A DNA stretch of 49,852 bases from an uncultured Ruminococcus sp. (GTDB lineage Bacteria > Bacillota > Clostridia > Oscillospirales > CAG-272). The DNA lies in contig CAYTLG010000001.1 in NCBI GenBank assembly GCA_964438725.1, forward strand, positions 1 through 49,852, written 5' to 3'. A program made the position numbers and the translations under genes. Positions 1-49,852 of this stretch are shown piece by piece. Below the pieces are notes generated by a model. The model saw only the letters and a program-made list of their open reading frames with translations, did no database searches and was not told the origin of the DNA. Every line of letters starts with the position of its first letter. Within the stretch, counting starts at the first letter, position 1.

Positions 1-2
1 GC

Positions 3-920
3 TTCTCTACCGTTCGTGACCACAGTGGAAAACGTCAAGTAAATCTTTGGGAAAACGAGATTCACCCGTCCGAACATTTTTCACCGGAAATCAGAGCGGA
101 AATGAAAGCGGGTGAGGAATACATCAAAACGCATATTTCCGCCGTCCACAGAATAAAATCGCACGACGGACTTACCCTGACTGCCCATTCGGTTGAACCT
201 AAATCCCCCACCGCAGTCGTTATTATGTCACACGGCTACCGCTCACACGCAGTAAATGATTTCTCATGTGCGGTCGAGTTCATGAACAAGTGCGGATTTG
301 CATGCTTCCTCATTGACCAGCGTGCTCACGGTTACAGCGAGGGTGAAAAAATCGGATTCGGAGCGTTGGAAAAGCAGGATATCGTCCGCTGGTGTGCGTA
401 TGTAAGCGAACACTACGACCTTCCGATAATACTGGACGGTGTTTCTATGGGTTCGTCCATACTCATGATGGGTGGTGAAGTCGGATATCCCGATGCGGTC
501 AAGGCGTTGATATGCGACTGTGGATACTCAAGTCAGGCTGACATATGCAAGCTGACTATGAAAAAATGGTTCTCACTTCCCCCATTTCCGATTTATTACA
601 TGGCGAAGCTGTTCATCAGACTGTTCGCAGGCTATGACCTTGGCAAAACCACAACCGAAAAAGGACTTCTTGAGATACGCAGACGTGGTATTCCTACCCT
701 TATCGCACATGGAGACGCAGACGATTTTGTACCGTATGCAATGAGCAAACAAAACTATGCAGTTTTAGAGGGTGCAAAAACGGAAAAAGGCGAGCCTCTT
801 GCAGAATTATTCACGGCGGCAGGTGCTTCTCACGGACTTTCGTTCCTTGTGGATAAAAACGGATATATCGACGCATTATACCGACTTTTCGACAAGGCAG
901 GCATAGAATATCACCGATAA
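3..920 (+). CDS. alpha/beta hydrolase (S33-like serine hydrolase); N-terminus probably left of the window
   Basis: Motifs HGYRSH (HG oxyanion region), GVSMGSS (GxSxG nucleophile elbow), AHGDADDFVP and GASHG. The frame is open from nt 3 to the first ATG at 102, so the true start is likely outside the window. Confidence 0.8.
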   Translation, partial: FSTVRDHSGKRQVNLWENEIHPSEHFSPEIRAEMKAGEEYIKTHISAVHRIKSHDGLTLTAHSVEPKSPTAVVIMSHGYRSHAVNDFSCAVEFMNKCGFACFLIDQRAHGYSEGEKIGFGALEKQDIVRWCAYVSEHYDLPIILDGVSMGSSILMMGGEVGYPDAVKALICDCGYSSQADICKLTMKKWFSLPPFPIYYMAKLFIRLFAGYDLGKTTTEKGLLEIRRRGIPTLIAHGDADDFVPYAMSKQNYAVLEGAKTEKGEPLAELFTAAGASHGLSFLVDKNGYIDALYRLFDKAGIEYHR

Positions 921-927
921 TTGCCGA

Positions 928-1038
928 TTATACACGTTTTTCGCATGATACACATTTGACTTTTGCAAAATGTTTTGAACAGCCTGTGGAAAACCGTGTT
1001 GATAACTACTTTTCAAGCCCGTATTAACCTGTGGAAAA
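928..1038. promoter_or_regulatory. cluster of five DnaA-box-like 9-mers in a convergent intergenic region
   Basis: Versus TTATCCACA: TTATACACG (928-936, 7/9), TGATACACA (946-954, 7/9), TGTGGAAAA (985-993, rc TTTTCCACA, 8/9), TGTTGATAA (997-1005, rc TTATCAACA, 8/9), TGTGGAAAA (1030-1038, 8/9). The 12-mer CCTGTGGAAAAC is repeated exactly at 983 and 1028. Confidence 0.4.
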
Positions 1039-1075
1039 CTATCGGCAAAATCAAGCAATTCAGCAATATAAACGA

Positions 1076-1125
1076 CAAAAACCGAGGACGGAGCGTTCTT
1101 TTCGATAGCTTCATTCTCGGTTTTT
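1076..1125. terminator. possible bidirectional intrinsic terminator between convergent genes
   Basis: ACCGAG (1081-1086) pairs with CTCGGT (1116-1121), flanked by an A-run (1076-1080) and a T-run (1121-1125). The loop is large, so this is a weak call. Confidence 0.4.
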
Positions 1126-1147
1126 ATTCATTCTATACCTGAAATAT

Positions 1148-2275
1148 TCAGTTTTTCACGTGTTTTCCGTAGGATGTTCTGTATAACTCCTCAAGTTGAC
1201 GTGTCATTGCGGCAGCGGTAAACTTTTTCTCGTACATTTCGTATGCACCGTTTGACAATTTGTCGAGAAGTGACGGAGAGTCTATGATTTCACATATTTT
1301 CTCTGCCATTTTCTGTGGGTCACGTTCGGGTACGAGGAAGCCGTTCACGCCATCGGTTATCATATACGGATTTCCGCCATACGTAGTTGCGACCGCCGGA
1401 ACGGAAAGGCTCATTCCCTCCGAGAGTGCGAGTGACGAAGTTTCCGTACCGATCGAGCAATTGAGATTCAGGTGCATGATGTTATAATACGGTGCAACGT
1501 CATTTACAAAGCCTGTAAATATCACCTTATCGGAAATTCCAAGCTCAACTGCCCTTTTGCGAAGGTTTTCTTCCTCAGTTCCGCCGCCGATTATGAGAAA
1601 TACGGTATCGGGATGCTTTTCCGCAACGATTTTCGCAGATTCAAGCAGGTAGCGATGTCCTTTATATTCCTCAAGTCTTGCTGAAATTCCGCAGACAAAG
1701 GTATTTTCACCGATTCCGAGTGATTTTTTCAGCTCTGCGTTTTCGGTTTCGGTAGTTTTTCGCATTTTTTCGACACCGTTTATTATGACGGTTATCTTTT
1801 TCGGAGAAACTCCCGTATCGGTCAGGTTTTCAGCTGCGGCTTTTGCAACTGCAACGATATCCGTGGCAAGCGTGTTATTGACAAATCCGTTCAGCTGTTT
1901 TCCCGGAAATGTCGTCAGCTTTTTCGACTGCGGAAACGCACAATGTCTGGTATAAAAGCGACACGGTACTCCGCACATGAACGCCGCAAGTTTTCCCGAA
2001 AACGAAGAATGTGTATGGACTATATCTGGCTTCCAGTCACGTATAATTTTACAGATATCACCATATGCGACCTTATCGAAGCTCTTGTCCGCACCACCGT
2101 TCATTTCCAAAACCTCCCAGCCCTCGTTTTCCACGCACGGTTTAAGCTGAGAATTTTTCGGAAGCACGACCTTTACATCGAACTCATTACGGTCGAAATT
2201 GTGGAGATAATTGACAAGCAGACGACCTGCCCCACCGATATTGGTATCAGTCAGGACGTTCAGGACTTTTATCAT
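1148..2275 (-). CDS. glycosyltransferase family 4 (GT-B fold)
   Basis: 375 aa. N-terminal MIKVLNVLTDTNIGGAGR and C-terminal GTETSSLALSEGMSLSVPAVAT...GFLV are typical of GT4 enzymes. An ATGA start/stop overlap with murJ at 2272-2275 suggests an operon. Confidence 0.8.
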   Translation of the reverse strand: MIKVLNVLTDTNIGGAGRLLVNYLHNFDRNEFDVKVVLPKNSQLKPCVENEGWEVLEMNGGADKSFDKVAYGDICKIIRDWKPDIVHTHSSFSGKLAAFMCGVPCRFYTRHCAFPQSKKLTTFPGKQLNGFVNNTLATDIVAVAKAAAENLTDTGVSPKKITVIINGVEKMRKTTETENAELKKSLGIGENTFVCGISARLEEYKGHRYLLESAKIVAEKHPDTVFLIIGGGTEEENLRKRAVELGISDKVIFTGFVNDVAPYYNIMHLNLNCSIGTETSSLALSEGMSLSVPAVATTYGGNPYMITDGVNGFLVPERDPQKMAEKICEIIDSPSLLDKLSNGAYEMYEKKFTAAAMTRQLEELYRTSYGKHVKN

Positions 2276-3828
2276 GGCACACGCTCTCCTTTCACGAGTT
2301 TTGATTTTACAAACTTTATTGCAAGGGACATTTCTTCACTGCGGAGTATCAGGGTTACGACAGCATATACCGCCATTCCAAGCACGGTCGGAACTACAAG
2401 TGCGGTGAGCTTACCGTTTATTGGTATATATCTTGTGAAAACTACTATTACCGCACCCATTATGAGAGCCGACACGATGGACTTAACAAAATCCACCACG
2501 TCTGCTTTCATGGGTGTAACATACTTACGCTTAACTGCGAAAATGAGGTTGAGCGACATATTCACGGCAGAAACAGCGGAGGTTACAAGAGCCACACCGC
2601 CCGTTGTTAATCTATCGCCGAGCAGAGTTACCAACACCACATTAACAAGCATTGCAATAATTGCCGAGAACATGGGGATTTTATTATCCTCTGCGGCGAA
2701 AAATGACTTTGTGAGAATTTCCGTTATCGCTGCAAACACCATTCCGACGGCATAACAGGTGAGTGCTTCTGCCGTGAGCAAGGTATCGGAGTGAGTGAAG
2801 CTGCCGTTTTCGTAGATAAGTGCGATAAACGGCTCTGCCAACACTGCGACCCCGACTGAGATAGGAGCGATTATAAACGTAAGTGTGCGTATGGAAACTC
2901 TTGTAAGTCGGTCAGTTTCACTTGCGTTTCCCTCTGCCGTAGATTTGGAAAAATACGGGAACAGCAGGTTTGTTGCAACGAACGAAAACAGACCAACTAT
3001 GATTATATACAGCTTATTCGCGTAGCCGAGAGCGGTTATTGCACGTCCGTTTTCGATACCAGATGCAATTCTCGTATTGATAAGGCTGCACAGCGGAGTT
3101 GTCCAGGTTGCAAGGAGAATCGGAACGATGTTTTTTGCGGCTCGCTTTATGTCGGGAGTGTTTATCTTCGCACGGAAAGAAAACCGCATTCCCTTTTTCA
3201 GTGAGGTCGGGAGCTGAACGAGAGCCTGCATTGCCCAGCCGATAAGGAGAGCAACGGAAAGTCCGTACACGCTGTATTTATCCGAAAGGGTCAGAAGATA
3301 CACACACATTATGACGTTTGAGGTCAGCGATATTACCGCCGGCAGGTCGTATTCACCCTCGGACTGCAAAAATCCGACAAAGGAAAACGCAAGTCCGACA
3401 AATATGACCATCGGGAACATGACACGGGTGAGAGTTACCGAAAGTGCGGCGGTCTCTGCGGACAACTCGGGGGCAATAAGTGAGACAAGAAGCGGTGCAA
3501 ATACCTCTCCAATCACGGTTATAGCCGTAGTTATAATGAGGATGAGGTTTATATATGACGAAAGGAACGACAGAGCCTCCTTTTTGCCCCTTTTTACGGA
3601 GATTGAGTTATATATCGGGATGAAAGCCGAGGTAACGACACCACCCAATATAAAATCAAATATGGTAATCGGGAGCTTTGAGGCAGTTTCATATGCTATG
3701 GCAAGCTCACTTGTGCCAAACTCACGCGCAATAAGCACATCACGCACAAGACCCATAACCTTGGAAGCGAGGATTATCATCCCCATCAAAAACGCAGAAA
3801 ACGCAAACGAACGATTTTTCTTCAACAT
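2272..3828 (-). CDS. murJ: lipid II flippase MurJ (MviN family)
   Basis: 518-aa polytopic membrane protein. The N-terminal SKVMGLVRDVLIAREFGTSELAIAYETASKLP matches the MurJ signature region. Confidence 0.85.
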   Translation of the reverse strand: MLKKNRSFAFSAFLMGMIILASKVMGLVRDVLIAREFGTSELAIAYETASKLPITIFDFILGGVVTSAFIPIYNSISVKRGKKEALSFLSSYINLILIITTAITVIGEVFAPLLVSLIAPELSAETAALSVTLTRVMFPMVIFVGLAFSFVGFLQSEGEYDLPAVISLTSNVIMCVYLLTLSDKYSVYGLSVALLIGWAMQALVQLPTSLKKGMRFSFRAKINTPDIKRAAKNIVPILLATWTTPLCSLINTRIASGIENGRAITALGYANKLYIIIVGLFSFVATNLLFPYFSKSTAEGNASETDRLTRVSIRTLTFIIAPISVGVAVLAEPFIALIYENGSFTHSDTLLTAEALTCYAVGMVFAAITEILTKSFFAAEDNKIPMFSAIIAMLVNVVLVTLLGDRLTTGGVALVTSAVSAVNMSLNLIFAVKRKYVTPMKADVVDFVKSIVSALIMGAVIVVFTRYIPINGKLTALVVPTVLGMAVYAVVTLILRSEEMSLAIKFVKSKLVKGERVP

Positions 3829-3835
3829 TAACTCC

Positions 3836-5071
3836 TTATACTATCTGGAAAAGATAGAACTTCAGGTAGTCGGTTTCGGGGACGTTCCAAAGTATCGGAT
3901 GATCGGGGGACTGGGTACGTGCTTCTATCTGTCTGAGGCTTACTCCTGCATCATGTGATGCATCGGCAAGCATTTTTCTGAAAAGGTCATCACGCATGAA
4001 GTGGGAGCAGGAGCAGGTTGCAAGGTATCCACCTCTCGGCAGGCACTTCATGGCACGAAAGTTTATATCCTTATATCCACGGTAGGCATCCTTGACGGTT
4101 GCGGAGGATTTTGTGAAAGCGGGCGGGTCGAGTATGATGAAGTCGTACTTTTTTTCTTTTGACTTCGCCATTTCCGTGAGAAGTGCAAACACATCCGTGC
4201 AAAGGAAGTCCATGTTATCCTCAAGTGAGTTGAGAGCGGTATTTTTCTTTACCTGTTCGATAGCGAGTGGGGATATATCGACAGCCGTAACGCTTTTTGC
4301 CCCTGCATATGCACAGTTGAGGGCGAAAGCTCCCGTATGGGTGAAGCAGTCGAGGACTACTCTGTCCTTTGCAAGTCGGGCTGCCGCCAGTCTGTTGTAC
4401 TTCTGGTCGAGGAAGAAGCCGGTTTTCTGTCCTTCGATATAGTCAACGTCGTATTTTATGCCATTTTCGGATATCTGAACATGACCGTTTACGTCCTCAT
4501 CAGCCTTAAAGTAGTAGTCCTTATACTCCTGCATACCCTCTTTTGTCCGGAGGTTCACGTCGTTGCGTTCGTAGATAGCTTTTACGTTTATTCCGTATTC
4601 GGGGAGAAGTTCGAGAAGTGCGGAGAAAATAACATCCTTCACACGCTCGATACCGAGAGAAAGCACCTGAGTTACAAGTATGCTCTCGAAAAGATCTACC
4701 GTAAGTCCGGGGAACATATCCGCTTCACCGAAAATAAGTCTGCACGAATGGAAGTCGTCACACATTACGGTTTTACGGTAATCGAGGGCATATTTCACAC
4801 GTCTTTTCCAAAAATCGGAATCGAAGCGGTCGTTGGCGTTGGTGGAGATGAGTCGTACTCTTATCTTGGAGTTTGAGTTGTAAAAGCCCGTACCGATGTA
4901 GCACGGCTTATCCTCTGTTCGTGAGAATACGTTGACGAGGGTTCCGTCCTCTATCTCTGTACCGTCCTGAGGGATGACCTTTACGACCTCTCCCTCAAAC
5001 ACCCACGGATGACCGCCCTTTGCGTGAAGCTCACCCTTTTTTGTTATAAATATTTTTGCAAAGTCCTGCAT
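3836..5071 (-). CDS. class I SAM-dependent rRNA methyltransferase with PUA-like N-domain (RlmI-like)
   Basis: GGHPWVFEGEV PUA-like start, and a SAM fold with VLDCFTHTGAFAL and IILDPPAF. I moved the start to ATG 5071 (MQDFAKIF) because the tracked 27-aa extension overlaps valS, whose stop is at 5073. Confidence 0.8.
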   Translation of the reverse strand: MQDFAKIFITKKGELHAKGGHPWVFEGEVVKVIPQDGTEIEDGTLVNVFSRTEDKPCYIGTGFYNSNSKIRVRLISTNANDRFDSDFWKRRVKYALDYRKTVMCDDFHSCRLIFGEADMFPGLTVDLFESILVTQVLSLGIERVKDVIFSALLELLPEYGINVKAIYERNDVNLRTKEGMQEYKDYYFKADEDVNGHVQISENGIKYDVDYIEGQKTGFFLDQKYNRLAAARLAKDRVVLDCFTHTGAFALNCAYAGAKSVTAVDISPLAIEQVKKNTALNSLEDNMDFLCTDVFALLTEMAKSKEKKYDFIILDPPAFTKSSATVKDAYRGYKDINFRAMKCLPRGGYLATCSCSHFMRDDLFRKMLADASHDAGVSLRQIEARTQSPDHPILWNVPETDYLKFYLFQIV

Positions 5072-5072
5072 A

Positions 5073-7691
5073 TCAGCCCAGTTTAGCGATAGCTTCCTTA
5101 ATGGAGTCACGCTTTTCCTTGTATTTTTCGAGCTTTGCCTTTTCAGCTTCAACTACTTCTGCGGGAGCACGGCTTACGAAGCCTGCGTTGGAGAGCTTAC
5201 CCTCAGCACGCTTGATTTCGCTTTCCATCTGAGCAAGTTCCTTATTAAGTCTTGCCTTTTCAGCCTCAAAGTCAACGAGGTCACCGAGCGGAATGTGGAT
5301 TGTAGCGGAGTCTGTGATTATCTTTACCGCATTTTCGTCCGCATAGTCGGAAACTATTTCGAGAGATGCGGCAGATGCGAGCTTTTCAAAGAATGCTGCG
5401 GAGGAAGCAAAGGTTTCGGGATACTTTGTTTCAACATAGAGCTTTGCCTTACGTGAGGGAACAACGCCCATTTCCGCACGACGAACACGGATAGCCTTGA
5501 TAGCGTCGATGATGCGGTTCATGTCTTCCTCAGCGGCGGTGAATACGAATGCTTCATCATATTTGGGGAAGTCCTTTGTCATGATGTAGCCTTCTTCGCC
5601 GGGGAGTGAGGAGTAAATTTCCTCTGTGATAAAGGGCATGAACGGATGGAGGAGCTTGAGTGTCTCACGGAGAACGTATGCGAGAGTGTTCTGAGCTGTC
5701 TCGCCTCTTTCACCGCCTGCGGAAACTGAGGTCTTTGTAAGCTCAATGTACCAGTCGCAGTAGCAGTCCCAAAGGAAGTCGTAAATGGAAGTAAGAGCAA
5801 CGCCGATTTCGTACTTGTCGAGGTTGGTGTTAACGCTCTTAATGCAATCCTCAAGACGTGTGAGTATCCACTTGTCCTCGATAGCGAGCTTTTCGGGGTC
5901 GGGCTTCTTGATTTCGTCTATGGTGAGGTTCATCATAACGAAACGAGCCGCATTCCAGAGCTTGTTTGCGAAGTTACGGGCAGCTTCTATCTTTTCATCG
6001 GAGAAACGCATATCGTTACCTGCACTGTTACCGGAGGCAAGAGCGAAACGGAGAGCGTCTGCACCGTATTTGTCAATGATTTCAAGCGGGTCTATACCGT
6101 TGCCGAGGGATTTTGACATCTTTCTTCCCTGTGCGTCACGAACAAGACCGTGGATGAGAACTGTATCGAACGGAGTCTCGCCCATGTATTCGAGTGAGGA
6201 GAAAATCATTCTCGATACCCAGAACGTGATGATATCATAGCCTGTAACGAGTGTGCTTGTCGGGAAGAAGAAGTCGAGGTCGTCTGTCTTTTCGGGCCAA
6301 CCGAGAGTAGAGAACGGCCAGAGAGCGGATGAGAACCAGGTATCAAGTGTATCCGCATCCTGAGTCATGTGACCGCCGCACTTCGGGCAAACAGTCATAT
6401 CCTCACGTGAAACCTCCATGTGTCCGCATTCATCACAATAGAACGCAGGGATTCTGTGACCCCACCAGAGCTGACGGGAGATACACCAGTCCTGAGTATT
6501 TTCCATCCAGTGGAAGTAGTTCTTGTCGAATCTTTCGGGAACGAAGCGTGTTTTACCCTCACGAACAGCCTTAACTGCCGGTTCTGCAAGGGGTTCCATA
6601 CGAACGAACCACTGGAGAGATACCATAGGTTCAATTGTGGTTCCGCAACGGTAGCAGGTACCTACTTCGTGGTTGAGATCCTCAATTTCGCAGAGATAAC
6701 CGCCAGCTCTGAGGTCTTCAACGATAGCCTTACGAGCTTCGTATCTATCCATACCTGCGTACTTAGGATAGTTTTCTGTAATCTTTGCATCGGGAGTTAA
6801 GCAAACCTCCATGGGAAGGTGCTGTCTCTTACCAACCTCAAAGTCGTTCGGGTCGTGTGCGGGAGTGATTTTAACGCAGCCCGTACCCTTGTCGAGCTGT
6901 GCGTGTTCGTCCGCTACTATCGGAATACGTCTGCCTACGAGAGGAAGAGTAACGTACTTGCCGATGAGGTGCTTATAACGTTCGTCGTTCGGGTTTACGG
7001 CAACGGCTGTATCACCGAGAAGAGTTTCGGGACGTGTGGTAGCGACCTCAACAAATCCGCCGCCACCTACGAGAGGATAACGGATGTGCCAGAAATGGCT
7101 TGCCTGTTCGCTGTAATCAACCTCTGCATTGGAGATAGAGGTCTTGCAGTGAGGACACCAGTTGATGATTCTCTCGCCACGGTAGATAAGACCCTTTTCG
7201 TAAAGTCTGTTGAATACCTCACGAACCGCCTTGGAGCAACCCTCGTCCATAGTGAAGCGTTCACGAGACCAGTCGCAGGAGGAGCCTATCTTCTTGAGCT
7301 GGGAAACGATACGACCGCCGTACTGTTCTTTCCAGTCCCATGCTCTCTCAAGGAACTTTTCACGTCCGAGGTCTTCCTTTGTGAGTCCTTCCTTACGCAT
7401 AGCCTCAACGATTTTAGCTTCGGTAGCTATGGAAGCGTGGTCTGTACCGGGAACCCAAAGAGTACAGAAGCCGTGCATTCTCTTGTATCTTACAAGGATA
7501 TCCTGAAGTGTGTTGTCGAGAGCATGACCCATGTGAAGCTGACCTGTGATGTTCGGCGGAGGCATAACGATGGAGTAGCTGGGCTTAGACTTGTCTATTG
7601 TGGGAGTAAAGAGCTTGTTGTCGCACCATTCTTTATAGATACGATCCTCAAACTCGGTAGGAGAATAGGTTTTTGGGAGTTCTTTTCTCAT
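5073..7691 (-). CDS. valS: valine--tRNA ligase
   Basis: 872 aa with the class I motifs PNITGQLHMGHA (HIGH) and KMSKS and a C-terminal coiled coil. It is preceded by a T-box leader with a GUA specifier. Confidence 0.97.
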   Translation of the reverse strand: MRKELPKTYSPTEFEDRIYKEWCDNKLFTPTIDKSKPSYSIVMPPPNITGQLHMGHALDNTLQDILVRYKRMHGFCTLWVPGTDHASIATEAKIVEAMRKEGLTKEDLGREKFLERAWDWKEQYGGRIVSQLKKIGSSCDWSRERFTMDEGCSKAVREVFNRLYEKGLIYRGERIINWCPHCKTSISNAEVDYSEQASHFWHIRYPLVGGGGFVEVATTRPETLLGDTAVAVNPNDERYKHLIGKYVTLPLVGRRIPIVADEHAQLDKGTGCVKITPAHDPNDFEVGKRQHLPMEVCLTPDAKITENYPKYAGMDRYEARKAIVEDLRAGGYLCEIEDLNHEVGTCYRCGTTIEPMVSLQWFVRMEPLAEPAVKAVREGKTRFVPERFDKNYFHWMENTQDWCISRQLWWGHRIPAFYCDECGHMEVSREDMTVCPKCGGHMTQDADTLDTWFSSALWPFSTLGWPEKTDDLDFFFPTSTLVTGYDIITFWVSRMIFSSLEYMGETPFDTVLIHGLVRDAQGRKMSKSLGNGIDPLEIIDKYGADALRFALASGNSAGNDMRFSDEKIEAARNFANKLWNAARFVMMNLTIDEIKKPDPEKLAIEDKWILTRLEDCIKSVNTNLDKYEIGVALTSIYDFLWDCYCDWYIELTKTSVSAGGERGETAQNTLAYVLRETLKLLHPFMPFITEEIYSSLPGEEGYIMTKDFPKYDEAFVFTAAEEDMNRIIDAIKAIRVRRAEMGVVPSRKAKLYVETKYPETFASSAAFFEKLASAASLEIVSDYADENAVKIITDSATIHIPLGDLVDFEAEKARLNKELAQMESEIKRAEGKLSNAGFVSRAPAEVVEAEKAKLEKYKEKRDSIKEAIAKLG

Positions 7692-7721
7692 GACTGAATC
7701 CTTTCAATGATGTTTTATAAA

Positions 7722-7990
7722 ACAAAAAAGCGTCCCTGACCGACAAAACGATCAACAGGACGCAGAAAAAAAGCGCGGTACCACCCGTGGTTCACCGAAA
7801 TAATCCGATGCACTCTGACCCTTAACGCGGGGGGATAAACGTCATGGACTGACGAAAAACACGTTTCGCCCATGAAGCTCGGAGACTACTTCACCTGAGT
7901 CGTACTATGGCGTTTCCAGCATCTGCCACTCTCTGTAAATCGTACTCAGACTACTTCTTCCCGTCGCAGCCTTTAATTATATTTTTTGAG
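7722..7990 (-). promoter_or_regulatory. T-box riboswitch leader (Val specifier) with intrinsic terminator
   Basis: On the minus strand the T-box sequence ACGGGTGGTACCGCGC is rc of about 7772-7789. Stem I elements AGAGAG and GCTGG are present. The specifier loop reads GAA-GUA-G, with GUA as rc of 7887-7889. The terminator is GCGTCCTG...CAGGGACGC plus a U-run (7763-7722). Confidence 0.9.
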
Positions 7991-7998
7991 TATGGTTT

Positions 7999-8027
7999 AT
8001 TATAGCACATTACACGTCAAATGTCAA
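7999..8027 (-). promoter_or_regulatory. sigma-A type promoter of the valS T-box leader
   Basis: On the minus strand: TTGACA (8027-8022), 17-nt spacer, TATAAT (8004-7999). Confidence 0.75.
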
Positions 8028-8086
8028 CAGAAATCTTATTAACAGCCATGTTACCGCTTTGTTACATTAAATTGATGTGCGTTCAC

Positions 8087-8115
8087 TTGCAAAGCGTGCC
8101 GATACATGATATAAT
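8087..8115 (+). promoter_or_regulatory. sigma-A type promoter of iorAB operon
   Basis: TTGCAA (8087-8092), 17-nt spacer, TATAAT (8110-8115), about 50 nt upstream of the iorA ATG. Confidence 0.65.
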
Positions 8116-8164
8116 ATAGGATGTAATAAAATAGCATTACTATATCCGAATCAAGGAGTTATCA

Positions 8165-9886
8165 ATGAAAAAACTTATGTTAGGAAACGAAGCTGCCGCA
8201 CGTGGTATCTACGAAGCAGGTGTACGCTTTGTTTCAAGCTATCCCGGAACACCCAGCACGGAAATTACCGAAAATACTGCTCTCTACACTGATATGTACA
8301 GCGAATGGGCACCGAATGAAAAGGTTGCATTTGAAGCTGCACTCGGTGCTTCTATCGGCGGCGGTCGTTCTTTCTGTGCTATGAAGCACGTTGGACTTAA
8401 TGTGGCAGCTGACCCCATGTTTGTTACCGCATACACAGGCGTTGGAGCCGGATTTGTCATCGGAGTAGCGGACGACCCCGGAATGCACTCCTCACAGAAC
8501 GAGCAGGACAGCCGTCACTACGCTATTTCCGCAAAGCTGCCTATGGTAGAGCCTGCAAACTCTGCTGAATGCCGTCAGTTCATGATTGAGGCATATGACC
8601 TCTCCGAAAAGTTCGACACACCTTTCCTTTTCAGACTTACCACACGTGTCAGCCACTCCCGTAATCCCGTTGAGGAAGGCGAAAGAGTTGAACACGAAGT
8701 ACTTCCCTACACAAAGGATGCCGCAAAGCACGTTATGATGCCCGGAAACGCAAAGAAGCGTCACATCGTGGTTGAAGAACACCTTGCCGCACTCCGTGAA
8801 TTTGCCGAAACCACCACCCTTAACAGAGTTGAAAAGAACGGCTCTGCGGTAGGTATCATCACTGCCGGTAACTGCTACAACTACGCAAAGGAAGCATTCG
8901 GCAAAAATGCGGACTACCTCAAGCTCGGTCTTATCAATCCTCTTCCGACAAAGCTCATTCTTGATTTTGCTGCGGAGCATGAGACTGTATACGTTATCGA
9001 GGAGCTTGACCCCGTTATCGAAAGTCACTGCAAATCCATCGGCGTAAATGTAATCGGCAAGGACGTTCTTCCCCTCTGCGATGAATACAGCGAACAGCTT
9101 CTCAAAGAGAGACTTCTCGGTGAAGAACCCGACTATGTTGAGCTTGGCTCTCCCATTCCGCCCCGTCCGCCCGTACTCTGCCCCGGATGTCCTCACAGAG
9201 GTGTGTTCTATACTCTCTCCAAGCTCGGACTCAGAGTATCCGGTGACATTGGCTGCTACACTCTCGGAGCAGTTGCTCCTCTTTCCGCTATCGACTCCGT
9301 ATACTGTATGGGTGCATCCATATCTTCACTCCACGGTACCGCAAAGGTAAGAGGCGAGGAGGACAAGTATGTTTCCGTTATCGGTGACTCCACCTTCATG
9401 CACAGCGGTATGACAGGACTTGTAAATGTAGTATACAACGGCGGCAAGACCACAAACATCATCCTTGACAACAGCATTACAGGTATGACAGGTCACCAGG
9501 ACAACCCCCTCACAGGCAGGACCCTCATGGGAAATGTTGCTCATAACCTCTGCCTTGAAGATATCTGTGCCGCACTCGGAATCGCACGTGAGCATATCCG
9601 TGTAGTTGACCCTGCCGACCTCAAGGCTCTTGAAGCCGTAATCAAAGAAGAGGTTGCTGCCGATTGTGCTTCCGTTATCATTGCACGCCGTCCTTGTGCG
9701 TTACTCAAGACTGCGGTAAAGAAGCCTGCTCTTGAAGTTGACCACGATAAGTGCGTAGGCTGTAAGTCCTGCATGAAGATAGGCTGCCCCTGCATTTCCA
9801 TCGTTGACAAAAAGGCTGTCATTGACAAAACAATGTGCGTAGGCTGCGGACTCTGCTCACAGATGTGCAAGCTCGGTGCGTTATAA
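8165..9886 (+). CDS. iorA: indolepyruvate:ferredoxin oxidoreductase subunit alpha
   Basis: 573 aa. TPP-binding GDSTFMHSG and two C-terminal ferredoxin motifs, CVGCKSCMKIGCP and CVGCGLCSQMC. It is followed by the small beta subunit. Confidence 0.9.
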   Translation: MKKLMLGNEAAARGIYEAGVRFVSSYPGTPSTEITENTALYTDMYSEWAPNEKVAFEAALGASIGGGRSFCAMKHVGLNVAADPMFVTAYTGVGAGFVIGVADDPGMHSSQNEQDSRHYAISAKLPMVEPANSAECRQFMIEAYDLSEKFDTPFLFRLTTRVSHSRNPVEEGERVEHEVLPYTKDAAKHVMMPGNAKKRHIVVEEHLAALREFAETTTLNRVEKNGSAVGIITAGNCYNYAKEAFGKNADYLKLGLINPLPTKLILDFAAEHETVYVIEELDPVIESHCKSIGVNVIGKDVLPLCDEYSEQLLKERLLGEEPDYVELGSPIPPRPPVLCPGCPHRGVFYTLSKLGLRVSGDIGCYTLGAVAPLSAIDSVYCMGASISSLHGTAKVRGEEDKYVSVIGDSTFMHSGMTGLVNVVYNGGKTTNIILDNSITGMTGHQDNPLTGRTLMGNVAHNLCLEDICAALGIAREHIRVVDPADLKALEAVIKEEVAADCASVIIARRPCALLKTAVKKPALEVDHDKCVGCKSCMKIGCPCISIVDKKAVIDKTMCVGCGLCSQMCKLGAL

Positions 9887-10001
9887 TCATACCGAACGCT
9901 CAATAACAAAAACATCATACGGAGACGGGATTGTCTTATTTTGACTGCCCGTTTCGGTTTTCCGATTATTTACTTATTTATACATAACAGGTTGGTATAT
10001 T

Positions 10002-10580
10002 ATGAACAAGAACATAATGATAGTAGGCGTAGGAGGTCAGGGAACGCTTCTCGCCTCAAAGATACTCGGACGTGCTGCGATGGATTCGGGTCTTGATGTA
10101 AAAGTATCCGAGGTTCACGGAATGTCTCAGCGTGGCGGTTCTGTTGTAACATATGTACGTTACGGTGAGGAGGTATACTCCCCCGTTATCTGCAAGGGTG
10201 ATGCTGACGTTATCCTCAGCTTTGAGCTTCTTGAGGCTGCACGTTGGCTTCCTAATCTCAAAACAGGCGGAGTTATCGTTACCTCCACACAGCAGATCAA
10301 TCCCATGCCCGTAATCACAGGTGCTGCACAGTATCCCGATGAAATTCTTGCCGACATGAAGATGCTCGGTGTAGATGTACGTGCGTTTGATGCTCAGTCC
10401 ATAGCTGAAGAAGCCGGAAACGTAAGAGCCTCCAACGTAGCACTTATCGGACTTGCATCATCCGTACTCGGCTTTGACCACGAGATACTCAGAAACGCTG
10501 TCGCTGCGTGTGTACCTGCAAAGGCACTTGAGGTAAACATGAAGGCGTTCGACCTTGCGTACGAAACATCGAGAGGCTAA
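10002..10580 (+). CDS. iorB: indolepyruvate oxidoreductase subunit beta
   Basis: 192 aa. IVGVGGQGTLLASKILG marks the gamma-type 2-oxoacid:ferredoxin oxidoreductase domain. It lies directly downstream of iorA. Confidence 0.88.
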   Translation: MNKNIMIVGVGGQGTLLASKILGRAAMDSGLDVKVSEVHGMSQRGGSVVTYVRYGEEVYSPVICKGDADVILSFELLEAARWLPNLKTGGVIVTSTQQINPMPVITGAAQYPDEILADMKMLGVDVRAFDAQSIAEEAGNVRASNVALIGLASSVLGFDHEILRNAVAACVPAKALEVNMKAFDLAYETSRG

Positions 10581-10583
10581 ACT

Positions 10584-11138
10584 GTGGTGGATCTTTTATC
10601 GCTTCAGAAGAAGTTCATACTTCCGCACATAGGCGAGGGAGACACGGTAGCCGACTTCACGATGGGCAACGGATACGACACGGTATTTCTCTCAAAGGCT
10701 GTCGGAGAAAGCGGACGTGTATATGCCTTTGACATTCAGCCCTCCGCACTTATTTCGACCGAAAAGAACCTCAGAGAAAACGGCTGTCCCGACAACTGGA
10801 ATTTGATATGTGCCTCCCACGACCGTGCAAACGAGTTTATCAAGGGAAAAATAAAGGCAGGTATGTTCAATCTCGGTTATCTTCCCGGAAGCGGACAAAA
10901 GCAGCTGACGACTCGCCGAACCACTACGCTCCCTGCTGTAAAGAGGGCAATGGAAATGCTCGGTGAGGACTCGATACTCTGCGTTGCGGTATACCCCGGT
11001 CATCCTGAGGGAGCACTTGAGGGACAGGAGCTGACGGAATATTTTTCGACCATCTCCAGATTCAAGTACAGCATTGCTCAGATACGCATGGTAAACTCTC
11101 CCGAAAGTCCATTTTTCACGATAATCGAAACAAAATAA
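10584..11138 (+). CDS. mnmM: YtqB/MnmM-type class I SAM-dependent methyltransferase
   Basis: 184 aa with a GTG start after GAGAGG. DFTMGNGYDTVFL...GRVYAFDIQ matches the small 'putative rRNA methylase' family now assigned to tRNA mnm5s2U synthesis. Confidence 0.7.
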   Translation: MVDLLSLQKKFILPHIGEGDTVADFTMGNGYDTVFLSKAVGESGRVYAFDIQPSALISTEKNLRENGCPDNWNLICASHDRANEFIKGKIKAGMFNLGYLPGSGQKQLTTRRTTTLPAVKRAMEMLGEDSILCVAVYPGHPEGALEGQELTEYFSTISRFKYSIAQIRMVNSPESPFFTIIETK

Positions 11139-11160
11139 CAAATTCACGGGAGGTGATACG

Positions 11161-12624
11161 GTGAACAACGACCCCAGACGACAAAACGGAAACAGGAGAC
11201 GGCGGCTTTCACCTGAAGAACAACGTCGGCGTGAATACGAGTTACGCAGGAGACGTGAATACGAGAAAATGCGTGAAAAAAAACGCAGAAAGGCTCGATT
11301 CCGTGAAAACATGAGGATTCTTGGCGGACGGCTCATCGTATTTGCGGTAGTACTGCTGATTGTTCTTTTAATATTCGGTCTGATATTCTTCATTTTCTTC
11401 CGTTCCGCACCTGATGCACCGTCTGATAGCGGAAAGGTAACCTACTACTACGGCGGAGCAAAAATACGAACGGCAGATGTAAGTGAAGCGGTGGTTAACT
11501 CATCGTACTACTTCTGTTTCAACGACCTTGCGGACTATCTTGGATTCTACGAAAGTGGAAATGCAAGCGAGATGAAGTTCATACTGTCGAACTCCGTTGA
11601 AGCAAGCAATTCTGCGGCAGGAGACGGAAACGAAGAAATAATAGTCTTTTACACCGACGCATGGCGAGTCACTATAAACGGACAAGACGTAACTCTCGAT
11701 GCTCCGAACAAGCTGAAAGACGGCGAGGTATGGGTCTCTGTGAAGTTCATAACGGACTACATGGAGAACATCTCGGCGGTAGTTAACACTGACAAGGCTG
11801 ACGTAACAATAGCCAGAATAAGGGATGAGGAAGCCTCCGACAACAAGACAACGGTATATCTTCCGGTAACATTCAAGCTGAAATGGTCATCGGAGATAGA
11901 ACCTATTGAGGAAAACCCGCTAATTGGTGACATTGACATAAAGCAGAACTCGGACGGCGAGGAGGGTGAGGTTTCGCTCGACTTTGCGACTGACCTTTCT
12001 GCATACGAGAAGTACATGGCACCTACGGGCGACCTACGTGATGCGTTCCTGACCCTTGTAAACACAGAGCATACTCTGACTGCCGACGACATACCGACAG
12101 ACCTTATGGATGTAAAATTCACAAGCTCGGCAAGAAAGACTCAGCAGCTACGTGAATATGCGGCGAAGGCACTTGAGGCTTTATATCAGGAAATGCACGC
12201 TGCGGGCTACTACAACATGGCTGTATACAGTGGGTTCAGAACCTACACGTATCAGCAGACACTTTTTGAAACCTACACAGCAAACGAAATGGCGGCTAAC
12301 CCGTCTCTGACACTTGAGCAGGCACAGGCAATCGTTCTGACGTACTCGACACGTCCCGGCACAAGTGAGCATCAGACCGGTCTTGCAGTCGATATGGACA
12401 CTCTCGGCACGTTTACGACTGACTTTGAATACGAGCCTGAGTATACATGGCTTCAGGAAAACGCATGGAAGTTCGGATTCATACTCCGTTTCCCGAAAGA
12501 CAAGGTTGACATAACTACTATTCAGTTTGAGCCGTGGCACTACCGCTATGTCGGACGTTATCACGCACAGAAGATTCACCAGTCGGGACTCTGTCTGGAG
12601 GAATACATAGAACAGCTCAACTGA
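11161..12624 (+). CDS. membrane-anchored M15B (VanY-like) D-alanyl-D-alanine carboxypeptidase family protein
   Basis: GTG start after GGGAGGTG. Arg/Lys-rich N-tail plus one TM (LIVFAVVLLIVLLIFGLIFFIFF). C-terminal motifs are SGFRTY, SEHQTGLAVD and EPWHYRYVG. Confidence 0.8.
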   Translation: MNNDPRRQNGNRRRRLSPEEQRRREYELRRRREYEKMREKKRRKARFRENMRILGGRLIVFAVVLLIVLLIFGLIFFIFFRSAPDAPSDSGKVTYYYGGAKIRTADVSEAVVNSSYYFCFNDLADYLGFYESGNASEMKFILSNSVEASNSAAGDGNEEIIVFYTDAWRVTINGQDVTLDAPNKLKDGEVWVSVKFITDYMENISAVVNTDKADVTIARIRDEEASDNKTTVYLPVTFKLKWSSEIEPIEENPLIGDIDIKQNSDGEEGEVSLDFATDLSAYEKYMAPTGDLRDAFLTLVNTEHTLTADDIPTDLMDVKFTSSARKTQQLREYAAKALEALYQEMHAAGYYNMAVYSGFRTYTYQQTLFETYTANEMAANPSLTLEQAQAIVLTYSTRPGTSEHQTGLAVDMDTLGTFTTDFEYEPEYTWLQENAWKFGFILRFPKDKVDITTIQFEPWHYRYVGRYHAQKIHQSGLCLEEYIEQLN

Positions 12625-12658
12625 AAAGCTGATATCGCTTCTTTAAAACAATACAAAA

Positions 12659-12705
12659 CCCCCCTGAGTAATCTCTTTTACGGAGACTATTCAGGGGGAT
12701 TTTTT
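12659..12705. terminator. bidirectional intrinsic terminator
   Basis: CCCCCTGAGTAATCTC ... GAGACTATTCAGGGGG hairpin with two mismatches, flanked by an A-run and a T-run. It lies between convergent genes ending at 12624 and 12744. Confidence 0.8.
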
Positions 12706-12743
12706 ATGAAGTTTTTACGCTTCTATTGATTGCTTACAGGCAA

Positions 12744-13802
12744 TTACTGAGCTGTAAGACCGGAGGATTCGATACCCTGAACGATGTACTTCTGACCGAA
12801 GAGGTAGAGGACAATCAGGGGAGCGATGATAAGGATACCTGCGGTGTTATTGATAGCGGCAGTATAGAGTGCCTGACCTGCATACTGTGTATCAAGCGAC
12901 TTAGGAATCTTAATGATATCGGGAAGCAGCTTGTTACCGGCTGTGGTGAAGAACAGATCGGTATAGAAGTTATCGGTCCACTGCCAGCAGAAGGAGAACA
13001 TGAATACTGTTACCATCATTGTTACGGACAGAGGAAGGATAATGCTGATGAATGTTCTGAATACACCTGAGCCATCGAGGTATGCGGATTCTTCAAGTTC
13101 ATCGGGGAGGTTGCGGAAGAACTGACGGAGCATGAAGATGAACAGACCGTTCTTATATGCAAGACCTGTGAACGAGAGGATGTAAAGCGGGAAGTTGGTG
13201 TTGATCATGTTAATGGATGTTTCGCCGCCTGTAATGTTGATTGCATCAATTACACCACCACCGAGGAACTTCACGATGTTAAGAATATCGAAATATCTGA
13301 ACTTCATGAAGAGGGAGAGCTGGAGAGTTGAATGCGGAACTACCATCGTGAAGATTACGCAGAGGAAGAGGAGCTTGTTACCCTTAAACTTGAACTTTGC
13401 GAAACCGTAAGCGATGAAGCAGCAAACGAAGGTCTGGATAAGACCACAGGAGAGCGAAAGGATGAATGTATTGAGGAGAGCCTCAAAATATCCGTTATCC
13501 GTGATGATCGCCTTATAAGTATCCAGTGTCGGATGCTTAGGAATAAGTCTTACCGTAACGTCAACGAAGTCTTCGGGAGCCATGAAGGAGGAAGAAATCT
13601 TCGAGAAGAACGGGAAGAGGATTACGTAAGAGATACCGAGGAGGAGAAGGAATCTGAACAGATACCAAACTACCTTCTTCACGGTATAGAGGTTAATGAG
13701 CTTTGCCTTAACTCTATCCCAGAACGGTGTACGTTCGAACTCAACTCTGATTTTGTTCTTGGTTTCTTTTGTTACCTTAGGTGCTGTCTGTGCGTTGTTC
13801 AT
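12744..13802 (-). CDS. carbohydrate ABC transporter permease (MalG-like, extended)
   Basis: 352 aa with six or more hydrophobic segments. The EAA loop reads LPDELEESAYLDGSGVFRTFISIILP. It is the last gene of the operon. Confidence 0.85.
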   Translation of the reverse strand: MNNAQTAPKVTKETKNKIRVEFERTPFWDRVKAKLINLYTVKKVVWYLFRFLLLLGISYVILFPFFSKISSSFMAPEDFVDVTVRLIPKHPTLDTYKAIITDNGYFEALLNTFILSLSCGLIQTFVCCFIAYGFAKFKFKGNKLLFLCVIFTMVVPHSTLQLSLFMKFRYFDILNIVKFLGGGVIDAINITGGETSINMINTNFPLYILSFTGLAYKNGLFIFMLRQFFRNLPDELEESAYLDGSGVFRTFISIILPLSVTMMVTVFMFSFCWQWTDNFYTDLFFTTAGNKLLPDIIKIPKSLDTQYAGQALYTAAINNTAGILIIAPLIVLYLFGQKYIVQGIESSGLTAQ

Positions 13803-13820
13803 AAATCATATCCTCCTTTC

Positions 13821-14822
13821 TTAGTCTTTTCTCTGATAGAATACGAATGCACTGAGAAGTCCCGATACAGCTGCGATGAAGAGGATAACTATAAGGAAGT
13901 ACATCCAAGACATTGCAGATGAAAGTACGTTACCGTCTGCCTGTTCGTATACTGAGGAGATATACGCCATAACCCTGTTATCGGATGACGTAAATGCGTC
14001 GATAATTGTGTAAATGGTATTTACGAGAATCTGAGGGCTTACCATCGGGAGTGTGATCTTCCAGAAGGTTTCCCAACCGGACGCACCGTCGATAGAGCAG
14101 GATTCGTAAATAGCGGGGGAGATTGACTGAAGTGCGGAGAGGAAGATAAGCATCTGTACACCGCAACGGTTTACGATATTGAAGATGTTGTTTACCATCT
14201 GAACAACGTATTCAACAACTTCAGTACCGATCATCATGTTATCGAAAAGTCTTTCAACGTCGAGAACTGATACGATTTCAGTCGCAGTCGAGGTCTGGCC
14301 TGAACCATCGTCGATACCGCTTGAGGATTCCATGTAAGAGGAAAGTGTGTTGGAGCTATCAATCTGAGCGATAAGACCTGTTGTAAGAATAACGGGGATG
14401 AAGAATATCGCACGGAATGCTGCACGACCTGCTATCTTCTGGTTAAGGATGATAGCAACGAAGAGGGAGAACAGAACGATTGACGGAATGTCAAGGACGA
14501 GCTGTTTAAGACCGCTTACGAGAGTCGTTACATAGCTTGTATCAACGAACAGTGCATCTGAGTAGTTATCCCAGCCTACGAATGTGAGCTTATAACCACC
14601 ACCGACGAGAATGTCGATTTCGTTGAAGGAGTATCTTATGGAGTCAAAGATAATGGGAAGGTAGATGAGTACAAAACCGAGGAGGAAGGGGAGAATGAAT
14701 ATCCAGCCCGCTCTAGCTTTCTTAACATCAAGAGACGCACCGCGTTTTCTCTTTTTACCGGGAGCATCGACCTGAATCTTCTGCTTTTTTCCGCCTTTTC
14801 CGGCATCAATATTTAAGTTCAT
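13821..14822 (-). CDS. sugar ABC transporter permease (MalF-like) with basic N-terminal tail
   Basis: 333 aa. The EAA loop reads SPAIYESCSIDGASGWETFWKITLP. The N-terminal tail is Lys-rich. Confidence 0.85.
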   Translation of the reverse strand: MNLNIDAGKGGKKQKIQVDAPGKKRKRGASLDVKKARAGWIFILPFLLGFVLIYLPIIFDSIRYSFNEIDILVGGGYKLTFVGWDNYSDALFVDTSYVTTLVSGLKQLVLDIPSIVLFSLFVAIILNQKIAGRAAFRAIFFIPVILTTGLIAQIDSSNTLSSYMESSSGIDDGSGQTSTATEIVSVLDVERLFDNMMIGTEVVEYVVQMVNNIFNIVNRCGVQMLIFLSALQSISPAIYESCSIDGASGWETFWKITLPMVSPQILVNTIYTIIDAFTSSDNRVMAYISSVYEQADGNVLSSAMSWMYFLIVILFIAAVSGLLSAFVFYQRKD

Positions 14823-14840
14823 TTATGCACTCCCCTTTCT

Positions 14841-17800
14841 TTAGTCTATTCTTACGAAGCCGAGGCCTGCGATTGTGTAGGTCTGACCATCGTATTCAAC
14901 TGTGATATCGAATGAGTTGTAGTTGAGGATGAAGTTTACGCCACCTTCGTATTCAACACGAACAACAGAGCCGATCGTTGTCTTATACTTATCGGGAACA
15001 ACAACTTCTTCTTCTTCTTCAACTTCGATTTCTTCACCGAATTCGTTGACGTTACCTGCGGTTTCGTCTTCGTCTTCGTCTTCAGCATCTGTATCTGTTT
15101 CAGTTTCATCTGTTTCAGTTTCATCTGTTTCAGGTTCAGTTGCTTCTGTTGTCTCATCTGTTACAGTATCAGCTGTATCGGCAGGTTCTGTTGTATCGGG
15201 AACAGGAGTACCATTGAGACGTGCCTTGAGTCTTGCTGCTCTTTCTGCCTTGAGCTTTGCTTCTGCCTCTGCTTCTGCTTCTGCTTCGAGAGCTTCTTCT
15301 TCAGCAAGGCGGTCAGCTTCAACTTCGTCTGCATCGGGAACACGTTCTGCGTCCATGAATTCGTGGTCAACGATGTAAGAGGTCTGGAGATCCTTGATTG
15401 CATCATTGAGAACGGTGTAATACTTCGCTACGTCATCCTTCCAGATATCGTAGGATACGGAGTAGTACTTGGAGAGGCTATTGTCTTCCTTGAGTTCGCT
15501 TGTGTTCTGGTAGGAGAGGATGAAGTACATTGCCGCACCGTTTTCGATAGCAGAGAGGATGGACTCATTGATGTCACCTTCCATGTTTGTAGCGGAACCT
15601 GTGAATACCTTAGAACCGTGGTATACCATACCGAGGAAAGGTATAGACTGTGAAGCCTTGGAGTTACCGGAGGACTTAAGAGATGCCTTGAGGATAACGT
15701 CAGCATACTTGATAGCGTAAGCGTTACCGCCTTCGATCATTACGCTGTTGTAATCTTCGTCAATTGCAGCAAGGATATCCATAGTGAATTCCTTGTTGTC
15801 TTCTCTGTGGTACGGTTCATCTTCGTCAAAGTCGGAGTTGAGGTCTGTACCGAGAGTTGTTACTGCGATCGCATCGTTACCATATTCGAGATACTTATCT
15901 GCGAAATAGGAGTAGAGGGATTCAAAGTAAGAGGGAGAAATTGCGAGGGAGAAGCTTCTGTCGAACGACTGTGTAGCAGCGTCATAAGCACGTCTGGTTG
16001 TGTAACGGTCGTCGATAGTGCGGACTGCGTGCTTTCTGAGGGAGATACCGTCATTGAAGCCGCTCATATGCATATAAGCGAAGTCGAAGTCAGGATATAC
16101 ATCAAAATCGTTTTCAGCTGCATAGGATACGAGGTCACTGAAGCCATCGTTGCCGCCGAGAACCTTAGTCCACTTGAGCTGGTGAGGATATTCAGGACGC
16201 ATACCGCCGTTAGCATAGCCTGTGAGCTTGAAGTTCACGTTGCCTACGCCGAGTTCCTTAAGTTCGGTATACATTGTCTTGATATCTTCAAATGTTGTAA
16301 GAGGAGTATCAACGAGTACGGGGAAGGACATTACACGTTCAGTTGTTTCGATAGAACCGAATGTTTCAACGTAGAGCGGGATATCAGCCTTAACGTCTGC
16401 GTCTGTGAACTTTGTGATGTCACCCTTAGCTGTGAGGTAGTCACGGTAAGCAGTAGCCATACCTGTCCAGTCAGCTTTGTAGTAATCTTCTACACCATAT
16501 TCTTCGGCAAGTCTTGTGTCGGAGAGGAATGTGTACTGGATACGGTAGCTTCCTGTGTACTTTCTCTTGGATGTAACAGTCCATGTAGCGTTACCGCTGA
16601 CAGAGATTGAATCCGCAAGGTTGTATTCGTCGGACGGACGAGGTGTGAACATTGCGTATACTGTGTTATAGGGGTGGAGTGAACCGCCGCATACTGCCAT
16701 AAGCTTTGCAAGTGAGTCACCCTCTGTGATGATTGCAAGGAAACCGGAGTTTGTTGTAACTGTTGTATCAGGTTCAACAACTATTTCAGGCATTGTTGCA
16801 CTTGCGGGACCTGTATACCTTTCGCCGTTAGCTTCAGCTTCTGCCTTTGCTGCGTCGATTTCAGCCTGTTCAGCGTCGAACTGTTCCTGAGCAAGAGCTT
16901 CTGCTGCGGACTTAGCATCTGCTGCCTTAATGAGAGACATTTCCTTCGCATATTCAGTAACGATACCGAAGTAAGGCATTCTCATAGCTTCAGAGTGCTG
17001 ACCGTCGATTTCATGGTAAGCGTAGTCAGAACCGTACATTGTGCCGGCAATGTTTACGGACTTACCCTTGAAGTCTTCGTATCTGATGATGGCACCGGAA
17101 CCATCGGGGATTACTGAGTAACCGTTGTTTTCATTGCTACCTGCACCGAAGTAAGGAAGAATGTTAACGGTCTTGAACTGATATGTGGATTCGTCGAATT
17201 CGATACCGTTTGCGGGAAGTCTTACTTCAAGACCGTTCTCGTTAAGGGTATATTCGAGGCTCATACGGAATCTCGGCGGAGCAGCGTCAGCACCGGTATA
17301 GTTGGTGATTTCGTGGTCGTAGTCGAGTTCTTCATATGTGTAGCTGGGGCAGAATGTCTTAATGATTGTTTCAAGCTCACGAAGCTCTCTTGCCTTGATG
17401 TCAGGGTCACATACGTAAACTGCCATTTCAAGGGTGATCGGGAACTTAGCCTGCATTTCCGCAACGCCTCGTTCTGTAAGAGATTCATCGTCCTTATCCT
17501 TCTTGGTGTAGAAGGATACGAGCTTCTGATAGTACCAGTCATCTTCGACCTGGGAAAGGATGAGTTCTTCAAAACGCTCAACCTTAATCATTCTCGGTAC
17601 AAGACGTGTGGTCTGCTCTTCACCGAGGATGTATTCGCAACGGATACCGCCTTTGATGTTCTTCTTTGTTATCTGACCTCTGAGAGCTGCTTCCTTGTAG
17701 CTGTTCATCGACTTCTGTACTTCGTTTTCGAGGTATGTGATGGTGAGCTGGGAAAGGAGCTCCTGCTTTGTTGCATCGGAGATGGTCTGATAGCCGGAGT

Positions 17801-18086
17801 TGATATCATAGGGGTTTGAGAAGAGAACTTCTCCTGTGCTTGTCTTTACAAGTGCAAATTCACCTGTGAATTCCTCATAGTAGAGCTGGAATCCATATGC
17901 TTCCTTGCACAGTATCATGTCGGCGAGCTTTTCTTCGGGTGTTGCATATACTTCCTGGAGGTAGTTTATAATGGGGTCACCATTTTCATTTACCTTATCT
18001 GCATATGCGGCATCTACGGAAACCACAAGGGAACCAAGAAGCATAACCAGAGTCAAGAACGCTGATATAATTCTTTTTGTCTTCAT
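14841..18086 (-). CDS. large secreted protein of unknown function (recalls DUF5696-type proteins; possible TIM-barrel glycan-processing enzyme) with acidic low-complexity linker
   Basis: 1081 aa. Signal peptide MKTKRIISAFLTLVMLLGSLVVSVDAAYA. The central segment KELGVGNVNFKLTGYANGG...YPDFDFAYMH looks like a (beta/alpha)8 glycosidase. A C-terminal EAEAEA / ETDETETDETETD linker precedes a 45-aa beta-rich tail. The family name is from memory, not from a search. Confidence 0.75.
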   Translation of the reverse strand: MKTKRIISAFLTLVMLLGSLVVSVDAAYADKVNENGDPIINYLQEVYATPEEKLADMILCKEAYGFQLYYEEFTGEFALVKTSTGEVLFSNPYDINSGYQTISDATKQELLSQLTITYLENEVQKSMNSYKEAALRGQITKKNIKGGIRCEYILGEEQTTRLVPRMIKVERFEELILSQVEDDWYYQKLVSFYTKKDKDDESLTERGVAEMQAKFPITLEMAVYVCDPDIKARELRELETIIKTFCPSYTYEELDYDHEITNYTGADAAPPRFRMSLEYTLNENGLEVRLPANGIEFDESTYQFKTVNILPYFGAGSNENNGYSVIPDGSGAIIRYEDFKGKSVNIAGTMYGSDYAYHEIDGQHSEAMRMPYFGIVTEYAKEMSLIKAADAKSAAEALAQEQFDAEQAEIDAAKAEAEANGERYTGPASATMPEIVVEPDTTVTTNSGFLAIITEGDSLAKLMAVCGGSLHPYNTVYAMFTPRPSDEYNLADSISVSGNATWTVTSKRKYTGSYRIQYTFLSDTRLAEEYGVEDYYKADWTGMATAYRDYLTAKGDITKFTDADVKADIPLYVETFGSIETTERVMSFPVLVDTPLTTFEDIKTMYTELKELGVGNVNFKLTGYANGGMRPEYPHQLKWTKVLGGNDGFSDLVSYAAENDFDVYPDFDFAYMHMSGFNDGISLRKHAVRTIDDRYTTRRAYDAATQSFDRSFSLAISPSYFESLYSYFADKYLEYGNDAIAVTTLGTDLNSDFDEDEPYHREDNKEFTMDILAAIDEDYNSVMIEGGNAYAIKYADVILKASLKSSGNSKASQSIPFLGMVYHGSKVFTGSATNMEGDINESILSAIENGAAMYFILSYQNTSELKEDNSLSKYYSVSYDIWKDDVAKYYTVLNDAIKDLQTSYIVDHEFMDAERVPDADEVEADRLAEEEALEAEAEAEAEAKLKAERAARLKARLNGTPVPDTTEPADTADTVTDETTEATEPETDETETDETETDTDAEDEDEDETAGNVNEFGEEIEVEEEEEVVVPDKYKTTIGSVVRVEYEGGVNFILNYNSFDITVEYDGQTYTIAGLGFVRID
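14995..15350 (-). repeat. in-frame short tandem repeats encoding an acidic/Ala-Glu linker
   Basis: 15-nt unit GTTTCAGTTTCATCT x2.3 (about 15096-15135), hexamer CGTCTT x3 (about 15065-15083) and GCTTCT/GCCTCT hexamers (about 15259-15290). All are multiples of 3. Confidence 0.8.
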
Positions 18087-18107
18087 ATCTTATCTCCTTC
18101 TCTCTGT

Positions 18108-20240
18108 TTACAACCGGTAAGTGATTTCTTCGATAATATTAGTAACGAAGCTTACTATCTTTGCCATAAGGCTGGAGAACAGTATGCCTATGAACATGAT
18201 GAATGCCATACCTACTACTGTTGCAACGCAAGTGATGATGTTCTTACCTGCGGAGTAGTCGTGTGTTACCATCATTCCAAAGACTACGAGAAGTCCGAGC
18301 CAGATATACGCAAATGTTACGAGCATTGTAACTACGCCGCCCTCAGATGCTGTGAGGAAGTTTGTTGCGATAGTTACGGGAATCATGATAAGCGGGAGAG
18401 GTGTGAGAGCGTAGCAAGCTGCAATGAAAATGTCGCTCATGCTGCCTTCACCTTCGAACAGAGTCGTGAGACACCAGTTAGCTATTACCCAGAGGAGCAG
18501 AGGTGCAAGAACGGCTGAGAACGAAGTCATGATGTTGAATGCTGTGGACGGACGAGGACTGAAGATATAGCCCTGACCGATAGTATTGTAGTAATATGCG
18601 AGGATAGTAATTACGAGGATAACAAGGGCACTTCTTACAGAACCACGCTTTTCATGCTTGAGGTCCCAGAAACCGTCAAACGGGTGGAGCATTACATGGA
18701 AAGCATAGAGAAGTTCTTCCTTGAGGCTCTTTCTACCGAGCTTGAGTGCGGTTCTCTTATTAACCTTAGCAGCGAAGCCGAAGAACTTAGCAAGAAGGAT
18801 GCAGATGACAACGATTACGATCGGAATCATCCAGAAGTACTTGTTAGCCCATTCCTTACGGACTTCCTTGTAAGAGAGAGAATAGTTTTCTGTTTCGTAC
18901 GCGTACTTGAAATATTCCATAGATTCTTCGTACTTACCCTGACGGTAGAGTGCCTTACCTATCTGAATATAAGCCGTGTCGAAATTGTTGTTTCTCTTGA
19001 GAATTTCAGTCCAGTCTTCGATTGTCATATCGTAGAGACGGTTGTTGTTATGCTCGATAGCTGCAAGGAGGAGGTCGCCGTACTCTGTTCTTCTGTAAAC
19101 AACGAAGTTATCGTTTGTCTTATCGAGGAGGAGTATCTTTGAGCCCTGGTAAGCTATTGCTTCAACAGAGTCTACGTTACCGATCTGGTTACCCTTATCA
19201 CCGAATGTGAAGAGGAGGTCACCGTTTTCGTTATAAGTAAATACCTTAGAACGCTTTTCGTCGATGATGGACCATGTTCCTTCGGGACCTACAGCTGCGT
19301 CGATAATCTTGGATGCACCTGTAATGTTCGCAGTGGACATATTTGTAACTCTTACTTCACCTGACGGAGGATAGAAGCCGTTACGCTTCATAACGTCGGA
19401 ACCGGAGGCATTGAGCTTCTTAACAGGAGCGTAGTCAGAAGACTTGGACTTTCCGTTAATAGCACCCTGCTGGTCGGATTCGGAGATGGAGGAAGTTGTT
19501 ACATAGATGAAGTTATCAGAGTCAATTGTGATGTTATTGAACTCTGTGGAGATATATTCTTCTGAATATTCTCTCTGTTCCTGTGTCTGGATGTTTCTCC
19601 AGAGGATTTCGAGGGCACTGATTGTAACCTTCTGAGCACCGATGAATCCGAAGAAGTCACCGTTGTCATTAAGAACGATAATACCCTGGTATGTAGTGGA
19701 TGATACTACGAAGATTCGACCGTACTGGTCAACTGCACAAGCTACGGGCTTGTAGATGGAGCCTTCTTCAAAAAGGTTAGATTCGGGCTTGCCGATAATT
19801 TTAATGTAATTACCTTCTGTGTCGAACTTTACGATACGGTTGTTGTCGGTATCGCAGACATAGATGAAATCTTTATTTACGAAAACGCCCGAAGGATTTG
19901 AAAATGTATCGGGAACACCGTGTTCGTTTGTAAAGGACTTGATTTCAAAGAGGAACTTATAATATCTGTCAAGTACGATAACGCTTGAGGAAGCCGCACT
20001 TACGATATAAACTCTTTCATCAGGACCAACGAACAGGTCTCTGGGGTCGTCAAGAGCTGTTGTGAGACCCATATAAGTTGAGTCAACAACACGGTCCGGC
20101 ACATATGCTGCGGGAGAGGTAAGAACCTGACCACCTGCGGAATATGTGTAAGTTGCGTAAGGGGTAGCCGCTGACACAACAGAGGGAAGGAGCATCATGA
20201 CGCACAGAGCGATAAGGAGTACGCGTATAAATTTCTTCAT
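18108..20240 (-). CDS. NHL-repeat beta-propeller / TPR-like / Yip1-type multi-pass membrane fusion protein
   Basis: 710 aa. Signal peptide MKKFIRVLLIALCVMMLLPSVVSA. NHL-type repeats such as IYVCDTDNNRIVKFDTEGN and RIFVVSSTTYQGIIVLNDNG. TPR-like GKALYRQGKYEESMEYFKYAY. A TM at aa 469-490, then HPFDGFWDLKHEKRGS plus about 5 TMs (Yip1-like). Confidence 0.8.
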   Translation of the reverse strand: MKKFIRVLLIALCVMMLLPSVVSAATPYATYTYSAGGQVLTSPAAYVPDRVVDSTYMGLTTALDDPRDLFVGPDERVYIVSAASSSVIVLDRYYKFLFEIKSFTNEHGVPDTFSNPSGVFVNKDFIYVCDTDNNRIVKFDTEGNYIKIIGKPESNLFEEGSIYKPVACAVDQYGRIFVVSSTTYQGIIVLNDNGDFFGFIGAQKVTISALEILWRNIQTQEQREYSEEYISTEFNNITIDSDNFIYVTTSSISESDQQGAINGKSKSSDYAPVKKLNASGSDVMKRNGFYPPSGEVRVTNMSTANITGASKIIDAAVGPEGTWSIIDEKRSKVFTYNENGDLLFTFGDKGNQIGNVDSVEAIAYQGSKILLLDKTNDNFVVYRRTEYGDLLLAAIEHNNNRLYDMTIEDWTEILKRNNNFDTAYIQIGKALYRQGKYEESMEYFKYAYETENYSLSYKEVRKEWANKYFWMIPIVIVVICILLAKFFGFAAKVNKRTALKLGRKSLKEELLYAFHVMLHPFDGFWDLKHEKRGSVRSALVILVITILAYYYNTIGQGYIFSPRPSTAFNIMTSFSAVLAPLLLWVIANWCLTTLFEGEGSMSDIFIAACYALTPLPLIMIPVTIATNFLTASEGGVVTMLVTFAYIWLGLLVVFGMMVTHDYSAGKNIITCVATVVGMAFIMFIGILFSSLMAKIVSFVTNIIEEITYRL

Positions 20241-20251
20241 TGTTTTCCTCC

Positions 20252-21124
20252 TTAGTCTTTCATACCGCTCGAACCCATTGTTTCAATGATGTTAGACTGA
20301 GATACAACGAATACGAGGATCGGTACTATCATCATTACAACGGTCGATGCAGCTGTCGCACCTGCACGGGCAACGCCGCCGGCTGTGATCTGGCTGATTG
20401 CATAGTTAAGAGTCTTGAGCTGTTCGGAATAAATGAACGAGGACTGACCGGAGTTCCACAGACCCTGGAAGGAGTACACGATAAGTGTGAGCCAACCGGG
20501 CTTAACCATAGGCATTGCGATCGACCAGAATGTTCTGAGTTCGGACGCACCGTCAAGTCTTGCGGATTCAAGTACTTCAGTAGATACGTTTGATTCCATG
20601 AACTGCTTCATGAGGTAAAGACCGAGAGTGGAACACCACGCAGGTACGATTACGGCGAGATATGTATCGATCCAGCCGATCATAGAGAGTGTGATGAAGT
20701 TTACGATACCGGTTACGGTTGCTGTAAACATAAGGGACTTCTGAATAATCCAGAAGAAGCCTTTTGCTCCGGGGAAGTCGATCTTTGCGAGTGCGTACGC
20801 ACAAATGGATGCGAGAACGAGGTTACCGAATGTACCGCCAACGGAAATGAGGACGGTATTGAAGATATATCTTGAGAACGGTACCCATGAGTCAGACATC
20901 AAGTTGAAGAGGTCTGAGAAGTTTGTAAGGGTCGGGTTTACAACATAGAAACGGGGCGGGAAGTAGAACAGCTCGTTCAGGGGTTTAAGTGCCTGAATGA
21001 TGGTGTAATACATCGGCAGGAACATGAATATACCGAATATGGTGAGGATTACTGTGATACCGACGTCACCGCCGACCGATCTGTTAAGAACGACCTGATG
21101 TTTTCTTGTTCTTAATTTTTTCAT
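20252..21124 (-). CDS. carbohydrate ABC transporter permease (MalG-like)
   Basis: 290 aa. The EAA loop reads EVLESARLDGASELRTFWSIAMP. A TAATG stop/start overlap with the upstream permease lies at 21122-21126. Confidence 0.88.
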   Translation of the reverse strand: MKKLRTRKHQVVLNRSVGGDVGITVILTIFGIFMFLPMYYTIIQALKPLNELFYFPPRFYVVNPTLTNFSDLFNLMSDSWVPFSRYIFNTVLISVGGTFGNLVLASICAYALAKIDFPGAKGFFWIIQKSLMFTATVTGIVNFITLSMIGWIDTYLAVIVPAWCSTLGLYLMKQFMESNVSTEVLESARLDGASELRTFWSIAMPMVKPGWLTLIVYSFQGLWNSGQSSFIYSEQLKTLNYAISQITAGGVARAGATAASTVVMMIVPILVFVVSQSNIIETMGSSGMKD

Positions 21125-22068
21125 TACTGACCCACCTTTGATATAAGTTTCGTTACGAGGACGTTAGATCCAATCATCATAAGGAAGAGGATGAAGGAAA
21201 TCGCAGATGCGTAACCGACTTCCCAACGGTTATTCTGATACTCTTCAAGATGGTGAGTAAGTGTATAACCAACGTAGTCTGTCGGGGGGTTACCTGCAAG
21301 GGCTGTAACGATACCGCCGAATCCGAATGAACCTGTGATTGCGAGAATAGCACCGAACATCAACTGCGGCTTCATGGAAGGCAGTGTGATGTACCAGAGC
21401 TCCTGCCATCTGTTCTTGATACCATCGATAGAACCTGCTTCGAAGAGGCTTCGGTTGATACCCTGAAGACCTGCGATGAAGGAAAGGAAGGATGTACCAA
21501 GTGATGTCCAAAGAGCAACTACGATACAGAGCGGCATGATGTAAGAGGCATTCTGGAAGAACTTGATAGGTGAGTCGATGACACCCATATCAATGAGAAG
21601 ACCGTTTACGATACCGTACTGGTCGGATGAGAAGAGGTATGTCCAGATGAGGTATACGTTACCTGCAATGGACGGTGCGTAGAAGATAAGTGTTACGAAT
21701 GCACGGATCTTCGGGCTAAGCTCGTTAATGAACCATGCAACGATGAACGAGATAATGTAGGATGCGGGACCTGTTACCGCTGCGAAGATAAGAGTGTTCT
21801 TGAGAGCGGTAATGAAGAGGTCGTCGTCGAGGAACAGCGTGATGTAGTTATCCATGAAGACGAACTTCGGGAATTCAAGCATGTTGAACGACGTTAAGCT
21901 GAGAACCAGCGAAAGTGCGACCGGAATGATCGTGAAGATGAAGAAGAGGATCATAAACGGAGCTATCATGAAATACGCCGTTTTATTTCTCTTCACGAGG
22001 AACCATGTCCACTCTGCTTTAGTCATTTCTCTACGTGTCTTGACTTGTTTTTCAGTGTTGTTTGACAT
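21124..22068 (-). CDS. sugar ABC transporter permease (MalF-like)
   Basis: 314 aa. The EAA loop reads NRSLFEAGSIDGIKNRWQELWYITLP. Confidence 0.88.
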   Translation of the reverse strand: MSNNTEKQVKTRREMTKAEWTWFLVKRNKTAYFMIAPFMILFFIFTIIPVALSLVLSLTSFNMLEFPKFVFMDNYITLFLDDDLFITALKNTLIFAAVTGPASYIISFIVAWFINELSPKIRAFVTLIFYAPSIAGNVYLIWTYLFSSDQYGIVNGLLIDMGVIDSPIKFFQNASYIMPLCIVVALWTSLGTSFLSFIAGLQGINRSLFEAGSIDGIKNRWQELWYITLPSMKPQLMFGAILAITGSFGFGGIVTALAGNPPTDYVGYTLTHHLEEYQNNRWEVGYASAISFILFLMMIGSNVLVTKLISKVGQ

Positions 22069-22133
22069 GAACTCTCTCCTTTGTCAGAATTTTTTGTTTC
22101 AGTCAGTTTTTTCTACCTTAATATATACTGAAA

Positions 22134-25100
22134 TTAATCAAGGTAGGATTCAAGAGCGTTTGCTGCGTCGGTGAGGTAGGACGAAAGCTGTGCCATAGTT
22201 GTATCGGATGTGTTAAGTCCGGACGCTGCACTTCTCAGCTCTTCGATGTTTTCGTTTTCGATAGCTGTGATAACATTCGCAAGGGATGTCTTCTGTGCGT
22301 CGTCAAGCTCGTCTATAAGCTCTGTTGCCTGACCGAGACGTTTAGATGCGAGAGTCTGACCGATTTCAAGAGTTTCAAGGTCGAACTCAGTTCTCTTTCT
22401 GATGATTTCCTTATTAATAGTGTTGATATATCCGAGGAGTGAATCAACGGGGTCTGCCTTATTGTTATATGCGTTGAGGAATGCGAAGCTTGTGTAACGA
22501 CCGAGGATGTAAGAGCCGGGGTAGTTTGTGATAGCGGAGGTGTTATCCATCTGCTTCATAAGCTGGCTGTATTCTCTGGAGGTCCAGGGAAGTTCTTCGA
22601 GGGCTTCCATGTTAGCTGTTGCATTCTTAGCTGCGGGACCGAGGATAGCAACAAGTTCGTTGGAGTAGTCTACCTGGAACTTGGAGTCTGTGTACCACTT
22701 GAGGAATTCCCAAGAGGATGCGATATCCTTAGCACCTGCCATGATAACGAGAGCGGATGTACCGGACATTGTTGTGTTGTTTACGGTACCGTCGGCCTGA
22801 ATTGTTCCGGGAACAGGACCGAATTCCCAAAGACCTGCGATTTCTGTTGCGAAGATTACGATGTTGTTATATGCTGTATAGTTCTGGATTGCTATCGGCA
22901 TTTCACCTGTTCTGAAACGGTTGGCGAAGTCGTAGTCAACGGAGAGAGAATACTGAGTAAACATATTACACATCTTCTCGAACGCTTCAAGAGACTTGTT
23001 GGAGTCGAGGTTGATTCTCATACCATCGTCAGCCCAAAGTTCTTCACCCATCTGGTACATGAATGTCTGGTAGTTCTGAGTCATACCGATTTCCATGTTA
23101 TTGAACTGAAGGATAGGAATGAGGGCGAGGAGGTCATCCCATGTTTCGGGAACGTCAACTCCAAGCTCGGAGAGGATATCTGTACGGTAGAACATCATAT
23201 CCCATGACTGTGTGTCGGGGAGAGCGTATGTCTTGCCGTAGAGTTCAAGGGGAATCATTGCAGCATCTGTGAATCTTGAGGTTACTTCGTGGTAGTCGGA
23301 GAATATCTCACGCATCTTTGCGTTGTACTCAAGAGCTTCAGCGTCGTCATCAGCGGAGTCTTCATATGCTTCGGGGTTGATGGCGATAACTGCGGAACGG
23401 ATAGCGTACTGAATCGGGTCAACGCCTGTACCGGGAAGAGCTACTTCAGGACCAACACCTGCAAGAACGGAGGGGAGGAGTGTACCGCCCGCAACGAGCT
23501 TAAGTGTAGCATTGATGCCGGACTTAGGAGCGAAGTCGTTATCCATGAGGTTACGGATGATCTGAGCCTGGTCACGACCGGTTGTTACCCATACTTCAAT
23601 GGATCTATCGGATTCGTTTTCGCTTGAAGAACCACCGAGTGAGTTATAGTCGGTGTAGAAGGAAGCTACGAACTGTCTCAGCTCATACCAGAGAGACTGG
23701 AAGAAGTTTCCGTCTGCCTTGGGCTTAGATGCGGATGCGGGCTGAACATTGATGTAGTCTATCTCAAGGGGCTGGTTCTTTGTACTTGCAACCCAGTCAC
23801 CGAGTGTACTTACCTGGTTTTTAAGGTTTGAGAGGTTCTTTGCGATTTCGTCCTCGTCTGTACCCATGAGACGGCAGTAGCGAGCTGCTGTTTCAAGTGT
23901 AGCGGAGTTCTGGGACTTTACGTTAGCCATGCCTTCGATATAGTCAACGATGTCCATGAGCTTATTAGCCTGAACAACGAGGTCTTCTACAACGTCGGGA
24001 AGAACTCGACCGAAACCGTAGTCACGGTATTTGTCGGGGGAAGGACCTGTGAGCTTGAGGATTTCGAGGTAGTCGTTGTTGATTGAATCGACTATTTCGG
24101 AAACCTGACGTACTACGGTACCCATTTCACCGAGAGTTACTTCAAATTTAATTGTATAATGGCCGGGTTCAAAGTAGAACTGGAATGTATCGGCGCCGTT
24201 TCCGATAGCTTCTACCTGCCAGCTTGTATCGTAATTGAATTTAGCGTAGTTCGCTTCTTCAAACGGAACTTCGTCGTTGATGTATATTCTACGGGAGGTA
24301 TACATACCGGCCTGTTCGTTCTGTCTGTAACGCATTACGATCTCGTAAAGACCTGCGGTTTCAACGTCAAATTCATATTCGATCCACTGACCAACAGTCT
24401 GCCATTTTTCGCTACCTATTGTATTCAGTCTGATCTTAGCGGGGTCCTGCGGCTCTGTAATCGCTGACTTACGGTCATAAATCGGATATACAGTATAGTC
24501 GGAGGTTGCGGAAGGTGTTTCACCGTCGATATGTATTACGGAAGTCGTACTAGCTTCGGACTTACCTGCAATATATTCTTCGTAGGAGATTTTGTCTTCG
24601 TAGGGGAAAACTGAAATCTCATTTATTACCATAGATTCACGGACACCTTCGAGTGTAATTACGTTTTCGCCTGCTTCGAGATAGAACTCAAAGGGGTTAG
24701 CGTAATAACCGTTGGAGTCGATGAAAGTATATTCCTTCCATTCTTTCTGAACGTAAGATGTGGGACGGAGTTCATTTCCGTTAGCATCCATCTCAAATCT
24801 GCCGTCGATGTAATTATTCTTCCACGTTTTCTTCATAAGAAGGTAACGTGCTTCGCTGAACGGAACCTCACCGTTGATGTAAAGCACACGTTCAATAGAG
24901 TTTGTCTTGTCTGTAACAGAGCAATACGTGATCTTTATTGCATAAAGACCTGCTTTAGGTACATTTACGGTCCATGACACCTTACCTGCGTCGCTAACGA
25001 GGAGTGACTGACCGCTCTTACCTTCATAATCGTTCTCTACGGATACTTCAGCTGTGGTTTCATCTGCGAGATAATCTACAGCCTTAACAGTAACGGCACC

Positions 25101-25304
25101 AGTTCCGCGAACGGCACCCTCATGTTTTGTGACGTATTCTTCGTATGAGATAGATTTAAAGGTTTCGCTGATTTCCTGGAGAGTCGTTTTCACATCGATT
25201 TTCTCGGCCGCTTCATCCGCAAAAATGGGAGACACGAGAGCTGATGTTGTCATAAGAACCGACAGAGCCAGGCTAAGCAGCTTTTTGCTTGTGGTTTTTC
25301 TCAT
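22134..25304 (-). CDS. giant extracellular solute-binding protein with two N-terminal CBM-like modules
   Basis: The start is set at ATG 25304 (MRKTTSKKLL) after AGGAGGA; the tracked MQEEGS extension lacks an RBS. There is a signal peptide with no lipobox Cys. Duplicated beta-sandwich modules span ORF-track aa 58-243 and 244-397. A family-1 SBP-like region follows, then a helical tail. Confidence 0.85.
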   Translation of the reverse strand: MRKTTSKKLLSLALSVLMTTSALVSPIFADEAAEKIDVKTTLQEISETFKSISYEEYVTKHEGAVRGTGAVTVKAVDYLADETTAEVSVENDYEGKSGQSLLVSDAGKVSWTVNVPKAGLYAIKITYCSVTDKTNSIERVLYINGEVPFSEARYLLMKKTWKNNYIDGRFEMDANGNELRPTSYVQKEWKEYTFIDSNGYYANPFEFYLEAGENVITLEGVRESMVINEISVFPYEDKISYEEYIAGKSEASTTSVIHIDGETPSATSDYTVYPIYDRKSAITEPQDPAKIRLNTIGSEKWQTVGQWIEYEFDVETAGLYEIVMRYRQNEQAGMYTSRRIYINDEVPFEEANYAKFNYDTSWQVEAIGNGADTFQFYFEPGHYTIKFEVTLGEMGTVVRQVSEIVDSINNDYLEILKLTGPSPDKYRDYGFGRVLPDVVEDLVVQANKLMDIVDYIEGMANVKSQNSATLETAARYCRLMGTDEDEIAKNLSNLKNQVSTLGDWVASTKNQPLEIDYINVQPASASKPKADGNFFQSLWYELRQFVASFYTDYNSLGGSSSENESDRSIEVWVTTGRDQAQIIRNLMDNDFAPKSGINATLKLVAGGTLLPSVLAGVGPEVALPGTGVDPIQYAIRSAVIAINPEAYEDSADDDAEALEYNAKMREIFSDYHEVTSRFTDAAMIPLELYGKTYALPDTQSWDMMFYRTDILSELGVDVPETWDDLLALIPILQFNNMEIGMTQNYQTFMYQMGEELWADDGMRINLDSNKSLEAFEKMCNMFTQYSLSVDYDFANRFRTGEMPIAIQNYTAYNNIVIFATEIAGLWEFGPVPGTIQADGTVNNTTMSGTSALVIMAGAKDIASSWEFLKWYTDSKFQVDYSNELVAILGPAAKNATANMEALEELPWTSREYSQLMKQMDNTSAITNYPGSYILGRYTSFAFLNAYNNKADPVDSLLGYINTINKEIIRKRTEFDLETLEIGQTLASKRLGQATELIDELDDAQKTSLANVITAIENENIEELRSAASGLNTSDTTMAQLSSYLTDAANALESYLD

Positions 25305-25491
25305 AGAACCTTCCTCCTGCAAATTTTTGAGTGACCCCGATGACCGCCGGAACCACTCCTACGCCGCCCTATCCACAGTCGATAAAGCGGTTAATTATAA
25401 TGAAGGTTTTTTTATCGCAAACGGCATCTGAGACAAAAAAAGACCTTCCGGGAGTACACAAACGCACTTATCCCGATAATTATATGACATT

Positions 25492-25520
25492 ATAATAGCA
25501 TAATGCCACAAAAATGTCAA
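25492..25520 (-). promoter_or_regulatory. sigma-A type promoter of the seven-gene ABC operon
   Basis: On the minus strand: TTGACA (25520-25515), 17-nt spacer, TATTAT (25497-25492). The predicted 5' UTR is about 185 nt. Confidence 0.65.
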
Positions 25521-25975
25521 GCGTTCATCGTCGGTGGTAATGCACCTTTTACGACCATTTGATTGGAAAAAGAGCTGATTTTTCTTTTTCTGTTGAAGTT
25601 TATTTCATTCCGATTTATGTGGCTTTGATGTGACAGCGAGGAAAAGCGTAAACTCATGTAAGTAATTTTTACTGTTTATGTTTATTTTTTATTGTTTTGT
25701 GCGGTTTTAAGGTTGATTTTTTATTATTGAAATGGCGTGATTATTAACAAAAGGTGATGTTGTAAATTTTATTTACCGTTACAAACGTCATTGATAAAAG
25801 TTGGGAGTGACGGCAAAGTGACGGTGCGGGGGATTGATATGTGAAACTTGCACAAAAATTGAGGTCATTTTTCTACGCTTATACACAATGCACAAATTTT
25901 CAAGAAAACTGGAATTTCGTGAACAAAAGTGGTAAAATACTGGGAAATTTGCGGTTACCTCTATTGGGTCACCCT

Positions 25976-26028
25976 GACTTTGGGATTGGCTAAAGAGGTT
26001 TAGGGATTCGTTTAGCAAAACTCCATTG
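25976..26028 (+). repeat. intergenic repeat family, copy A (degenerate left-arm fragment, core missing)
   Basis: GACTTTGGGATTGGCTAAAGAGGTTTAGGGATTCGTTTAGCAAAACTCCATTGC aligns to the left arms of copies C, D and E but lacks TCAGCTTCAGGTGAA. Confidence 0.5.
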
Positions 26029-26060
26029 CTATAAAAGAACGAACAAATTGAAAGAATAAT

Positions 26061-26097
26061 AAAAAAGCAGAAGCTCTCCAAGAACCTCTGCTTTTTT
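26061..26097. terminator. intrinsic terminator downstream of the dehydratase-like gene (usable on both strands)
   Basis: GCAGAAG (26067-26073) pairs with CCTCTGC (26085-26091), with one mismatch. An A-run precedes it and a T-run follows. Confidence 0.6.
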
Positions 26098-26104
26098 GAT
26101 ATTT

Positions 26105-27352
26105 TCACGAAAACAGCTTCTCCCTCGCCGACGCAAGCATCAACTTCAACCTGTTCTCCTGGTTTACCGCAGATGCACCCGGGTCGTAGTCTATTGCTAC
26201 TATGTTCGCATCGGGATTTGCTTCCTTTATCGGCTTCATCATGCCCTTTCCACATATATGGTTCGGCAAACATCCAAACGGCTGAGTACATACAATGTTC
26301 GGTACTCCGGAATCTGCAAGCTCAAGCATCTCCGCAACAAGAAGCCATCCCTCTCCCATCTTCGTTCCGTAGCCTATGTAGTCCTTCGCAAGCTCAATGG
26401 TATGCTTGAACGGTGTAGCAGGTCTGAATGTTCCCTCTTTTTCAACCGCCTTTATCTGCTCTGCCTGTCTTGCACAGATGAAGTCAAGTCCTATCTTGTT
26501 TATCACGTGGGCAGCCTTGCCGTGACCGTAGAGCTTGTAGTCCATTACTCCGTTGTAGAAGCAGTAGTTGAAGAAGTCCGCAAGTCCGGGCATTACTACT
26601 TCCGCTCCCTCACGTACAAGGAACGACTCAAGCTGGTTGTTCCCGAGTGGTGAGAACTTGACGTAAATCTCGCCGACGATACCGACCTTGACCGCCTTAC
26701 GCTTTTCAACGGGGATAGCGGCAAAATCCTTGATTATGGCATCGTAGTTTTTTCTTACCTTTGAGTTTGAGATATGCTTATGTGTCAGCTCATCTACAAG
26801 GCGATCCGTCCACTTTTGACAGAGTGCATCTGCGTCGCCCTTGGTTTTCTCGTACGGGCGAACCTGATTTGCAAGAGACATCATGAGGTCACCGTAGAGA
26901 ACGCCGTACACCATTTTGTAGTAAAGTCCGAGTGAGTTTTTGAAGCCGGGATGGCTTTCGATTCCCGCAAGGCTGAGAGGCACTACGGGTACATACTCCA
27001 TACCGGCAGCTTTAAGTGCTTTTCTCATAAGTGAGACATAGTTTGAGGCACGGCAGCCACCGCCTGTTTGGAAGAGCATTACTGCTGTTTTATGTGGGTC
27101 ATACTTACCCGACATAAGTGCATCGAGGAGCTGACCTATAACCAGCACTGCGGGGTAACAGGTATCATTATGGACATATTTCAGTCCTGTTTCTGCAATC
27201 TGAGGTCCTGTTGTACGAAGAAGCTCCATTTTATATCCGTTAGTCTCGAATATTTGCTTCACAAGTGTAAAGTGGATAGGAAGCATATTCGGAATGAGGA
27301 TAGTATGGGTCTTTTTCATTTCCTCAGTGAATTTGACATAGTTTGTATTCAT
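26105..27352 (-). CDS. 2-hydroxyacyl-CoA dehydratase family protein (HgdA/B-like; DCCP-like)
   Basis: 415 aa. Cys motifs HNDTCYPAV, GGGCRASNY and CTQPFGCLPNH are characteristic of the family. It is paralogous to the C-terminal third of the upstream 998-aa protein. Confidence 0.8.
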   Translation of the reverse strand: MNTNYVKFTEEMKKTHTILIPNMLPIHFTLVKQIFETNGYKMELLRTTGPQIAETGLKYVHNDTCYPAVLVIGQLLDALMSGKYDPHKTAVMLFQTGGGCRASNYVSLMRKALKAAGMEYVPVVPLSLAGIESHPGFKNSLGLYYKMVYGVLYGDLMMSLANQVRPYEKTKGDADALCQKWTDRLVDELTHKHISNSKVRKNYDAIIKDFAAIPVEKRKAVKVGIVGEIYVKFSPLGNNQLESFLVREGAEVVMPGLADFFNYCFYNGVMDYKLYGHGKAAHVINKIGLDFICARQAEQIKAVEKEGTFRPATPFKHTIELAKDYIGYGTKMGEGWLLVAEMLELADSGVPNIVCTQPFGCLPNHICGKGMMKPIKEANPDANIVAIDYDPGASAVNQENRLKLMLASAREKLFS

Positions 27353-27398
27353 TTTGATTTTCTAAAATTATTTCTTTAATATACTTTATTTTTATAGT

Positions 27399-27454
27399 GA
27401 TTTGGGATTCCTAACACATTTTGGAAAACTAAAGTCCCCCTCAGCTTCAGGTGA
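27399..27454 (+). repeat. intergenic repeat family, copy B (right arm truncated at the stop codon of the upstream gene)
   Basis: GATTTGGGATTCCTAACACATTTTGGAAAACTAAAGTCCCCCTCAGCTTCAGGTGA. The core matches 14/15 at 27441-27455 and abuts the TAA (27455-27457) of the activase gene. Confidence 0.8.
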
Positions 27455-30451
27455 TTATATAACAGCTTTAAGACTGCGAAGTCTTATCTTCACCGCTCCA
27501 AGGTTCGCTATCTCGTCTATCTTTATCTGAGTATAGTATTTTCCACCGACTTCAAGTATTCGTCTTACTTCATCCGTCGTTATCGCATCTACTCCACAGC
27601 CGAATGATACAAGCTGTACTAATTGTACGTCGGGATTCTCTGTTGCAAACGCCGCCGCTCTGTATAATCTCGAATGATATGTCCACTGGTTCAGTACCTG
27701 TACCTCAGGTGTCCTTGCAAGATGTGCCACACTGTCCTCGGAAACTACAACAAAGCCAAGTGATAACGCCAGCTTGTCTATGCCGTGGCTTATCTCAGCA
27801 TCACAGTGATACGGTCTGCCCGCAAGTATCATGATAGGCTTCTCATGCTCCCTTGCGTACTTTATTGCCCTCTCACCCTCGGCTCTTACATCGCTTATGT
27901 ACTTCTCTATCGCCGCAAAACCTGCCGCAGCTGCCGCCTTTACTTCCGATTTCTTCATGTCGGGGTACATCGGCTTCAGCTCTTTCCAAAGTCCGTCGGC
28001 AAGCTCCTTTTCGTTGTTCAGCGACAGATACGGATAAAGGAACTTTCTGTTTTTGAGAATGTCCATGTTTCCGCGGAGAAGCTCGCTGTAATATGCCACT
28101 ACGGGGCAGTTGTAGTGGTTATCTCCGCTCGGCTGTCCGTCAAATTTCTCGTCAAGGTTCCATGTAAGTCTCGGATAGAATATCGTGTCACAACCCATGT
28201 CGCACAGTACCTCTATGTGACCGTGCATTATCTTCGCAGGATAGCAGGCTGTGTCGGACGGGATTGTGAACTGTCCTCTCTCGTATATAGCCTTTGTGGA
28301 CATTCCCGATGATACTACCTCAAAGCCAAGGCTCGTGAATACTGCGTTCCACAGAGGAAGAAGCTCGTACATTCCAAGCGTCAGAGGAAGTCCGATAACT
28401 CCTCGTCTGCTCTTCCCTTTTATCTCCTCATGCTCGCAGGTCGAAAGCATATATTCTCTCTTGTATTCGTAAAGGTTCGGTACGCCTTCCTCGTGTGTCA
28501 GCTTGCCCGCTCCCTTGTCGCATTTGTTTCCTGAGATGTATTTTCTTGTCTCGCCGTCCTTGCCGGGGAAGAAGTTCACCGTAAGCAGGCAATTGTTTGT
28601 ACATCCCTTGCAGTTTGCGGTTTTTGAGGTATGCGTGAACGCTTTAAGCTCTCCTGCGGTGATTATTCCCGAAAGATAGTCACGCTTGATTGCTCTTTCC
28701 TTTGCCCAAAGTGCCGCACCGTACGCTCCCATAAGTCCCGCAATGCTCGGTCTTGTTACATTCTCTCCAAGCTCACGCTCAAAGGCTCTCAGAACCGCAT
28801 CGTTAAGGAATGTTCCGCCCTGTACTACGATGTTCTTGCCAAGCTCGTCGGGAGAATGTGCTCTTATTACCTTGTATATGGCATTTTTTACCACACTAAC
28901 GGAAAGTCCGGCAGAAATATCCGCAACGGTAGCTCCGTCCTTCTGTGACTGCTTTACCTGTGAGTTCATGAATACAGTACAACGGCTTCCGAGGTTCACG
29001 GGATTTTCCGCAAACAGTGCCTTTTTCGAGAACTCCGCAGCTTCCATGTGCATTCCACGTGCAAACGTCTCGATGAACGAACCGCAGCCGGAGGAACAAG
29101 CCTCGTTGAGCATGATTCTGTCGATTGCACCGTTCTTTATCTTGAAGCACTTTATGTCCTGACCGCCGATATCGAGAATGAAGTCAACGTCGGGCTTGAA
29201 GAACTTCGCCGCTGTGTAGTGTGCTACTGTTTCAACAATACCGTCATCCACACCGAACGCAGCCTGAATAAGCTCTTCTCCGTAGCCTGTTACCGCAGAA
29301 CCGCATATTTTCACACGGTCTCCGCATTTTTCGTATATCTTATCAAGCTCTGCTCTGACTATCTCAACGGGATTACCACGGTTTGAGTCGTAGTAGGTGT
29401 AAAGTATCTCCGAATCCTCGCCGACTACCGTGAGCTTTGTTGTTGTGCTTCCGCAGTCGATACCAAGGTATGCACGTCCGCTGTATCCGTCAAGTGAGCC
29501 TATTTTTACAGAGGCCTTTGCGTGTCTGTCGGCGAACTCCTTATACTCCGCTTCGTTTTTGAAAAGAGCCGGAAGTCGGGTTGAGGTAGCGGCTATCTTT
29601 GCGTTTTCGATAAGCGAAATAAGCTCATCCATTGTGTATGTAACTCCGCCGCCCAGCTTTGACGCATACAATGCCGCACCGATGGACACCGCATTTCTTG
29701 CGTATTCGGGGAAAATTGCATTTTCGGGAGTGAGCTTTAAGGTTTCGACAAAGCGTTCTCTAAGTCCCTTGTTAAACGAAAGAGGACCGCCGAGGAACAT
29801 TACCTTGCCCTCGATTTTACGCCCCTGTGCAAGTCCTGCGATGGTCTGGTTTACTACTGCCTGATAAATGGAGGCTGCTACGTCCTCCTTTGCAGCTCCC
29901 TGATTAAGAAGCGGCTGAACGTCGGTCTTTGCGAAAACTCCGCAGCGTGAAGCTATGGGGTATATCTTCTTATGTTTCAGGGAAAGCTCGTCAAGCTCAT
30001 CGGGAGTAACGTCAAGAAGTGTTGCCATCTGGTCTATGAATGCTCCCGTACCGCCGGCACAGGTTCCGTTCATTCTCTCGTCTATGGCACCGTCGAAGAA
30101 TATTATTTTTGCGTCCTCTCCGCCAAGCTCTATTACAAGGTTTGTGTCGGGTGCGGCATTTTTTACGACTTCACCCGTTGCCCATACCTCCTGAACAAAA
30201 GGTATTTCGGCTCCCTCGGCAAGACCCATACCCGCAGAACCCGATACAGCCGCCGTGAATTTCTCGTTTCCGACTACTTCACGTGCGTTATCGAGCATTT
30301 TCACTACTGTTTCACGGATACATGAAAAATGTCTCTCGTAGGTATTGAAGATAACCTCTCCCGCCTTGAGAATAGCCAGCTTTGCGGTTGTAGAGCCAAC
30401 GTCTATTCCAAGCGTGAGTGTATCTGCTATATTTTTAAGATCAATGTGCAT
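27455..30451 (-). CDS. acyl-CoA dehydratase activase-type protein (two BadF/BadG/BcrA/BcrD ATPase domains + dehydratase-like C-terminal domain)
   Basis: 998 aa. Two acetate/sugar-kinase-fold ATPase starts, LGIDVGSTTAKLAIL and YLGIDCGSTTTKLTVV. Cluster-bridging Cys contexts ASRCGVF and GSRCTVF. The C-terminal region with SDTACYPAKI resembles the next gene. Confidence 0.85.
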   Translation of the reverse strand: MHIDLKNIADTLTLGIDVGSTTAKLAILKAGEVIFNTYERHFSCIRETVVKMLDNAREVVGNEKFTAAVSGSAGMGLAEGAEIPFVQEVWATGEVVKNAAPDTNLVIELGGEDAKIIFFDGAIDERMNGTCAGGTGAFIDQMATLLDVTPDELDELSLKHKKIYPIASRCGVFAKTDVQPLLNQGAAKEDVAASIYQAVVNQTIAGLAQGRKIEGKVMFLGGPLSFNKGLRERFVETLKLTPENAIFPEYARNAVSIGAALYASKLGGGVTYTMDELISLIENAKIAATSTRLPALFKNEAEYKEFADRHAKASVKIGSLDGYSGRAYLGIDCGSTTTKLTVVGEDSEILYTYYDSNRGNPVEIVRAELDKIYEKCGDRVKICGSAVTGYGEELIQAAFGVDDGIVETVAHYTAAKFFKPDVDFILDIGGQDIKCFKIKNGAIDRIMLNEACSSGCGSFIETFARGMHMEAAEFSKKALFAENPVNLGSRCTVFMNSQVKQSQKDGATVADISAGLSVSVVKNAIYKVIRAHSPDELGKNIVVQGGTFLNDAVLRAFERELGENVTRPSIAGLMGAYGAALWAKERAIKRDYLSGIITAGELKAFTHTSKTANCKGCTNNCLLTVNFFPGKDGETRKYISGNKCDKGAGKLTHEEGVPNLYEYKREYMLSTCEHEEIKGKSRRGVIGLPLTLGMYELLPLWNAVFTSLGFEVVSSGMSTKAIYERGQFTIPSDTACYPAKIMHGHIEVLCDMGCDTIFYPRLTWNLDEKFDGQPSGDNHYNCPVVAYYSELLRGNMDILKNRKFLYPYLSLNNEKELADGLWKELKPMYPDMKKSEVKAAAAAGFAAIEKYISDVRAEGERAIKYAREHEKPIMILAGRPYHCDAEISHGIDKLALSLGFVVVSEDSVAHLARTPEVQVLNQWTYHSRLYRAAAFATENPDVQLVQLVSFGCGVDAITTDEVRRILEVGGKYYTQIKIDEIANLGAVKIRLRSLKAVI

Positions 30452-30734
30452 TTATTCTACCATTCTGAATTGAAATAAGGCAGTATTCCGTACTTACAAG
30501 CGTGAATTTCAAGTCGTAGGTGCAGTACCGCCTATAATATATAATAATACAAAATCATGCAAAATACAAGGTTGATATTTGAACAAAAATGGAATGTTTT
30601 GTTTTTATTATTGTACAGTATACGAAAAATGCAGTTGTGTTCAGAAATCAACAACCATATAATTGGGTAAAATTACCATTCCGATTCGGTCTTGCGGTAC
30701 TCTGTCGGCATGGTCGTACTGACAGTTAAACAAA

Positions 30735-30764
30735 CAAAAAAGGAGCTATACAAAATACAGCCCC
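30735..30764 (-). terminator. possible intrinsic terminator after the 244-aa secreted protein gene
   Basis: On the minus strand: GGGGCT-gtattttgtat-AGCTCC (one G-U pair) followed by TTTTTTGTTTG. Confidence 0.5.
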
Positions 30765-30773
30765 TTTATTTAT

Positions 30774-31508
30774 TCAGTTAGCGAATCTGATTCCGAAGGT
30801 ATCGAAAAGCGGGATGGCTTCTTCTGTTTTTGCTTCTGCCACTATCTTTTCGGGTTCACTTCCGGCTTCTACCTCACCGTTTGTCTTATACTCAACATGG
30901 ACGTTTTCGCCCTCGTCACAGTAAAGTGCAAGCTCGGAGAGTGAGAATCCGTTACCTGTAAGTACGACGAACTCAAACTTATAATATCTGAACTTTCTTG
31001 CAAATTCCTTGACGGAGAACACCTTAAAGCCGTCCTTATCCTCTGCGGGATTTTCGACCTTGAGCTGGTACCAGTCCTCAAGCATGGTATCGTTTGTAGC
31101 GTACACGTTGATACCGATAACGTCACCCTTTTCTCCATCGATTTTTACGGCGAATGTATCGGCAACTACGGGAGCTTCAAATGCGGTATAGATGCTTAAT
31201 TTCTTAGACGGAACTTCTTCATCGAATGCTATCGAAAGTCCGGAATCCTCATCGAAGTCATAGAGGCAGGTGAGGTTCACGTTCGGGAGGAGGTCACAAA
31301 CGGAGCTTGTTACGGGAACGAGTTCCTTGCCGTCAACGGTAACTACTGCGAGCTTTTTGGTTACGGCTTCTGCACCGTCAGTTGTTTCCTCTGCGGCTTC
31401 AACTGTTTGGGGATTTGAGGAAATGAGCTGGTCATTTGCGTATGCATTTGTCGTAAGTGCGGAAAGAAGTGCAACTACGGCAAGTGAAAGTGCGAGTTTT
31501 TTCTTCAT
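30774..31508 (-). CDS. secreted hypothetical protein (possible galactose-binding-like beta-sandwich)
   Basis: 244 aa. Signal peptide MKKKLALSLAVVALLSALTTNAYA. The segment YYKFEFVVLTGNGFSLSELALY resembles discoidin/CBM32-type ends. The function call is weak. Confidence 0.65.
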   Translation of the reverse strand: MKKKLALSLAVVALLSALTTNAYANDQLISSNPQTVEAAEETTDGAEAVTKKLAVVTVDGKELVPVTSSVCDLLPNVNLTCLYDFDEDSGLSIAFDEEVPSKKLSIYTAFEAPVVADTFAVKIDGEKGDVIGINVYATNDTMLEDWYQLKVENPAEDKDGFKVFSVKEFARKFRYYKFEFVVLTGNGFSLSELALYCDEGENVHVEYKTNGEVEAGSEPEKIVAEAKTEEAIPLFDTFGIRFAN

Positions 31509-31530
31509 GGGATATGCCTTTCTTTATAAA

Positions 31531-33171
31531 TCAGTTTGCGTTTTCGATAAGAGCGTTTACCTTTTCACGGAGGGTTTCAACGTAGTCCTCATCGTGGGGG
31601 TATTCGGAGAATGTAATCTCACCTCTCTCGTCAACAAGAGCAAGGACTGCCTCACGGCCGCAAAGTTCTTCTGCGAGGTCCATAGCACGTCTGTCCTGGA
31701 GAGCCATTGTGAACGCTTTCATGTGGAGTGTTTCGAGAGGCTGACCGTTTTCGCCGGGATATACTGCGAAGCAATCTCCTGCGGGAACCCAATATTCACC
31801 ATCGTTGATGAGGTAGGGGTCTATTGCACGTGTGGAGCCCTGGTCGTTATAGAAGTTATAGCCCCACTGGAGGAAGCCTACGATATGATACTTCCAGAAC
31901 TGGGCACCGATAACACGGGTTCTCTGTGAGGGCATAGCAACCATACGGTTTGAAACCTTGTATGTCTGTCCGCAGCAGTAGTAAGTCCAGAGGTTGGGAA
32001 CATTTGCTTCAATGAACGGTGCGATATGGTCGTTTGAGGGGATGGGGCATGACAAAGCTCCTGTCTGGTAGAACTCGAAGCTGGAAAGAGCATCCATTAT
32101 TGTATAGTCGGAGATGAGGTCGTATATCTGCTCTTTTGCCTTTGTATATGCTTCAAGGTGCTGGAGTGAGGGTTCATCGGAGATATGGTAGAGGCATCTG
32201 TCATCAACACCGAGACGCTTCATTTCGGCAATGAACGCTGTCAGGAAGGTACGAAGGAAGGTTTTATATTCATCGGAGAAAGCATCGGTTTCCCAGCCGA
32301 AGATACGCTTATATTCGCCATCGTCATATGCCATGATTTTAGGTGCATGGGCACAACCCCATTGTGTATAGAGGTGGGATATTTCAAAGTATTCTACGCC
32401 TGCTTCACGTGCGATTTCAACCCATTTAGCGAGCTTATCGAAGCCGAAAGCGTATTCGCCCTGTTCACGGTAAACGTCGATAAGCTGAGTTGTACGTCTT
32501 TCACCGCCTACCTGAGTATCGAGCGGAGGAGTAAAAACAGGTGTAAGTATTGTATTGATACCGTTCTTTACAGCAGTTTTCATGAAGTTTGAAATATATT
32601 CCCAGTGCTTATCATCAAAGGATTCGAGTCCGTAGTAGTTTGCGATACAGTCACAATGGAACCATTCTGTAACCTTCATGGTCTGTTTGGGGAGAGTTTT
32701 TGCAATAACGTGTACTGTATACTCTGCGGAATAGGTTTCGCCGCCCACGAAAGATACTTTGATTGTGTGGTCACCTGCTGCTGTATTTTCGGGTACAGTT
32801 ACAGTAACAAAGAGTGCTTTAAGCTGACCGTATGTAGCGAAAACGGTATTTCCGTTAGTGAGGTCACGGAGGAGGTCAGGATAAAGTCCGGGAGTTTTAC
32901 GGAGGAAGTAGTCATCTGAACCGGGGTAAGCGGGGTATCTTACAGGTACGGGTTCAACGAGACGTACTTTTACGTCGGGGAGATCTGATTCAACCTGAAT
33001 CTGATACCAGCCTCTGGGGGACTCATTGGGGTCATCGGTAGCGAAAGCTATCTGGAAGCAGACTTCTTCACCGAGAAGTGCGGATGAGGATGAGGATACT
33101 TTTTTGGATTCGATATTCTCATCGAGGAAGCATTTCTCCATTGCGGAGACAGTACGTAGGTGGAGTGCCAT
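31531..33171 (-). CDS. DUF4091 / GH123-like glycoside hydrolase family protein
   Basis: The start is set at ATG 33171 (MALHLRTVSAMEKCF) after GAAAGGAAAC; the tracked 19-aa Lys-rich extension is repeat-derived leader. The conserved stretch WFHCDCIANYYG...INTILTPVFTPPLDTQVGGERRTTQLIDV is typical of DUF4091 proteins, from memory. Confidence 0.75.
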   Translation of the reverse strand: MALHLRTVSAMEKCFLDENIESKKVSSSSSALLGEEVCFQIAFATDDPNESPRGWYQIQVESDLPDVKVRLVEPVPVRYPAYPGSDDYFLRKTPGLYPDLLRDLTNGNTVFATYGQLKALFVTVTVPENTAAGDHTIKVSFVGGETYSAEYTVHVIAKTLPKQTMKVTEWFHCDCIANYYGLESFDDKHWEYISNFMKTAVKNGINTILTPVFTPPLDTQVGGERRTTQLIDVYREQGEYAFGFDKLAKWVEIAREAGVEYFEISHLYTQWGCAHAPKIMAYDDGEYKRIFGWETDAFSDEYKTFLRTFLTAFIAEMKRLGVDDRCLYHISDEPSLQHLEAYTKAKEQIYDLISDYTIMDALSSFEFYQTGALSCPIPSNDHIAPFIEANVPNLWTYYCCGQTYKVSNRMVAMPSQRTRVIGAQFWKYHIVGFLQWGYNFYNDQGSTRAIDPYLINDGEYWVPAGDCFAVYPGENGQPLETLHMKAFTMALQDRRAMDLAEELCGREAVLALVDERGEITFSEYPHDEDYVETLREKVNALIENAN

Positions 33172-33185
33172 AGGTGTGGGTTTCC

Positions 33186-33346
33186 TTTCTTTCAATTCTT
33201 TCTTTGTTTTATTTTCTTTCTTCACCAATGAAGTTTGGGTTAAAGGGGGTTAGGGCTTCATTTAGGTAAACTAATGTCCATTCAGCTTCAGGTGAATCCC
33301 AATCCACGGAGGTATCCGGTAGGGTGAACGCCACCCTCAACCTACC
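33186..33346 (+). repeat. intergenic repeat family, copy C (long form)
   Basis: About 160 bp with the exact core at 33282-33296. The left end forms the purine-rich 5' leader of the DUF4091 gene. The right end, TCAACCTACC (33337-33346), contains the ddl stop codon. Confidence 0.88.
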
Positions 33347-34386
33347 TCCGCTGCCTCTATCATTCTCGATAGAATCTCACGATAGCTTATGCCGTCGTTT
33401 ATCATCATCTTCGGATACATAGATATCGGCGTAAATCCGGGAAGCGTGTTTATCTCGTTGAATATAAATCCATCACTTACATGGAAAAAGTCTACTCTTG
33501 CGTATCCCTTGCAGCCAAGTGCCTTGAATACCTCTATTGCTTCTCTGCGTACCTCGTCCTGTTCCGCTTCACTTAACCTTGCAGGAAGATAGTACGTCGA
33601 GTCGTCACTTTTGTATTTCGCTTCGTAATCGTAAAATTCTGCGTTTCCGTGGTCTATCTCTGCCGGATGTGCCGCATAGTATTTGCCATGCTCCTCTAAT
33701 ACGGCAACCTCCGTTTCGCTGCCTACTATGCACTCCTCTACAAGTACCTTTCCGTCCTCGTGAAGTGCAGTTCTTATCGCTGCGTCAAATCCATCTGCCG
33801 ATTTTACTTTTGTCACACCAACAGATGAGCCTGCGTTTGCGGGTTTTACAAACATAGGATAACCAAGCTCCGCTTCACATCTGAGTCTGTATCCCTCGGC
33901 AGTGTCGGCATTGTAGTCGATTTCGTTTACAAAAACCGTTTTCGCCTGCTTTATGTCAGTTTCGGAGGCTACAACCGCCTTTGTGAACGCTTTGTCCATG
34001 CATACCGCAGATGACGTGCAGCCACAGCCGACAACGGGTATATTCATAAGTGCAAGCATTCCCTGGAGCTTTCCGTCCTCGCAGTTCTTTCCGTGCATCA
34101 TGGGCATTACAACGTCGGGTCTTATCTCACGCTCGCCTGCTACAAACACACCCTTTGCAAGGTCAAGAGACAGAGGAGTGGTCTTTCCCTCGCTCTCCCA
34201 TCTGTCATCACGCACAAGCTCGTTCTCTCCCTCGTAAAGGTAGAATCTGCCGTCTCTTGTTACGCCTGTCGTTATTACGTTGTAGCGTTCACGGTCTATA
34301 TTTTCCATCGCTCCGTATGCAGATGAAAGTGATACCTCGTATTCGGAAGATTTTCCGCCGAACATGAGCATTACGGTCTTTTTCAT
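33337..34386 (-). CDS. ddl: D-alanine--D-alanine ligase
   Basis: 349 aa. MLMFGGKSSEYEVSLSSA start and an ATP-grasp region ELGYPMFVKPANAGSSVGV ... EINTLPGFT. Confidence 0.93.
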   Translation of the reverse strand: MKKTVMLMFGGKSSEYEVSLSSAYGAMENIDRERYNVITTGVTRDGRFYLYEGENELVRDDRWESEGKTTPLSLDLAKGVFVAGEREIRPDVVMPMMHGKNCEDGKLQGMLALMNIPVVGCGCTSSAVCMDKAFTKAVVASETDIKQAKTVFVNEIDYNADTAEGYRLRCEAELGYPMFVKPANAGSSVGVTKVKSADGFDAAIRTALHEDGKVLVEECIVGSETEVAVLEEHGKYYAAHPAEIDHGNAEFYDYEAKYKSDDSTYYLPARLSEAEQDEVRREAIEVFKALGCKGYARVDFFHVSDGFIFNEINTLPGFTPISMYPKMMINDGISYREILSRMIEAAEVG

Positions 34387-34409
34387 TGGGTCATGCCTCT
34401 TTCTTATGA

Positions 34410-36029
34410 TTATTTCAGTATCTCAAAATAGCTTTTCAGGGTTTCTGCGGTCTTTCTCTCTCGCTGGCTTATCATATACTCAACAGAGTCTCTCAGTGCC
34501 TGCCAGCTCGCATTTATTACGTCACCGGACACACCTGTGGTTCTCCAAACTGCCGCTCCGTCCGTCGATTCTATGGCAACTCTTACCTGCGATGCCGTAG
34601 CCTTGGAGTCAAGCACACGTACACGGTAGTCCGTCAGACGCATTCTTCCGACTTCGGGATAGAACGGCATTAATGCTCGGCGTAGTGCTTCGTCAAGTGC
34701 GTTTACAGGACCGTTTCCCTCTCCTGCCGCAAGCTCCTGCTCTCCGCCAACCGATATTTTTATGACTGCGGAGGAATGGAGACTGTCCTCAGTGGAGCTG
34801 TCGTGCATTTCGTCGGTCATTACTTTAAGGCTTATCAGCTTGAAGCACTCGTTTCGTATACCGAAAACCTTGTCGCAAAGGAGTGAGAATGAAGCACCTG
34901 CGTCCTCGTAGTCGTAGCCCATGCTCTCACGCTCTTTAAGCTCGTTCATTAGGGTAACAAGTCGCTCGTCGTTCTTTTCAAGGGAGGCATATTCTTCGGG
35001 CAGGCTCAGTCTCAGCTTATCCATTATGGCGGCACGACCTGAAAGACTGCTTATTACTATATTTCTTTCGTTTCCCACAAGTTCGGGTGGAATATGTTCA
35101 AATGAGGCGGGATATTTTTTTACTCCGTCTATGTGTGAGCCTGCTTTATGGGTGAATGCGTAACCTCCGACAAATGGAGATCTTTCATCGAACGTGAGGT
35201 TAGCGGAGCTTACTATACTGCGTGCGGCTCTTGTAAGATTATGGATATTATCACCGATACAGTCCATACCGAGCTTGAGCTGGAGTACGGGAATGAGGGT
35301 ACAAAGGTCAGCGTTACCGCATCTTTCGCCGACTCCCATTACGGTACCATGAACCTGGCTTGCTCCCTCAATGACAGCGGAAACTGAGCAGGCGGCAGCC
35401 ATACCCATATCGTTATGACAATGCACTCCGATACGATGACCAAAGCGTTTTACGGCTGCATGTGCGACTACACCGACAACATCGGGGAGAGTTCCGCCGT
35501 TTGTATCGCAGAGGACTGCTGTTTTTGCACCTGCAACAAGGGCAGTATCGATGGTTTTGAGTGCATATTCGGGATTTTCGGAATATCCGTCAAAGAAATG
35601 CTCGGCATCGAAAATAACCTCTTTACCGGAGTCACGGAGGAATTTCACGCTCTCGTAAATCATACGCAGATTTTCTTCGGGTGTAACGCCGAGAACCTCC
35701 GTTACGTGTGCAAGAGAGGCTTTTCCGTATATGGTAGCTGCGGGAACTGGTGCTGCGGCGGAGAGTACAAGGTGTGAATCCATATCAGGTGAGAGACCTG
35801 CTTTGACTGTACGGCAGAAAACGCAGAGTTTAGCGTTATTCAGCTTGACACTGCCGAGTTTATCAAAGAATTCTTTATCCGCCTGAGAGGTTATCATACC
35901 GACTTCGATATAGGACACGCCGAGTTCATCGAGTCTATGTATAGTACGGAGTTTATCATCGGGTGAGAATTCGACTCCTGCACCCTGAGCTCCGTCACGG
36001 AGGGTAGTATCGAGGATGTCAATTTTCAT
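34410..36029 (-). CDS. cimA: citramalate synthase (2-isopropylmalate synthase family)
   Basis: 539 aa. The HMGL-like start is ILDTTLRDGAQGAGVEFS, with HCHNDMGMA, and a C-terminal LeuA-dimerisation-type regulatory domain. Confidence 0.85.
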   Translation of the reverse strand: MKIDILDTTLRDGAQGAGVEFSPDDKLRTIHRLDELGVSYIEVGMITSQADKEFFDKLGSVKLNNAKLCVFCRTVKAGLSPDMDSHLVLSAAAPVPAATIYGKASLAHVTEVLGVTPEENLRMIYESVKFLRDSGKEVIFDAEHFFDGYSENPEYALKTIDTALVAGAKTAVLCDTNGGTLPDVVGVVAHAAVKRFGHRIGVHCHNDMGMAAACSVSAVIEGASQVHGTVMGVGERCGNADLCTLIPVLQLKLGMDCIGDNIHNLTRAARSIVSSANLTFDERSPFVGGYAFTHKAGSHIDGVKKYPASFEHIPPELVGNERNIVISSLSGRAAIMDKLRLSLPEEYASLEKNDERLVTLMNELKERESMGYDYEDAGASFSLLCDKVFGIRNECFKLISLKVMTDEMHDSSTEDSLHSSAVIKISVGGEQELAAGEGNGPVNALDEALRRALMPFYPEVGRMRLTDYRVRVLDSKATASQVRVAIESTDGAAVWRTTGVSGDVINASWQALRDSVEYMISQRERKTAETLKSYFEILK

Positions 36030-36040
36030 CTTGGCTTATT

Positions 36041-36170
36041 TTCTTTCAATTCTTTCTTTTTTCTTTCTTCACCAATAAAGTTTGGTTCAAAGAGGGTTAG
36101 GGTTCGTTTAGGTAAAACCAAAGTCCATTCAGCTTCAGGTGAAATCTAAATCAATAGCCCCACGTCAGTG
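36041..36170 (+). repeat. intergenic repeat family, copy D (long form)
   Basis: About 130 bp with the exact core at 36129-36143. The first 120 nt are about 85% identical to copy C by eye. The left end forms the cimA 5' leader. The right end, CACGTCAGTG (36161-36170), contains the prmC stop codon and recurs in copy H. Confidence 0.88.
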
Positions 36171-37010
36171 CAAATTCTTCAGCACCGCTCCCCTTTTTCT
36201 TTTTCCGTAGTCCATTATTACGTCCACTGACATTCCGTTCGACTTCGCTATCTCGCTTACAGCCTCGTACTGGTCGTAGCCATGCTCGAATATTATCGAA
36301 CCATTGTCAGTCAGTGCATTTTTATACATTTCTATTATCGAACGGTAGAAGCTCAAACCGTCTCCTCCGTCCGTTAAGGCTATCCTCGGCTCGTAGCTCA
36401 ACTCAGGCTCAAGCCCTGCCATTACTTCTTCGGGAATGTACGGCGGATTCGCTGTTATGAGGTCAAACTTCTTGCCCTCGAACAGCTGCGTCATTGCATC
36501 CCCCCTCAGCACCCTTGCCCTCTCCGTGACCCCGTTTAAAACAAGGTTTTCTCGTGCGGTTTTCAGTGCCGAGTCCGATATATCTACAAGCGTAAACTCC
36601 GCCTGCTTTACCTGATACATAACGGCTATTGCTATGCATCCCGAACCCGTGCAAAGGTCAAGACAGCGGTATTTTTCTTTTTTTCCCTGCTTTTTCAGCT
36701 CAATTACGGCTCTTTCCGCAACAAGCTCCGTGTCGGGTCTGGGAATAAGGCACCCCTCTCCGACTCGCATGGGCATTCCGTAGAACTCCCACTCTCCCAG
36801 TATATACTGCATCGGGTAGCGTGTGAGTCTTTTCTCAAGTGCTTCTTTGAATCTCACGAATCCGTCCATTTTATCAAGCTCGTCATAACGCATGATAAGT
36901 GAACGTGACATCGGAACGGAAAGGAACTTTTCGCACAGCAGGCGTACTTCGTTTTCAGCTTCCTCTATCCCGCATTCGGTGAGCATTTTTACAGCGTCGT
37001 TGATATTCAT
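36165..37010 (-). CDS. prmC: peptide chain release factor N5-glutamine methyltransferase
   Basis: 281 aa. SAM-binding LDLCTGSGCIAI and the catalytic NPPY motif (ITANPPYIPEE). Confidence 0.92.
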   Translation of the reverse strand: MNINDAVKMLTECGIEEAENEVRLLCEKFLSVPMSRSLIMRYDELDKMDGFVRFKEALEKRLTRYPMQYILGEWEFYGMPMRVGEGCLIPRPDTELVAERAVIELKKQGKKEKYRCLDLCTGSGCIAIAVMYQVKQAEFTLVDISDSALKTARENLVLNGVTERARVLRGDAMTQLFEGKKFDLITANPPYIPEEVMAGLEPELSYEPRIALTDGGDGLSFYRSIIEMYKNALTDNGSIIFEHGYDQYEAVSEIAKSNGMSVDVIMDYGKRKRGAVLKNLH

Positions 37011-37019
37011 ATTGTATAT

Positions 37020-38027
37020 TTATTCGTTTTCCTGTGAATCTTTATTCCCCTCAGTGCTTGCACCGTAGTGAACATCCTCACGATACTGCTCAGGGATAGC
37101 GTGGTTGAGAGCCTCAAGAGCTACCTCAAGCTGAGTCAGGTCGGGTTCACGGGTGGTTATTCTCTGCATCCAAAGACCGGGGGCGGAAACTATTTTCACG
37201 AAAACATTGTCGTGTGCTCCTGCATAACGGATAAACTCAAAGCCAAGTCCTACGATGAGGGGAAGGGTGAGTATTTTAAGACCGAAGCGAATCCACACGT
37301 TATCCCAGCTCAGGAATGAGTTTACAACAATGGAGATAATGAGCATAACGAAGATAAAGCTGGTACCGCATCTGGGATGGAATCTGGTACACTTAGCGGC
37401 GTTTTCGGGAGTAAGGGGAAGTCCCTTTTCAAAGCAGGCAACGGACTTATGCTCCGCACCGTGGTACTCGTATGTACGACGCATATCGGGCATAAGTGAA
37501 GTCAGTGCGATATAGCCTACGAAAATTGCCATACGGATAAGTCCCTCGACCAATGCACGGAGGATATTGAACTTACCGATGAATCCGCCTGTAAGGAAGT
37601 CAAGACCTTTTGCGACAAATGTGGGGAGCATGAGGAACATACCTACACCGAGAGCAAGTCCGAGAACCATACCGATAGCGGTAACGAAGCTCATGAGTTT
37701 ATCACCGAACTTATCACAAAGCCATTTTTCAAATTTTGTTTCGGGTTCTTCCGTATCTATGCCCTGCATTTCTGCGGATTTTGTGAGCATATCCATAGAA
37801 AGTTTAAGCTGTTCTACGAAAGAGACGATACCTCTTATAATGGGGAGGTTAAAGAATTTATGCTTTTTACGGAGTGAAGTGAATTTGGAATTATCGAGGG
37901 CGATATTTCCATCTGGTGTTCTGACAGCGAGTGAACAATCGTCACCCGACTTCATCATTACGCCCTCAAGCACGGCCTGACCGCCGACGATACCTATACG
38001 AGGGTCTATGTTTTTTTTGTTTTTCAT
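37020..38027 (-). CDS. DUF1385 (YqhQ-like) membrane protein
   Basis: 335 aa with GGQAVLEGVMM near the N-terminus, YHGAEHK and several TMs. It is commonly found upstream of prmC in Firmicutes. Confidence 0.85.
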   Translation of the reverse strand: MKNKKNIDPRIGIVGGQAVLEGVMMKSGDDCSLAVRTPDGNIALDNSKFTSLRKKHKFFNLPIIRGIVSFVEQLKLSMDMLTKSAEMQGIDTEEPETKFEKWLCDKFGDKLMSFVTAIGMVLGLALGVGMFLMLPTFVAKGLDFLTGGFIGKFNILRALVEGLIRMAIFVGYIALTSLMPDMRRTYEYHGAEHKSVACFEKGLPLTPENAAKCTRFHPRCGTSFIFVMLIISIVVNSFLSWDNVWIRFGLKILTLPLIVGLGFEFIRYAGAHDNVFVKIVSAPGLWMQRITTREPDLTQLEVALEALNHAIPEQYREDVHYGASTEGNKDSQENE

Positions 38028-38062
38028 TTAATCTTTCCTTAGGGATGAATATAGTTTTTTCC

Positions 38063-38091
38063 ATTATAGCACTAATGGGAGTAGATGTCAA
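38063..38091 (-). promoter_or_regulatory. sigma-A type promoter of DUF1385-prmC
   Basis: On the minus strand: TTGACA (38091-38086), 17-nt spacer, TATAAT (38068-38063). Confidence 0.7.
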
Positions 38092-38157
38092 ACAAAACGT
38101 GGGGTTATGGTGGACTATGTAGGTGAGATTTTCTCCCTATGGATTACCCAATCGACT

Positions 38158-38268
38158 GGGTGGAGTTTGGCTAAAGGGATTTAGGAATTTTAGGTAAAAC
38201 TCAAGTCCCATTCAGCTTCAGGTGAAACCCAAGCCGTGGGGGGTACCAATAGGGGGCGAACCTCACCC
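38158..38268 (+). repeat. intergenic repeat family, copy E
   Basis: GGGTGGAGTTTGGCTAAAGGGATTTAGGAATTTTAGGTAAAACTCAAGTCCCATTCAGCTTCAGGTGAAACCCAAGCCGTGGGGGGTACCAATAGGGGGCGAACCTCACCC. The exact core is at 38212-38226. Confidence 0.88.
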
Positions 38269-38300
38269 ATTGCATCCCCACATTTTCTGTGCTATAATAT

Positions 38301-39389
38301 CTACGATTGCTTCTTTATTGCTTCAAATAGCCCACGTATGAATTCGTATATTACATCTCGCTCTTCTTTGCCGAGATTGCCGAATGTCCTTGAGGCCGCA
38401 AGTAGCTTCGGTAGCTGCTCACGCTCAAGCTCGCTTACAGTCTTTGCTCCCGTCGAGGACAGCACACCGAAAAATATCTCCGTAAACTCTCGACGCTTCT
38501 CTCCATCCAGCCTTCCAAGCCATTCTCGAAAGACCTCGTCGTGACGCTTTCCTCTCGCTGACATTGCAGATAAATGCACAAACTCTCGCCCCATTACCTT
38601 CCACGTGAACGGATTGTGCTGGAGTAAACCGTTTTTCGTGCTGCTCTCTATTACCTCAAGCTCCCGTCCACGGCATAACAGCATTCCCACAACGGACGAC
38701 TGCGGTACTATCGTGATTATCTTGTCCTCCATTGACGAAAATTCTTCGCTTTTTACTATTTCTTCCAAAAATCCGGGGCCGTCGTTGCTGTATGCCTTTA
38801 TGATACGCTCACGAACCTCGGCAGACGCAAATACCGCCGAATATACCGCAAGATTTCCGCCCTTTGAGTGACCGCCCGTGCGTATTCCACCCCGATATAC
38901 AGCAGATATATCACGCAGATACTCCGCCGCCATAGCCTGTGCAGGTACGGGATGAGTAAAGCTGAGGTTGAAGTCCTCGTGCCAGCCTACAAGAGTGTCG
39001 TCAGTTCCCCTGAACGCTACGTAAAGCGTGTTGTCGGGCAGAATGAACGTCACTGCCGAAAACTGTACGCACTCGTCCTCATCGGTTCTGCACCTGTACG
39101 CAGCCACATATACCTCACTGAATCTCGCAGAACGGGCAGCGGCTACAAAAAGGTCGTTCACAAGCGGTGGTACTATGTGACCGAAATTTTCACCCATCGG
39201 GTATTTTATCCTGTTCTCGTCAAAGCATTTGTCAAGTCTCACGGGCATACCGTACTCCGACTCCGACACCGCCGAAGAATAGTCAACAAACGAGAGCATG
39301 GACAGTATTATATTATCGACCTCGCAGAACGGAGAGGCAGAAAAGGTAACGTCTCCCCTCCATCTGATGTAATCAAGAATCGTGGACAT
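38301..39389 (-). CDS. Mbeg1-like / DUF2974 lipase-fold protein
   Basis: 362 aa. The N-terminal ILDYIRWRGDVTFSASPFCEVDNIILSMLSFVDY is the family hallmark. The nucleophile elbow is GHSKGG. Confidence 0.8.
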   Translation of the reverse strand: MSTILDYIRWRGDVTFSASPFCEVDNIILSMLSFVDYSSAVSESEYGMPVRLDKCFDENRIKYPMGENFGHIVPPLVNDLFVAAARSARFSEVYVAAYRCRTDEDECVQFSAVTFILPDNTLYVAFRGTDDTLVGWHEDFNLSFTHPVPAQAMAAEYLRDISAVYRGGIRTGGHSKGGNLAVYSAVFASAEVRERIIKAYSNDGPGFLEEIVKSEEFSSMEDKIITIVPQSSVVGMLLCRGRELEVIESSTKNGLLQHNPFTWKVMGREFVHLSAMSARGKRHDEVFREWLGRLDGEKRREFTEIFFGVLSSTGAKTVSELEREQLPKLLAASRTFGNLGKEERDVIYEFIRGLFEAIKKQS

Positions 39390-39473
39390 TGTTTTTCCCC
39401 CATTATTTTGCTATGTTTTTATATTACTCCATTTTTGTGAACCATACATGAATATTCAAAGAAAGGTTATGTT

Positions 39474-40559
39474 ATGACGGAAGCTGAATTTGCAAAAGAG
39501 ATACGTTCGGGCAGTACAAACGGCATCTATTTCCTTTGCGGAGATGAGGACTACCTCAAAAATCACTACACACGTGAGGCTGAAAAAAAGCTCGGCGAAA
39601 ACGACCCTATGGCTGCGTTCAACGTGATACGGCTCGATTTCGGTGAGGGTGAATGCAGGCTCGGTGAGATAGAAAACGCTCTTGCCGCACCGCCTATAAT
39701 GTCACCGACAAAGCTGACCGTGCTGTCGTTCGCCTCTCTTGACTCGATTAAGCAGAAGGACGGACTTCTTGAGCTTCTCGAACGGTACAGCGACACACCC
39801 GATTCTACGGTTATAGTAAAAGCATCGGGCGGTACATTTGACTGCGGAACGGAAAAAAAACCGTCATCGTTTGTACGCTCCATATCGAAATTTGCACGTG
39901 TAGTAAGGTTCGACTACCAATCTCCGCAGAAGCTCGCTTCATGGCTTTCACGTCACGCAGCGGAATATGGTGTAACTCTCACTGCGGAGGCTGCTTACTA
40001 CATGATACAGAGCTGTGGGCGGAGTATGTACACCCTCTCCGGTGAGATATCGAAGGCGGCAGCGTACACGGCGTGGAACGGAATGGGTGAAATAACGGCA
40101 GAGGTATGTGCGAAATGCTGTTCAAAGACCGATGAGGATGACGCATTCGGGCTTGCAAACGCACTCACGGACGGTGACACAGCGGCGGCATACGCACTCC
40201 TTGGCGTTAAAATGAGGCTGAGGCAGGACCCGTATATGCTTCTCGGACAGATAGCAAAGACGTTCTCCGACCTTGCAGCGGCATCCATATTCATTCGTGA
40301 GGGACGTGACGTTTCCGAATTTGCAAAGGGAATGAAGATACACGAATACCGTGCAGGGTTATACTACAAATCCGCAAAAAAGGCAAGCTACTCATACTTT
40401 ATGAATGCGGTAGAGCTATGTCGTGAGGCTGAGAGGAAGATGAAAACCCTGTCAAACCGTGGATACGGTGAGCTTGAGCTGCTGATAGGACTGCTTTCCC
40501 CTGCTCTGTTCACTGAGCCTGTTCCCGAAGAAAAAAAAGATTACGAGGAAGAAGAATGA
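39474..40559 (+). CDS. holA: DNA polymerase III subunit delta
   Basis: 361 aa. IYFLCGDEDYLK start, clamp-loader delta-like helical domains and an acidic C-tail. Confidence 0.8.
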   Translation: MTEAEFAKEIRSGSTNGIYFLCGDEDYLKNHYTREAEKKLGENDPMAAFNVIRLDFGEGECRLGEIENALAAPPIMSPTKLTVLSFASLDSIKQKDGLLELLERYSDTPDSTVIVKASGGTFDCGTEKKPSSFVRSISKFARVVRFDYQSPQKLASWLSRHAAEYGVTLTAEAAYYMIQSCGRSMYTLSGEISKAAAYTAWNGMGEITAEVCAKCCSKTDEDDAFGLANALTDGDTAAAYALLGVKMRLRQDPYMLLGQIAKTFSDLAAASIFIREGRDVSEFAKGMKIHEYRAGLYYKSAKKASYSYFMNAVELCREAERKMKTLSNRGYGELELLIGLLSPALFTEPVPEEKKDYEEEE

Positions 40560-41158
40560 AGCTGAGAATAAACATACCGATAATTGTAGAGGGAAGATAC
40601 GACAAGGCAAAGCTCTCTAACGTAATAGACGGAACGATACTTACGACGGAGGGATTTGGAATATTCCGCAACGAAGAAAAGCGTGCGTTGATACGAAAGC
40701 TCGGTCAGAACGGTATAGTGATACTATGCGACAGTGACGGTGGAGGAAAGGTGATACGTTCAAAGCTGCGTGGTATGCTTGGCGGAATAAAGATATACGA
40801 CCTATACACTCCGCAGATAGAGGGCAAGGAGAAACGAAAAGCAAGGCGTTCTGCTGCGGGATATCTTGGGGTAGAGGGAATCGGAGACGAGGTGCTTACT
40901 GAGATATTCGCAAAATTTGCGGAGGCACATCCTGATTTATTCGGTGGCAGTATAGGCACGGTCAGCACAATTACGACGGCTGAGTTATACGAGCTTGGAT
41001 TAAGTGGGGGTGAGAACTCCGTTGAGCTACGTGACGAATGCTGTCGGAAGTTAGGATTACCCTGTGGAATGAATGCGAAAAGTTTCCGTGAGGCACTGGG
41101 GATACTGAACGTGAGAGTTGGGGAGATACGGGAGATTCTCTCCCTTAACAAACCCTGA
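40556..41158 (+). CDS. Toprim-domain protein (DUF4093 / RNase M5-like)
   Basis: 200 aa. IIVEGRYDKAKL and ILCDSDGGGKVIRSKL are Toprim Glu and DxD motifs. An ATGA overlap with holA is present. Confidence 0.75.
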   Translation: MKLRINIPIIVEGRYDKAKLSNVIDGTILTTEGFGIFRNEEKRALIRKLGQNGIVILCDSDGGGKVIRSKLRGMLGGIKIYDLYTPQIEGKEKRKARRSAAGYLGVEGIGDEVLTEIFAKFAEAHPDLFGGSIGTVSTITTAELYELGLSGGENSVELRDECCRKLGLPCGMNAKSFREALGILNVRVGEIREILSLNKP

Positions 41159-41220
41159 TTTTAGGGATTATCCAAAGTTCTTTCAGCTTCAGGTGAAATC
41201 TCATAGGGCGAACCTCACCA
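41156..41220 (+). repeat. intergenic repeat family, copy F (short form, between plus-strand genes)
   Basis: TGATTTTAGGGATTATCCAAAGTTCTTTCAGCTTCAGGTGAAATCTCATAGGGCGAACCTCACCA. The exact core is at 41183-41197. It has the same absolute orientation as all other copies although both flanking genes are on the plus strand. Confidence 0.85.
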
Positions 41221-41250
41221 CAGGGTTAAACCGTAGGTTAAAAATTCCCC

Positions 41251-41279
41251 TTGACATTCTCCACTCCATTCTGTATAAT
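41251..41279 (+). promoter_or_regulatory. sigma-A type promoter of the glucokinase gene
   Basis: TTGACA (41251-41256), 17-nt spacer, TATAAT (41274-41279). Confidence 0.75.
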
Positions 41280-41322
41280 GTAAATATACAAAAAATCATC
41301 CTGTATCGGAGGAATTATTAAA

Positions 41323-42285
41323 ATGTACTACATCGGCGTGGACCTCGGCGGTACAAATATCGCTGTTGGTATCGTAAACGAAAATTACGAAATCGTAAAA
41401 AAAGGCAGTACCCCCACTAAACCCGAAAGAGGTGCAGACCCCATCATCGAAGATATGGCTGCCCTCGCTAAAAAGCTCGTTGCTGAATGTGACCTGACTC
41501 TCGCTGACATCGCTTGGGCGGGAATCGCTACTCCCGGTACGGCTAACAGCGACACCGGTATCGTTGAATACTCAAACAACATCCCCTTCCGTAACTACCC
41601 CATCGCCGATAAGCTCTCTGCTCTCCTCGATGGTACAAAGGTATATATCGAAAACGACGCTAACGCAGCAGCTAAGGCTGAAGCTATCGCAGGTGTAGCA
41701 AAGGGTGCTAAATACTCCGTTATGATTACACTCGGTACAGGTCTCGGTGGCGGTATCGTTCTCGAAAATAAGGTTTACTCCGGATTCAACTTCGCCGGTG
41801 CTGAACTCGGTCATACAGTTATCGAAAAGGGCGGTCGTCCCTGCACCTGCGGCAGAAAAGGCTGTTGGGAAGCATACAGCTCCGCAACAGGTCTCGTAAA
41901 CATCACTAAGGACCACATCGTTGCTGCCCGTGAAGCAGGTCGTGCTACTTCTATGGACGAAATGATTGGCGGCGATCTCTCTAAGGTTTCCGCTCGTACC
42001 GCTTTCACCGCTATGAAGGCAGGTGACGCTGTTGCTGCCGAAGTTGTTGACGAATACATCAGCTACCTCGCTTGCGGTATCGTTAATGTAATCAACATCT
42101 TCCAGCCCAACGTACTCTCCATCGGCGGCGGCGTTTGCAACGAAGGTGACTACCTCATGAAGCCTCTTCTCGAAAAGATTTGGGACGAAACATATTCTCG
42201 TGAGGGCACTCCCAAAACAGACATCAAAATCGCTAAACTCGGTAACGACGCAGGTATCATCGGTGCCGCAGTTCTCGGTATGTAA
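41323..42285 (+). CDS. glcK: ROK family glucokinase
   Basis: 320 aa. YIGVDLGGTNIAVGIV ATP-binding start and the ROK zinc motif GHTVIEKGGRPCTCGRKGCWEAY. Confidence 0.88.
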   Translation: MYYIGVDLGGTNIAVGIVNENYEIVKKGSTPTKPERGADPIIEDMAALAKKLVAECDLTLADIAWAGIATPGTANSDTGIVEYSNNIPFRNYPIADKLSALLDGTKVYIENDANAAAKAEAIAGVAKGAKYSVMITLGTGLGGGIVLENKVYSGFNFAGAELGHTVIEKGGRPCTCGRKGCWEAYSSATGLVNITKDHIVAAREAGRATSMDEMIGGDLSKVSARTAFTAMKAGDAVAAEVVDEYISYLACGIVNVINIFQPNVLSIGGGVCNEGDYLMKPLLEKIWDETYSREGTPKTDIKIAKLGNDAGIIGAAVLGM

Positions 42286-42304
42286 TTTTTACCATATAAT
42301 AACC

Positions 42305-42341
42305 AAAAGCTGTATGTTTGATTTCGCATACAGCTTTTTTC
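42305..42341. terminator. bidirectional intrinsic terminator
   Basis: AAAAGCTGTATG (42305-42316) pairs perfectly with CATACAGCTTTT (42327-42338), followed by a T-run. It lies between convergent genes. Confidence 0.88.
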
Positions 42342-42347
42342 TTTTGC

Positions 42348-43772
42348 TCAGATAATGTAAACTCCACCCTCTCTCGTGACCCCGTTTTTCAGGCGGAATT
42401 TTTTCTCAACCGACCAGTCATCCTCGTCATCATCGGGAATGTACACTCGTATCACGTTATCGCAGTTTTTGCGTTCTCCGCCTGTCGGAACGATTCCGCC
42501 AACCTGATTTATCTCGCTCTCGACCGTACTGAACACCGATACAGACAGCTCCGCAGTGAGATTCAAACCGTCTCCGTCCTCTCTTGCGTTCACGTCACAG
42601 ACCTGTATCATGCTTTTCAGTGGTCGTTTTTCCTCTCCGTCACACGAAAATCTGCTCTCGGATTCGTATTTTACGGGGAAATTTTCCTCTATAATGGTGT
42701 ATTCCCCATCTTTTTCCACAACAGAGCATAGGTTCACGTGACCTGCGACAGTGACCTTACCGCACGATGAAGAAACGCTGTCCACCTCTCCGCTACCGAA
42801 CGAAAAGACGTGCTTTGAATCCTGCTCCATCTTTATCCTGCCGCCGAAAGTGAGCCGTCCGCTTGCAACACCGTTGATGTTCATTGTCGGAATGGTAGTT
42901 ATTGTAAGCTCCTCGCTGTCTCTGTCGGGCAGAAAGGCATCAACTGCGACCTCATCCTCATGTTCTGCGGCAAGGTCAAAATCTACGGCATACTCCATGC
43001 TCCAGTGCAGGATATCGTCATCGGCAGTTATCTCCGTCATGGTAACTGTTGGAAATGCGGCACAGGCGGTCTTTTCGTCAATGTTATCGGGCATTGGTAA
43101 TTCATGGGTAACAGGCGTGCGTGTACGTGAAGTATAGATATGGTTATTTTTGTCTTTCAGCAGGAGTGTGAGGTATGCTTCACCGCTGAATCTGACCTTG
43201 TTTTCGGAGAGACGGACATCGGAGGTACAGATATTGGCGGAGGCGGCAATTATTGAATCAAGGTCATGTTCACGCAATTCACCTGAGCATTCGCCCTCTG
43301 CACGAAGTTCGCAGACTGATGCTGAGGTATGTGATTTTTTCAGCAGACGTGGGGCAAGGTCAGGTGGACAATCCATGGTGACGTTTTTCTGCTCGGCTGC
43401 GGCTGCGGAAAGTGAAACTTTTGAGGATAGGTTGAGCTTACGTGGTGAGAGGACACGGCAAGAGGAGGAATCAACGGAGGAAGTGGTGAGGAAAGCCTGA
43501 GGAGGGAGTGGAGATGAGGGTGGTATTTTGATTTTGGCGGTAAACGGTGAGGTATGGGAGGTTTGAGCGAGAGATTTATCGGCTGTGAGATAGAGGATAG
43601 AATAGGTAACGCTGCCATCGACCTCAAGGAAGGTATCGGATGAATACTTACCCTCGACTGAGACGGAGTTAGAGGAAGAAAGTACACGGCGGATTTCGGG
43701 GAAATAATCGGGGAGAGTGAAGTCCTCGGAAAGCTCCGCTATGGCATGAGAAGAGAAAGAAGTATAAGGCAT
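42348..43772 (-). CDS. DUF3794 (SPOCS) domain-containing protein, sporulation-associated family
   Basis: The start is set at ATG 43772 (MPYTSF) after AAAGGAAC. FTLPDYFPEIRRVLSSSNSVSVEGKY...VDGSVTYSILYL is the typical DUF3794 repeat pattern, and several repeats are present. Confidence 0.75.
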   Translation of the reverse strand: MPYTSFSSHAIAELSEDFTLPDYFPEIRRVLSSSNSVSVEGKYSSDTFLEVDGSVTYSILYLTADKSLAQTSHTSPFTAKIKIPPSSPLPPQAFLTTSSVDSSSCRVLSPRKLNLSSKVSLSAAAAEQKNVTMDCPPDLAPRLLKKSHTSASVCELRAEGECSGELREHDLDSIIAASANICTSDVRLSENKVRFSGEAYLTLLLKDKNNHIYTSRTRTPVTHELPMPDNIDEKTACAAFPTVTMTEITADDDILHWSMEYAVDFDLAAEHEDEVAVDAFLPDRDSEELTITTIPTMNINGVASGRLTFGGRIKMEQDSKHVFSFGSGEVDSVSSSCGKVTVAGHVNLCSVVEKDGEYTIIEENFPVKYESESRFSCDGEEKRPLKSMIQVCDVNAREDGDGLNLTAELSVSVFSTVESEINQVGGIVPTGGERKNCDNVIRVYIPDDDEDDWSVEKKFRLKNGVTREGGVYII

Positions 43773-43852
43773 ATGGGTTCCTTTCGTCATGTGTGGGTCT
43801 TTTTGATAAAAGATATGTTAGAAAAAGGAGCGATAGAACTGCGGTAGTGGTA

Positions 43853-43942
43853 TTCCAAAAGGATTTAGTCAAACCAAAGTCCCCTCAGCTTCAGGTGAAT
43901 CCCAAGCCACGGGGTATCAAATAGGGCGACCGTCAACCTACC
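43853..43942 (+). repeat. intergenic repeat family, copy G
   Basis: ...CCAAAAGGATTTAGTCAAACCAAAGTCCCCTCAGCTTCAGGTGAATCCCAAGCCACGGGGTATCAAATAGGGCGACCGTCAACCTACC. The exact core is at 43885-43899. The right end, TCAACCTACC (43933-43942), contains the spoIIE stop codon. Confidence 0.88.
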
Positions 43943-46344
43943 CTCATCACTCCGCACGTTATGTCATCCCTTGAGCCTCTCACTGCCGCCTCACTTACTA
44001 TCGCCATTGCAGCCTCTCGCTCTCCTCCGTGAAGTATCACATCGTCTGTAACCATCATGTCAAGCAGCCACGGTACCTCGTCATATGACCTCGCAGCCCC
44101 GTCAGATAACATTACTATCGTGTCTCCTCGCTCTATGTCAAACTTTATCATCTCCGCATCTAACGCACGTATTATCCCAATCGGTACCGTCTTTGATTGA
44201 AGCCTGTATATCGAACCTCCCCTTAACACAAACGACGGTGCCGCACCCGACTTTATAAACCTCGCCTCGCCTGTGTATAAGTCCACCTCACATATGTCCA
44301 TCGTTGCCGAGCATTCTCGCCCTACGTCCCGTAAGATCCTGTTCAGCAGCTTTAACGCACTCTCAAGCTCTGCTCCGCCCTCAATATACTCCCTCAGTAG
44401 TGTCACAGCCATGCCCGACATCACGGCAGCCTCACGACCGCTTCCCATGCCGTCCGATATCACCATATATTGCCGTCCCATTGATTCAAACGTCACTATG
44501 CTGTCCCCCGATACCGTCTCAGGCGGCTCGTCACTTATCGTTATCGTTCGCTCACATACTGCTTCTTTTGCCATTTTATGACAGTATCTCTCGATTCCAC
44601 CAGCCGACATCGTGTACGTTCCGCTCCTCGTTTTCAGCTGCCTTGCCGACTCTATCCGCATGGAAAGAACCGCTCCGTCAAGTGAAAACTCCGGCTGTGT
44701 GAACTCTCCACCCAGTATCTCCGTGATAAGCCGTCGGATATCGTCACCACCCAACCGTGTTGAACTGAGATCTATATCCCCGATGTACACACGACGATGC
44801 CTGTCACCGTATACCTTTACTCCCGTCGCATGGAAATTATTGTAAGACAACAGCTTTGCCAAACGTGCGGATTCCTCCCTGTTTTCGCGGAACTCGTCGC
44901 AAAGGCTTTTATCCATCGTGCAGAGAAGCTCACCGACCGCCGCCATATCCTCAGCCGCAACTGTGAGAAAATCACCCTCACGCATACCCCTGACACGCAG
45001 AGACACCACAGAATTTATATCGTCTATCATTCGCCCGACGTTGTAGCAGAACGATGCCGTTTTTGCCGATACATCCCCTGCCCCGACCTCACCGACCGAC
45101 CGCAGTTTCTCGCTCATTCCGTGCCTTATTTCGTTCCGTGCGGTGCATTTTTCCCGATTTTTGCACAGTCCGCAGTACCGTGACACCGTATCCTCAACGA
45201 TTTCGTCAAGCTCCGTATCACGTGGCCTACGCAGCTTTTCAGCAACTCCGTTCATGACAGCGGACGACCGCACAAGTGAGCCGGCAAAGCTGCTGACACG
45301 TCCACGATACTCCTCTCCTGAGCGTTGTGCTACCTCGGTAACTGCCAAATTTTTCACAAGGCTTGCACCGAACAGCTTATCCGAAATGACGTTTATCTTC
45401 ATTCCTAGAACAGGTGCGGTCAGCAGGCAGGCGGATACTATTGGCGGAAAAAACTCGACAAATCCGTTCAGACCGTTGGTTAGTACACTATATGCTGAGG
45501 TAGCGGCGGTGATTATTGACAGAGATAGTGGTGTAGATGTTTTTCCGACGAATGCGGTAGTTGCGGCGGCTATGGCAAGATTTGGTATTACAGAGGGAGA
45601 TATTGCCATTCCGCATGAGACGGCAGTTGTAATTCCACGATATGCCCCGAACTTTGCCGTGATTAGTATAGTCATGATTGCGGAAAAGGCTATGCCACAA
45701 TCCAGCGGTGCATTTACGGTATGGCTGAGTGAATATGCGGTCACGCCCATTATGAAAAACACTCCGATTTCACCCACGACTGACGAGCGGAGACGTTTTT
45801 CGGTTGCGGAGTAGGCAAGGTAGGTAACAAGAGGTGTGGTCAGGGTAGAAAAAACCGCTCCGAAAAGGTAATAATAGGAGAAATCTCCCAACACGGTATT
45901 CCAAATTCCGCTGACGAGAGCTGCGGCCGAGGACAACATCATACGCAGTCGTATATTTTCGTCAAGAGAGGCATTTTTCACGAGCGACATGGTAGATTTT
46001 GGTTTATCATCTGTTGTACCTGCGGTCAGTGCAGTGGTGATTTTTGACTTATCGAGGTAGAGGTTGAGTGCGACACGAGCGGCAAAGGTTAGGGCAAGCA
46101 GGAGCGAATAATAGCCCCCGAAGGATGGAATAAAAAGTGAACCTACGACTGAGCCGAGGAATATCGGAAGAAGCGACTTGAGTGACGAGACAGCGGAAAC
46201 AAAAGCAATCCCAAGCGGATAAGTAAATGGAAACAGCTGGGTTTGAGCGAGTACGATTGACAGGATAAAAACGGCGATAGGAGCGAATGGAAAATTGAAT
46301 TTTGCGGCATGATTTTTAGCGGAAGCGACACGAATCTCTTTCAT
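43933..46344 (-). CDS. spoIIE: stage II sporulation protein E (PP2C phosphatase with polytopic N-domain)
   Basis: The start is set at ATG 46344 (MKEIRVASAK) after GAGGTG. It has about 10 N-terminal TMs and a C-terminal PP2C domain (MVISDGMGSG ... IVMLSDGA ... DDITCGVMRV). Confidence 0.9.
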   Translation of the reverse strand: MKEIRVASAKNHAAKFNFPFAPIAVFILSIVLAQTQLFPFTYPLGIAFVSAVSSLKSLLPIFLGSVVGSLFIPSFGGYYSLLLALTFAARVALNLYLDKSKITTALTAGTTDDKPKSTMSLVKNASLDENIRLRMMLSSAAALVSGIWNTVLGDFSYYYLFGAVFSTLTTPLVTYLAYSATEKRLRSSVVGEIGVFFIMGVTAYSLSHTVNAPLDCGIAFSAIMTILITAKFGAYRGITTAVSCGMAISPSVIPNLAIAAATTAFVGKTSTPLSLSIITAATSAYSVLTNGLNGFVEFFPPIVSACLLTAPVLGMKINVISDKLFGASLVKNLAVTEVAQRSGEEYRGRVSSFAGSLVRSSAVMNGVAEKLRRPRDTELDEIVEDTVSRYCGLCKNREKCTARNEIRHGMSEKLRSVGEVGAGDVSAKTASFCYNVGRMIDDINSVVSLRVRGMREGDFLTVAAEDMAAVGELLCTMDKSLCDEFRENREESARLAKLLSYNNFHATGVKVYGDRHRRVYIGDIDLSSTRLGGDDIRRLITEILGGEFTQPEFSLDGAVLSMRIESARQLKTRSGTYTMSAGGIERYCHKMAKEAVCERTITISDEPPETVSGDSIVTFESMGRQYMVISDGMGSGREAAVMSGMAVTLLREYIEGGAELESALKLLNRILRDVGRECSATMDICEVDLYTGEARFIKSGAAPSFVLRGGSIYRLQSKTVPIGIIRALDAEMIKFDIERGDTIVMLSDGAARSYDEVPWLLDMMVTDDVILHGGEREAAMAIVSEAAVRGSRDDITCGVMRVG

Positions 46345-46540
46345 AAAGCACCTCGAATTAAATAGAATTAGTATGGGGACATTATAATTCATGGGGGATG
46401 AAAATTCCGATGGAAAATAGGCATGGGGAAATGGCACCTTAGGCGACAAGGTGTGCATTTTGCGATGGAAATGGGGATAGGCAGAATTTCCGTGATGAAA
46501 CCGAGCAAATCCTCATGGGAAAAGGGATAGGAAATAGTGT

Positions 46541-46610
46541 GGAACTAAAGACAAACCAAAGTCACGTCAGCTTCAGGTGAATCCCAAACACACCAAACCT
46601 CACGTCAGTG
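46541..46610 (+). repeat. intergenic repeat family, copy H (between divergent genes)
   Basis: GGAACTAAAGACAAACCAAAGTCACGTCAGCTTCAGGTGAATCCCAAACACACCAAACCTCACGTCAGTG. The exact core is at 46567-46581. Confidence 0.85.
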
Positions 46611-46659
46611 GAATTATTATGAAATTAAAAAAGAACTACGGTCTTTTTACTCTTTTTCC

Positions 46660-46688
46660 TTGACATTTTGCCTAAAATATTGTACAAT
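46660..46688 (+). promoter_or_regulatory. sigma-A type promoter of the Gfo/Idh/MocA gene
   Basis: TTGACA (46660-46665), 17-nt spacer, TACAAT (46683-46688). Confidence 0.7.
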
Positions 46689-46746
46689 CATCACATAACC
46701 ACTTGCATTGTATTGTGGTTATGCATCTCTACATTTGTATATCATT

Positions 46747-46762
46747 TGTTTCACGTGAAACA
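46747..46762. other. parS: parS centromere-like site (perfect 16-bp palindrome)
   Basis: TGTTTCACGTGAAACA matches the Firmicute parS consensus TGTTNCACGTGAAACA at 16/16. It lies in the 5' UTR of the oxidoreductase gene, 2.1 kb from a ParB-family gene. Confidence 0.85.
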
Positions 46763-46801
46763 TTTTATGAAATATTTTTTATAAAAAAGGAGAATACCAC
46801 T

Positions 46802-47857
46802 ATGATTAAAGTTGGTGTTATCGGATGCGGTTGTATCGCAAACTCCGCACACATTCCGTCCTACATGAATTGCCCTGATGCAGAAATCAAATACTTCTGC
46901 GACATCATCCCCGAAAGAGCTAAGGCCGCTGTTGAGCAGTACGGCTGCGGTGTCGCTGTTGAAGACTATCACGAAGTTCTCAACGACCCCGAAGTTACAG
47001 CAGTTTCTATCTGTACTCCTAACCGTATGCACCCCGTTATCGCTATCGACGCTCTTAAAGCAGGCAAGCACGTTCTCTGCGAAAAGCCCGCTGCAAGAAC
47101 CTATGCCGAAGCTCTCACAATGCAGGAAGCTCAGCACGAAACAGGTCTTACCCTTAACATCGGCGTTGTAAACCGTTTCAACACTGCTGTTAATGAAATC
47201 AAGAAGCTCATCGACGCAGGCGAACTCGGCGAAGTTTACCACGTTTATGTTTCCTTCCGTGCTCATCGTTCCATCCCCGGTCTCGGCGGTGCATTCACTA
47301 CCAAGGCTATCGCAGGCGGCGGTGCTCTTATTGACTGGGGTGTTCACTACCTCGATATCGTTATGTACTGCATGGGCGACCCTGCTCCGCTTACTGTTTC
47401 CGGTAAGGCATTCTCCAAGCTCGGCGTTGACATGAAGAACTACGTTTACGAAGGTATGTGGTCTGAAAATACCAAGGACCTCAACGGTACATACGACGTT
47501 GACGACTCCGTTACAGCTTTCGTTCGTACAGAAGGTCCCACAATCACCCTCAACGGTGCATGGGCTCAGAACATCGGACCTGCTGACCAGTATATCGACT
47601 TCCTCGGCACAAAGGCAGGTATCAGACTCCAGTACGGCGGAGACTTCGTTGTTTACGGTACAAAGGACGGCAAGCTCCACCAGTACACACCCGAATACGA
47701 AAGCACTCCTATGTTCCAGAACGAGATCAACGCTTTCGTTCGCTGCGTACAGACAGGCGAAAAGCTCCCCAGCCACATCGACAGAAACATCCTCACATCC
47801 AAGCTCATGCAGGGTATCTACGACTCCAGCGACAAGGGCGAAGAAGTTAAATTTTAA
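46802..47857 (+). CDS. Gfo/Idh/MocA family NAD(P)-dependent oxidoreductase
   Basis: The start is set at ATG 46802 (MIKVGVIGCGCIANSAH Rossmann start) after AAAGGAGAA. The EKP motif is present (LCEKPAA). The tracked upstream extension runs through the promoter and parS. Confidence 0.88.
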   Translation: MIKVGVIGCGCIANSAHIPSYMNCPDAEIKYFCDIIPERAKAAVEQYGCGVAVEDYHEVLNDPEVTAVSICTPNRMHPVIAIDALKAGKHVLCEKPAARTYAEALTMQEAQHETGLTLNIGVVNRFNTAVNEIKKLIDAGELGEVYHVYVSFRAHRSIPGLGGAFTTKAIAGGGALIDWGVHYLDIVMYCMGDPAPLTVSGKAFSKLGVDMKNYVYEGMWSENTKDLNGTYDVDDSVTAFVRTEGPTITLNGAWAQNIGPADQYIDFLGTKAGIRLQYGGDFVVYGTKDGKLHQYTPEYESTPMFQNEINAFVRCVQTGEKLPSHIDRNILTSKLMQGIYDSSDKGEEVKF

Positions 47858-47876
47858 CAAAAAATAAGGTAATATT

Positions 47877-48728
47877 ATGCAGCACACAGTCAGAACGAAC
47901 ATTTATGACGTGAACGTGGTTTTCCAGAAAAAGGAACTTACGCTCGGCGGATACACATTAAAATACCGTCTTTACATCCCGAAAAATTATGACTGCGGTG
48001 AGAAATATCCGCTTCTCGTATTCCTTCACGGTGCGGGTGAAAGAGGAAACGACAACGAACTTCAGATGAAGAACTGTCTCCAGGTTATGTTCAACGACAT
48101 CACCTCTCCCGTGTACGATAGCGTTATAATCGTTCCGCAGTGTCCCGAAAACGCTCAGTGGGTCAATACTCCGTGGGCTGACGGCTCATATTCGACTCGA
48201 AACGTCAGAGAGTCACCTCCTCTTGAAATGGTATGCCATATCATTGACGAGGTTCGTGATTTCTGCAACATCGATGACGACAGAGTTTACGTCTCCGGTA
48301 TCTCGATGGGTGGATTCGGAACATGGGATATGCTTGCACGACATGGTTCAAGATTTGCGGCAGGAATACCCATTTGCGGTGGCGGTGATCCCTCTTATGC
48401 AAGAATGCTGAAGAGAATCCCGATACGCACATTCCACGGTTCAAGCGATGATGCGGTTCCCGTAAATGGCACGAGAGAGATGTATGCTGCAATCAAGCGT
48501 GAGGGCGGCGAAGAGATAAGCTACACAGAATTTGAGGGCTGCGGTCACAACATCTGGGACATGGTTTTCTCCGACCCGAACAACATTCGCTGGCTTTACG
48601 AGCAGTCAAGACGTGAAAGACGACTTGCTGCGGAGAGACGTGCGAAGCTGAAAAAGGCAGCTGCGGCAGGTGGCGTGAGTGCCGCTGTTGCAACCGCGGT
48701 TATACTTCTCACAAGAAAGAAAAAGTAA
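47877..48728 (+). CDS. alpha/beta hydrolase (esterase / prolyl-oligopeptidase-like) with C-terminal TM tail
   Basis: 283 aa. PLLVFLHGAGERGNDN, nucleophile elbow GISMGGFGTW, HGSSDDAVP and GCGHNIW. The C-terminal GGVSAAVATAVILLTRKKK is a tail anchor. Confidence 0.8.
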   Translation: MQHTVRTNIYDVNVVFQKKELTLGGYTLKYRLYIPKNYDCGEKYPLLVFLHGAGERGNDNELQMKNCLQVMFNDITSPVYDSVIIVPQCPENAQWVNTPWADGSYSTRNVRESPPLEMVCHIIDEVRDFCNIDDDRVYVSGISMGGFGTWDMLARHGSRFAAGIPICGGGDPSYARMLKRIPIRTFHGSSDDAVPVNGTREMYAAIKREGGEEISYTEFEGCGHNIWDMVFSDPNNIRWLYEQSRRERRLAAERRAKLKKAAAAGGVSAAVATAVILLTRKKK

Positions 48729-48744
48729 ATTTTACCAATAGAAA

Positions 48745-48789
48745 AGAGCTGTACTCTGATTATTCATCAGGTGTACGGCTCTTTTTTTG
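48745..48789 (+). terminator. intrinsic terminator
   Basis: AGAGCTGTAC (48745-48754) pairs with GTACGGCTCT (48773-48782), including one G-U pair, followed by TTTTTTT. Confidence 0.8.
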
Positions 48790-48894
48790 TGCAAAATCCG
48801 GCTTATAAGGCGATTTTTAAGGCATTTGTATAATTATTCGGTCTGTGTATTTTTATTCATTCGCACTGAACAGGTGTTTGTATAAATATTCTTA

Positions 48895-49731
48895 TTATGC
48901 AATGTCCCTATTTTTGGTAAGCAATATCTCAATCAGCACGCCTCGCTCCACCTCCTTGCGTGATGACTCAACGGGTATGCCCGAGCGTTTGATTATCTCA
49001 ACAGCCTGGTCGATGGAGTTATAAAAAAGGCGGAGGTCACGGACAACGAGCTTACGTTTCTGCTCTTTTTTCTCCTCTTTTTCGGTCGCTCTTGACGCTG
49101 CACAAAGCAATTCTTCGATATATTCTTCGGTTTTTCCAACGTTCATTTCACGCTTGATTATTTTCTCAAGAGCGTCGTCACGGTCCTTTTCGTTAGGCAA
49201 CCTGAGCAAAGCACGTGCGTGTCGTTCGGTAAGTGAATTTTCGATGATGAGGTTTTTCTGCGAATCAGAGAGCTTCAAAAGACGTAGTTTATTTGCGACG
49301 TAGGACTGGCTGACCGACAATTTTTTGGCACAACTTTCCTGCGTCATGCCCGTAATAGAGATAAGTGAATGTATTGCGTTTGCTTCTTCAAACATGGTGA
49401 GATCCTGACGGTGGAGGTTTTCTATGATAGCGATAACTGCGGCATCAATTTCGCCGACTTCGACAGCGACAACGGGGACGGTTTCAAGTCCCGCAAGCTG
49501 AGCAGCCCTGAGCCGTCTTTCGCCTGCAACGAGGGTATAAGGTAGGTCTGCACCGGTGGGTCGTCTGACGAGGATAGGTTCAAGCACGCCATGCTCAGCG
49601 ATACTTTCGGCGAGCTGTGCCACTGACGAATCCTGCCTGACGTGCCTGACACGATTTTCGGGAACGATGATATTTTTCGGCGGAATCTCGTGGACGATTT
49701 TACTGATTTCCTTAATTTTTCCCCAAAACAT
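48895..49731 (-). CDS. noc: ParB-family protein, Noc-like paralogue
   Basis: 278 aa. ParB box GERRLRAA. The HTH region SQSYVANKLRLLKL and LTERHARALL matches B. subtilis Noc (QSTIANKLRLLKL, ITERHARALI) rather than Spo0J (RPHIANHLRLLTL, LSMGHGRTLL). The N-terminus MFWGKIKEISKI is potentially amphipathic. The Noc-like C-terminus is RDLRLFYNSIDQAVEIIKRSGI. Confidence 0.8.
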   Translation of the reverse strand: MFWGKIKEISKIVHEIPPKNIIVPENRVRHVRQDSSVAQLAESIAEHGVLEPILVRRPTGADLPYTLVAGERRLRAAQLAGLETVPVVAVEVGEIDAAVIAIIENLHRQDLTMFEEANAIHSLISITGMTQESCAKKLSVSQSYVANKLRLLKLSDSQKNLIIENSLTERHARALLRLPNEKDRDDALEKIIKREMNVGKTEEYIEELLCAASRATEKEEKKEQKRKLVVRDLRLFYNSIDQAVEIIKRSGIPVESSRKEVERGVLIEILLTKNRDIA

Positions 49732-49783
49732 AGAAATTTTGAACCTCCGTTATTTATAAGATTTTCAATTTTTTGTTTATAGC

Positions 49784-49852
49784 GATTTGGTTTTGCATAA
49801 GTCCATTCAACTTCAGGTGAATCCCAAGCCCAACGGATTATCCATATTATAC
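49784..49852 (+). repeat. intergenic repeat family, copy I (runs into window edge)
   Basis: GATTTGGTTTTGCATAAGTCCATTCAACTTCAGGTGAATCCCAAGCCCAACGGATTATCC... The core matches 14/15 at 49807-49821 (G to A). Confidence 0.8.

Follow-up and report, generated by a model that had tools for sequence, protein, structure and literature searches.

The seven genes that lie between a single strong promoter and a single strong terminator in the stretch of uncultured Ruminococcus DNA analysed here (49,852 nucleotides, hereafter the window) probably encode one multi-subunit, CUT1-type machine of Bacillota for the capture, processing and import of a glycan through two translocons. Judging from sequence comparison, the cassette is widespread in Gram-positive gut, rumen and soil bacteria and not peculiar to this genome, and it has never been studied before. 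An earlier note on this DNA had stated that the functional logic of the cluster is not established, which stands: full-text searches of the literature for DUF5696 and PF18952 found no paper that mentions either.

From the data below we infer complex formation, enzyme activity, substrate and receptor-permease pairing as follows. With its pair of CBM35-like domains and its binding-protein fold, the secreted giant receptor would grip a glycan that is polymeric or a long oligomer, and the surface DUF5696 protein, as a distant GH129/GH101-like (beta/alpha)8 enzyme, would trim or cleave the bound glycan. The products would then enter via two distinct permease heterodimers, 1F/1G and 2F/2G, with the EAA loops of each pair coupling it to an ATPase dimer. 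As a membrane scaffold, the NHL-propeller/TPR/Yip1 protein would hold the two secreted, non-lipidated subunits at the translocons, and a MalK/MsmK-type ATPase encoded elsewhere in the genome would power import.

Table 1. Features of the cassette in operon order, with their positions in the window.
Feature	Position	Strand	Evidence
Sigma-A-type promoter (TTGACA, 17 nt, TATTAT, TG extended -10)	25492..25520	-	11/12 matches
5' leader, 187 nt	25305..25491	-	Whole-leader fold z = -2.8
Giant extracellular solute-binding protein, 1056 aa	22134..25304	-	Pfam SBP_bac_1
Permease 1F, MalF/UgpA-like, 314 aa, 6 TM, EAA loop EAGSIDG	21124..22068	-	Pfam BPD_transp_1, E 6.4e-14
Permease 1G, MalG/UgpE-like, 290 aa, EAA loop ESARLDG	20252..21124	-	Pfam, NCBIfam UgpE
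NHL-TPR-Yip1 membrane protein, 710 aa	18108..20240	-	Pfam Yip1, NHL, TPR
Secreted DUF5696 protein, 1081 aa, putative glycosidase	14841..18086	-	Pfam DUF5696, E 4.4e-141
Permease 2F, 333 aa, EAA loop ESCSIDG	13821..14822	-	Pfam
Permease 2G, 352 aa, EAA loop ESAYLDG	12744..13802	-	Pfam, E 1.2e-13
Bidirectional intrinsic terminator, common to the operon and the convergent VanY-family gene	12659..12705	.	Read from sequence

The seven open reading frames (12744-25322, minus strand) are tightly spaced, with intervals in operon order of 65 bp, a 1-nt overlap (TAATG, in which the stop of 1F overlaps the start of 1G), 11, 21, 18 and 18 bp, and no credible terminator was found inside the operon, between its genes. 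The promoter is the top sigma-70-like site of the region and belongs to a block (25522-25470) with 80-90% identity across orthologous loci, where the flanking DNA is not alignable. The leader contains a conserved hairpin (~25475-25449) followed by a U-run to ~25435; the hairpin arms vary between orthologous loci with their complementarity kept, as judged by eye, and a search of the leader against Rfam gave no match. At the opposite end, the terminator region (12650-12715) folds with -29.3 kcal/mol (z = -7.4; 0 of 200 shuffles equally stable), and the hairpin is flanked by an A-run on one side and a U-run on the other. The analysis of reading frames, promoter and RNA folding thus bore out the single operon and both its boundaries as first described, and the Pfam search of each protein for which the earlier note had called returned the same seven-gene architecture. 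The operon had also been said to encode no regulator, and none was found in it or among its immediate neighbours scanned with Pfam.

The arrangement is shared far beyond this genome. Of 80 close loci, 19 are truncated by the end of a contig; the 61 with sufficient flank all carry the seven genes in identical order, with DUF5696 identity down to 40%. At a DUF5696 identity of ~25%, the order is kept as well in 11 distant loci, from Butyrivibrio, Paenibacillus, Cohnella, Neobacillus and MAGs. Order and orientation alike are unchanged in the 61 complete close loci and in every distant locus sampled, over two bacterial classes. For every protein of the cassette, the best match in Butyrivibrio and in Paenibacillus is its 1:1 positional orthologue (identities for the permeases, respectively: 1F 52/41%, 1G 59/36%, 2F 40/34%, 2G 43/28%). 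In this survey of gene neighbourhoods, also proposed in the earlier note, the NHL-Yip1 and DUF5696 proteins and the doubled permeases co-occurred in every complete locus sampled. Flanking genes vary, the commonest being found in just 19 of the 80 loci. That two ABC importers and two further genes, all of them unrelated, came to share one operon by chance is, in the light of these data, highly improbable: adjacent sugar ABC loci are common in Firmicutes and the two permease pairs have little identity to each other, but the synteny contradicts such a grouping, and the spacing of 1-65 bp without a credible internal terminator also argues against it.

All four permeases exceed the Pfam cut-off for BPD_transp_1, and their closest NCBIfam similarity is to UgpA, UgpE and MalG, with UgpA the top match of 1F. 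Their EAA loops are kept in every lineage compared. In pairwise BLAST, 2F is 24.5% identical to 1F, and 2G is 23% identical to 1G. Pfam and BLAST therefore agree with the initial description of four EAA-bearing permeases that form two diverged pairs, and since the pairs are mutually only 23-25% identical and each has its own orthologues, the doubling is both ancient and maintained.

No ATPase accompanies these permeases, as had been stated before: a search for an ABC ATPase reading frame throughout the 50-kb window found none, and there is no MalK/MsmK-type ATPase gene beside the 80 close loci. The ATPase of Firmicute sugar ABC importers is frequently encoded elsewhere. Four Paenibacillaceae/Neobacillus cassettes have a MalK/UgpC-type gene (ABC_tran, OB_MalK and TOBE_2) directly upstream, and this gene, in cis in orthologous Paenibacillus and Neobacillus cassettes, supports the suggested need for an orphan MsmK-type ATPase.

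The reading frame of the giant binding protein extends over 22134-25322, and its likeliest start is the ATG at 25304, 8 nt past an AGGAGG. A type-I signal peptide, ending SPIFA/DE, is followed by two CBM35-like beta-sandwiches, a helical linker, an SBP_bac_1 fold (Pfam E 6.5e-15, 56 bits versus a 26-bit cut-off) and a C-terminal helical tail, and sequence matches in the PDB include sugar-binding proteins such as GacH. The earlier assignment of a CBM held in part. In the single sequence, CBM_35 reaches 23.1 bits and stays under the 28-bit Pfam cut-off, whereas the N-terminal family profile gave a significant match to the CBM35 of CITase for the second domain (E 1.2e-8), with CBM35 2vzp matching the first (E 0.008). 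These domains are kept across the family, and the orthologues in Butyrivibrio (36% identity) and Paenibacillus (27%) have them within the alignments. Receptors of CUT1-type importers in monoderms are tethered, mostly via a lipobox. The giant binding protein departs from this usual tethering, as no Cys lipobox was found in it or in 59 of 60 orthologues, and both large extracellular proteins lack one in nearly all close orthologues.

In the NHL-TPR-Yip1 protein, a signal peptide precedes an extracellular NHL beta-propeller; TPR-like helices, a single TM segment and a five-TM Yip1 domain follow. The Yip1 match (PF04893, E 1.6e-15, 57.8 bits versus a 28.6-bit cut-off) covers profile positions 1-171 of 173, the NHL match scores 25.9 bits versus a 20-bit cut-off, and several repeats are matched by NHL domains in the PDB (Thin, TRIM71 and PknD, E 8e-14 to 1e-6). 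Hydropathy places the single TM segment at 471-489 and the five others between 537 and 686. In six distant loci, NHL and Yip1 are separate genes; their occurrence either fused or as neighbours is the pattern expected of interacting partners.

In the confident AF2 model of the DUF5696 protein (pLDDT 89, pTM 0.84), the N-terminal domain is followed by a beta-sandwich; next come a (beta/alpha)8 barrel and a C-terminal beta-domain, the latter broken up by an acidic low-complexity insert. Its top Foldseek matches are all GH129 or GH129-like (E 1.7e-25 to 1e-18; GH129-like 5opq at 1.7e-25, NagBb at 5e-20; target-normalised TM 0.63-0.70), ahead of GH101, GH31 and GH36, and the family profile matched 8rzk (E 5e-9) and 5wzq (E 8e-8) in the PDB. 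By model and profile, the protein thus has a distant GH129/GH101-like fold, which makes it a putative glycosidase in a family of 4197 clusters at 50% identity. Three descriptions made beforehand were confirmed for these large proteins: a binding protein of about 1056 aa without a lipobox (reading frame and signal-peptide inspection), an NHL-Yip1 fusion with a five-TM Yip1 part (Pfam and hydropathy), and a DUF5696-like secreted protein with a TIM-barrel centre (Pfam and the AF2 model).

The GH129 nucleophile is Asp435 in NagBb and Asp486 in Zobellia DagB, and the acid/base is Glu478 in the former and Glu517/Glu531 in the latter (PMC5698469). D752 of the DUF5696 protein (motif LNSDF), shared by 27 of the 29 diverse members compared, comes after predicted barrel strand 4, spaced as this nucleophile should be; having been placed by spacing from the aligned segment, it is a candidate only. 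At the candidate acid/base position E785, the clade of the window and Butyrivibrio have E or D, and Paenibacillus and many other distant members S, T or N. Because E785 is not conserved in the Paenibacillus branch and D752 is assigned by spacing, the protein could be non-catalytic.

It might then be a dead, GH129-derived glycan-binding receptor or lid for pair 2F/2G, anchored by the NHL-Yip1 protein, with the giant binding protein serving only pair 1. We consider this unlikely, yet several observations would suit it. The gene directly upstream of pair 2F/2G is always that of DUF5696, just as the one upstream of 1F/1G is that of the binding protein; the hydrolase families that flank the cassettes vary, and catalysis may come from such other enzymes; and neither a second binding protein in the 50-kb window nor a recurring binding-protein family around the 80 close loci was found. 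However, we know of no type-I ABC importer with a glycosidase-fold receptor. D328, D354, D752, N834 and E848 are conserved family-wide down to ~22% identity, as an active site would be, and variation of the acid/base is also seen between NagBb and the Zobellia enzyme, both of which are active (PMC5698469). Moreover, a conventional lipoprotein binding protein of ~450-540 aa adjoins six of nine distant cassettes and could feed pair 2. The earlier claim that four permeases share one binding protein stands for the window, although a second one may be encoded elsewhere in this genome. One shared receptor may therefore not hold family-wide, and the receptor-permease pairing may depart from a scheme of one receptor and two translocons.

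Regarding the substrate, the window itself gives no clue, since its flanks are housekeeping genes, including the convergent VanY-type D-Ala-D-Ala carboxypeptidase beyond the terminator. The distant cassettes adjoin hydrolases (GH43; GH26, GH113 and GH9; GH30 and GH35; GH95 and GH10; GH2 and GH38), and this variety of plant-glycan hydrolases fits the uptake of nutrient glycans. As they differ by lineage, they are awkward for one fixed enzymatic step, unless the specificity of DUF5696 has diverged. It is quite doubtful that the cassette instead recycles or senses fragments of the cell's own envelope or exopolysaccharide. Such a role would agree with the VanY-type carboxypeptidase and other housekeeping genes that flank the window and 18 of the 80 related loci, with the NamZ-family (exo-MurNAc-ase) genes that follow one distant locus, and with the lack of a regulator or catabolic gene beside the operon here. 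However, the VanY gene is convergent, past the terminator and limited to those 18 loci, CBM35-like domains typically serve polysaccharide foraging, and the distant cassettes lie near hydrolases of plant and host glycans and near LacI or AraC-type response regulators, as typical nutrient loci do.

The importer that we propose resembles CUT1 systems with a shared ATPase (E. coli MalEFGK2; Firmicute MsmEFG/RafEFG with MsmK/MsmX) in its SBP_bac_1 receptor and its MalF/UgpA- and MalG/UgpE-like EAA permeases; its Paenibacillaceae orthologues have a MalK-type subunit (OB_MalK and TOBE_2) encoded in cis. It differs from these systems in having two permease heterodimers instead of one, a non-lipoprotein receptor of 2.5x the normal size with two CBM35-like domains, and two large obligatory components, NHL-TPR-Yip1 and DUF5696, between the permease pairs.

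DUF5696 shares the succession of beta-sandwich, barrel and C-terminal beta-domain with GH129 NagBb (the Bifidobacterium bifidum alpha-N-acetylgalactosaminidase), the Zobellia 3,6-anhydro-D-galactosidase DagB and the GH101 endo-alpha-GalNAc-ases. However, it is just 11-13% identical to them, forms its own Pfam family, offers no more than a candidate for the acid/base, has extra N-terminal, helical and acidic inserts, and is always encoded inside an ABC transporter operon. The closest parallel to the membrane protein is YknW, the Yip1-family accessory protein of the Bacillus ABC transporter YknWXYZ (PMC4887032): both are polytopic bacterial membrane proteins of the Yip1 family whose genes accompany those of an ABC transporter, and for both a joint function with it is proposed. 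YknWXYZ, however, is an exporter-type (MacB-like) peptide-resistance pump and YknW has no NHL propeller, whereas here Yip1 is fused with a large extracellular propeller and associated with type-I importer permeases. Finally, surface modules that bind glycans, a putative surface glycosidase and a transporter are co-encoded here, following the logic of capture, cleavage and import seen in the Sus-like 'utilisomes' of Bacteroidota and in Gram-positive polysaccharide utilisation loci. The proteins are unrelated to those of Sus-like systems, with no SusC/SusD and no outer membrane, and the Gram-positive loci known so far do not have enzymes as fixed parts set among doubled permeases, as this cassette has the putative enzyme DUF5696.

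Seven minus-strand ORFs fill positions 12744-25322 of the window and encode, in order, a giant binding protein (SBP), a MalF-like and a MalG-like permease (1F and 1G), a 710-aa NHL-TPR-Yip1 protein (NHL-Yip1), a 1081-aa DUF5696 (PF18952) protein and a second permease pair (2F and 2G). This gene order is referred to below as the cassette. The successive intergenic gaps are 65 bp, a TAATG overlap of one base, 11, 21, 18 and 18 bp. The SBP ORF is readable from a TTG at 25322, and the alternative ATG at 25304 sits 8 nt after AGGAGG, so the length of about 1056 aa given in the earlier note is most likely right. When each protein was compared with Pfam, every domain call of that note was borne out (see the table), and 1F, 1G, 2F and 2G alike carry EAA loops. 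No credible terminator was found between the seven genes; together with the best promoter-like site of the region and the terminator hairpin, this agrees with the proposed operon with a single promoter.

Signals and domain assignments of the operon in the window
Feature	Position	Strand	Sequence or domain	Score or remark
Promoter-like site	25520-25492	minus	TTGACA, 17 nt, TATTAT, with TG	11/12 matches; best of the region
Bidirectional terminator hairpin	12659-12705		A-run on one side, U-run on the other	-29.3 kcal/mol, z = -7.4
SBP			SBP_bac_1	Pfam E 6.5e-15; CBM_35 and Golvesin_C matches sub-threshold
Permeases 1F, 1G, 2F, 2G			BPD_transp_1	Pfam, every one
710-aa protein			NHL + TPR + Yip1	Pfam; Yip1 E 1.6e-15
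1081-aa protein			DUF5696	Pfam E 4.4e-141

The neighbouring genes (pyruvate:ferredoxin oxidoreductase subunits, an rRNA methylase, a VanY-family carboxypeptidase and a BcrAD/DUF2229 activase) are of housekeeping type, and Pfam identified no regulator among the immediate neighbours, as had been claimed. Directly upstream (26105-30451, minus strand) lie the genes of two predicted activases for CoA-dependent dehydratase-type enzymes, a 998-aa fusion of BcrAD/BadFG ATPase and DUF2229 and a DUF2229-like protein of 415 aa. They are unrelated to the cassette, and their adjacency to it is not conserved.

Related loci were collected by a DUF5696-alignment scan with one genome per species, and the best 80 (close loci) were searched with the seven window proteins by tblastn. 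These loci all come from Clostridia or Oscillospiraceae MAGs of gut and rumen. The cassette order was present on one strand in 61/61 loci with enough sequence, and the other 19 end at contig edges with the order intact as far as the sequence goes. The lowest identities were 40% for DUF5696 and SBP and about 58-66% for the permeases. Where the DUF5696-2F spacing is wide, the DUF5696 protein itself is longer (up to 1874 aa) and no gene is inserted. The flanks of the cassette are not conserved, the commonest family occurring in 19/80 loci. One locus labelled Methanocorpusculum sp. (L018, JAGARL010000319.1) carries a full bacterial cassette with proteins 65-91% identical to those of the window, and its DUF5696 protein falls in the same cluster as those of Oscillospiraceae MAGs; this bin is almost certainly contaminated or mislabelled.

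A tblastn search of a plasmid collection returned two annotated distant copies with a DUF5696 identity of 25-28%. On Butyrivibrio fibrisolvens pNP243, genes for a histidine kinase, a response regulator and a GH43 enzyme precede the SBP (977 aa), which is followed by two permeases, separate NHL and YIP1 proteins, DUF5696, two further permeases and two more SBPs. The Paenibacillus cellulosilyticus megaplasmid locus starts with a UgpC-type ATPase and continues with the SBP (986 aa), two permeases, a YIP1 protein (719 aa), DUF5696 and two permeases. The same block was found in nine more loci, from P. mucilaginosus, Paenibacillus sp. 32O-W, Neobacillus kokaensis, Cohnella luojiensis and several MAGs. 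This distant sample is small (11 loci) and was chosen from hit lists blind to gene context. NHL-Yip1 and DUF5696 accompany doubled permease pairs in all 11, as in every complete close locus, and the sampled cassettes comprise seven genes in Clostridia and eight, including the ATPase, in Paenibacillaceae. An exhaustive search (E ≤ 1e-3) yielded 4197 DUF5696 clusters at 50% identity, so the cassette is common. The family is concentrated in Clostridia of gut and rumen and in Paenibacillaceae of soil.

Reciprocal comparison with the Butyrivibrio and Paenibacillus copies gave 1:1 orthology for every component, with respective identities of 52/41% for 1F, 59/36% for 1G, 40/34% for 2F, 43/28% for 2G, 36/27% for SBP, 32-42/26% for NHL-Yip1 and 27/25% for DUF5696. 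The permeases and the Yip1 domain are thus the most conserved parts, and SBP and DUF5696 the least. Within the window, 1F and 2F are 24.5% identical and 1G and 2G 23%. Taken with the 1:1 orthologues, these values indicate that the permease doubling is ancient and that both pairs have been kept everywhere; a recent tandem duplication was rejected on the same low identity and on the separate orthologues in other classes.

The earlier note had also stated that the operon lacks a nucleotide-binding subunit and would need an MsmK-type ATPase. No ABC ATPase ORF was found across the 50-kb window, and a search for Walker A plus LSGGQ in the window and the 80 close loci returned just two unrelated ORFs of 267-270 aa on the opposite strand. 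The gene just before SBP in four Paenibacillaceae/Neobacillus loci specifies a protein of 369-372 aa that combines ABC_tran, OB_MalK and TOBE_2 domains, which supports a MalK/MsmK-type ATPase as the power source of the system. In Firmicute CUT1 systems the ATPase is usually supplied in trans, and the same would apply to the cassettes of Clostridia. Since no lineage has lost the EAA loop from any of the four permeases and a single ATPase gene stands beside two pairs, both pairs are probably functional translocators with a common ATPase.

The N-terminal 400 residues of SBP consist of two beta-sandwich repeats, which are also conserved in the proteins of Butyrivibrio and Paenibacillaceae. A profile of this region matched the CBM35 of cycloisomaltooligosaccharide glucanotransferase (E 1.2e-8) and, more weakly, the CBM35 modules 2vzp and 2w47. 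The description of SBP as CBM-bearing is therefore supported at the level of the family profile, but not at that of the single sequence, whose Pfam match is sub-threshold. SBP starts with a type-I signal peptide and, as previously noted, lacks a lipobox; the same is true of 59/60 SBP, 79/80 DUF5696 and 74/75 NHL-Yip1 orthologues.

Directly next to the cassette, 6/9 complete distant loci also encode a conventional binding protein (450-540 aa) that is a lipoprotein. All of these proteins carry a classical lipobox and most are mutually related (24-31% identity), so in those lineages an ordinary receptor may be dedicated to one of the two permease pairs. No such protein turned up when the window was searched by tblastn, and the flanks of the 80 close loci held no recurring binding-protein family; a second receptor gene could lie elsewhere in the window's own genome. 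The proposed sharing of one binding protein by four permeases may therefore not extend to the whole family.

By hydropathy, the 710-aa protein has a signal peptide, a lone TM segment at 471-489 and a group of five within 537-686; together with the Pfam domains, this matches the predicted fusion of a signal-peptide NHL part to a 5-TM Yip1 domain. In six distant loci, the NHL part (with its own TM helix kept) and the Yip1 part are separate adjacent genes, a pattern that would be expected of interacting partners. Because a monoderm must retain lipobox-free proteins and NHL-TPR-Yip1 is the sole large membrane-integral part besides the permeases, it would act as a scaffold retaining the non-lipidated secreted subunits. 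A Yip1 protein tied to an ABC transporter is known in YknW of the exporter-type YknWXYZ (PMC4887032), and our literature search on Yip1 in ABC-transporter, NHL or glycoside-hydrolase contexts returned nothing else relevant.

The single DUF5696 sequence had no match in the PDB. An AlphaFold model with 13 close homologues was unusable (pLDDT 48) and was superseded by one built on an alignment of 112 more diverse homologues (residues 28-940, pLDDT 89, pTM 0.84). Foldseek placed this model closest to the Zobellia GH129-like 3,6-anhydro-D-galactosidase (5opq, 8rzk; E 1.7e-25, TM 0.65 per target), with GH101, GH31 and GH36 at lower ranks. From sequence alone, the family-wide profile also reaches GH129-type proteins (8rzk, E 5e-9; 5wzq, E 8e-8), with matched stretches in each of three parts: N-terminal domain, barrel and C-terminal beta-domain. 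Across 29 members, to ~22% identity, the polar residues D328 (PDGSG), D354 (YGxD), D752, N834 and E848 are kept, and N788 and H823 are retained in most. D752 (LNSDF) sits just past predicted barrel strand 4 and is, by its spacing, the candidate equivalent of the GH129 nucleophile (NagBb Asp435, Zobellia enzyme Asp486; PMC5698469). At E785, the expected acid/base position, the window's clade and Butyrivibrio have an acidic residue and Paenibacillus does not; the acid/base is non-conserved within GH129 as well (PMC5698469). From the predicted structure and profile we conclude that DUF5696 is distantly homologous to GH129/GH101, and it is probably a retaining glycosidase.

In the window's clade, the C-terminal beta-domain (gene part 14841-15340) is broken by a single acidic, coiled-coil and Asp/Glu/Thr-rich low-complexity insert of very variable length, orthologues ranging from ~1000 to 1874 aa (e.g. 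in loci L068, L073 and L077). The extra length matched no other Pfam domain, and homologues of 1600-2500 aa showed no fusion to Yip1, binding-protein or permease domains and no significant other Pfam match. Some distant DUF5696 members have an anchor of their own, in the form of either an N-terminal TM segment or a lipobox. No paper in the literature searched mentions DUF5696 or PF18952, consistent with the earlier view that the functional logic is not established.

The window itself held no substrate clue around the cassette. Distant cassettes lie beside GH43; GH26, GH113 and GH9; GH30 and GH35; GH95, GH10 and an esterase; or GH2 and GH38, often with LacI-type or AraC-type response regulators nearby. 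Gene context of this kind points to nutrient glycans as substrates, with specificity that would vary by lineage, which fits the low conservation of SBP and DUF5696. A GH123-family catalytic domain (Pfam E 1.7e-102) is encoded 6 kb upstream of the operon (31531-33228, minus strand). GH123 includes beta-N-acetylgalactosaminidases, and this gene and the GH129-like (alpha-GalNAc-ase-related) fold of DUF5696 hint at GalNAc-containing host glycans. In several Paenibacillus genomes (L084, L085, L093), genes for luciferase-like (LLM) flavin monooxygenases cluster downstream of the cassette, interspersed with genes for ordinary binding proteins, and an aldo/keto reductase precedes these cassettes.

Across orthologous loci, the promoter and the first ~50 nt of the transcript (25435-25522, minus strand) are far more conserved than the surrounding intergenic DNA. 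A conserved ATGNCATATAA block downstream of the -10 is followed by a hairpin (~25475-25449), whose arms vary between loci yet stay complementary, and then by a U-run. Block and hairpin could represent an operator plus a leader attenuator, which, if true, might account for regulation without a cis-encoded regulator. Rfam gave no match in the operon or leader, and no conserved flanking regulator was found around the 80 close loci. In 19 of them, a 320-aa ROK-family gene lies divergently upstream, ~0.9 kb from the cassette (e.g. L004:972-1934); as the ROK match covers the entire protein, a kinase is more likely than a repressor, and it may be a sugar kinase for the imported product. The window has its own 320-aa ROK-family gene at 41323-42285 (plus strand), 16 kb from the cassette.

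The architecture of the cassette is real and widespread but uncharacterised, and we infer its mechanism. A tentative and rather doubtful reading is that it encodes a new class of Gram-positive glycan 'utilisome', a stable complex at the cell surface with the GH129-like enzyme, the CBM receptor and the NHL/Yip1 scaffold as stoichiometric subunits of a double-translocon ABC importer. If so, the capture and cleavage of polysaccharide and the import of two classes of product would be physically coupled. If the cassette forms one machine, it would be an important route, so far unstudied, by which fibre-degrading Firmicutes acquire complex glycans. The type-I ABC importer architecture would then be extended by a doubling of the translocon, by Yip1 as an accessory subunit and by an enzyme-like subunit as an integral part, and DUF5696 would become a candidate new glycoside hydrolase family beside GH129/GH101. 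Whether the parts form a single machine is directly testable, since the cassette also occurs in cultured bacteria (Butyrivibrio fibrisolvens D1, Paenibacillus mucilaginosus, P. cellulosilyticus and Neobacillus kokaensis). The cassette would work like a CUT1 ABC importer and has the defining features of one in its receptor fold and permeases, but it has neither a cis-encoded ATPase nor a lipid-anchored receptor, and a second translocon and two large obligatory components come on top. The proposed utilisome, if true, would be the monoderm functional analogue of the SusCD utilisome of Bacteroidota.

Follow-up and report, generated by a model that had tools for sequence, protein, structure and literature searches.

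Small intergenic repeats in bacteria

Small intergenic repeats are usually regarded as junk or as typing markers. The described families closest to the one reported here are the enterobacterial ERIC (IRU) and the Neisseria Correia elements, non-coding intergenic sequences of 100 to 200 bp that form long imperfect palindromes, oriented by their asymmetric centre. They are often inserted just past stop codons or within operons, truncated copies are common, their presence varies between close strains, and conserved internal sites have been reported in them (an IHF site, promoter or RNase sites); both are dispersed genome-wide. In the BOX elements of pneumococcus and S. suis [boxA-boxB(n)-boxC], boxA and boxC terminal modules enclose zero to n tandem boxB units. 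REP, BIME, and REPIN sequences are based on a GC-rich palindrome of 20 to 40 nt that bears a conserved tag (GTAG or CGTC), and the orientation of successive copies usually alternates. BOX elements, the BIMEs of E. coli, and the NIMEs of Neisseria all consist of interchangeable modules, with a very variable size and a composition that varies between strains, and such repeats can supply stop codons (PMC3049150).

Insertion sequences show orientation biases relative to replication, especially in Firmicutes (PMC3971601), and a bias is likewise documented for the lagging-strand-targeting IS200/IS605 elements (PMC5027513). The IS200/IS605-derived PATEs and the REPINs of REP/RAYT systems insert without target duplication and rely on a trans-acting HUH enzyme. 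Integron attC sites, which bound mobile gene cassettes and have an imperfect R''-L''...L'-R' symmetry, form arrays and CALINs (e.g., the Vibrio VCRs) with one repeat per gene junction, in the same orientation and within a confined region, each with a short conserved core in variable arms. Finally, oriented motifs such as Chi and KOPS/SRS are short words that are over-represented and strand-skewed across a replichore, including inside genes.

Here, we describe a repeat found in a 49,852-nt stretch of DNA (the window) from an uncultured spore-forming, gut-type Clostridia bacterium. We judge it to be a previously undescribed MITE/ERIC/BOX-like family in which an internal site is under selective constraint.

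A clustered family of intergenic repeats

The window contains nine copies of the repeat (A to I, Table 1), all non-coding and 55 to 203 bp long, that is, small and multi-copy as MITEs are (<300 bp). Six of them carry the exact 15-mer TCAGCTTCAGGTGAA (the core) and two a one-mismatch version, all at the positions first predicted. These eight core matches, all on the plus strand, compare with 0.08 expected, and none of 100 shuffles gave eight. The core-less fragment A (ends approximate) is also real, since it aligns to the left arms of copies C, D, and E with scores of 21 to 23 (null maximum, 13 to 18). A profile built from eight copies retrieved no other in the window or in the 10 kb past its right edge. 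The short ORFs starting after the core differ among copies, and the 2- to 3-nt indel ahead of it shifts the reading frame. The clustered intergenic family is real.

TABLE 1 Positions of the repeat copies and of the neighbouring parS site in the window
Feature	Position	Strand	Composition
Copy A	25951..26028	+	Left inverted repeat remnant and left arm; no core, no right arm
Copy B	27392..27455	+	Left arm, core variant TCAGCTTCAGGTGAT (from 27441); no right arm
Copy C	33179..33336	+	Left extension, left arm, core (33282-33296), right inverted repeat (33298-33336)
Copy D	36033..36173	+	Left extension, left arm, core (36129-36143), deleted right arm ending CACGTCAGTG
Copy E, full-length element	38089..38291	+	Outer inverted repeat pair (38089-38104/38276-38291), left inverted repeat (38122-38161), asymmetric centre of left arm and core (38212-38226), right inverted repeat (38227-38267); from inverted-repeat alignment, fold, and profile
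Copy F	41159..41226	+	Truncated left arm, core (41183-41197), outer half only of right inverted repeat
Copy G	43838..43937	+	Divergent left arm, core (43885-43899), right inverted repeat (43901-43937)
Copy H	46523..46611	+	Divergent left arm, core (46567-46581), shortened right arm ending CACGTCAGTG
Copy I	49755..49850	+	Core variant TCAACTTCAGGTGAA (49807-49821); contig ends within right arm
parS, perfect site TGTTTCACGTGAAACA	46747..46762	.	Context, outside the repeat

According to the ORF list and the gap sequences, copies occupy nine of the 12 gaps of >50 bp from 25.3 kb onward and none of the five within the first 25 kb, which bears out the original prediction (nearly every sizeable gap filled from 25.9 kb rightward, and none before). 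The genes between the copies are housekeeping ones (ddl, leuA-like, prmC, holA, and spoIIE). The claim that every copy is intergenic is true only approximately, because B and D overlap stop codons and C and G abut them. Thus, the last base of B, which is also the last core base, is the first base of the stop codon of a 998-aa activase gene, the right end of D (CACGTCAGTG) supplies the stop codon of prmC, C abuts that of ddl, and the right inverted repeat of G extends into the last codons of spoIIE. Copy F is flanked by two plus-strand genes, and H lies in a divergent promoter gap together with parS.

Orientation and genomic setting

As first noted, all nine copies have one absolute orientation, F and H included (two-sided binomial, ~0.004). 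Since six of the eight core copies are flanked on both sides by minus-strand genes and come directly past stop codons, orientation can be told apart from transcription at F and H only. As for a possible link of orientation to the replichore, GC skew at third positions simply tracks the coding strand in this region. The Noc-like ParB gene and the parS site were both verified and, together with rsmG, make it plausible that the region lies near oriC. The window holds no transposase, as had been stated, and no autonomous element or transposase was found in ~130 kb of sampled DNA of the clade.

No copy appeared in ~56 kb of other DNA of the same organism (L040 to L043, assigned to the same genome by sample co-occurrence, cluster pattern, and tetranucleotide similarity, not from a closed assembly) or in ~26 kb of sister-lineage DNA. 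With nine copies in 24 kb and none in those ~56 kb, the family is therefore regionally clustered, to a degree that is unusual for MITEs and counts against the explanation proposed below.

Architecture of the complete element

Copy E is an imperfect palindrome over its full length, and what had been called the right arm is its right inverted repeat. An alignment of its left side with the reverse-complemented right arm scored 17 (null maximum, 12), the two arms pair with each other in a DNA fold, and an inverted-repeat profile matched the plus strand at the left repeat of E and the minus strand at the right repeats of E, C, and G. Inverted repeats are also present at site E in two sister lineages (L034 and L036) and at site F in L036, where the orthologue is long and contains a terminator hairpin. 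The remaining copies are truncated or mosaic; C and D have a pyrimidine-rich left extension in common. Only E, one of the nine, retains both inverted repeats, as a MITE would have at its termini, while the other eight lack one or both arms. The initial failure to find a consistently conserved hairpin thus describes the truncated copies well and misses the long inverted repeats of E. As to a target-site duplication, the outer ends of E show no obvious direct repeat; the ends themselves are approximate, since the relatives that have empty sites are too diverged for an alignment across the gap. Classical transposases do not bind at a position like that of the core, which is not part of the inverted repeats.

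Presence in relatives and sister lineages

In relatives with 80 to 87% protein identity, the gene order is conserved (L027, L028, L031, and L032) and the element is absent from the syntenic loci, where the profile retrieved no copy; in all, the syntenic gaps of five related loci lack it. The prmC-leuA gap measures 1 to 16 bp in these relatives versus 135 bp in the window, and the ddl-GH123 gap 33 to 42 bp (L027 and L032) versus 108 bp. Such empty syntenic gaps are consistent with insertion, as in the presence/absence pattern of a MITE, and the core module content of site D also varies by lineage, the core being found there in the window lineage only, while L034 and L036 carry a terminator hairpin and other repeat modules. 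The arms in the sister lineages have been remade through indels and module swaps. The interchangeable modules of the family are a left extension of one of two kinds, a terminator hairpin that some copies lack, and right arms that vary, and the size at a given site ranges across lineages from 55 to >400 bp. Remodelling was seen at shared sites only, with no insertion site differing among the three lineages.

Empty syntenic sites, together with gain, loss, truncation, and recombination between close lineages, indicate a mobile or recombining repeat that carries a constrained site. Along with the MITE-like inverted repeats of E, they leave without support the part of the original prediction that set selection on the core in opposition to a purely decaying MITE.

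Conservation of the core

Among 12 distinct copies from the window and the two sister lineages, core positions 0 to 14 are invariant except for two singleton changes in 180 positions. Flanking positions are 33 to 92% conserved, apart from invariant A's at -8 and +20. Conservation declines gradually on either side of the core, with no sharp step, and the 2 to 3 nt directly 5' of it are the most variable positions of all.

The core had been predicted to be conserved far above its flanks, and this is also true between orthologous copies, in lineages that differ from the window by 10 to 13% at third codon positions. Every orthologous comparison gave 0/15 core changes, while the arms at site E showed 19 to 25% substitutions and many indels (unique flanks and neighbouring intergenic DNA, 1 to 5%), so that orthologous arms diverge about twice as much as third codon positions right up to the core. 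Over the orthologous copies of E, F, and C, ~5.7 core substitutions would be expected from the third-codon rate and none was seen (Poisson P of ~0.003). A core that stays fixed while its arms change at least as fast as synonymous sites points to purifying selection, and the invariance across lineages supports the selection on the core proposed at the outset. The unchanging 15-base stretch is probably still read by something, and our best guess is that it is a protein-recognition site.

One family within 24 kb in which the arms change faster than synonymous sites around an unchanged 15-nt site amounts to a clean natural experiment, which points to a specific reader of that site. Should a transposase or recombinase be the reader, the family would give access to the local, one-orientation spread of repeats in Firmicutes-type chromosomes; if it is a host factor, a mobile element would be distributing a cis-site beside a partition locus.

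Comparison with described families

The repeat could not be matched to a recognised family, as had been suspected: no match was found in Rfam, in the literature when the core was searched for, or among plasmids, phages, and viral contigs. GTDB representative genomes and JGI metagenomes gave no match either, and no related element was found in the sequence collections scanned. The valS T-box alone passed the Rfam gathering threshold, and scans at permissive thresholds yielded only chance-level matches for copies E and C and for locus L036. Membership of an Rfam RNA family was rejected because no covariance model scored the repeat at the gathering threshold.

Of the features listed above for ERIC and Correia elements, the repeat shares all but the genome-wide dispersal, being clustered in 24 kb in a single orientation. 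It also differs from them in having no sequence similarity, no target duplication (TA or other) that could be defined, and only one copy with both inverted repeats, and its conservation is highest in the non-palindromic 15-mer next to one arm rather than at the termini. Interchangeable modules, variable size and composition, and the supply of a stop codon are shared with BOX elements, BIMEs, and NIMEs. However, the module sequences are unrelated, the likeness to BOX is organisational only, the window has neither a tandem boxB-like array nor REP palindromes in alternating orientation, and neither the orientation lock nor the regional restriction is a trait of those families. BOX was set aside because the window copies have no tandem internal modules and no similarity to an Rfam or curated family; REP/BIME/REPIN was rejected given the non-palindromic core, the lack of a GTAG- or CGTC-tagged REP hairpin, and the single orientation.

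Strand-specific, replication-coupled insertion like that of PATEs and REPINs would explain the uniform orientation (PMC5027513, PMC3971601) and perhaps also local reinsertion. Unlike those elements, most copies here lack conserved subterminal hairpins at both ends, the repeat has no GTAG/CGTC-tagged palindrome, no conserved 4- to 5-nt target was found adjoining one end, and the clade DNA sampled has no tnpA or RAYT gene. The array resembles attC arrays and CALINs in having one repeat per gene junction, a single orientation, a confined region, and a short conserved core within variable arms; it has no R''/R' symmetry, and no integrase accompanies the repeat. Housekeeping gene order is kept in relatives without the repeat, so the intervening genes are not cassettes; for this reason, and because symmetry is absent in most copies, an integron origin was rejected. 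Oriented motifs were likewise discarded, since 5- to 8-mers of the core show no enrichment outside the elements and do not favour the strand on which the copies lie.

Proposed explanation and alternatives

The reading towards which we lean, a little beyond an even judgement, is that of a lineage-restricted family of small non-autonomous intergenic repeats of the MITE/ERIC/BOX-BIME type, with the core as a constrained putative protein site. The complete element (copy E, ~150 to 200 bp) is an imperfect palindrome in which two inverted repeats of ~40 nt (consensus GGTGAG.TT..C.CCCTAT.GG.TACC....G.CTTGGG) surround an asymmetric centre, formed by the left arm and then the 15-nt core immediately inside the right inverted repeat. 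It may have entered short spacers of housekeeping genes in an ancestor of the clade and later been worn down and rearranged as parts were deleted, modules were inserted, and copies exchanged sequence. The core would be recognised on DNA by a sequence-specific protein, either the enzyme acting in trans to mobilise or recombine the element or a host factor co-opting the site. We infer that a transposase drove the mobility of the family and that the core acts at the DNA and not the RNA level. Because it is non-palindromic, the core would be read in one direction, which would fit the uniform orientation of the nine copies and may account for the orientation lock. Besides the regional clustering, several observations weigh against this explanation: a single window copy keeps both inverted repeats, no target-site duplication could be delimited for want of a closely related empty site, the ~130 kb sampled from the clade show neither an autonomous element nor a transposase, the core is placed where a classical transposase would not bind, and the three lineages differ by remodelling at shared sites, with no new insertion site among them.

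Action at the RNA level seems doubtful to us. Most copies would be transcribed together with the minus-strand gene upstream and form part of its 3'UTR or of an intercistronic stretch. In that RNA the core (UUCACCUGAAGCUGA) would be bound by an RNA-binding protein or RNase, or would serve as an anti-Shine-Dalgarno-like UCACCU mimic that influences the stability of the mRNA or the translation of neighbouring genes. The location of the six core copies past minus-strand stop codons agrees with this, as do the minus-strand G-U pairs that join the core to the right inverted repeat (GGCUU/AAGCU, GGG/CCU), for which the plus-strand helix carries A-C mismatches, and the bidirectional terminator hairpin beside the core in long forms; effects on transcripts are documented for ERIC, Correia, and BIME elements (PMC3049150), and REP, ERIC, and Correia elements are reported to influence mRNA stability or the translation of neighbouring genes. 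However, the consensus folds only weakly (-3.4 kcal/mol), with no compensatory change, a T for G in the arm of three copies breaks the central pair, and short copies, E excepted, fold like shuffled sequence (z of -1.1 to +0.95). At F, between plus-strand genes, the sense transcript is the opposite strand and the core is still intact in two lineages. The position of H in a divergent promoter gap and the lack of an Rfam match also weigh against it.

A functionless core, in which recent spread and ectopic gene conversion or recombination homogenised the most similar stretch while the arms gathered indels, is improbable in our opinion. The arms are mosaic and have clearly been exchanged or replaced among copies and lineages, conservation declines gradually on both sides of the core, and only 12 distinct copies are available. 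Nevertheless, conversion tracts should homogenise the adjacent arm as well, and orthologous arms differ by 19 to 25% next to an identical core, even across lineages at 10 to 13% third-position divergence; the variability of the 2 to 3 nt just 5' of the core also argues against simple tract homogenisation. Ectopic gene conversion could partly mimic core conservation, which counts against the MITE-type explanation.

Still more doubtful, and decidedly unlikely, is a role in chromosome organisation, in which a factor for segregation, condensation, or replication would bind oriented sites beside parS and the noc-like parB, spread locally by a repeat and then kept by selection. The constrained core and an orientation that disregards flanking transcription at F and H would suit such sites, and so would their confinement to ~24 kb that include a perfect parS and end at the Noc-like ParB gene adjoining rsmG, with no copy in the ~56 kb of other DNA of the organism or the ~26 kb from a sister lineage. 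Yet the core is non-palindromic, unlike parS, NBS, ram, and matS, its sub-words show no enrichment or strand skew outside the elements, relatives with the same gene order and functions have no site, the core was lost at site D in two lineages, the array is strongly one-sided about parS, and the assignment of L040 to L043 to the same genome does not come from a closed assembly. It is very improbable that a mobile palindromic element was exapted as a vehicle, seeding over ~24 kb by parS and noc-like parB a one-directional array of protein sites maintained for origin-region organisation, segregation, or fork/transcription polarity. Such an array would parallel the parS, ram, or Ter-type site clusters in a non-palindromic form that depends on orientation.

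The repeat also has practical effects. Several contigs terminate within copies, the behaviour expected for a repeat, and assemblies of this uncultured clade are broken by it; gene ends and intergenic spacing in operons are also changed, e.g., at prmC-leuA and ddl-GH123.

Distribution and orientation of the repeat family

The 15-mer core TCAGCTTCAGGTGAA is present exactly at all six positions of the original prediction and at two more with one mismatch, always on the plus strand, while only 0.08 matches were expected by chance. Repeat finding recovered the same family, with 60 to 86% identity across the 50 nt around the identical core, and the core-less fragment A aligned significantly to the left arms (the flank preceding the core) of copies C, D, and E. 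The copies had been described as occupying nearly every sizeable intergenic gap on the right of the window and none in its first 25 kb. According to the ORF map and gap sequences, a copy is present in 9 of the 12 gaps of >50 bp beyond 25.3 kb and in none of the five such gaps before that point. An nhmmer profile built from eight copies detected no further one in the window or in the 10 kb past its right edge, which were taken from an independent assembly. A second region (M23 peptidase-AddAB), with ca. 20.6 kb from the window lineage and ca. 26 kb from a sister lineage, had no copy and no accessory module; we infer that it belongs to the same organism from sample sets that match in both lineages, from cluster composition, and from tetranucleotide similarity. 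Nine copies within 24 kb of the ca. 80 kb sampled (including the first 25 kb of the window and the 10 kb past its right edge) point to a regional cluster rather than genome-wide saturation. Independent assemblies break inside element copies at the right end of the window, at both ends of the sister-lineage locus L036, and at the end of another locus (L019), which suggests more or variant copies in the population than could be retrieved.

A search for described relatives in GTDB representative genomes and JGI metagenomes with the pattern TCAGCTTCAGGTGAAWYCYMA matched only isolated spots inside unrelated coding regions, at chance level. Viral contigs, plasmids, and phages gave no match, and a literature search with the 15-mer on either strand retrieved no papers. 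As anticipated, the repeat matched no named family: an Rfam scan of the window at the gathering threshold and permissive scans of E, C, and locus L036 yielded nothing above chance for it (a 13-bit “drum” match did not recur in other copies), nor was a tRNA or tmRNA-like origin found.

A single orientation shared by all nine copies is improbable by chance. Of the eight copies with a core, six sit between codirectional genes of the minus strand; the link to transcription is broken only by F, which has plus-strand genes on both sides, and by H, which separates divergent genes, so that orientation does not simply follow transcription. GC skew is uninformative on the replichore, as its third-position values change with the coding strand from one gene to the next. 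For mobile elements, an orientation bias with respect to replication is well documented in Firmicutes (PMC3971601) and also for lagging-strand-targeting IS200/IS605 elements (PMC5027513), and the uniform orientation is thus compatible with a mobile origin. A Chi/KOPS-like oriented word was rejected, since sub-words of the core were neither enriched nor skewed outside the copies.

Architecture of the element

The statement that no hairpin is consistently conserved holds for the short copies, which have no convincing fold on either strand and whose single-sequence folds were no better than shuffles, but not for copy E, which is a long imperfect palindrome. There, a segment preceding the left arm matches the right arm in inverted form, and an additional outer inverted pair is present (Table). 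Two sister lineages have the same inverted repeats at their orthologous E site, and one of the two has them at F as well. The full element therefore consists of a left inverted repeat (IR-L), an asymmetric center (left arm plus core), and a right inverted repeat (IR-R), with the core immediately inside IR-R. Within the window, both inverted repeats are found in E only; IR-R is kept in C and G and a remnant of IR-L in A, while truncation has gone further in B, D, F, H, and I. The family is modular, as C and D have in common a different, pyrimidine-rich left extension, and in the long forms of the sister lineages a bidirectional terminator hairpin is inserted, together with a GGGACT...AGTCCC hairpin immediately before the core.

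Coordinates of the features in the window and in related loci
Feature	Position	Strand
Valyl-tRNA synthetase gene	5073-7691	
T-box leader	7753-7976	-
Left block	12744-25322	
15-nt tandem repeats (ATCTGTTTCAGTTTC)	15093-15183	
Copies A to I	25951-49850	+
Bidirectional terminator (AAAAAAGCAGAAGCTCT / AGAACCTCTGCTTTTTT)	26055-26103	
Block right of the terminator	26105-39389	
One-mismatch cores (starts)	27441, 49807	+
Gene of 244-aa protein	30774-31508	
Synteny break left of GH123	30774-33228	
Shared gene ends GGTAGGTTGA (ddl, spoIIE)	33337-33346, 43933-43942	-
10-mer CACGTCAGTG	36164-36173, 46602-46611	
Copy E	38089-38291	+
Copy E, outer inverted pair	38089-38104 / 38276-38291	
Copy E, IR-L	38122-38161	
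Copy E, core	38212-38226	+
Copy E, IR-R (right arm)	38227-38267	
Extended -10-like sequence TGTGCTATAAT	38276-38299	+
parS	46747-46762	
Assembly break in a copy (right end)	49852	
~250-nt repeats	L034:3675-4114, L034:6808-7317	
Partial relative of the ~250-nt repeat	L029:3601-3750	

Several copies have the same 10-mer at their outer right end, also at the C site of L034 and the D site of L036 (sister-lineage loci). At site D it contains the stop codon of prmC, and it resembles the core module (CAAACC..TC.ACGTCAG..TG) with a deletion. Two unrelated genes, ddl and spoIIE, have the same last 10 nt, which encode ...VG* and abut the right inverted repeat directly, and SpoIIE is 4 to 5 residues shorter than its counterparts in L027 and L028, two relatives; either the stop codon comes from the element, which truncates the gene, or the 10-nt sequence is a target that the element prefers. 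Just outside copy E, or at its outer edge, the extended -10-like sequence is directed antisense into a Mbeg1-like gene and is 100% conserved in three lineages.

Insertion and turnover

Loci of relatives with the same gene order (DUF1385 80 to 87% identical) have no copy and far shorter spacers, of 1 to 16 bp between prmC and leuA (135 bp in the window) and 33 to 42 bp between ddl and GH123 (108 bp), indicating that the elements are insertions in this clade. Synteny ruled out a gene-cassette or integron reading, and the window encodes neither a transposase, as previously noted, nor an integrase. Two sister lineages (98 to 99% protein identity, 10 to 13% third-codon divergence) have repeats at the same junctions, but rebuilt. 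At site E the arms differ by 19 to 25% plus large indels, while the adjoining unique intergenic DNA differs by 1 to 5%. At site D only the window lineage has a core, and the others have a terminator, a long hairpin, and a separate repeat of ca. 250 nt instead.

This second family (motifs GGCTAACCGC, CGCAAACGGCTC, and TGCCTAATGGGATGT), absent from the window, stands at the D and C junctions of one sister lineage, its two members being 81% identical, and has a partial relative in a more distant genome. Compared with L027, L028, and L032, synteny breaks to the left of GH123, where M23 peptidase and AddAB come next in these relatives; this clade has the two loci elsewhere (L040 to L043), and a lineage-specific 244-aa protein, with no informative family match, takes their place. 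The left boundary of conserved synteny falls inside the repeat-rich region.

Constraint on the core and identity of the family

The 15 bases are identical in all orthologous pairs that have a core, which cover three lineages for E and two each for F and C. At the third-codon rate we calculated ca. 5.7 expected changes and found none (P of ca. 0.003). Among 12 distinct copies there were two singleton changes in 180 core positions, while the 2 to 3 nt just upstream are the least conserved of all. The central expectation of a constrained core was thus borne out, and these comparisons support an internal, nonpalindromic 15-nt site under purifying selection; a rival reading, conservation by gene conversion alone, has to account for identical cores beside such divergent arms.

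The element most likely represents a new, modular family of intergenic repeats resembling MITEs. The original prediction had leaned away from a purely decaying MITE, but the architecture and turnover are those of a small mobile repeat, within known categories, and closest in organization to ERIC and Correia palindromic elements and BOX/BIME mosaics (PMC3049150, PMC3184786). The unusual features of the family are its invariant asymmetric core, regional clustering next to parS, and uniform orientation.

For the core we favor a putative DNA-level protein-recognition site, because sequence and not structure is conserved and the orientation stays the same even where transcription runs the other way. 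One rival, an RNA-level role in 3'UTRs, is weakly suggested by G-U pairs that the core can form with IR-R on the minus strand only; the consensus RNA structure was weak on either strand, without covariation. The copies might also form a host chromosome-organization array beside the predicted parS, which is a perfect site, with a Noc-like ParB encoded among the flanking genes; the same-order relatives have no copies. A promoter or terminator role was discarded for the window copies, as strong sigma-A promoters lie beside and not within the elements, in agreement with the earlier distinction, and terminator hairpins occur only in the long forms of the sister lineages. The lack of a consistent reading frame was likewise confirmed, short frames after the core differing between copies, and a small ORF was rejected.

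Genomic surroundings

The window spans the whole of a 49,852-bp contig from an uncultured Clostridia MAG. The clade is carried by the runs SRR22923233, SRR22923244, SRR22923256, SRR17221325, SRR35641755, SRR17244096, and ERZ27271053. The copies are surrounded by genes for housekeeping or sporulation (ddl, a leuA-like synthase, prmC, DUF1385, holA, an RNase M5-like gene, a ROK kinase, sipL, spoIIE, and the Noc-like ParB). The valyl-tRNA synthetase gene is preceded by a T-box leader (113 bits). The 15-nt tandem repeats, within a minus-strand ORF of 1,081 aa, are probably the repetitive acidic linker of a large secreted protein. Between the DUF2229 gene and fragment A there is a perfect bidirectional intrinsic terminator. 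Bulk GC skew is +0.08 to +0.14 in the left block versus about -0.05 in the block right of the terminator, both with minus-strand genes. In addition, the left half of the window has an atypical tetranucleotide profile. The left block may differ in origin; it encodes an ABC transporter and large extracellular proteins, and the repeat cluster begins exactly at its edge.
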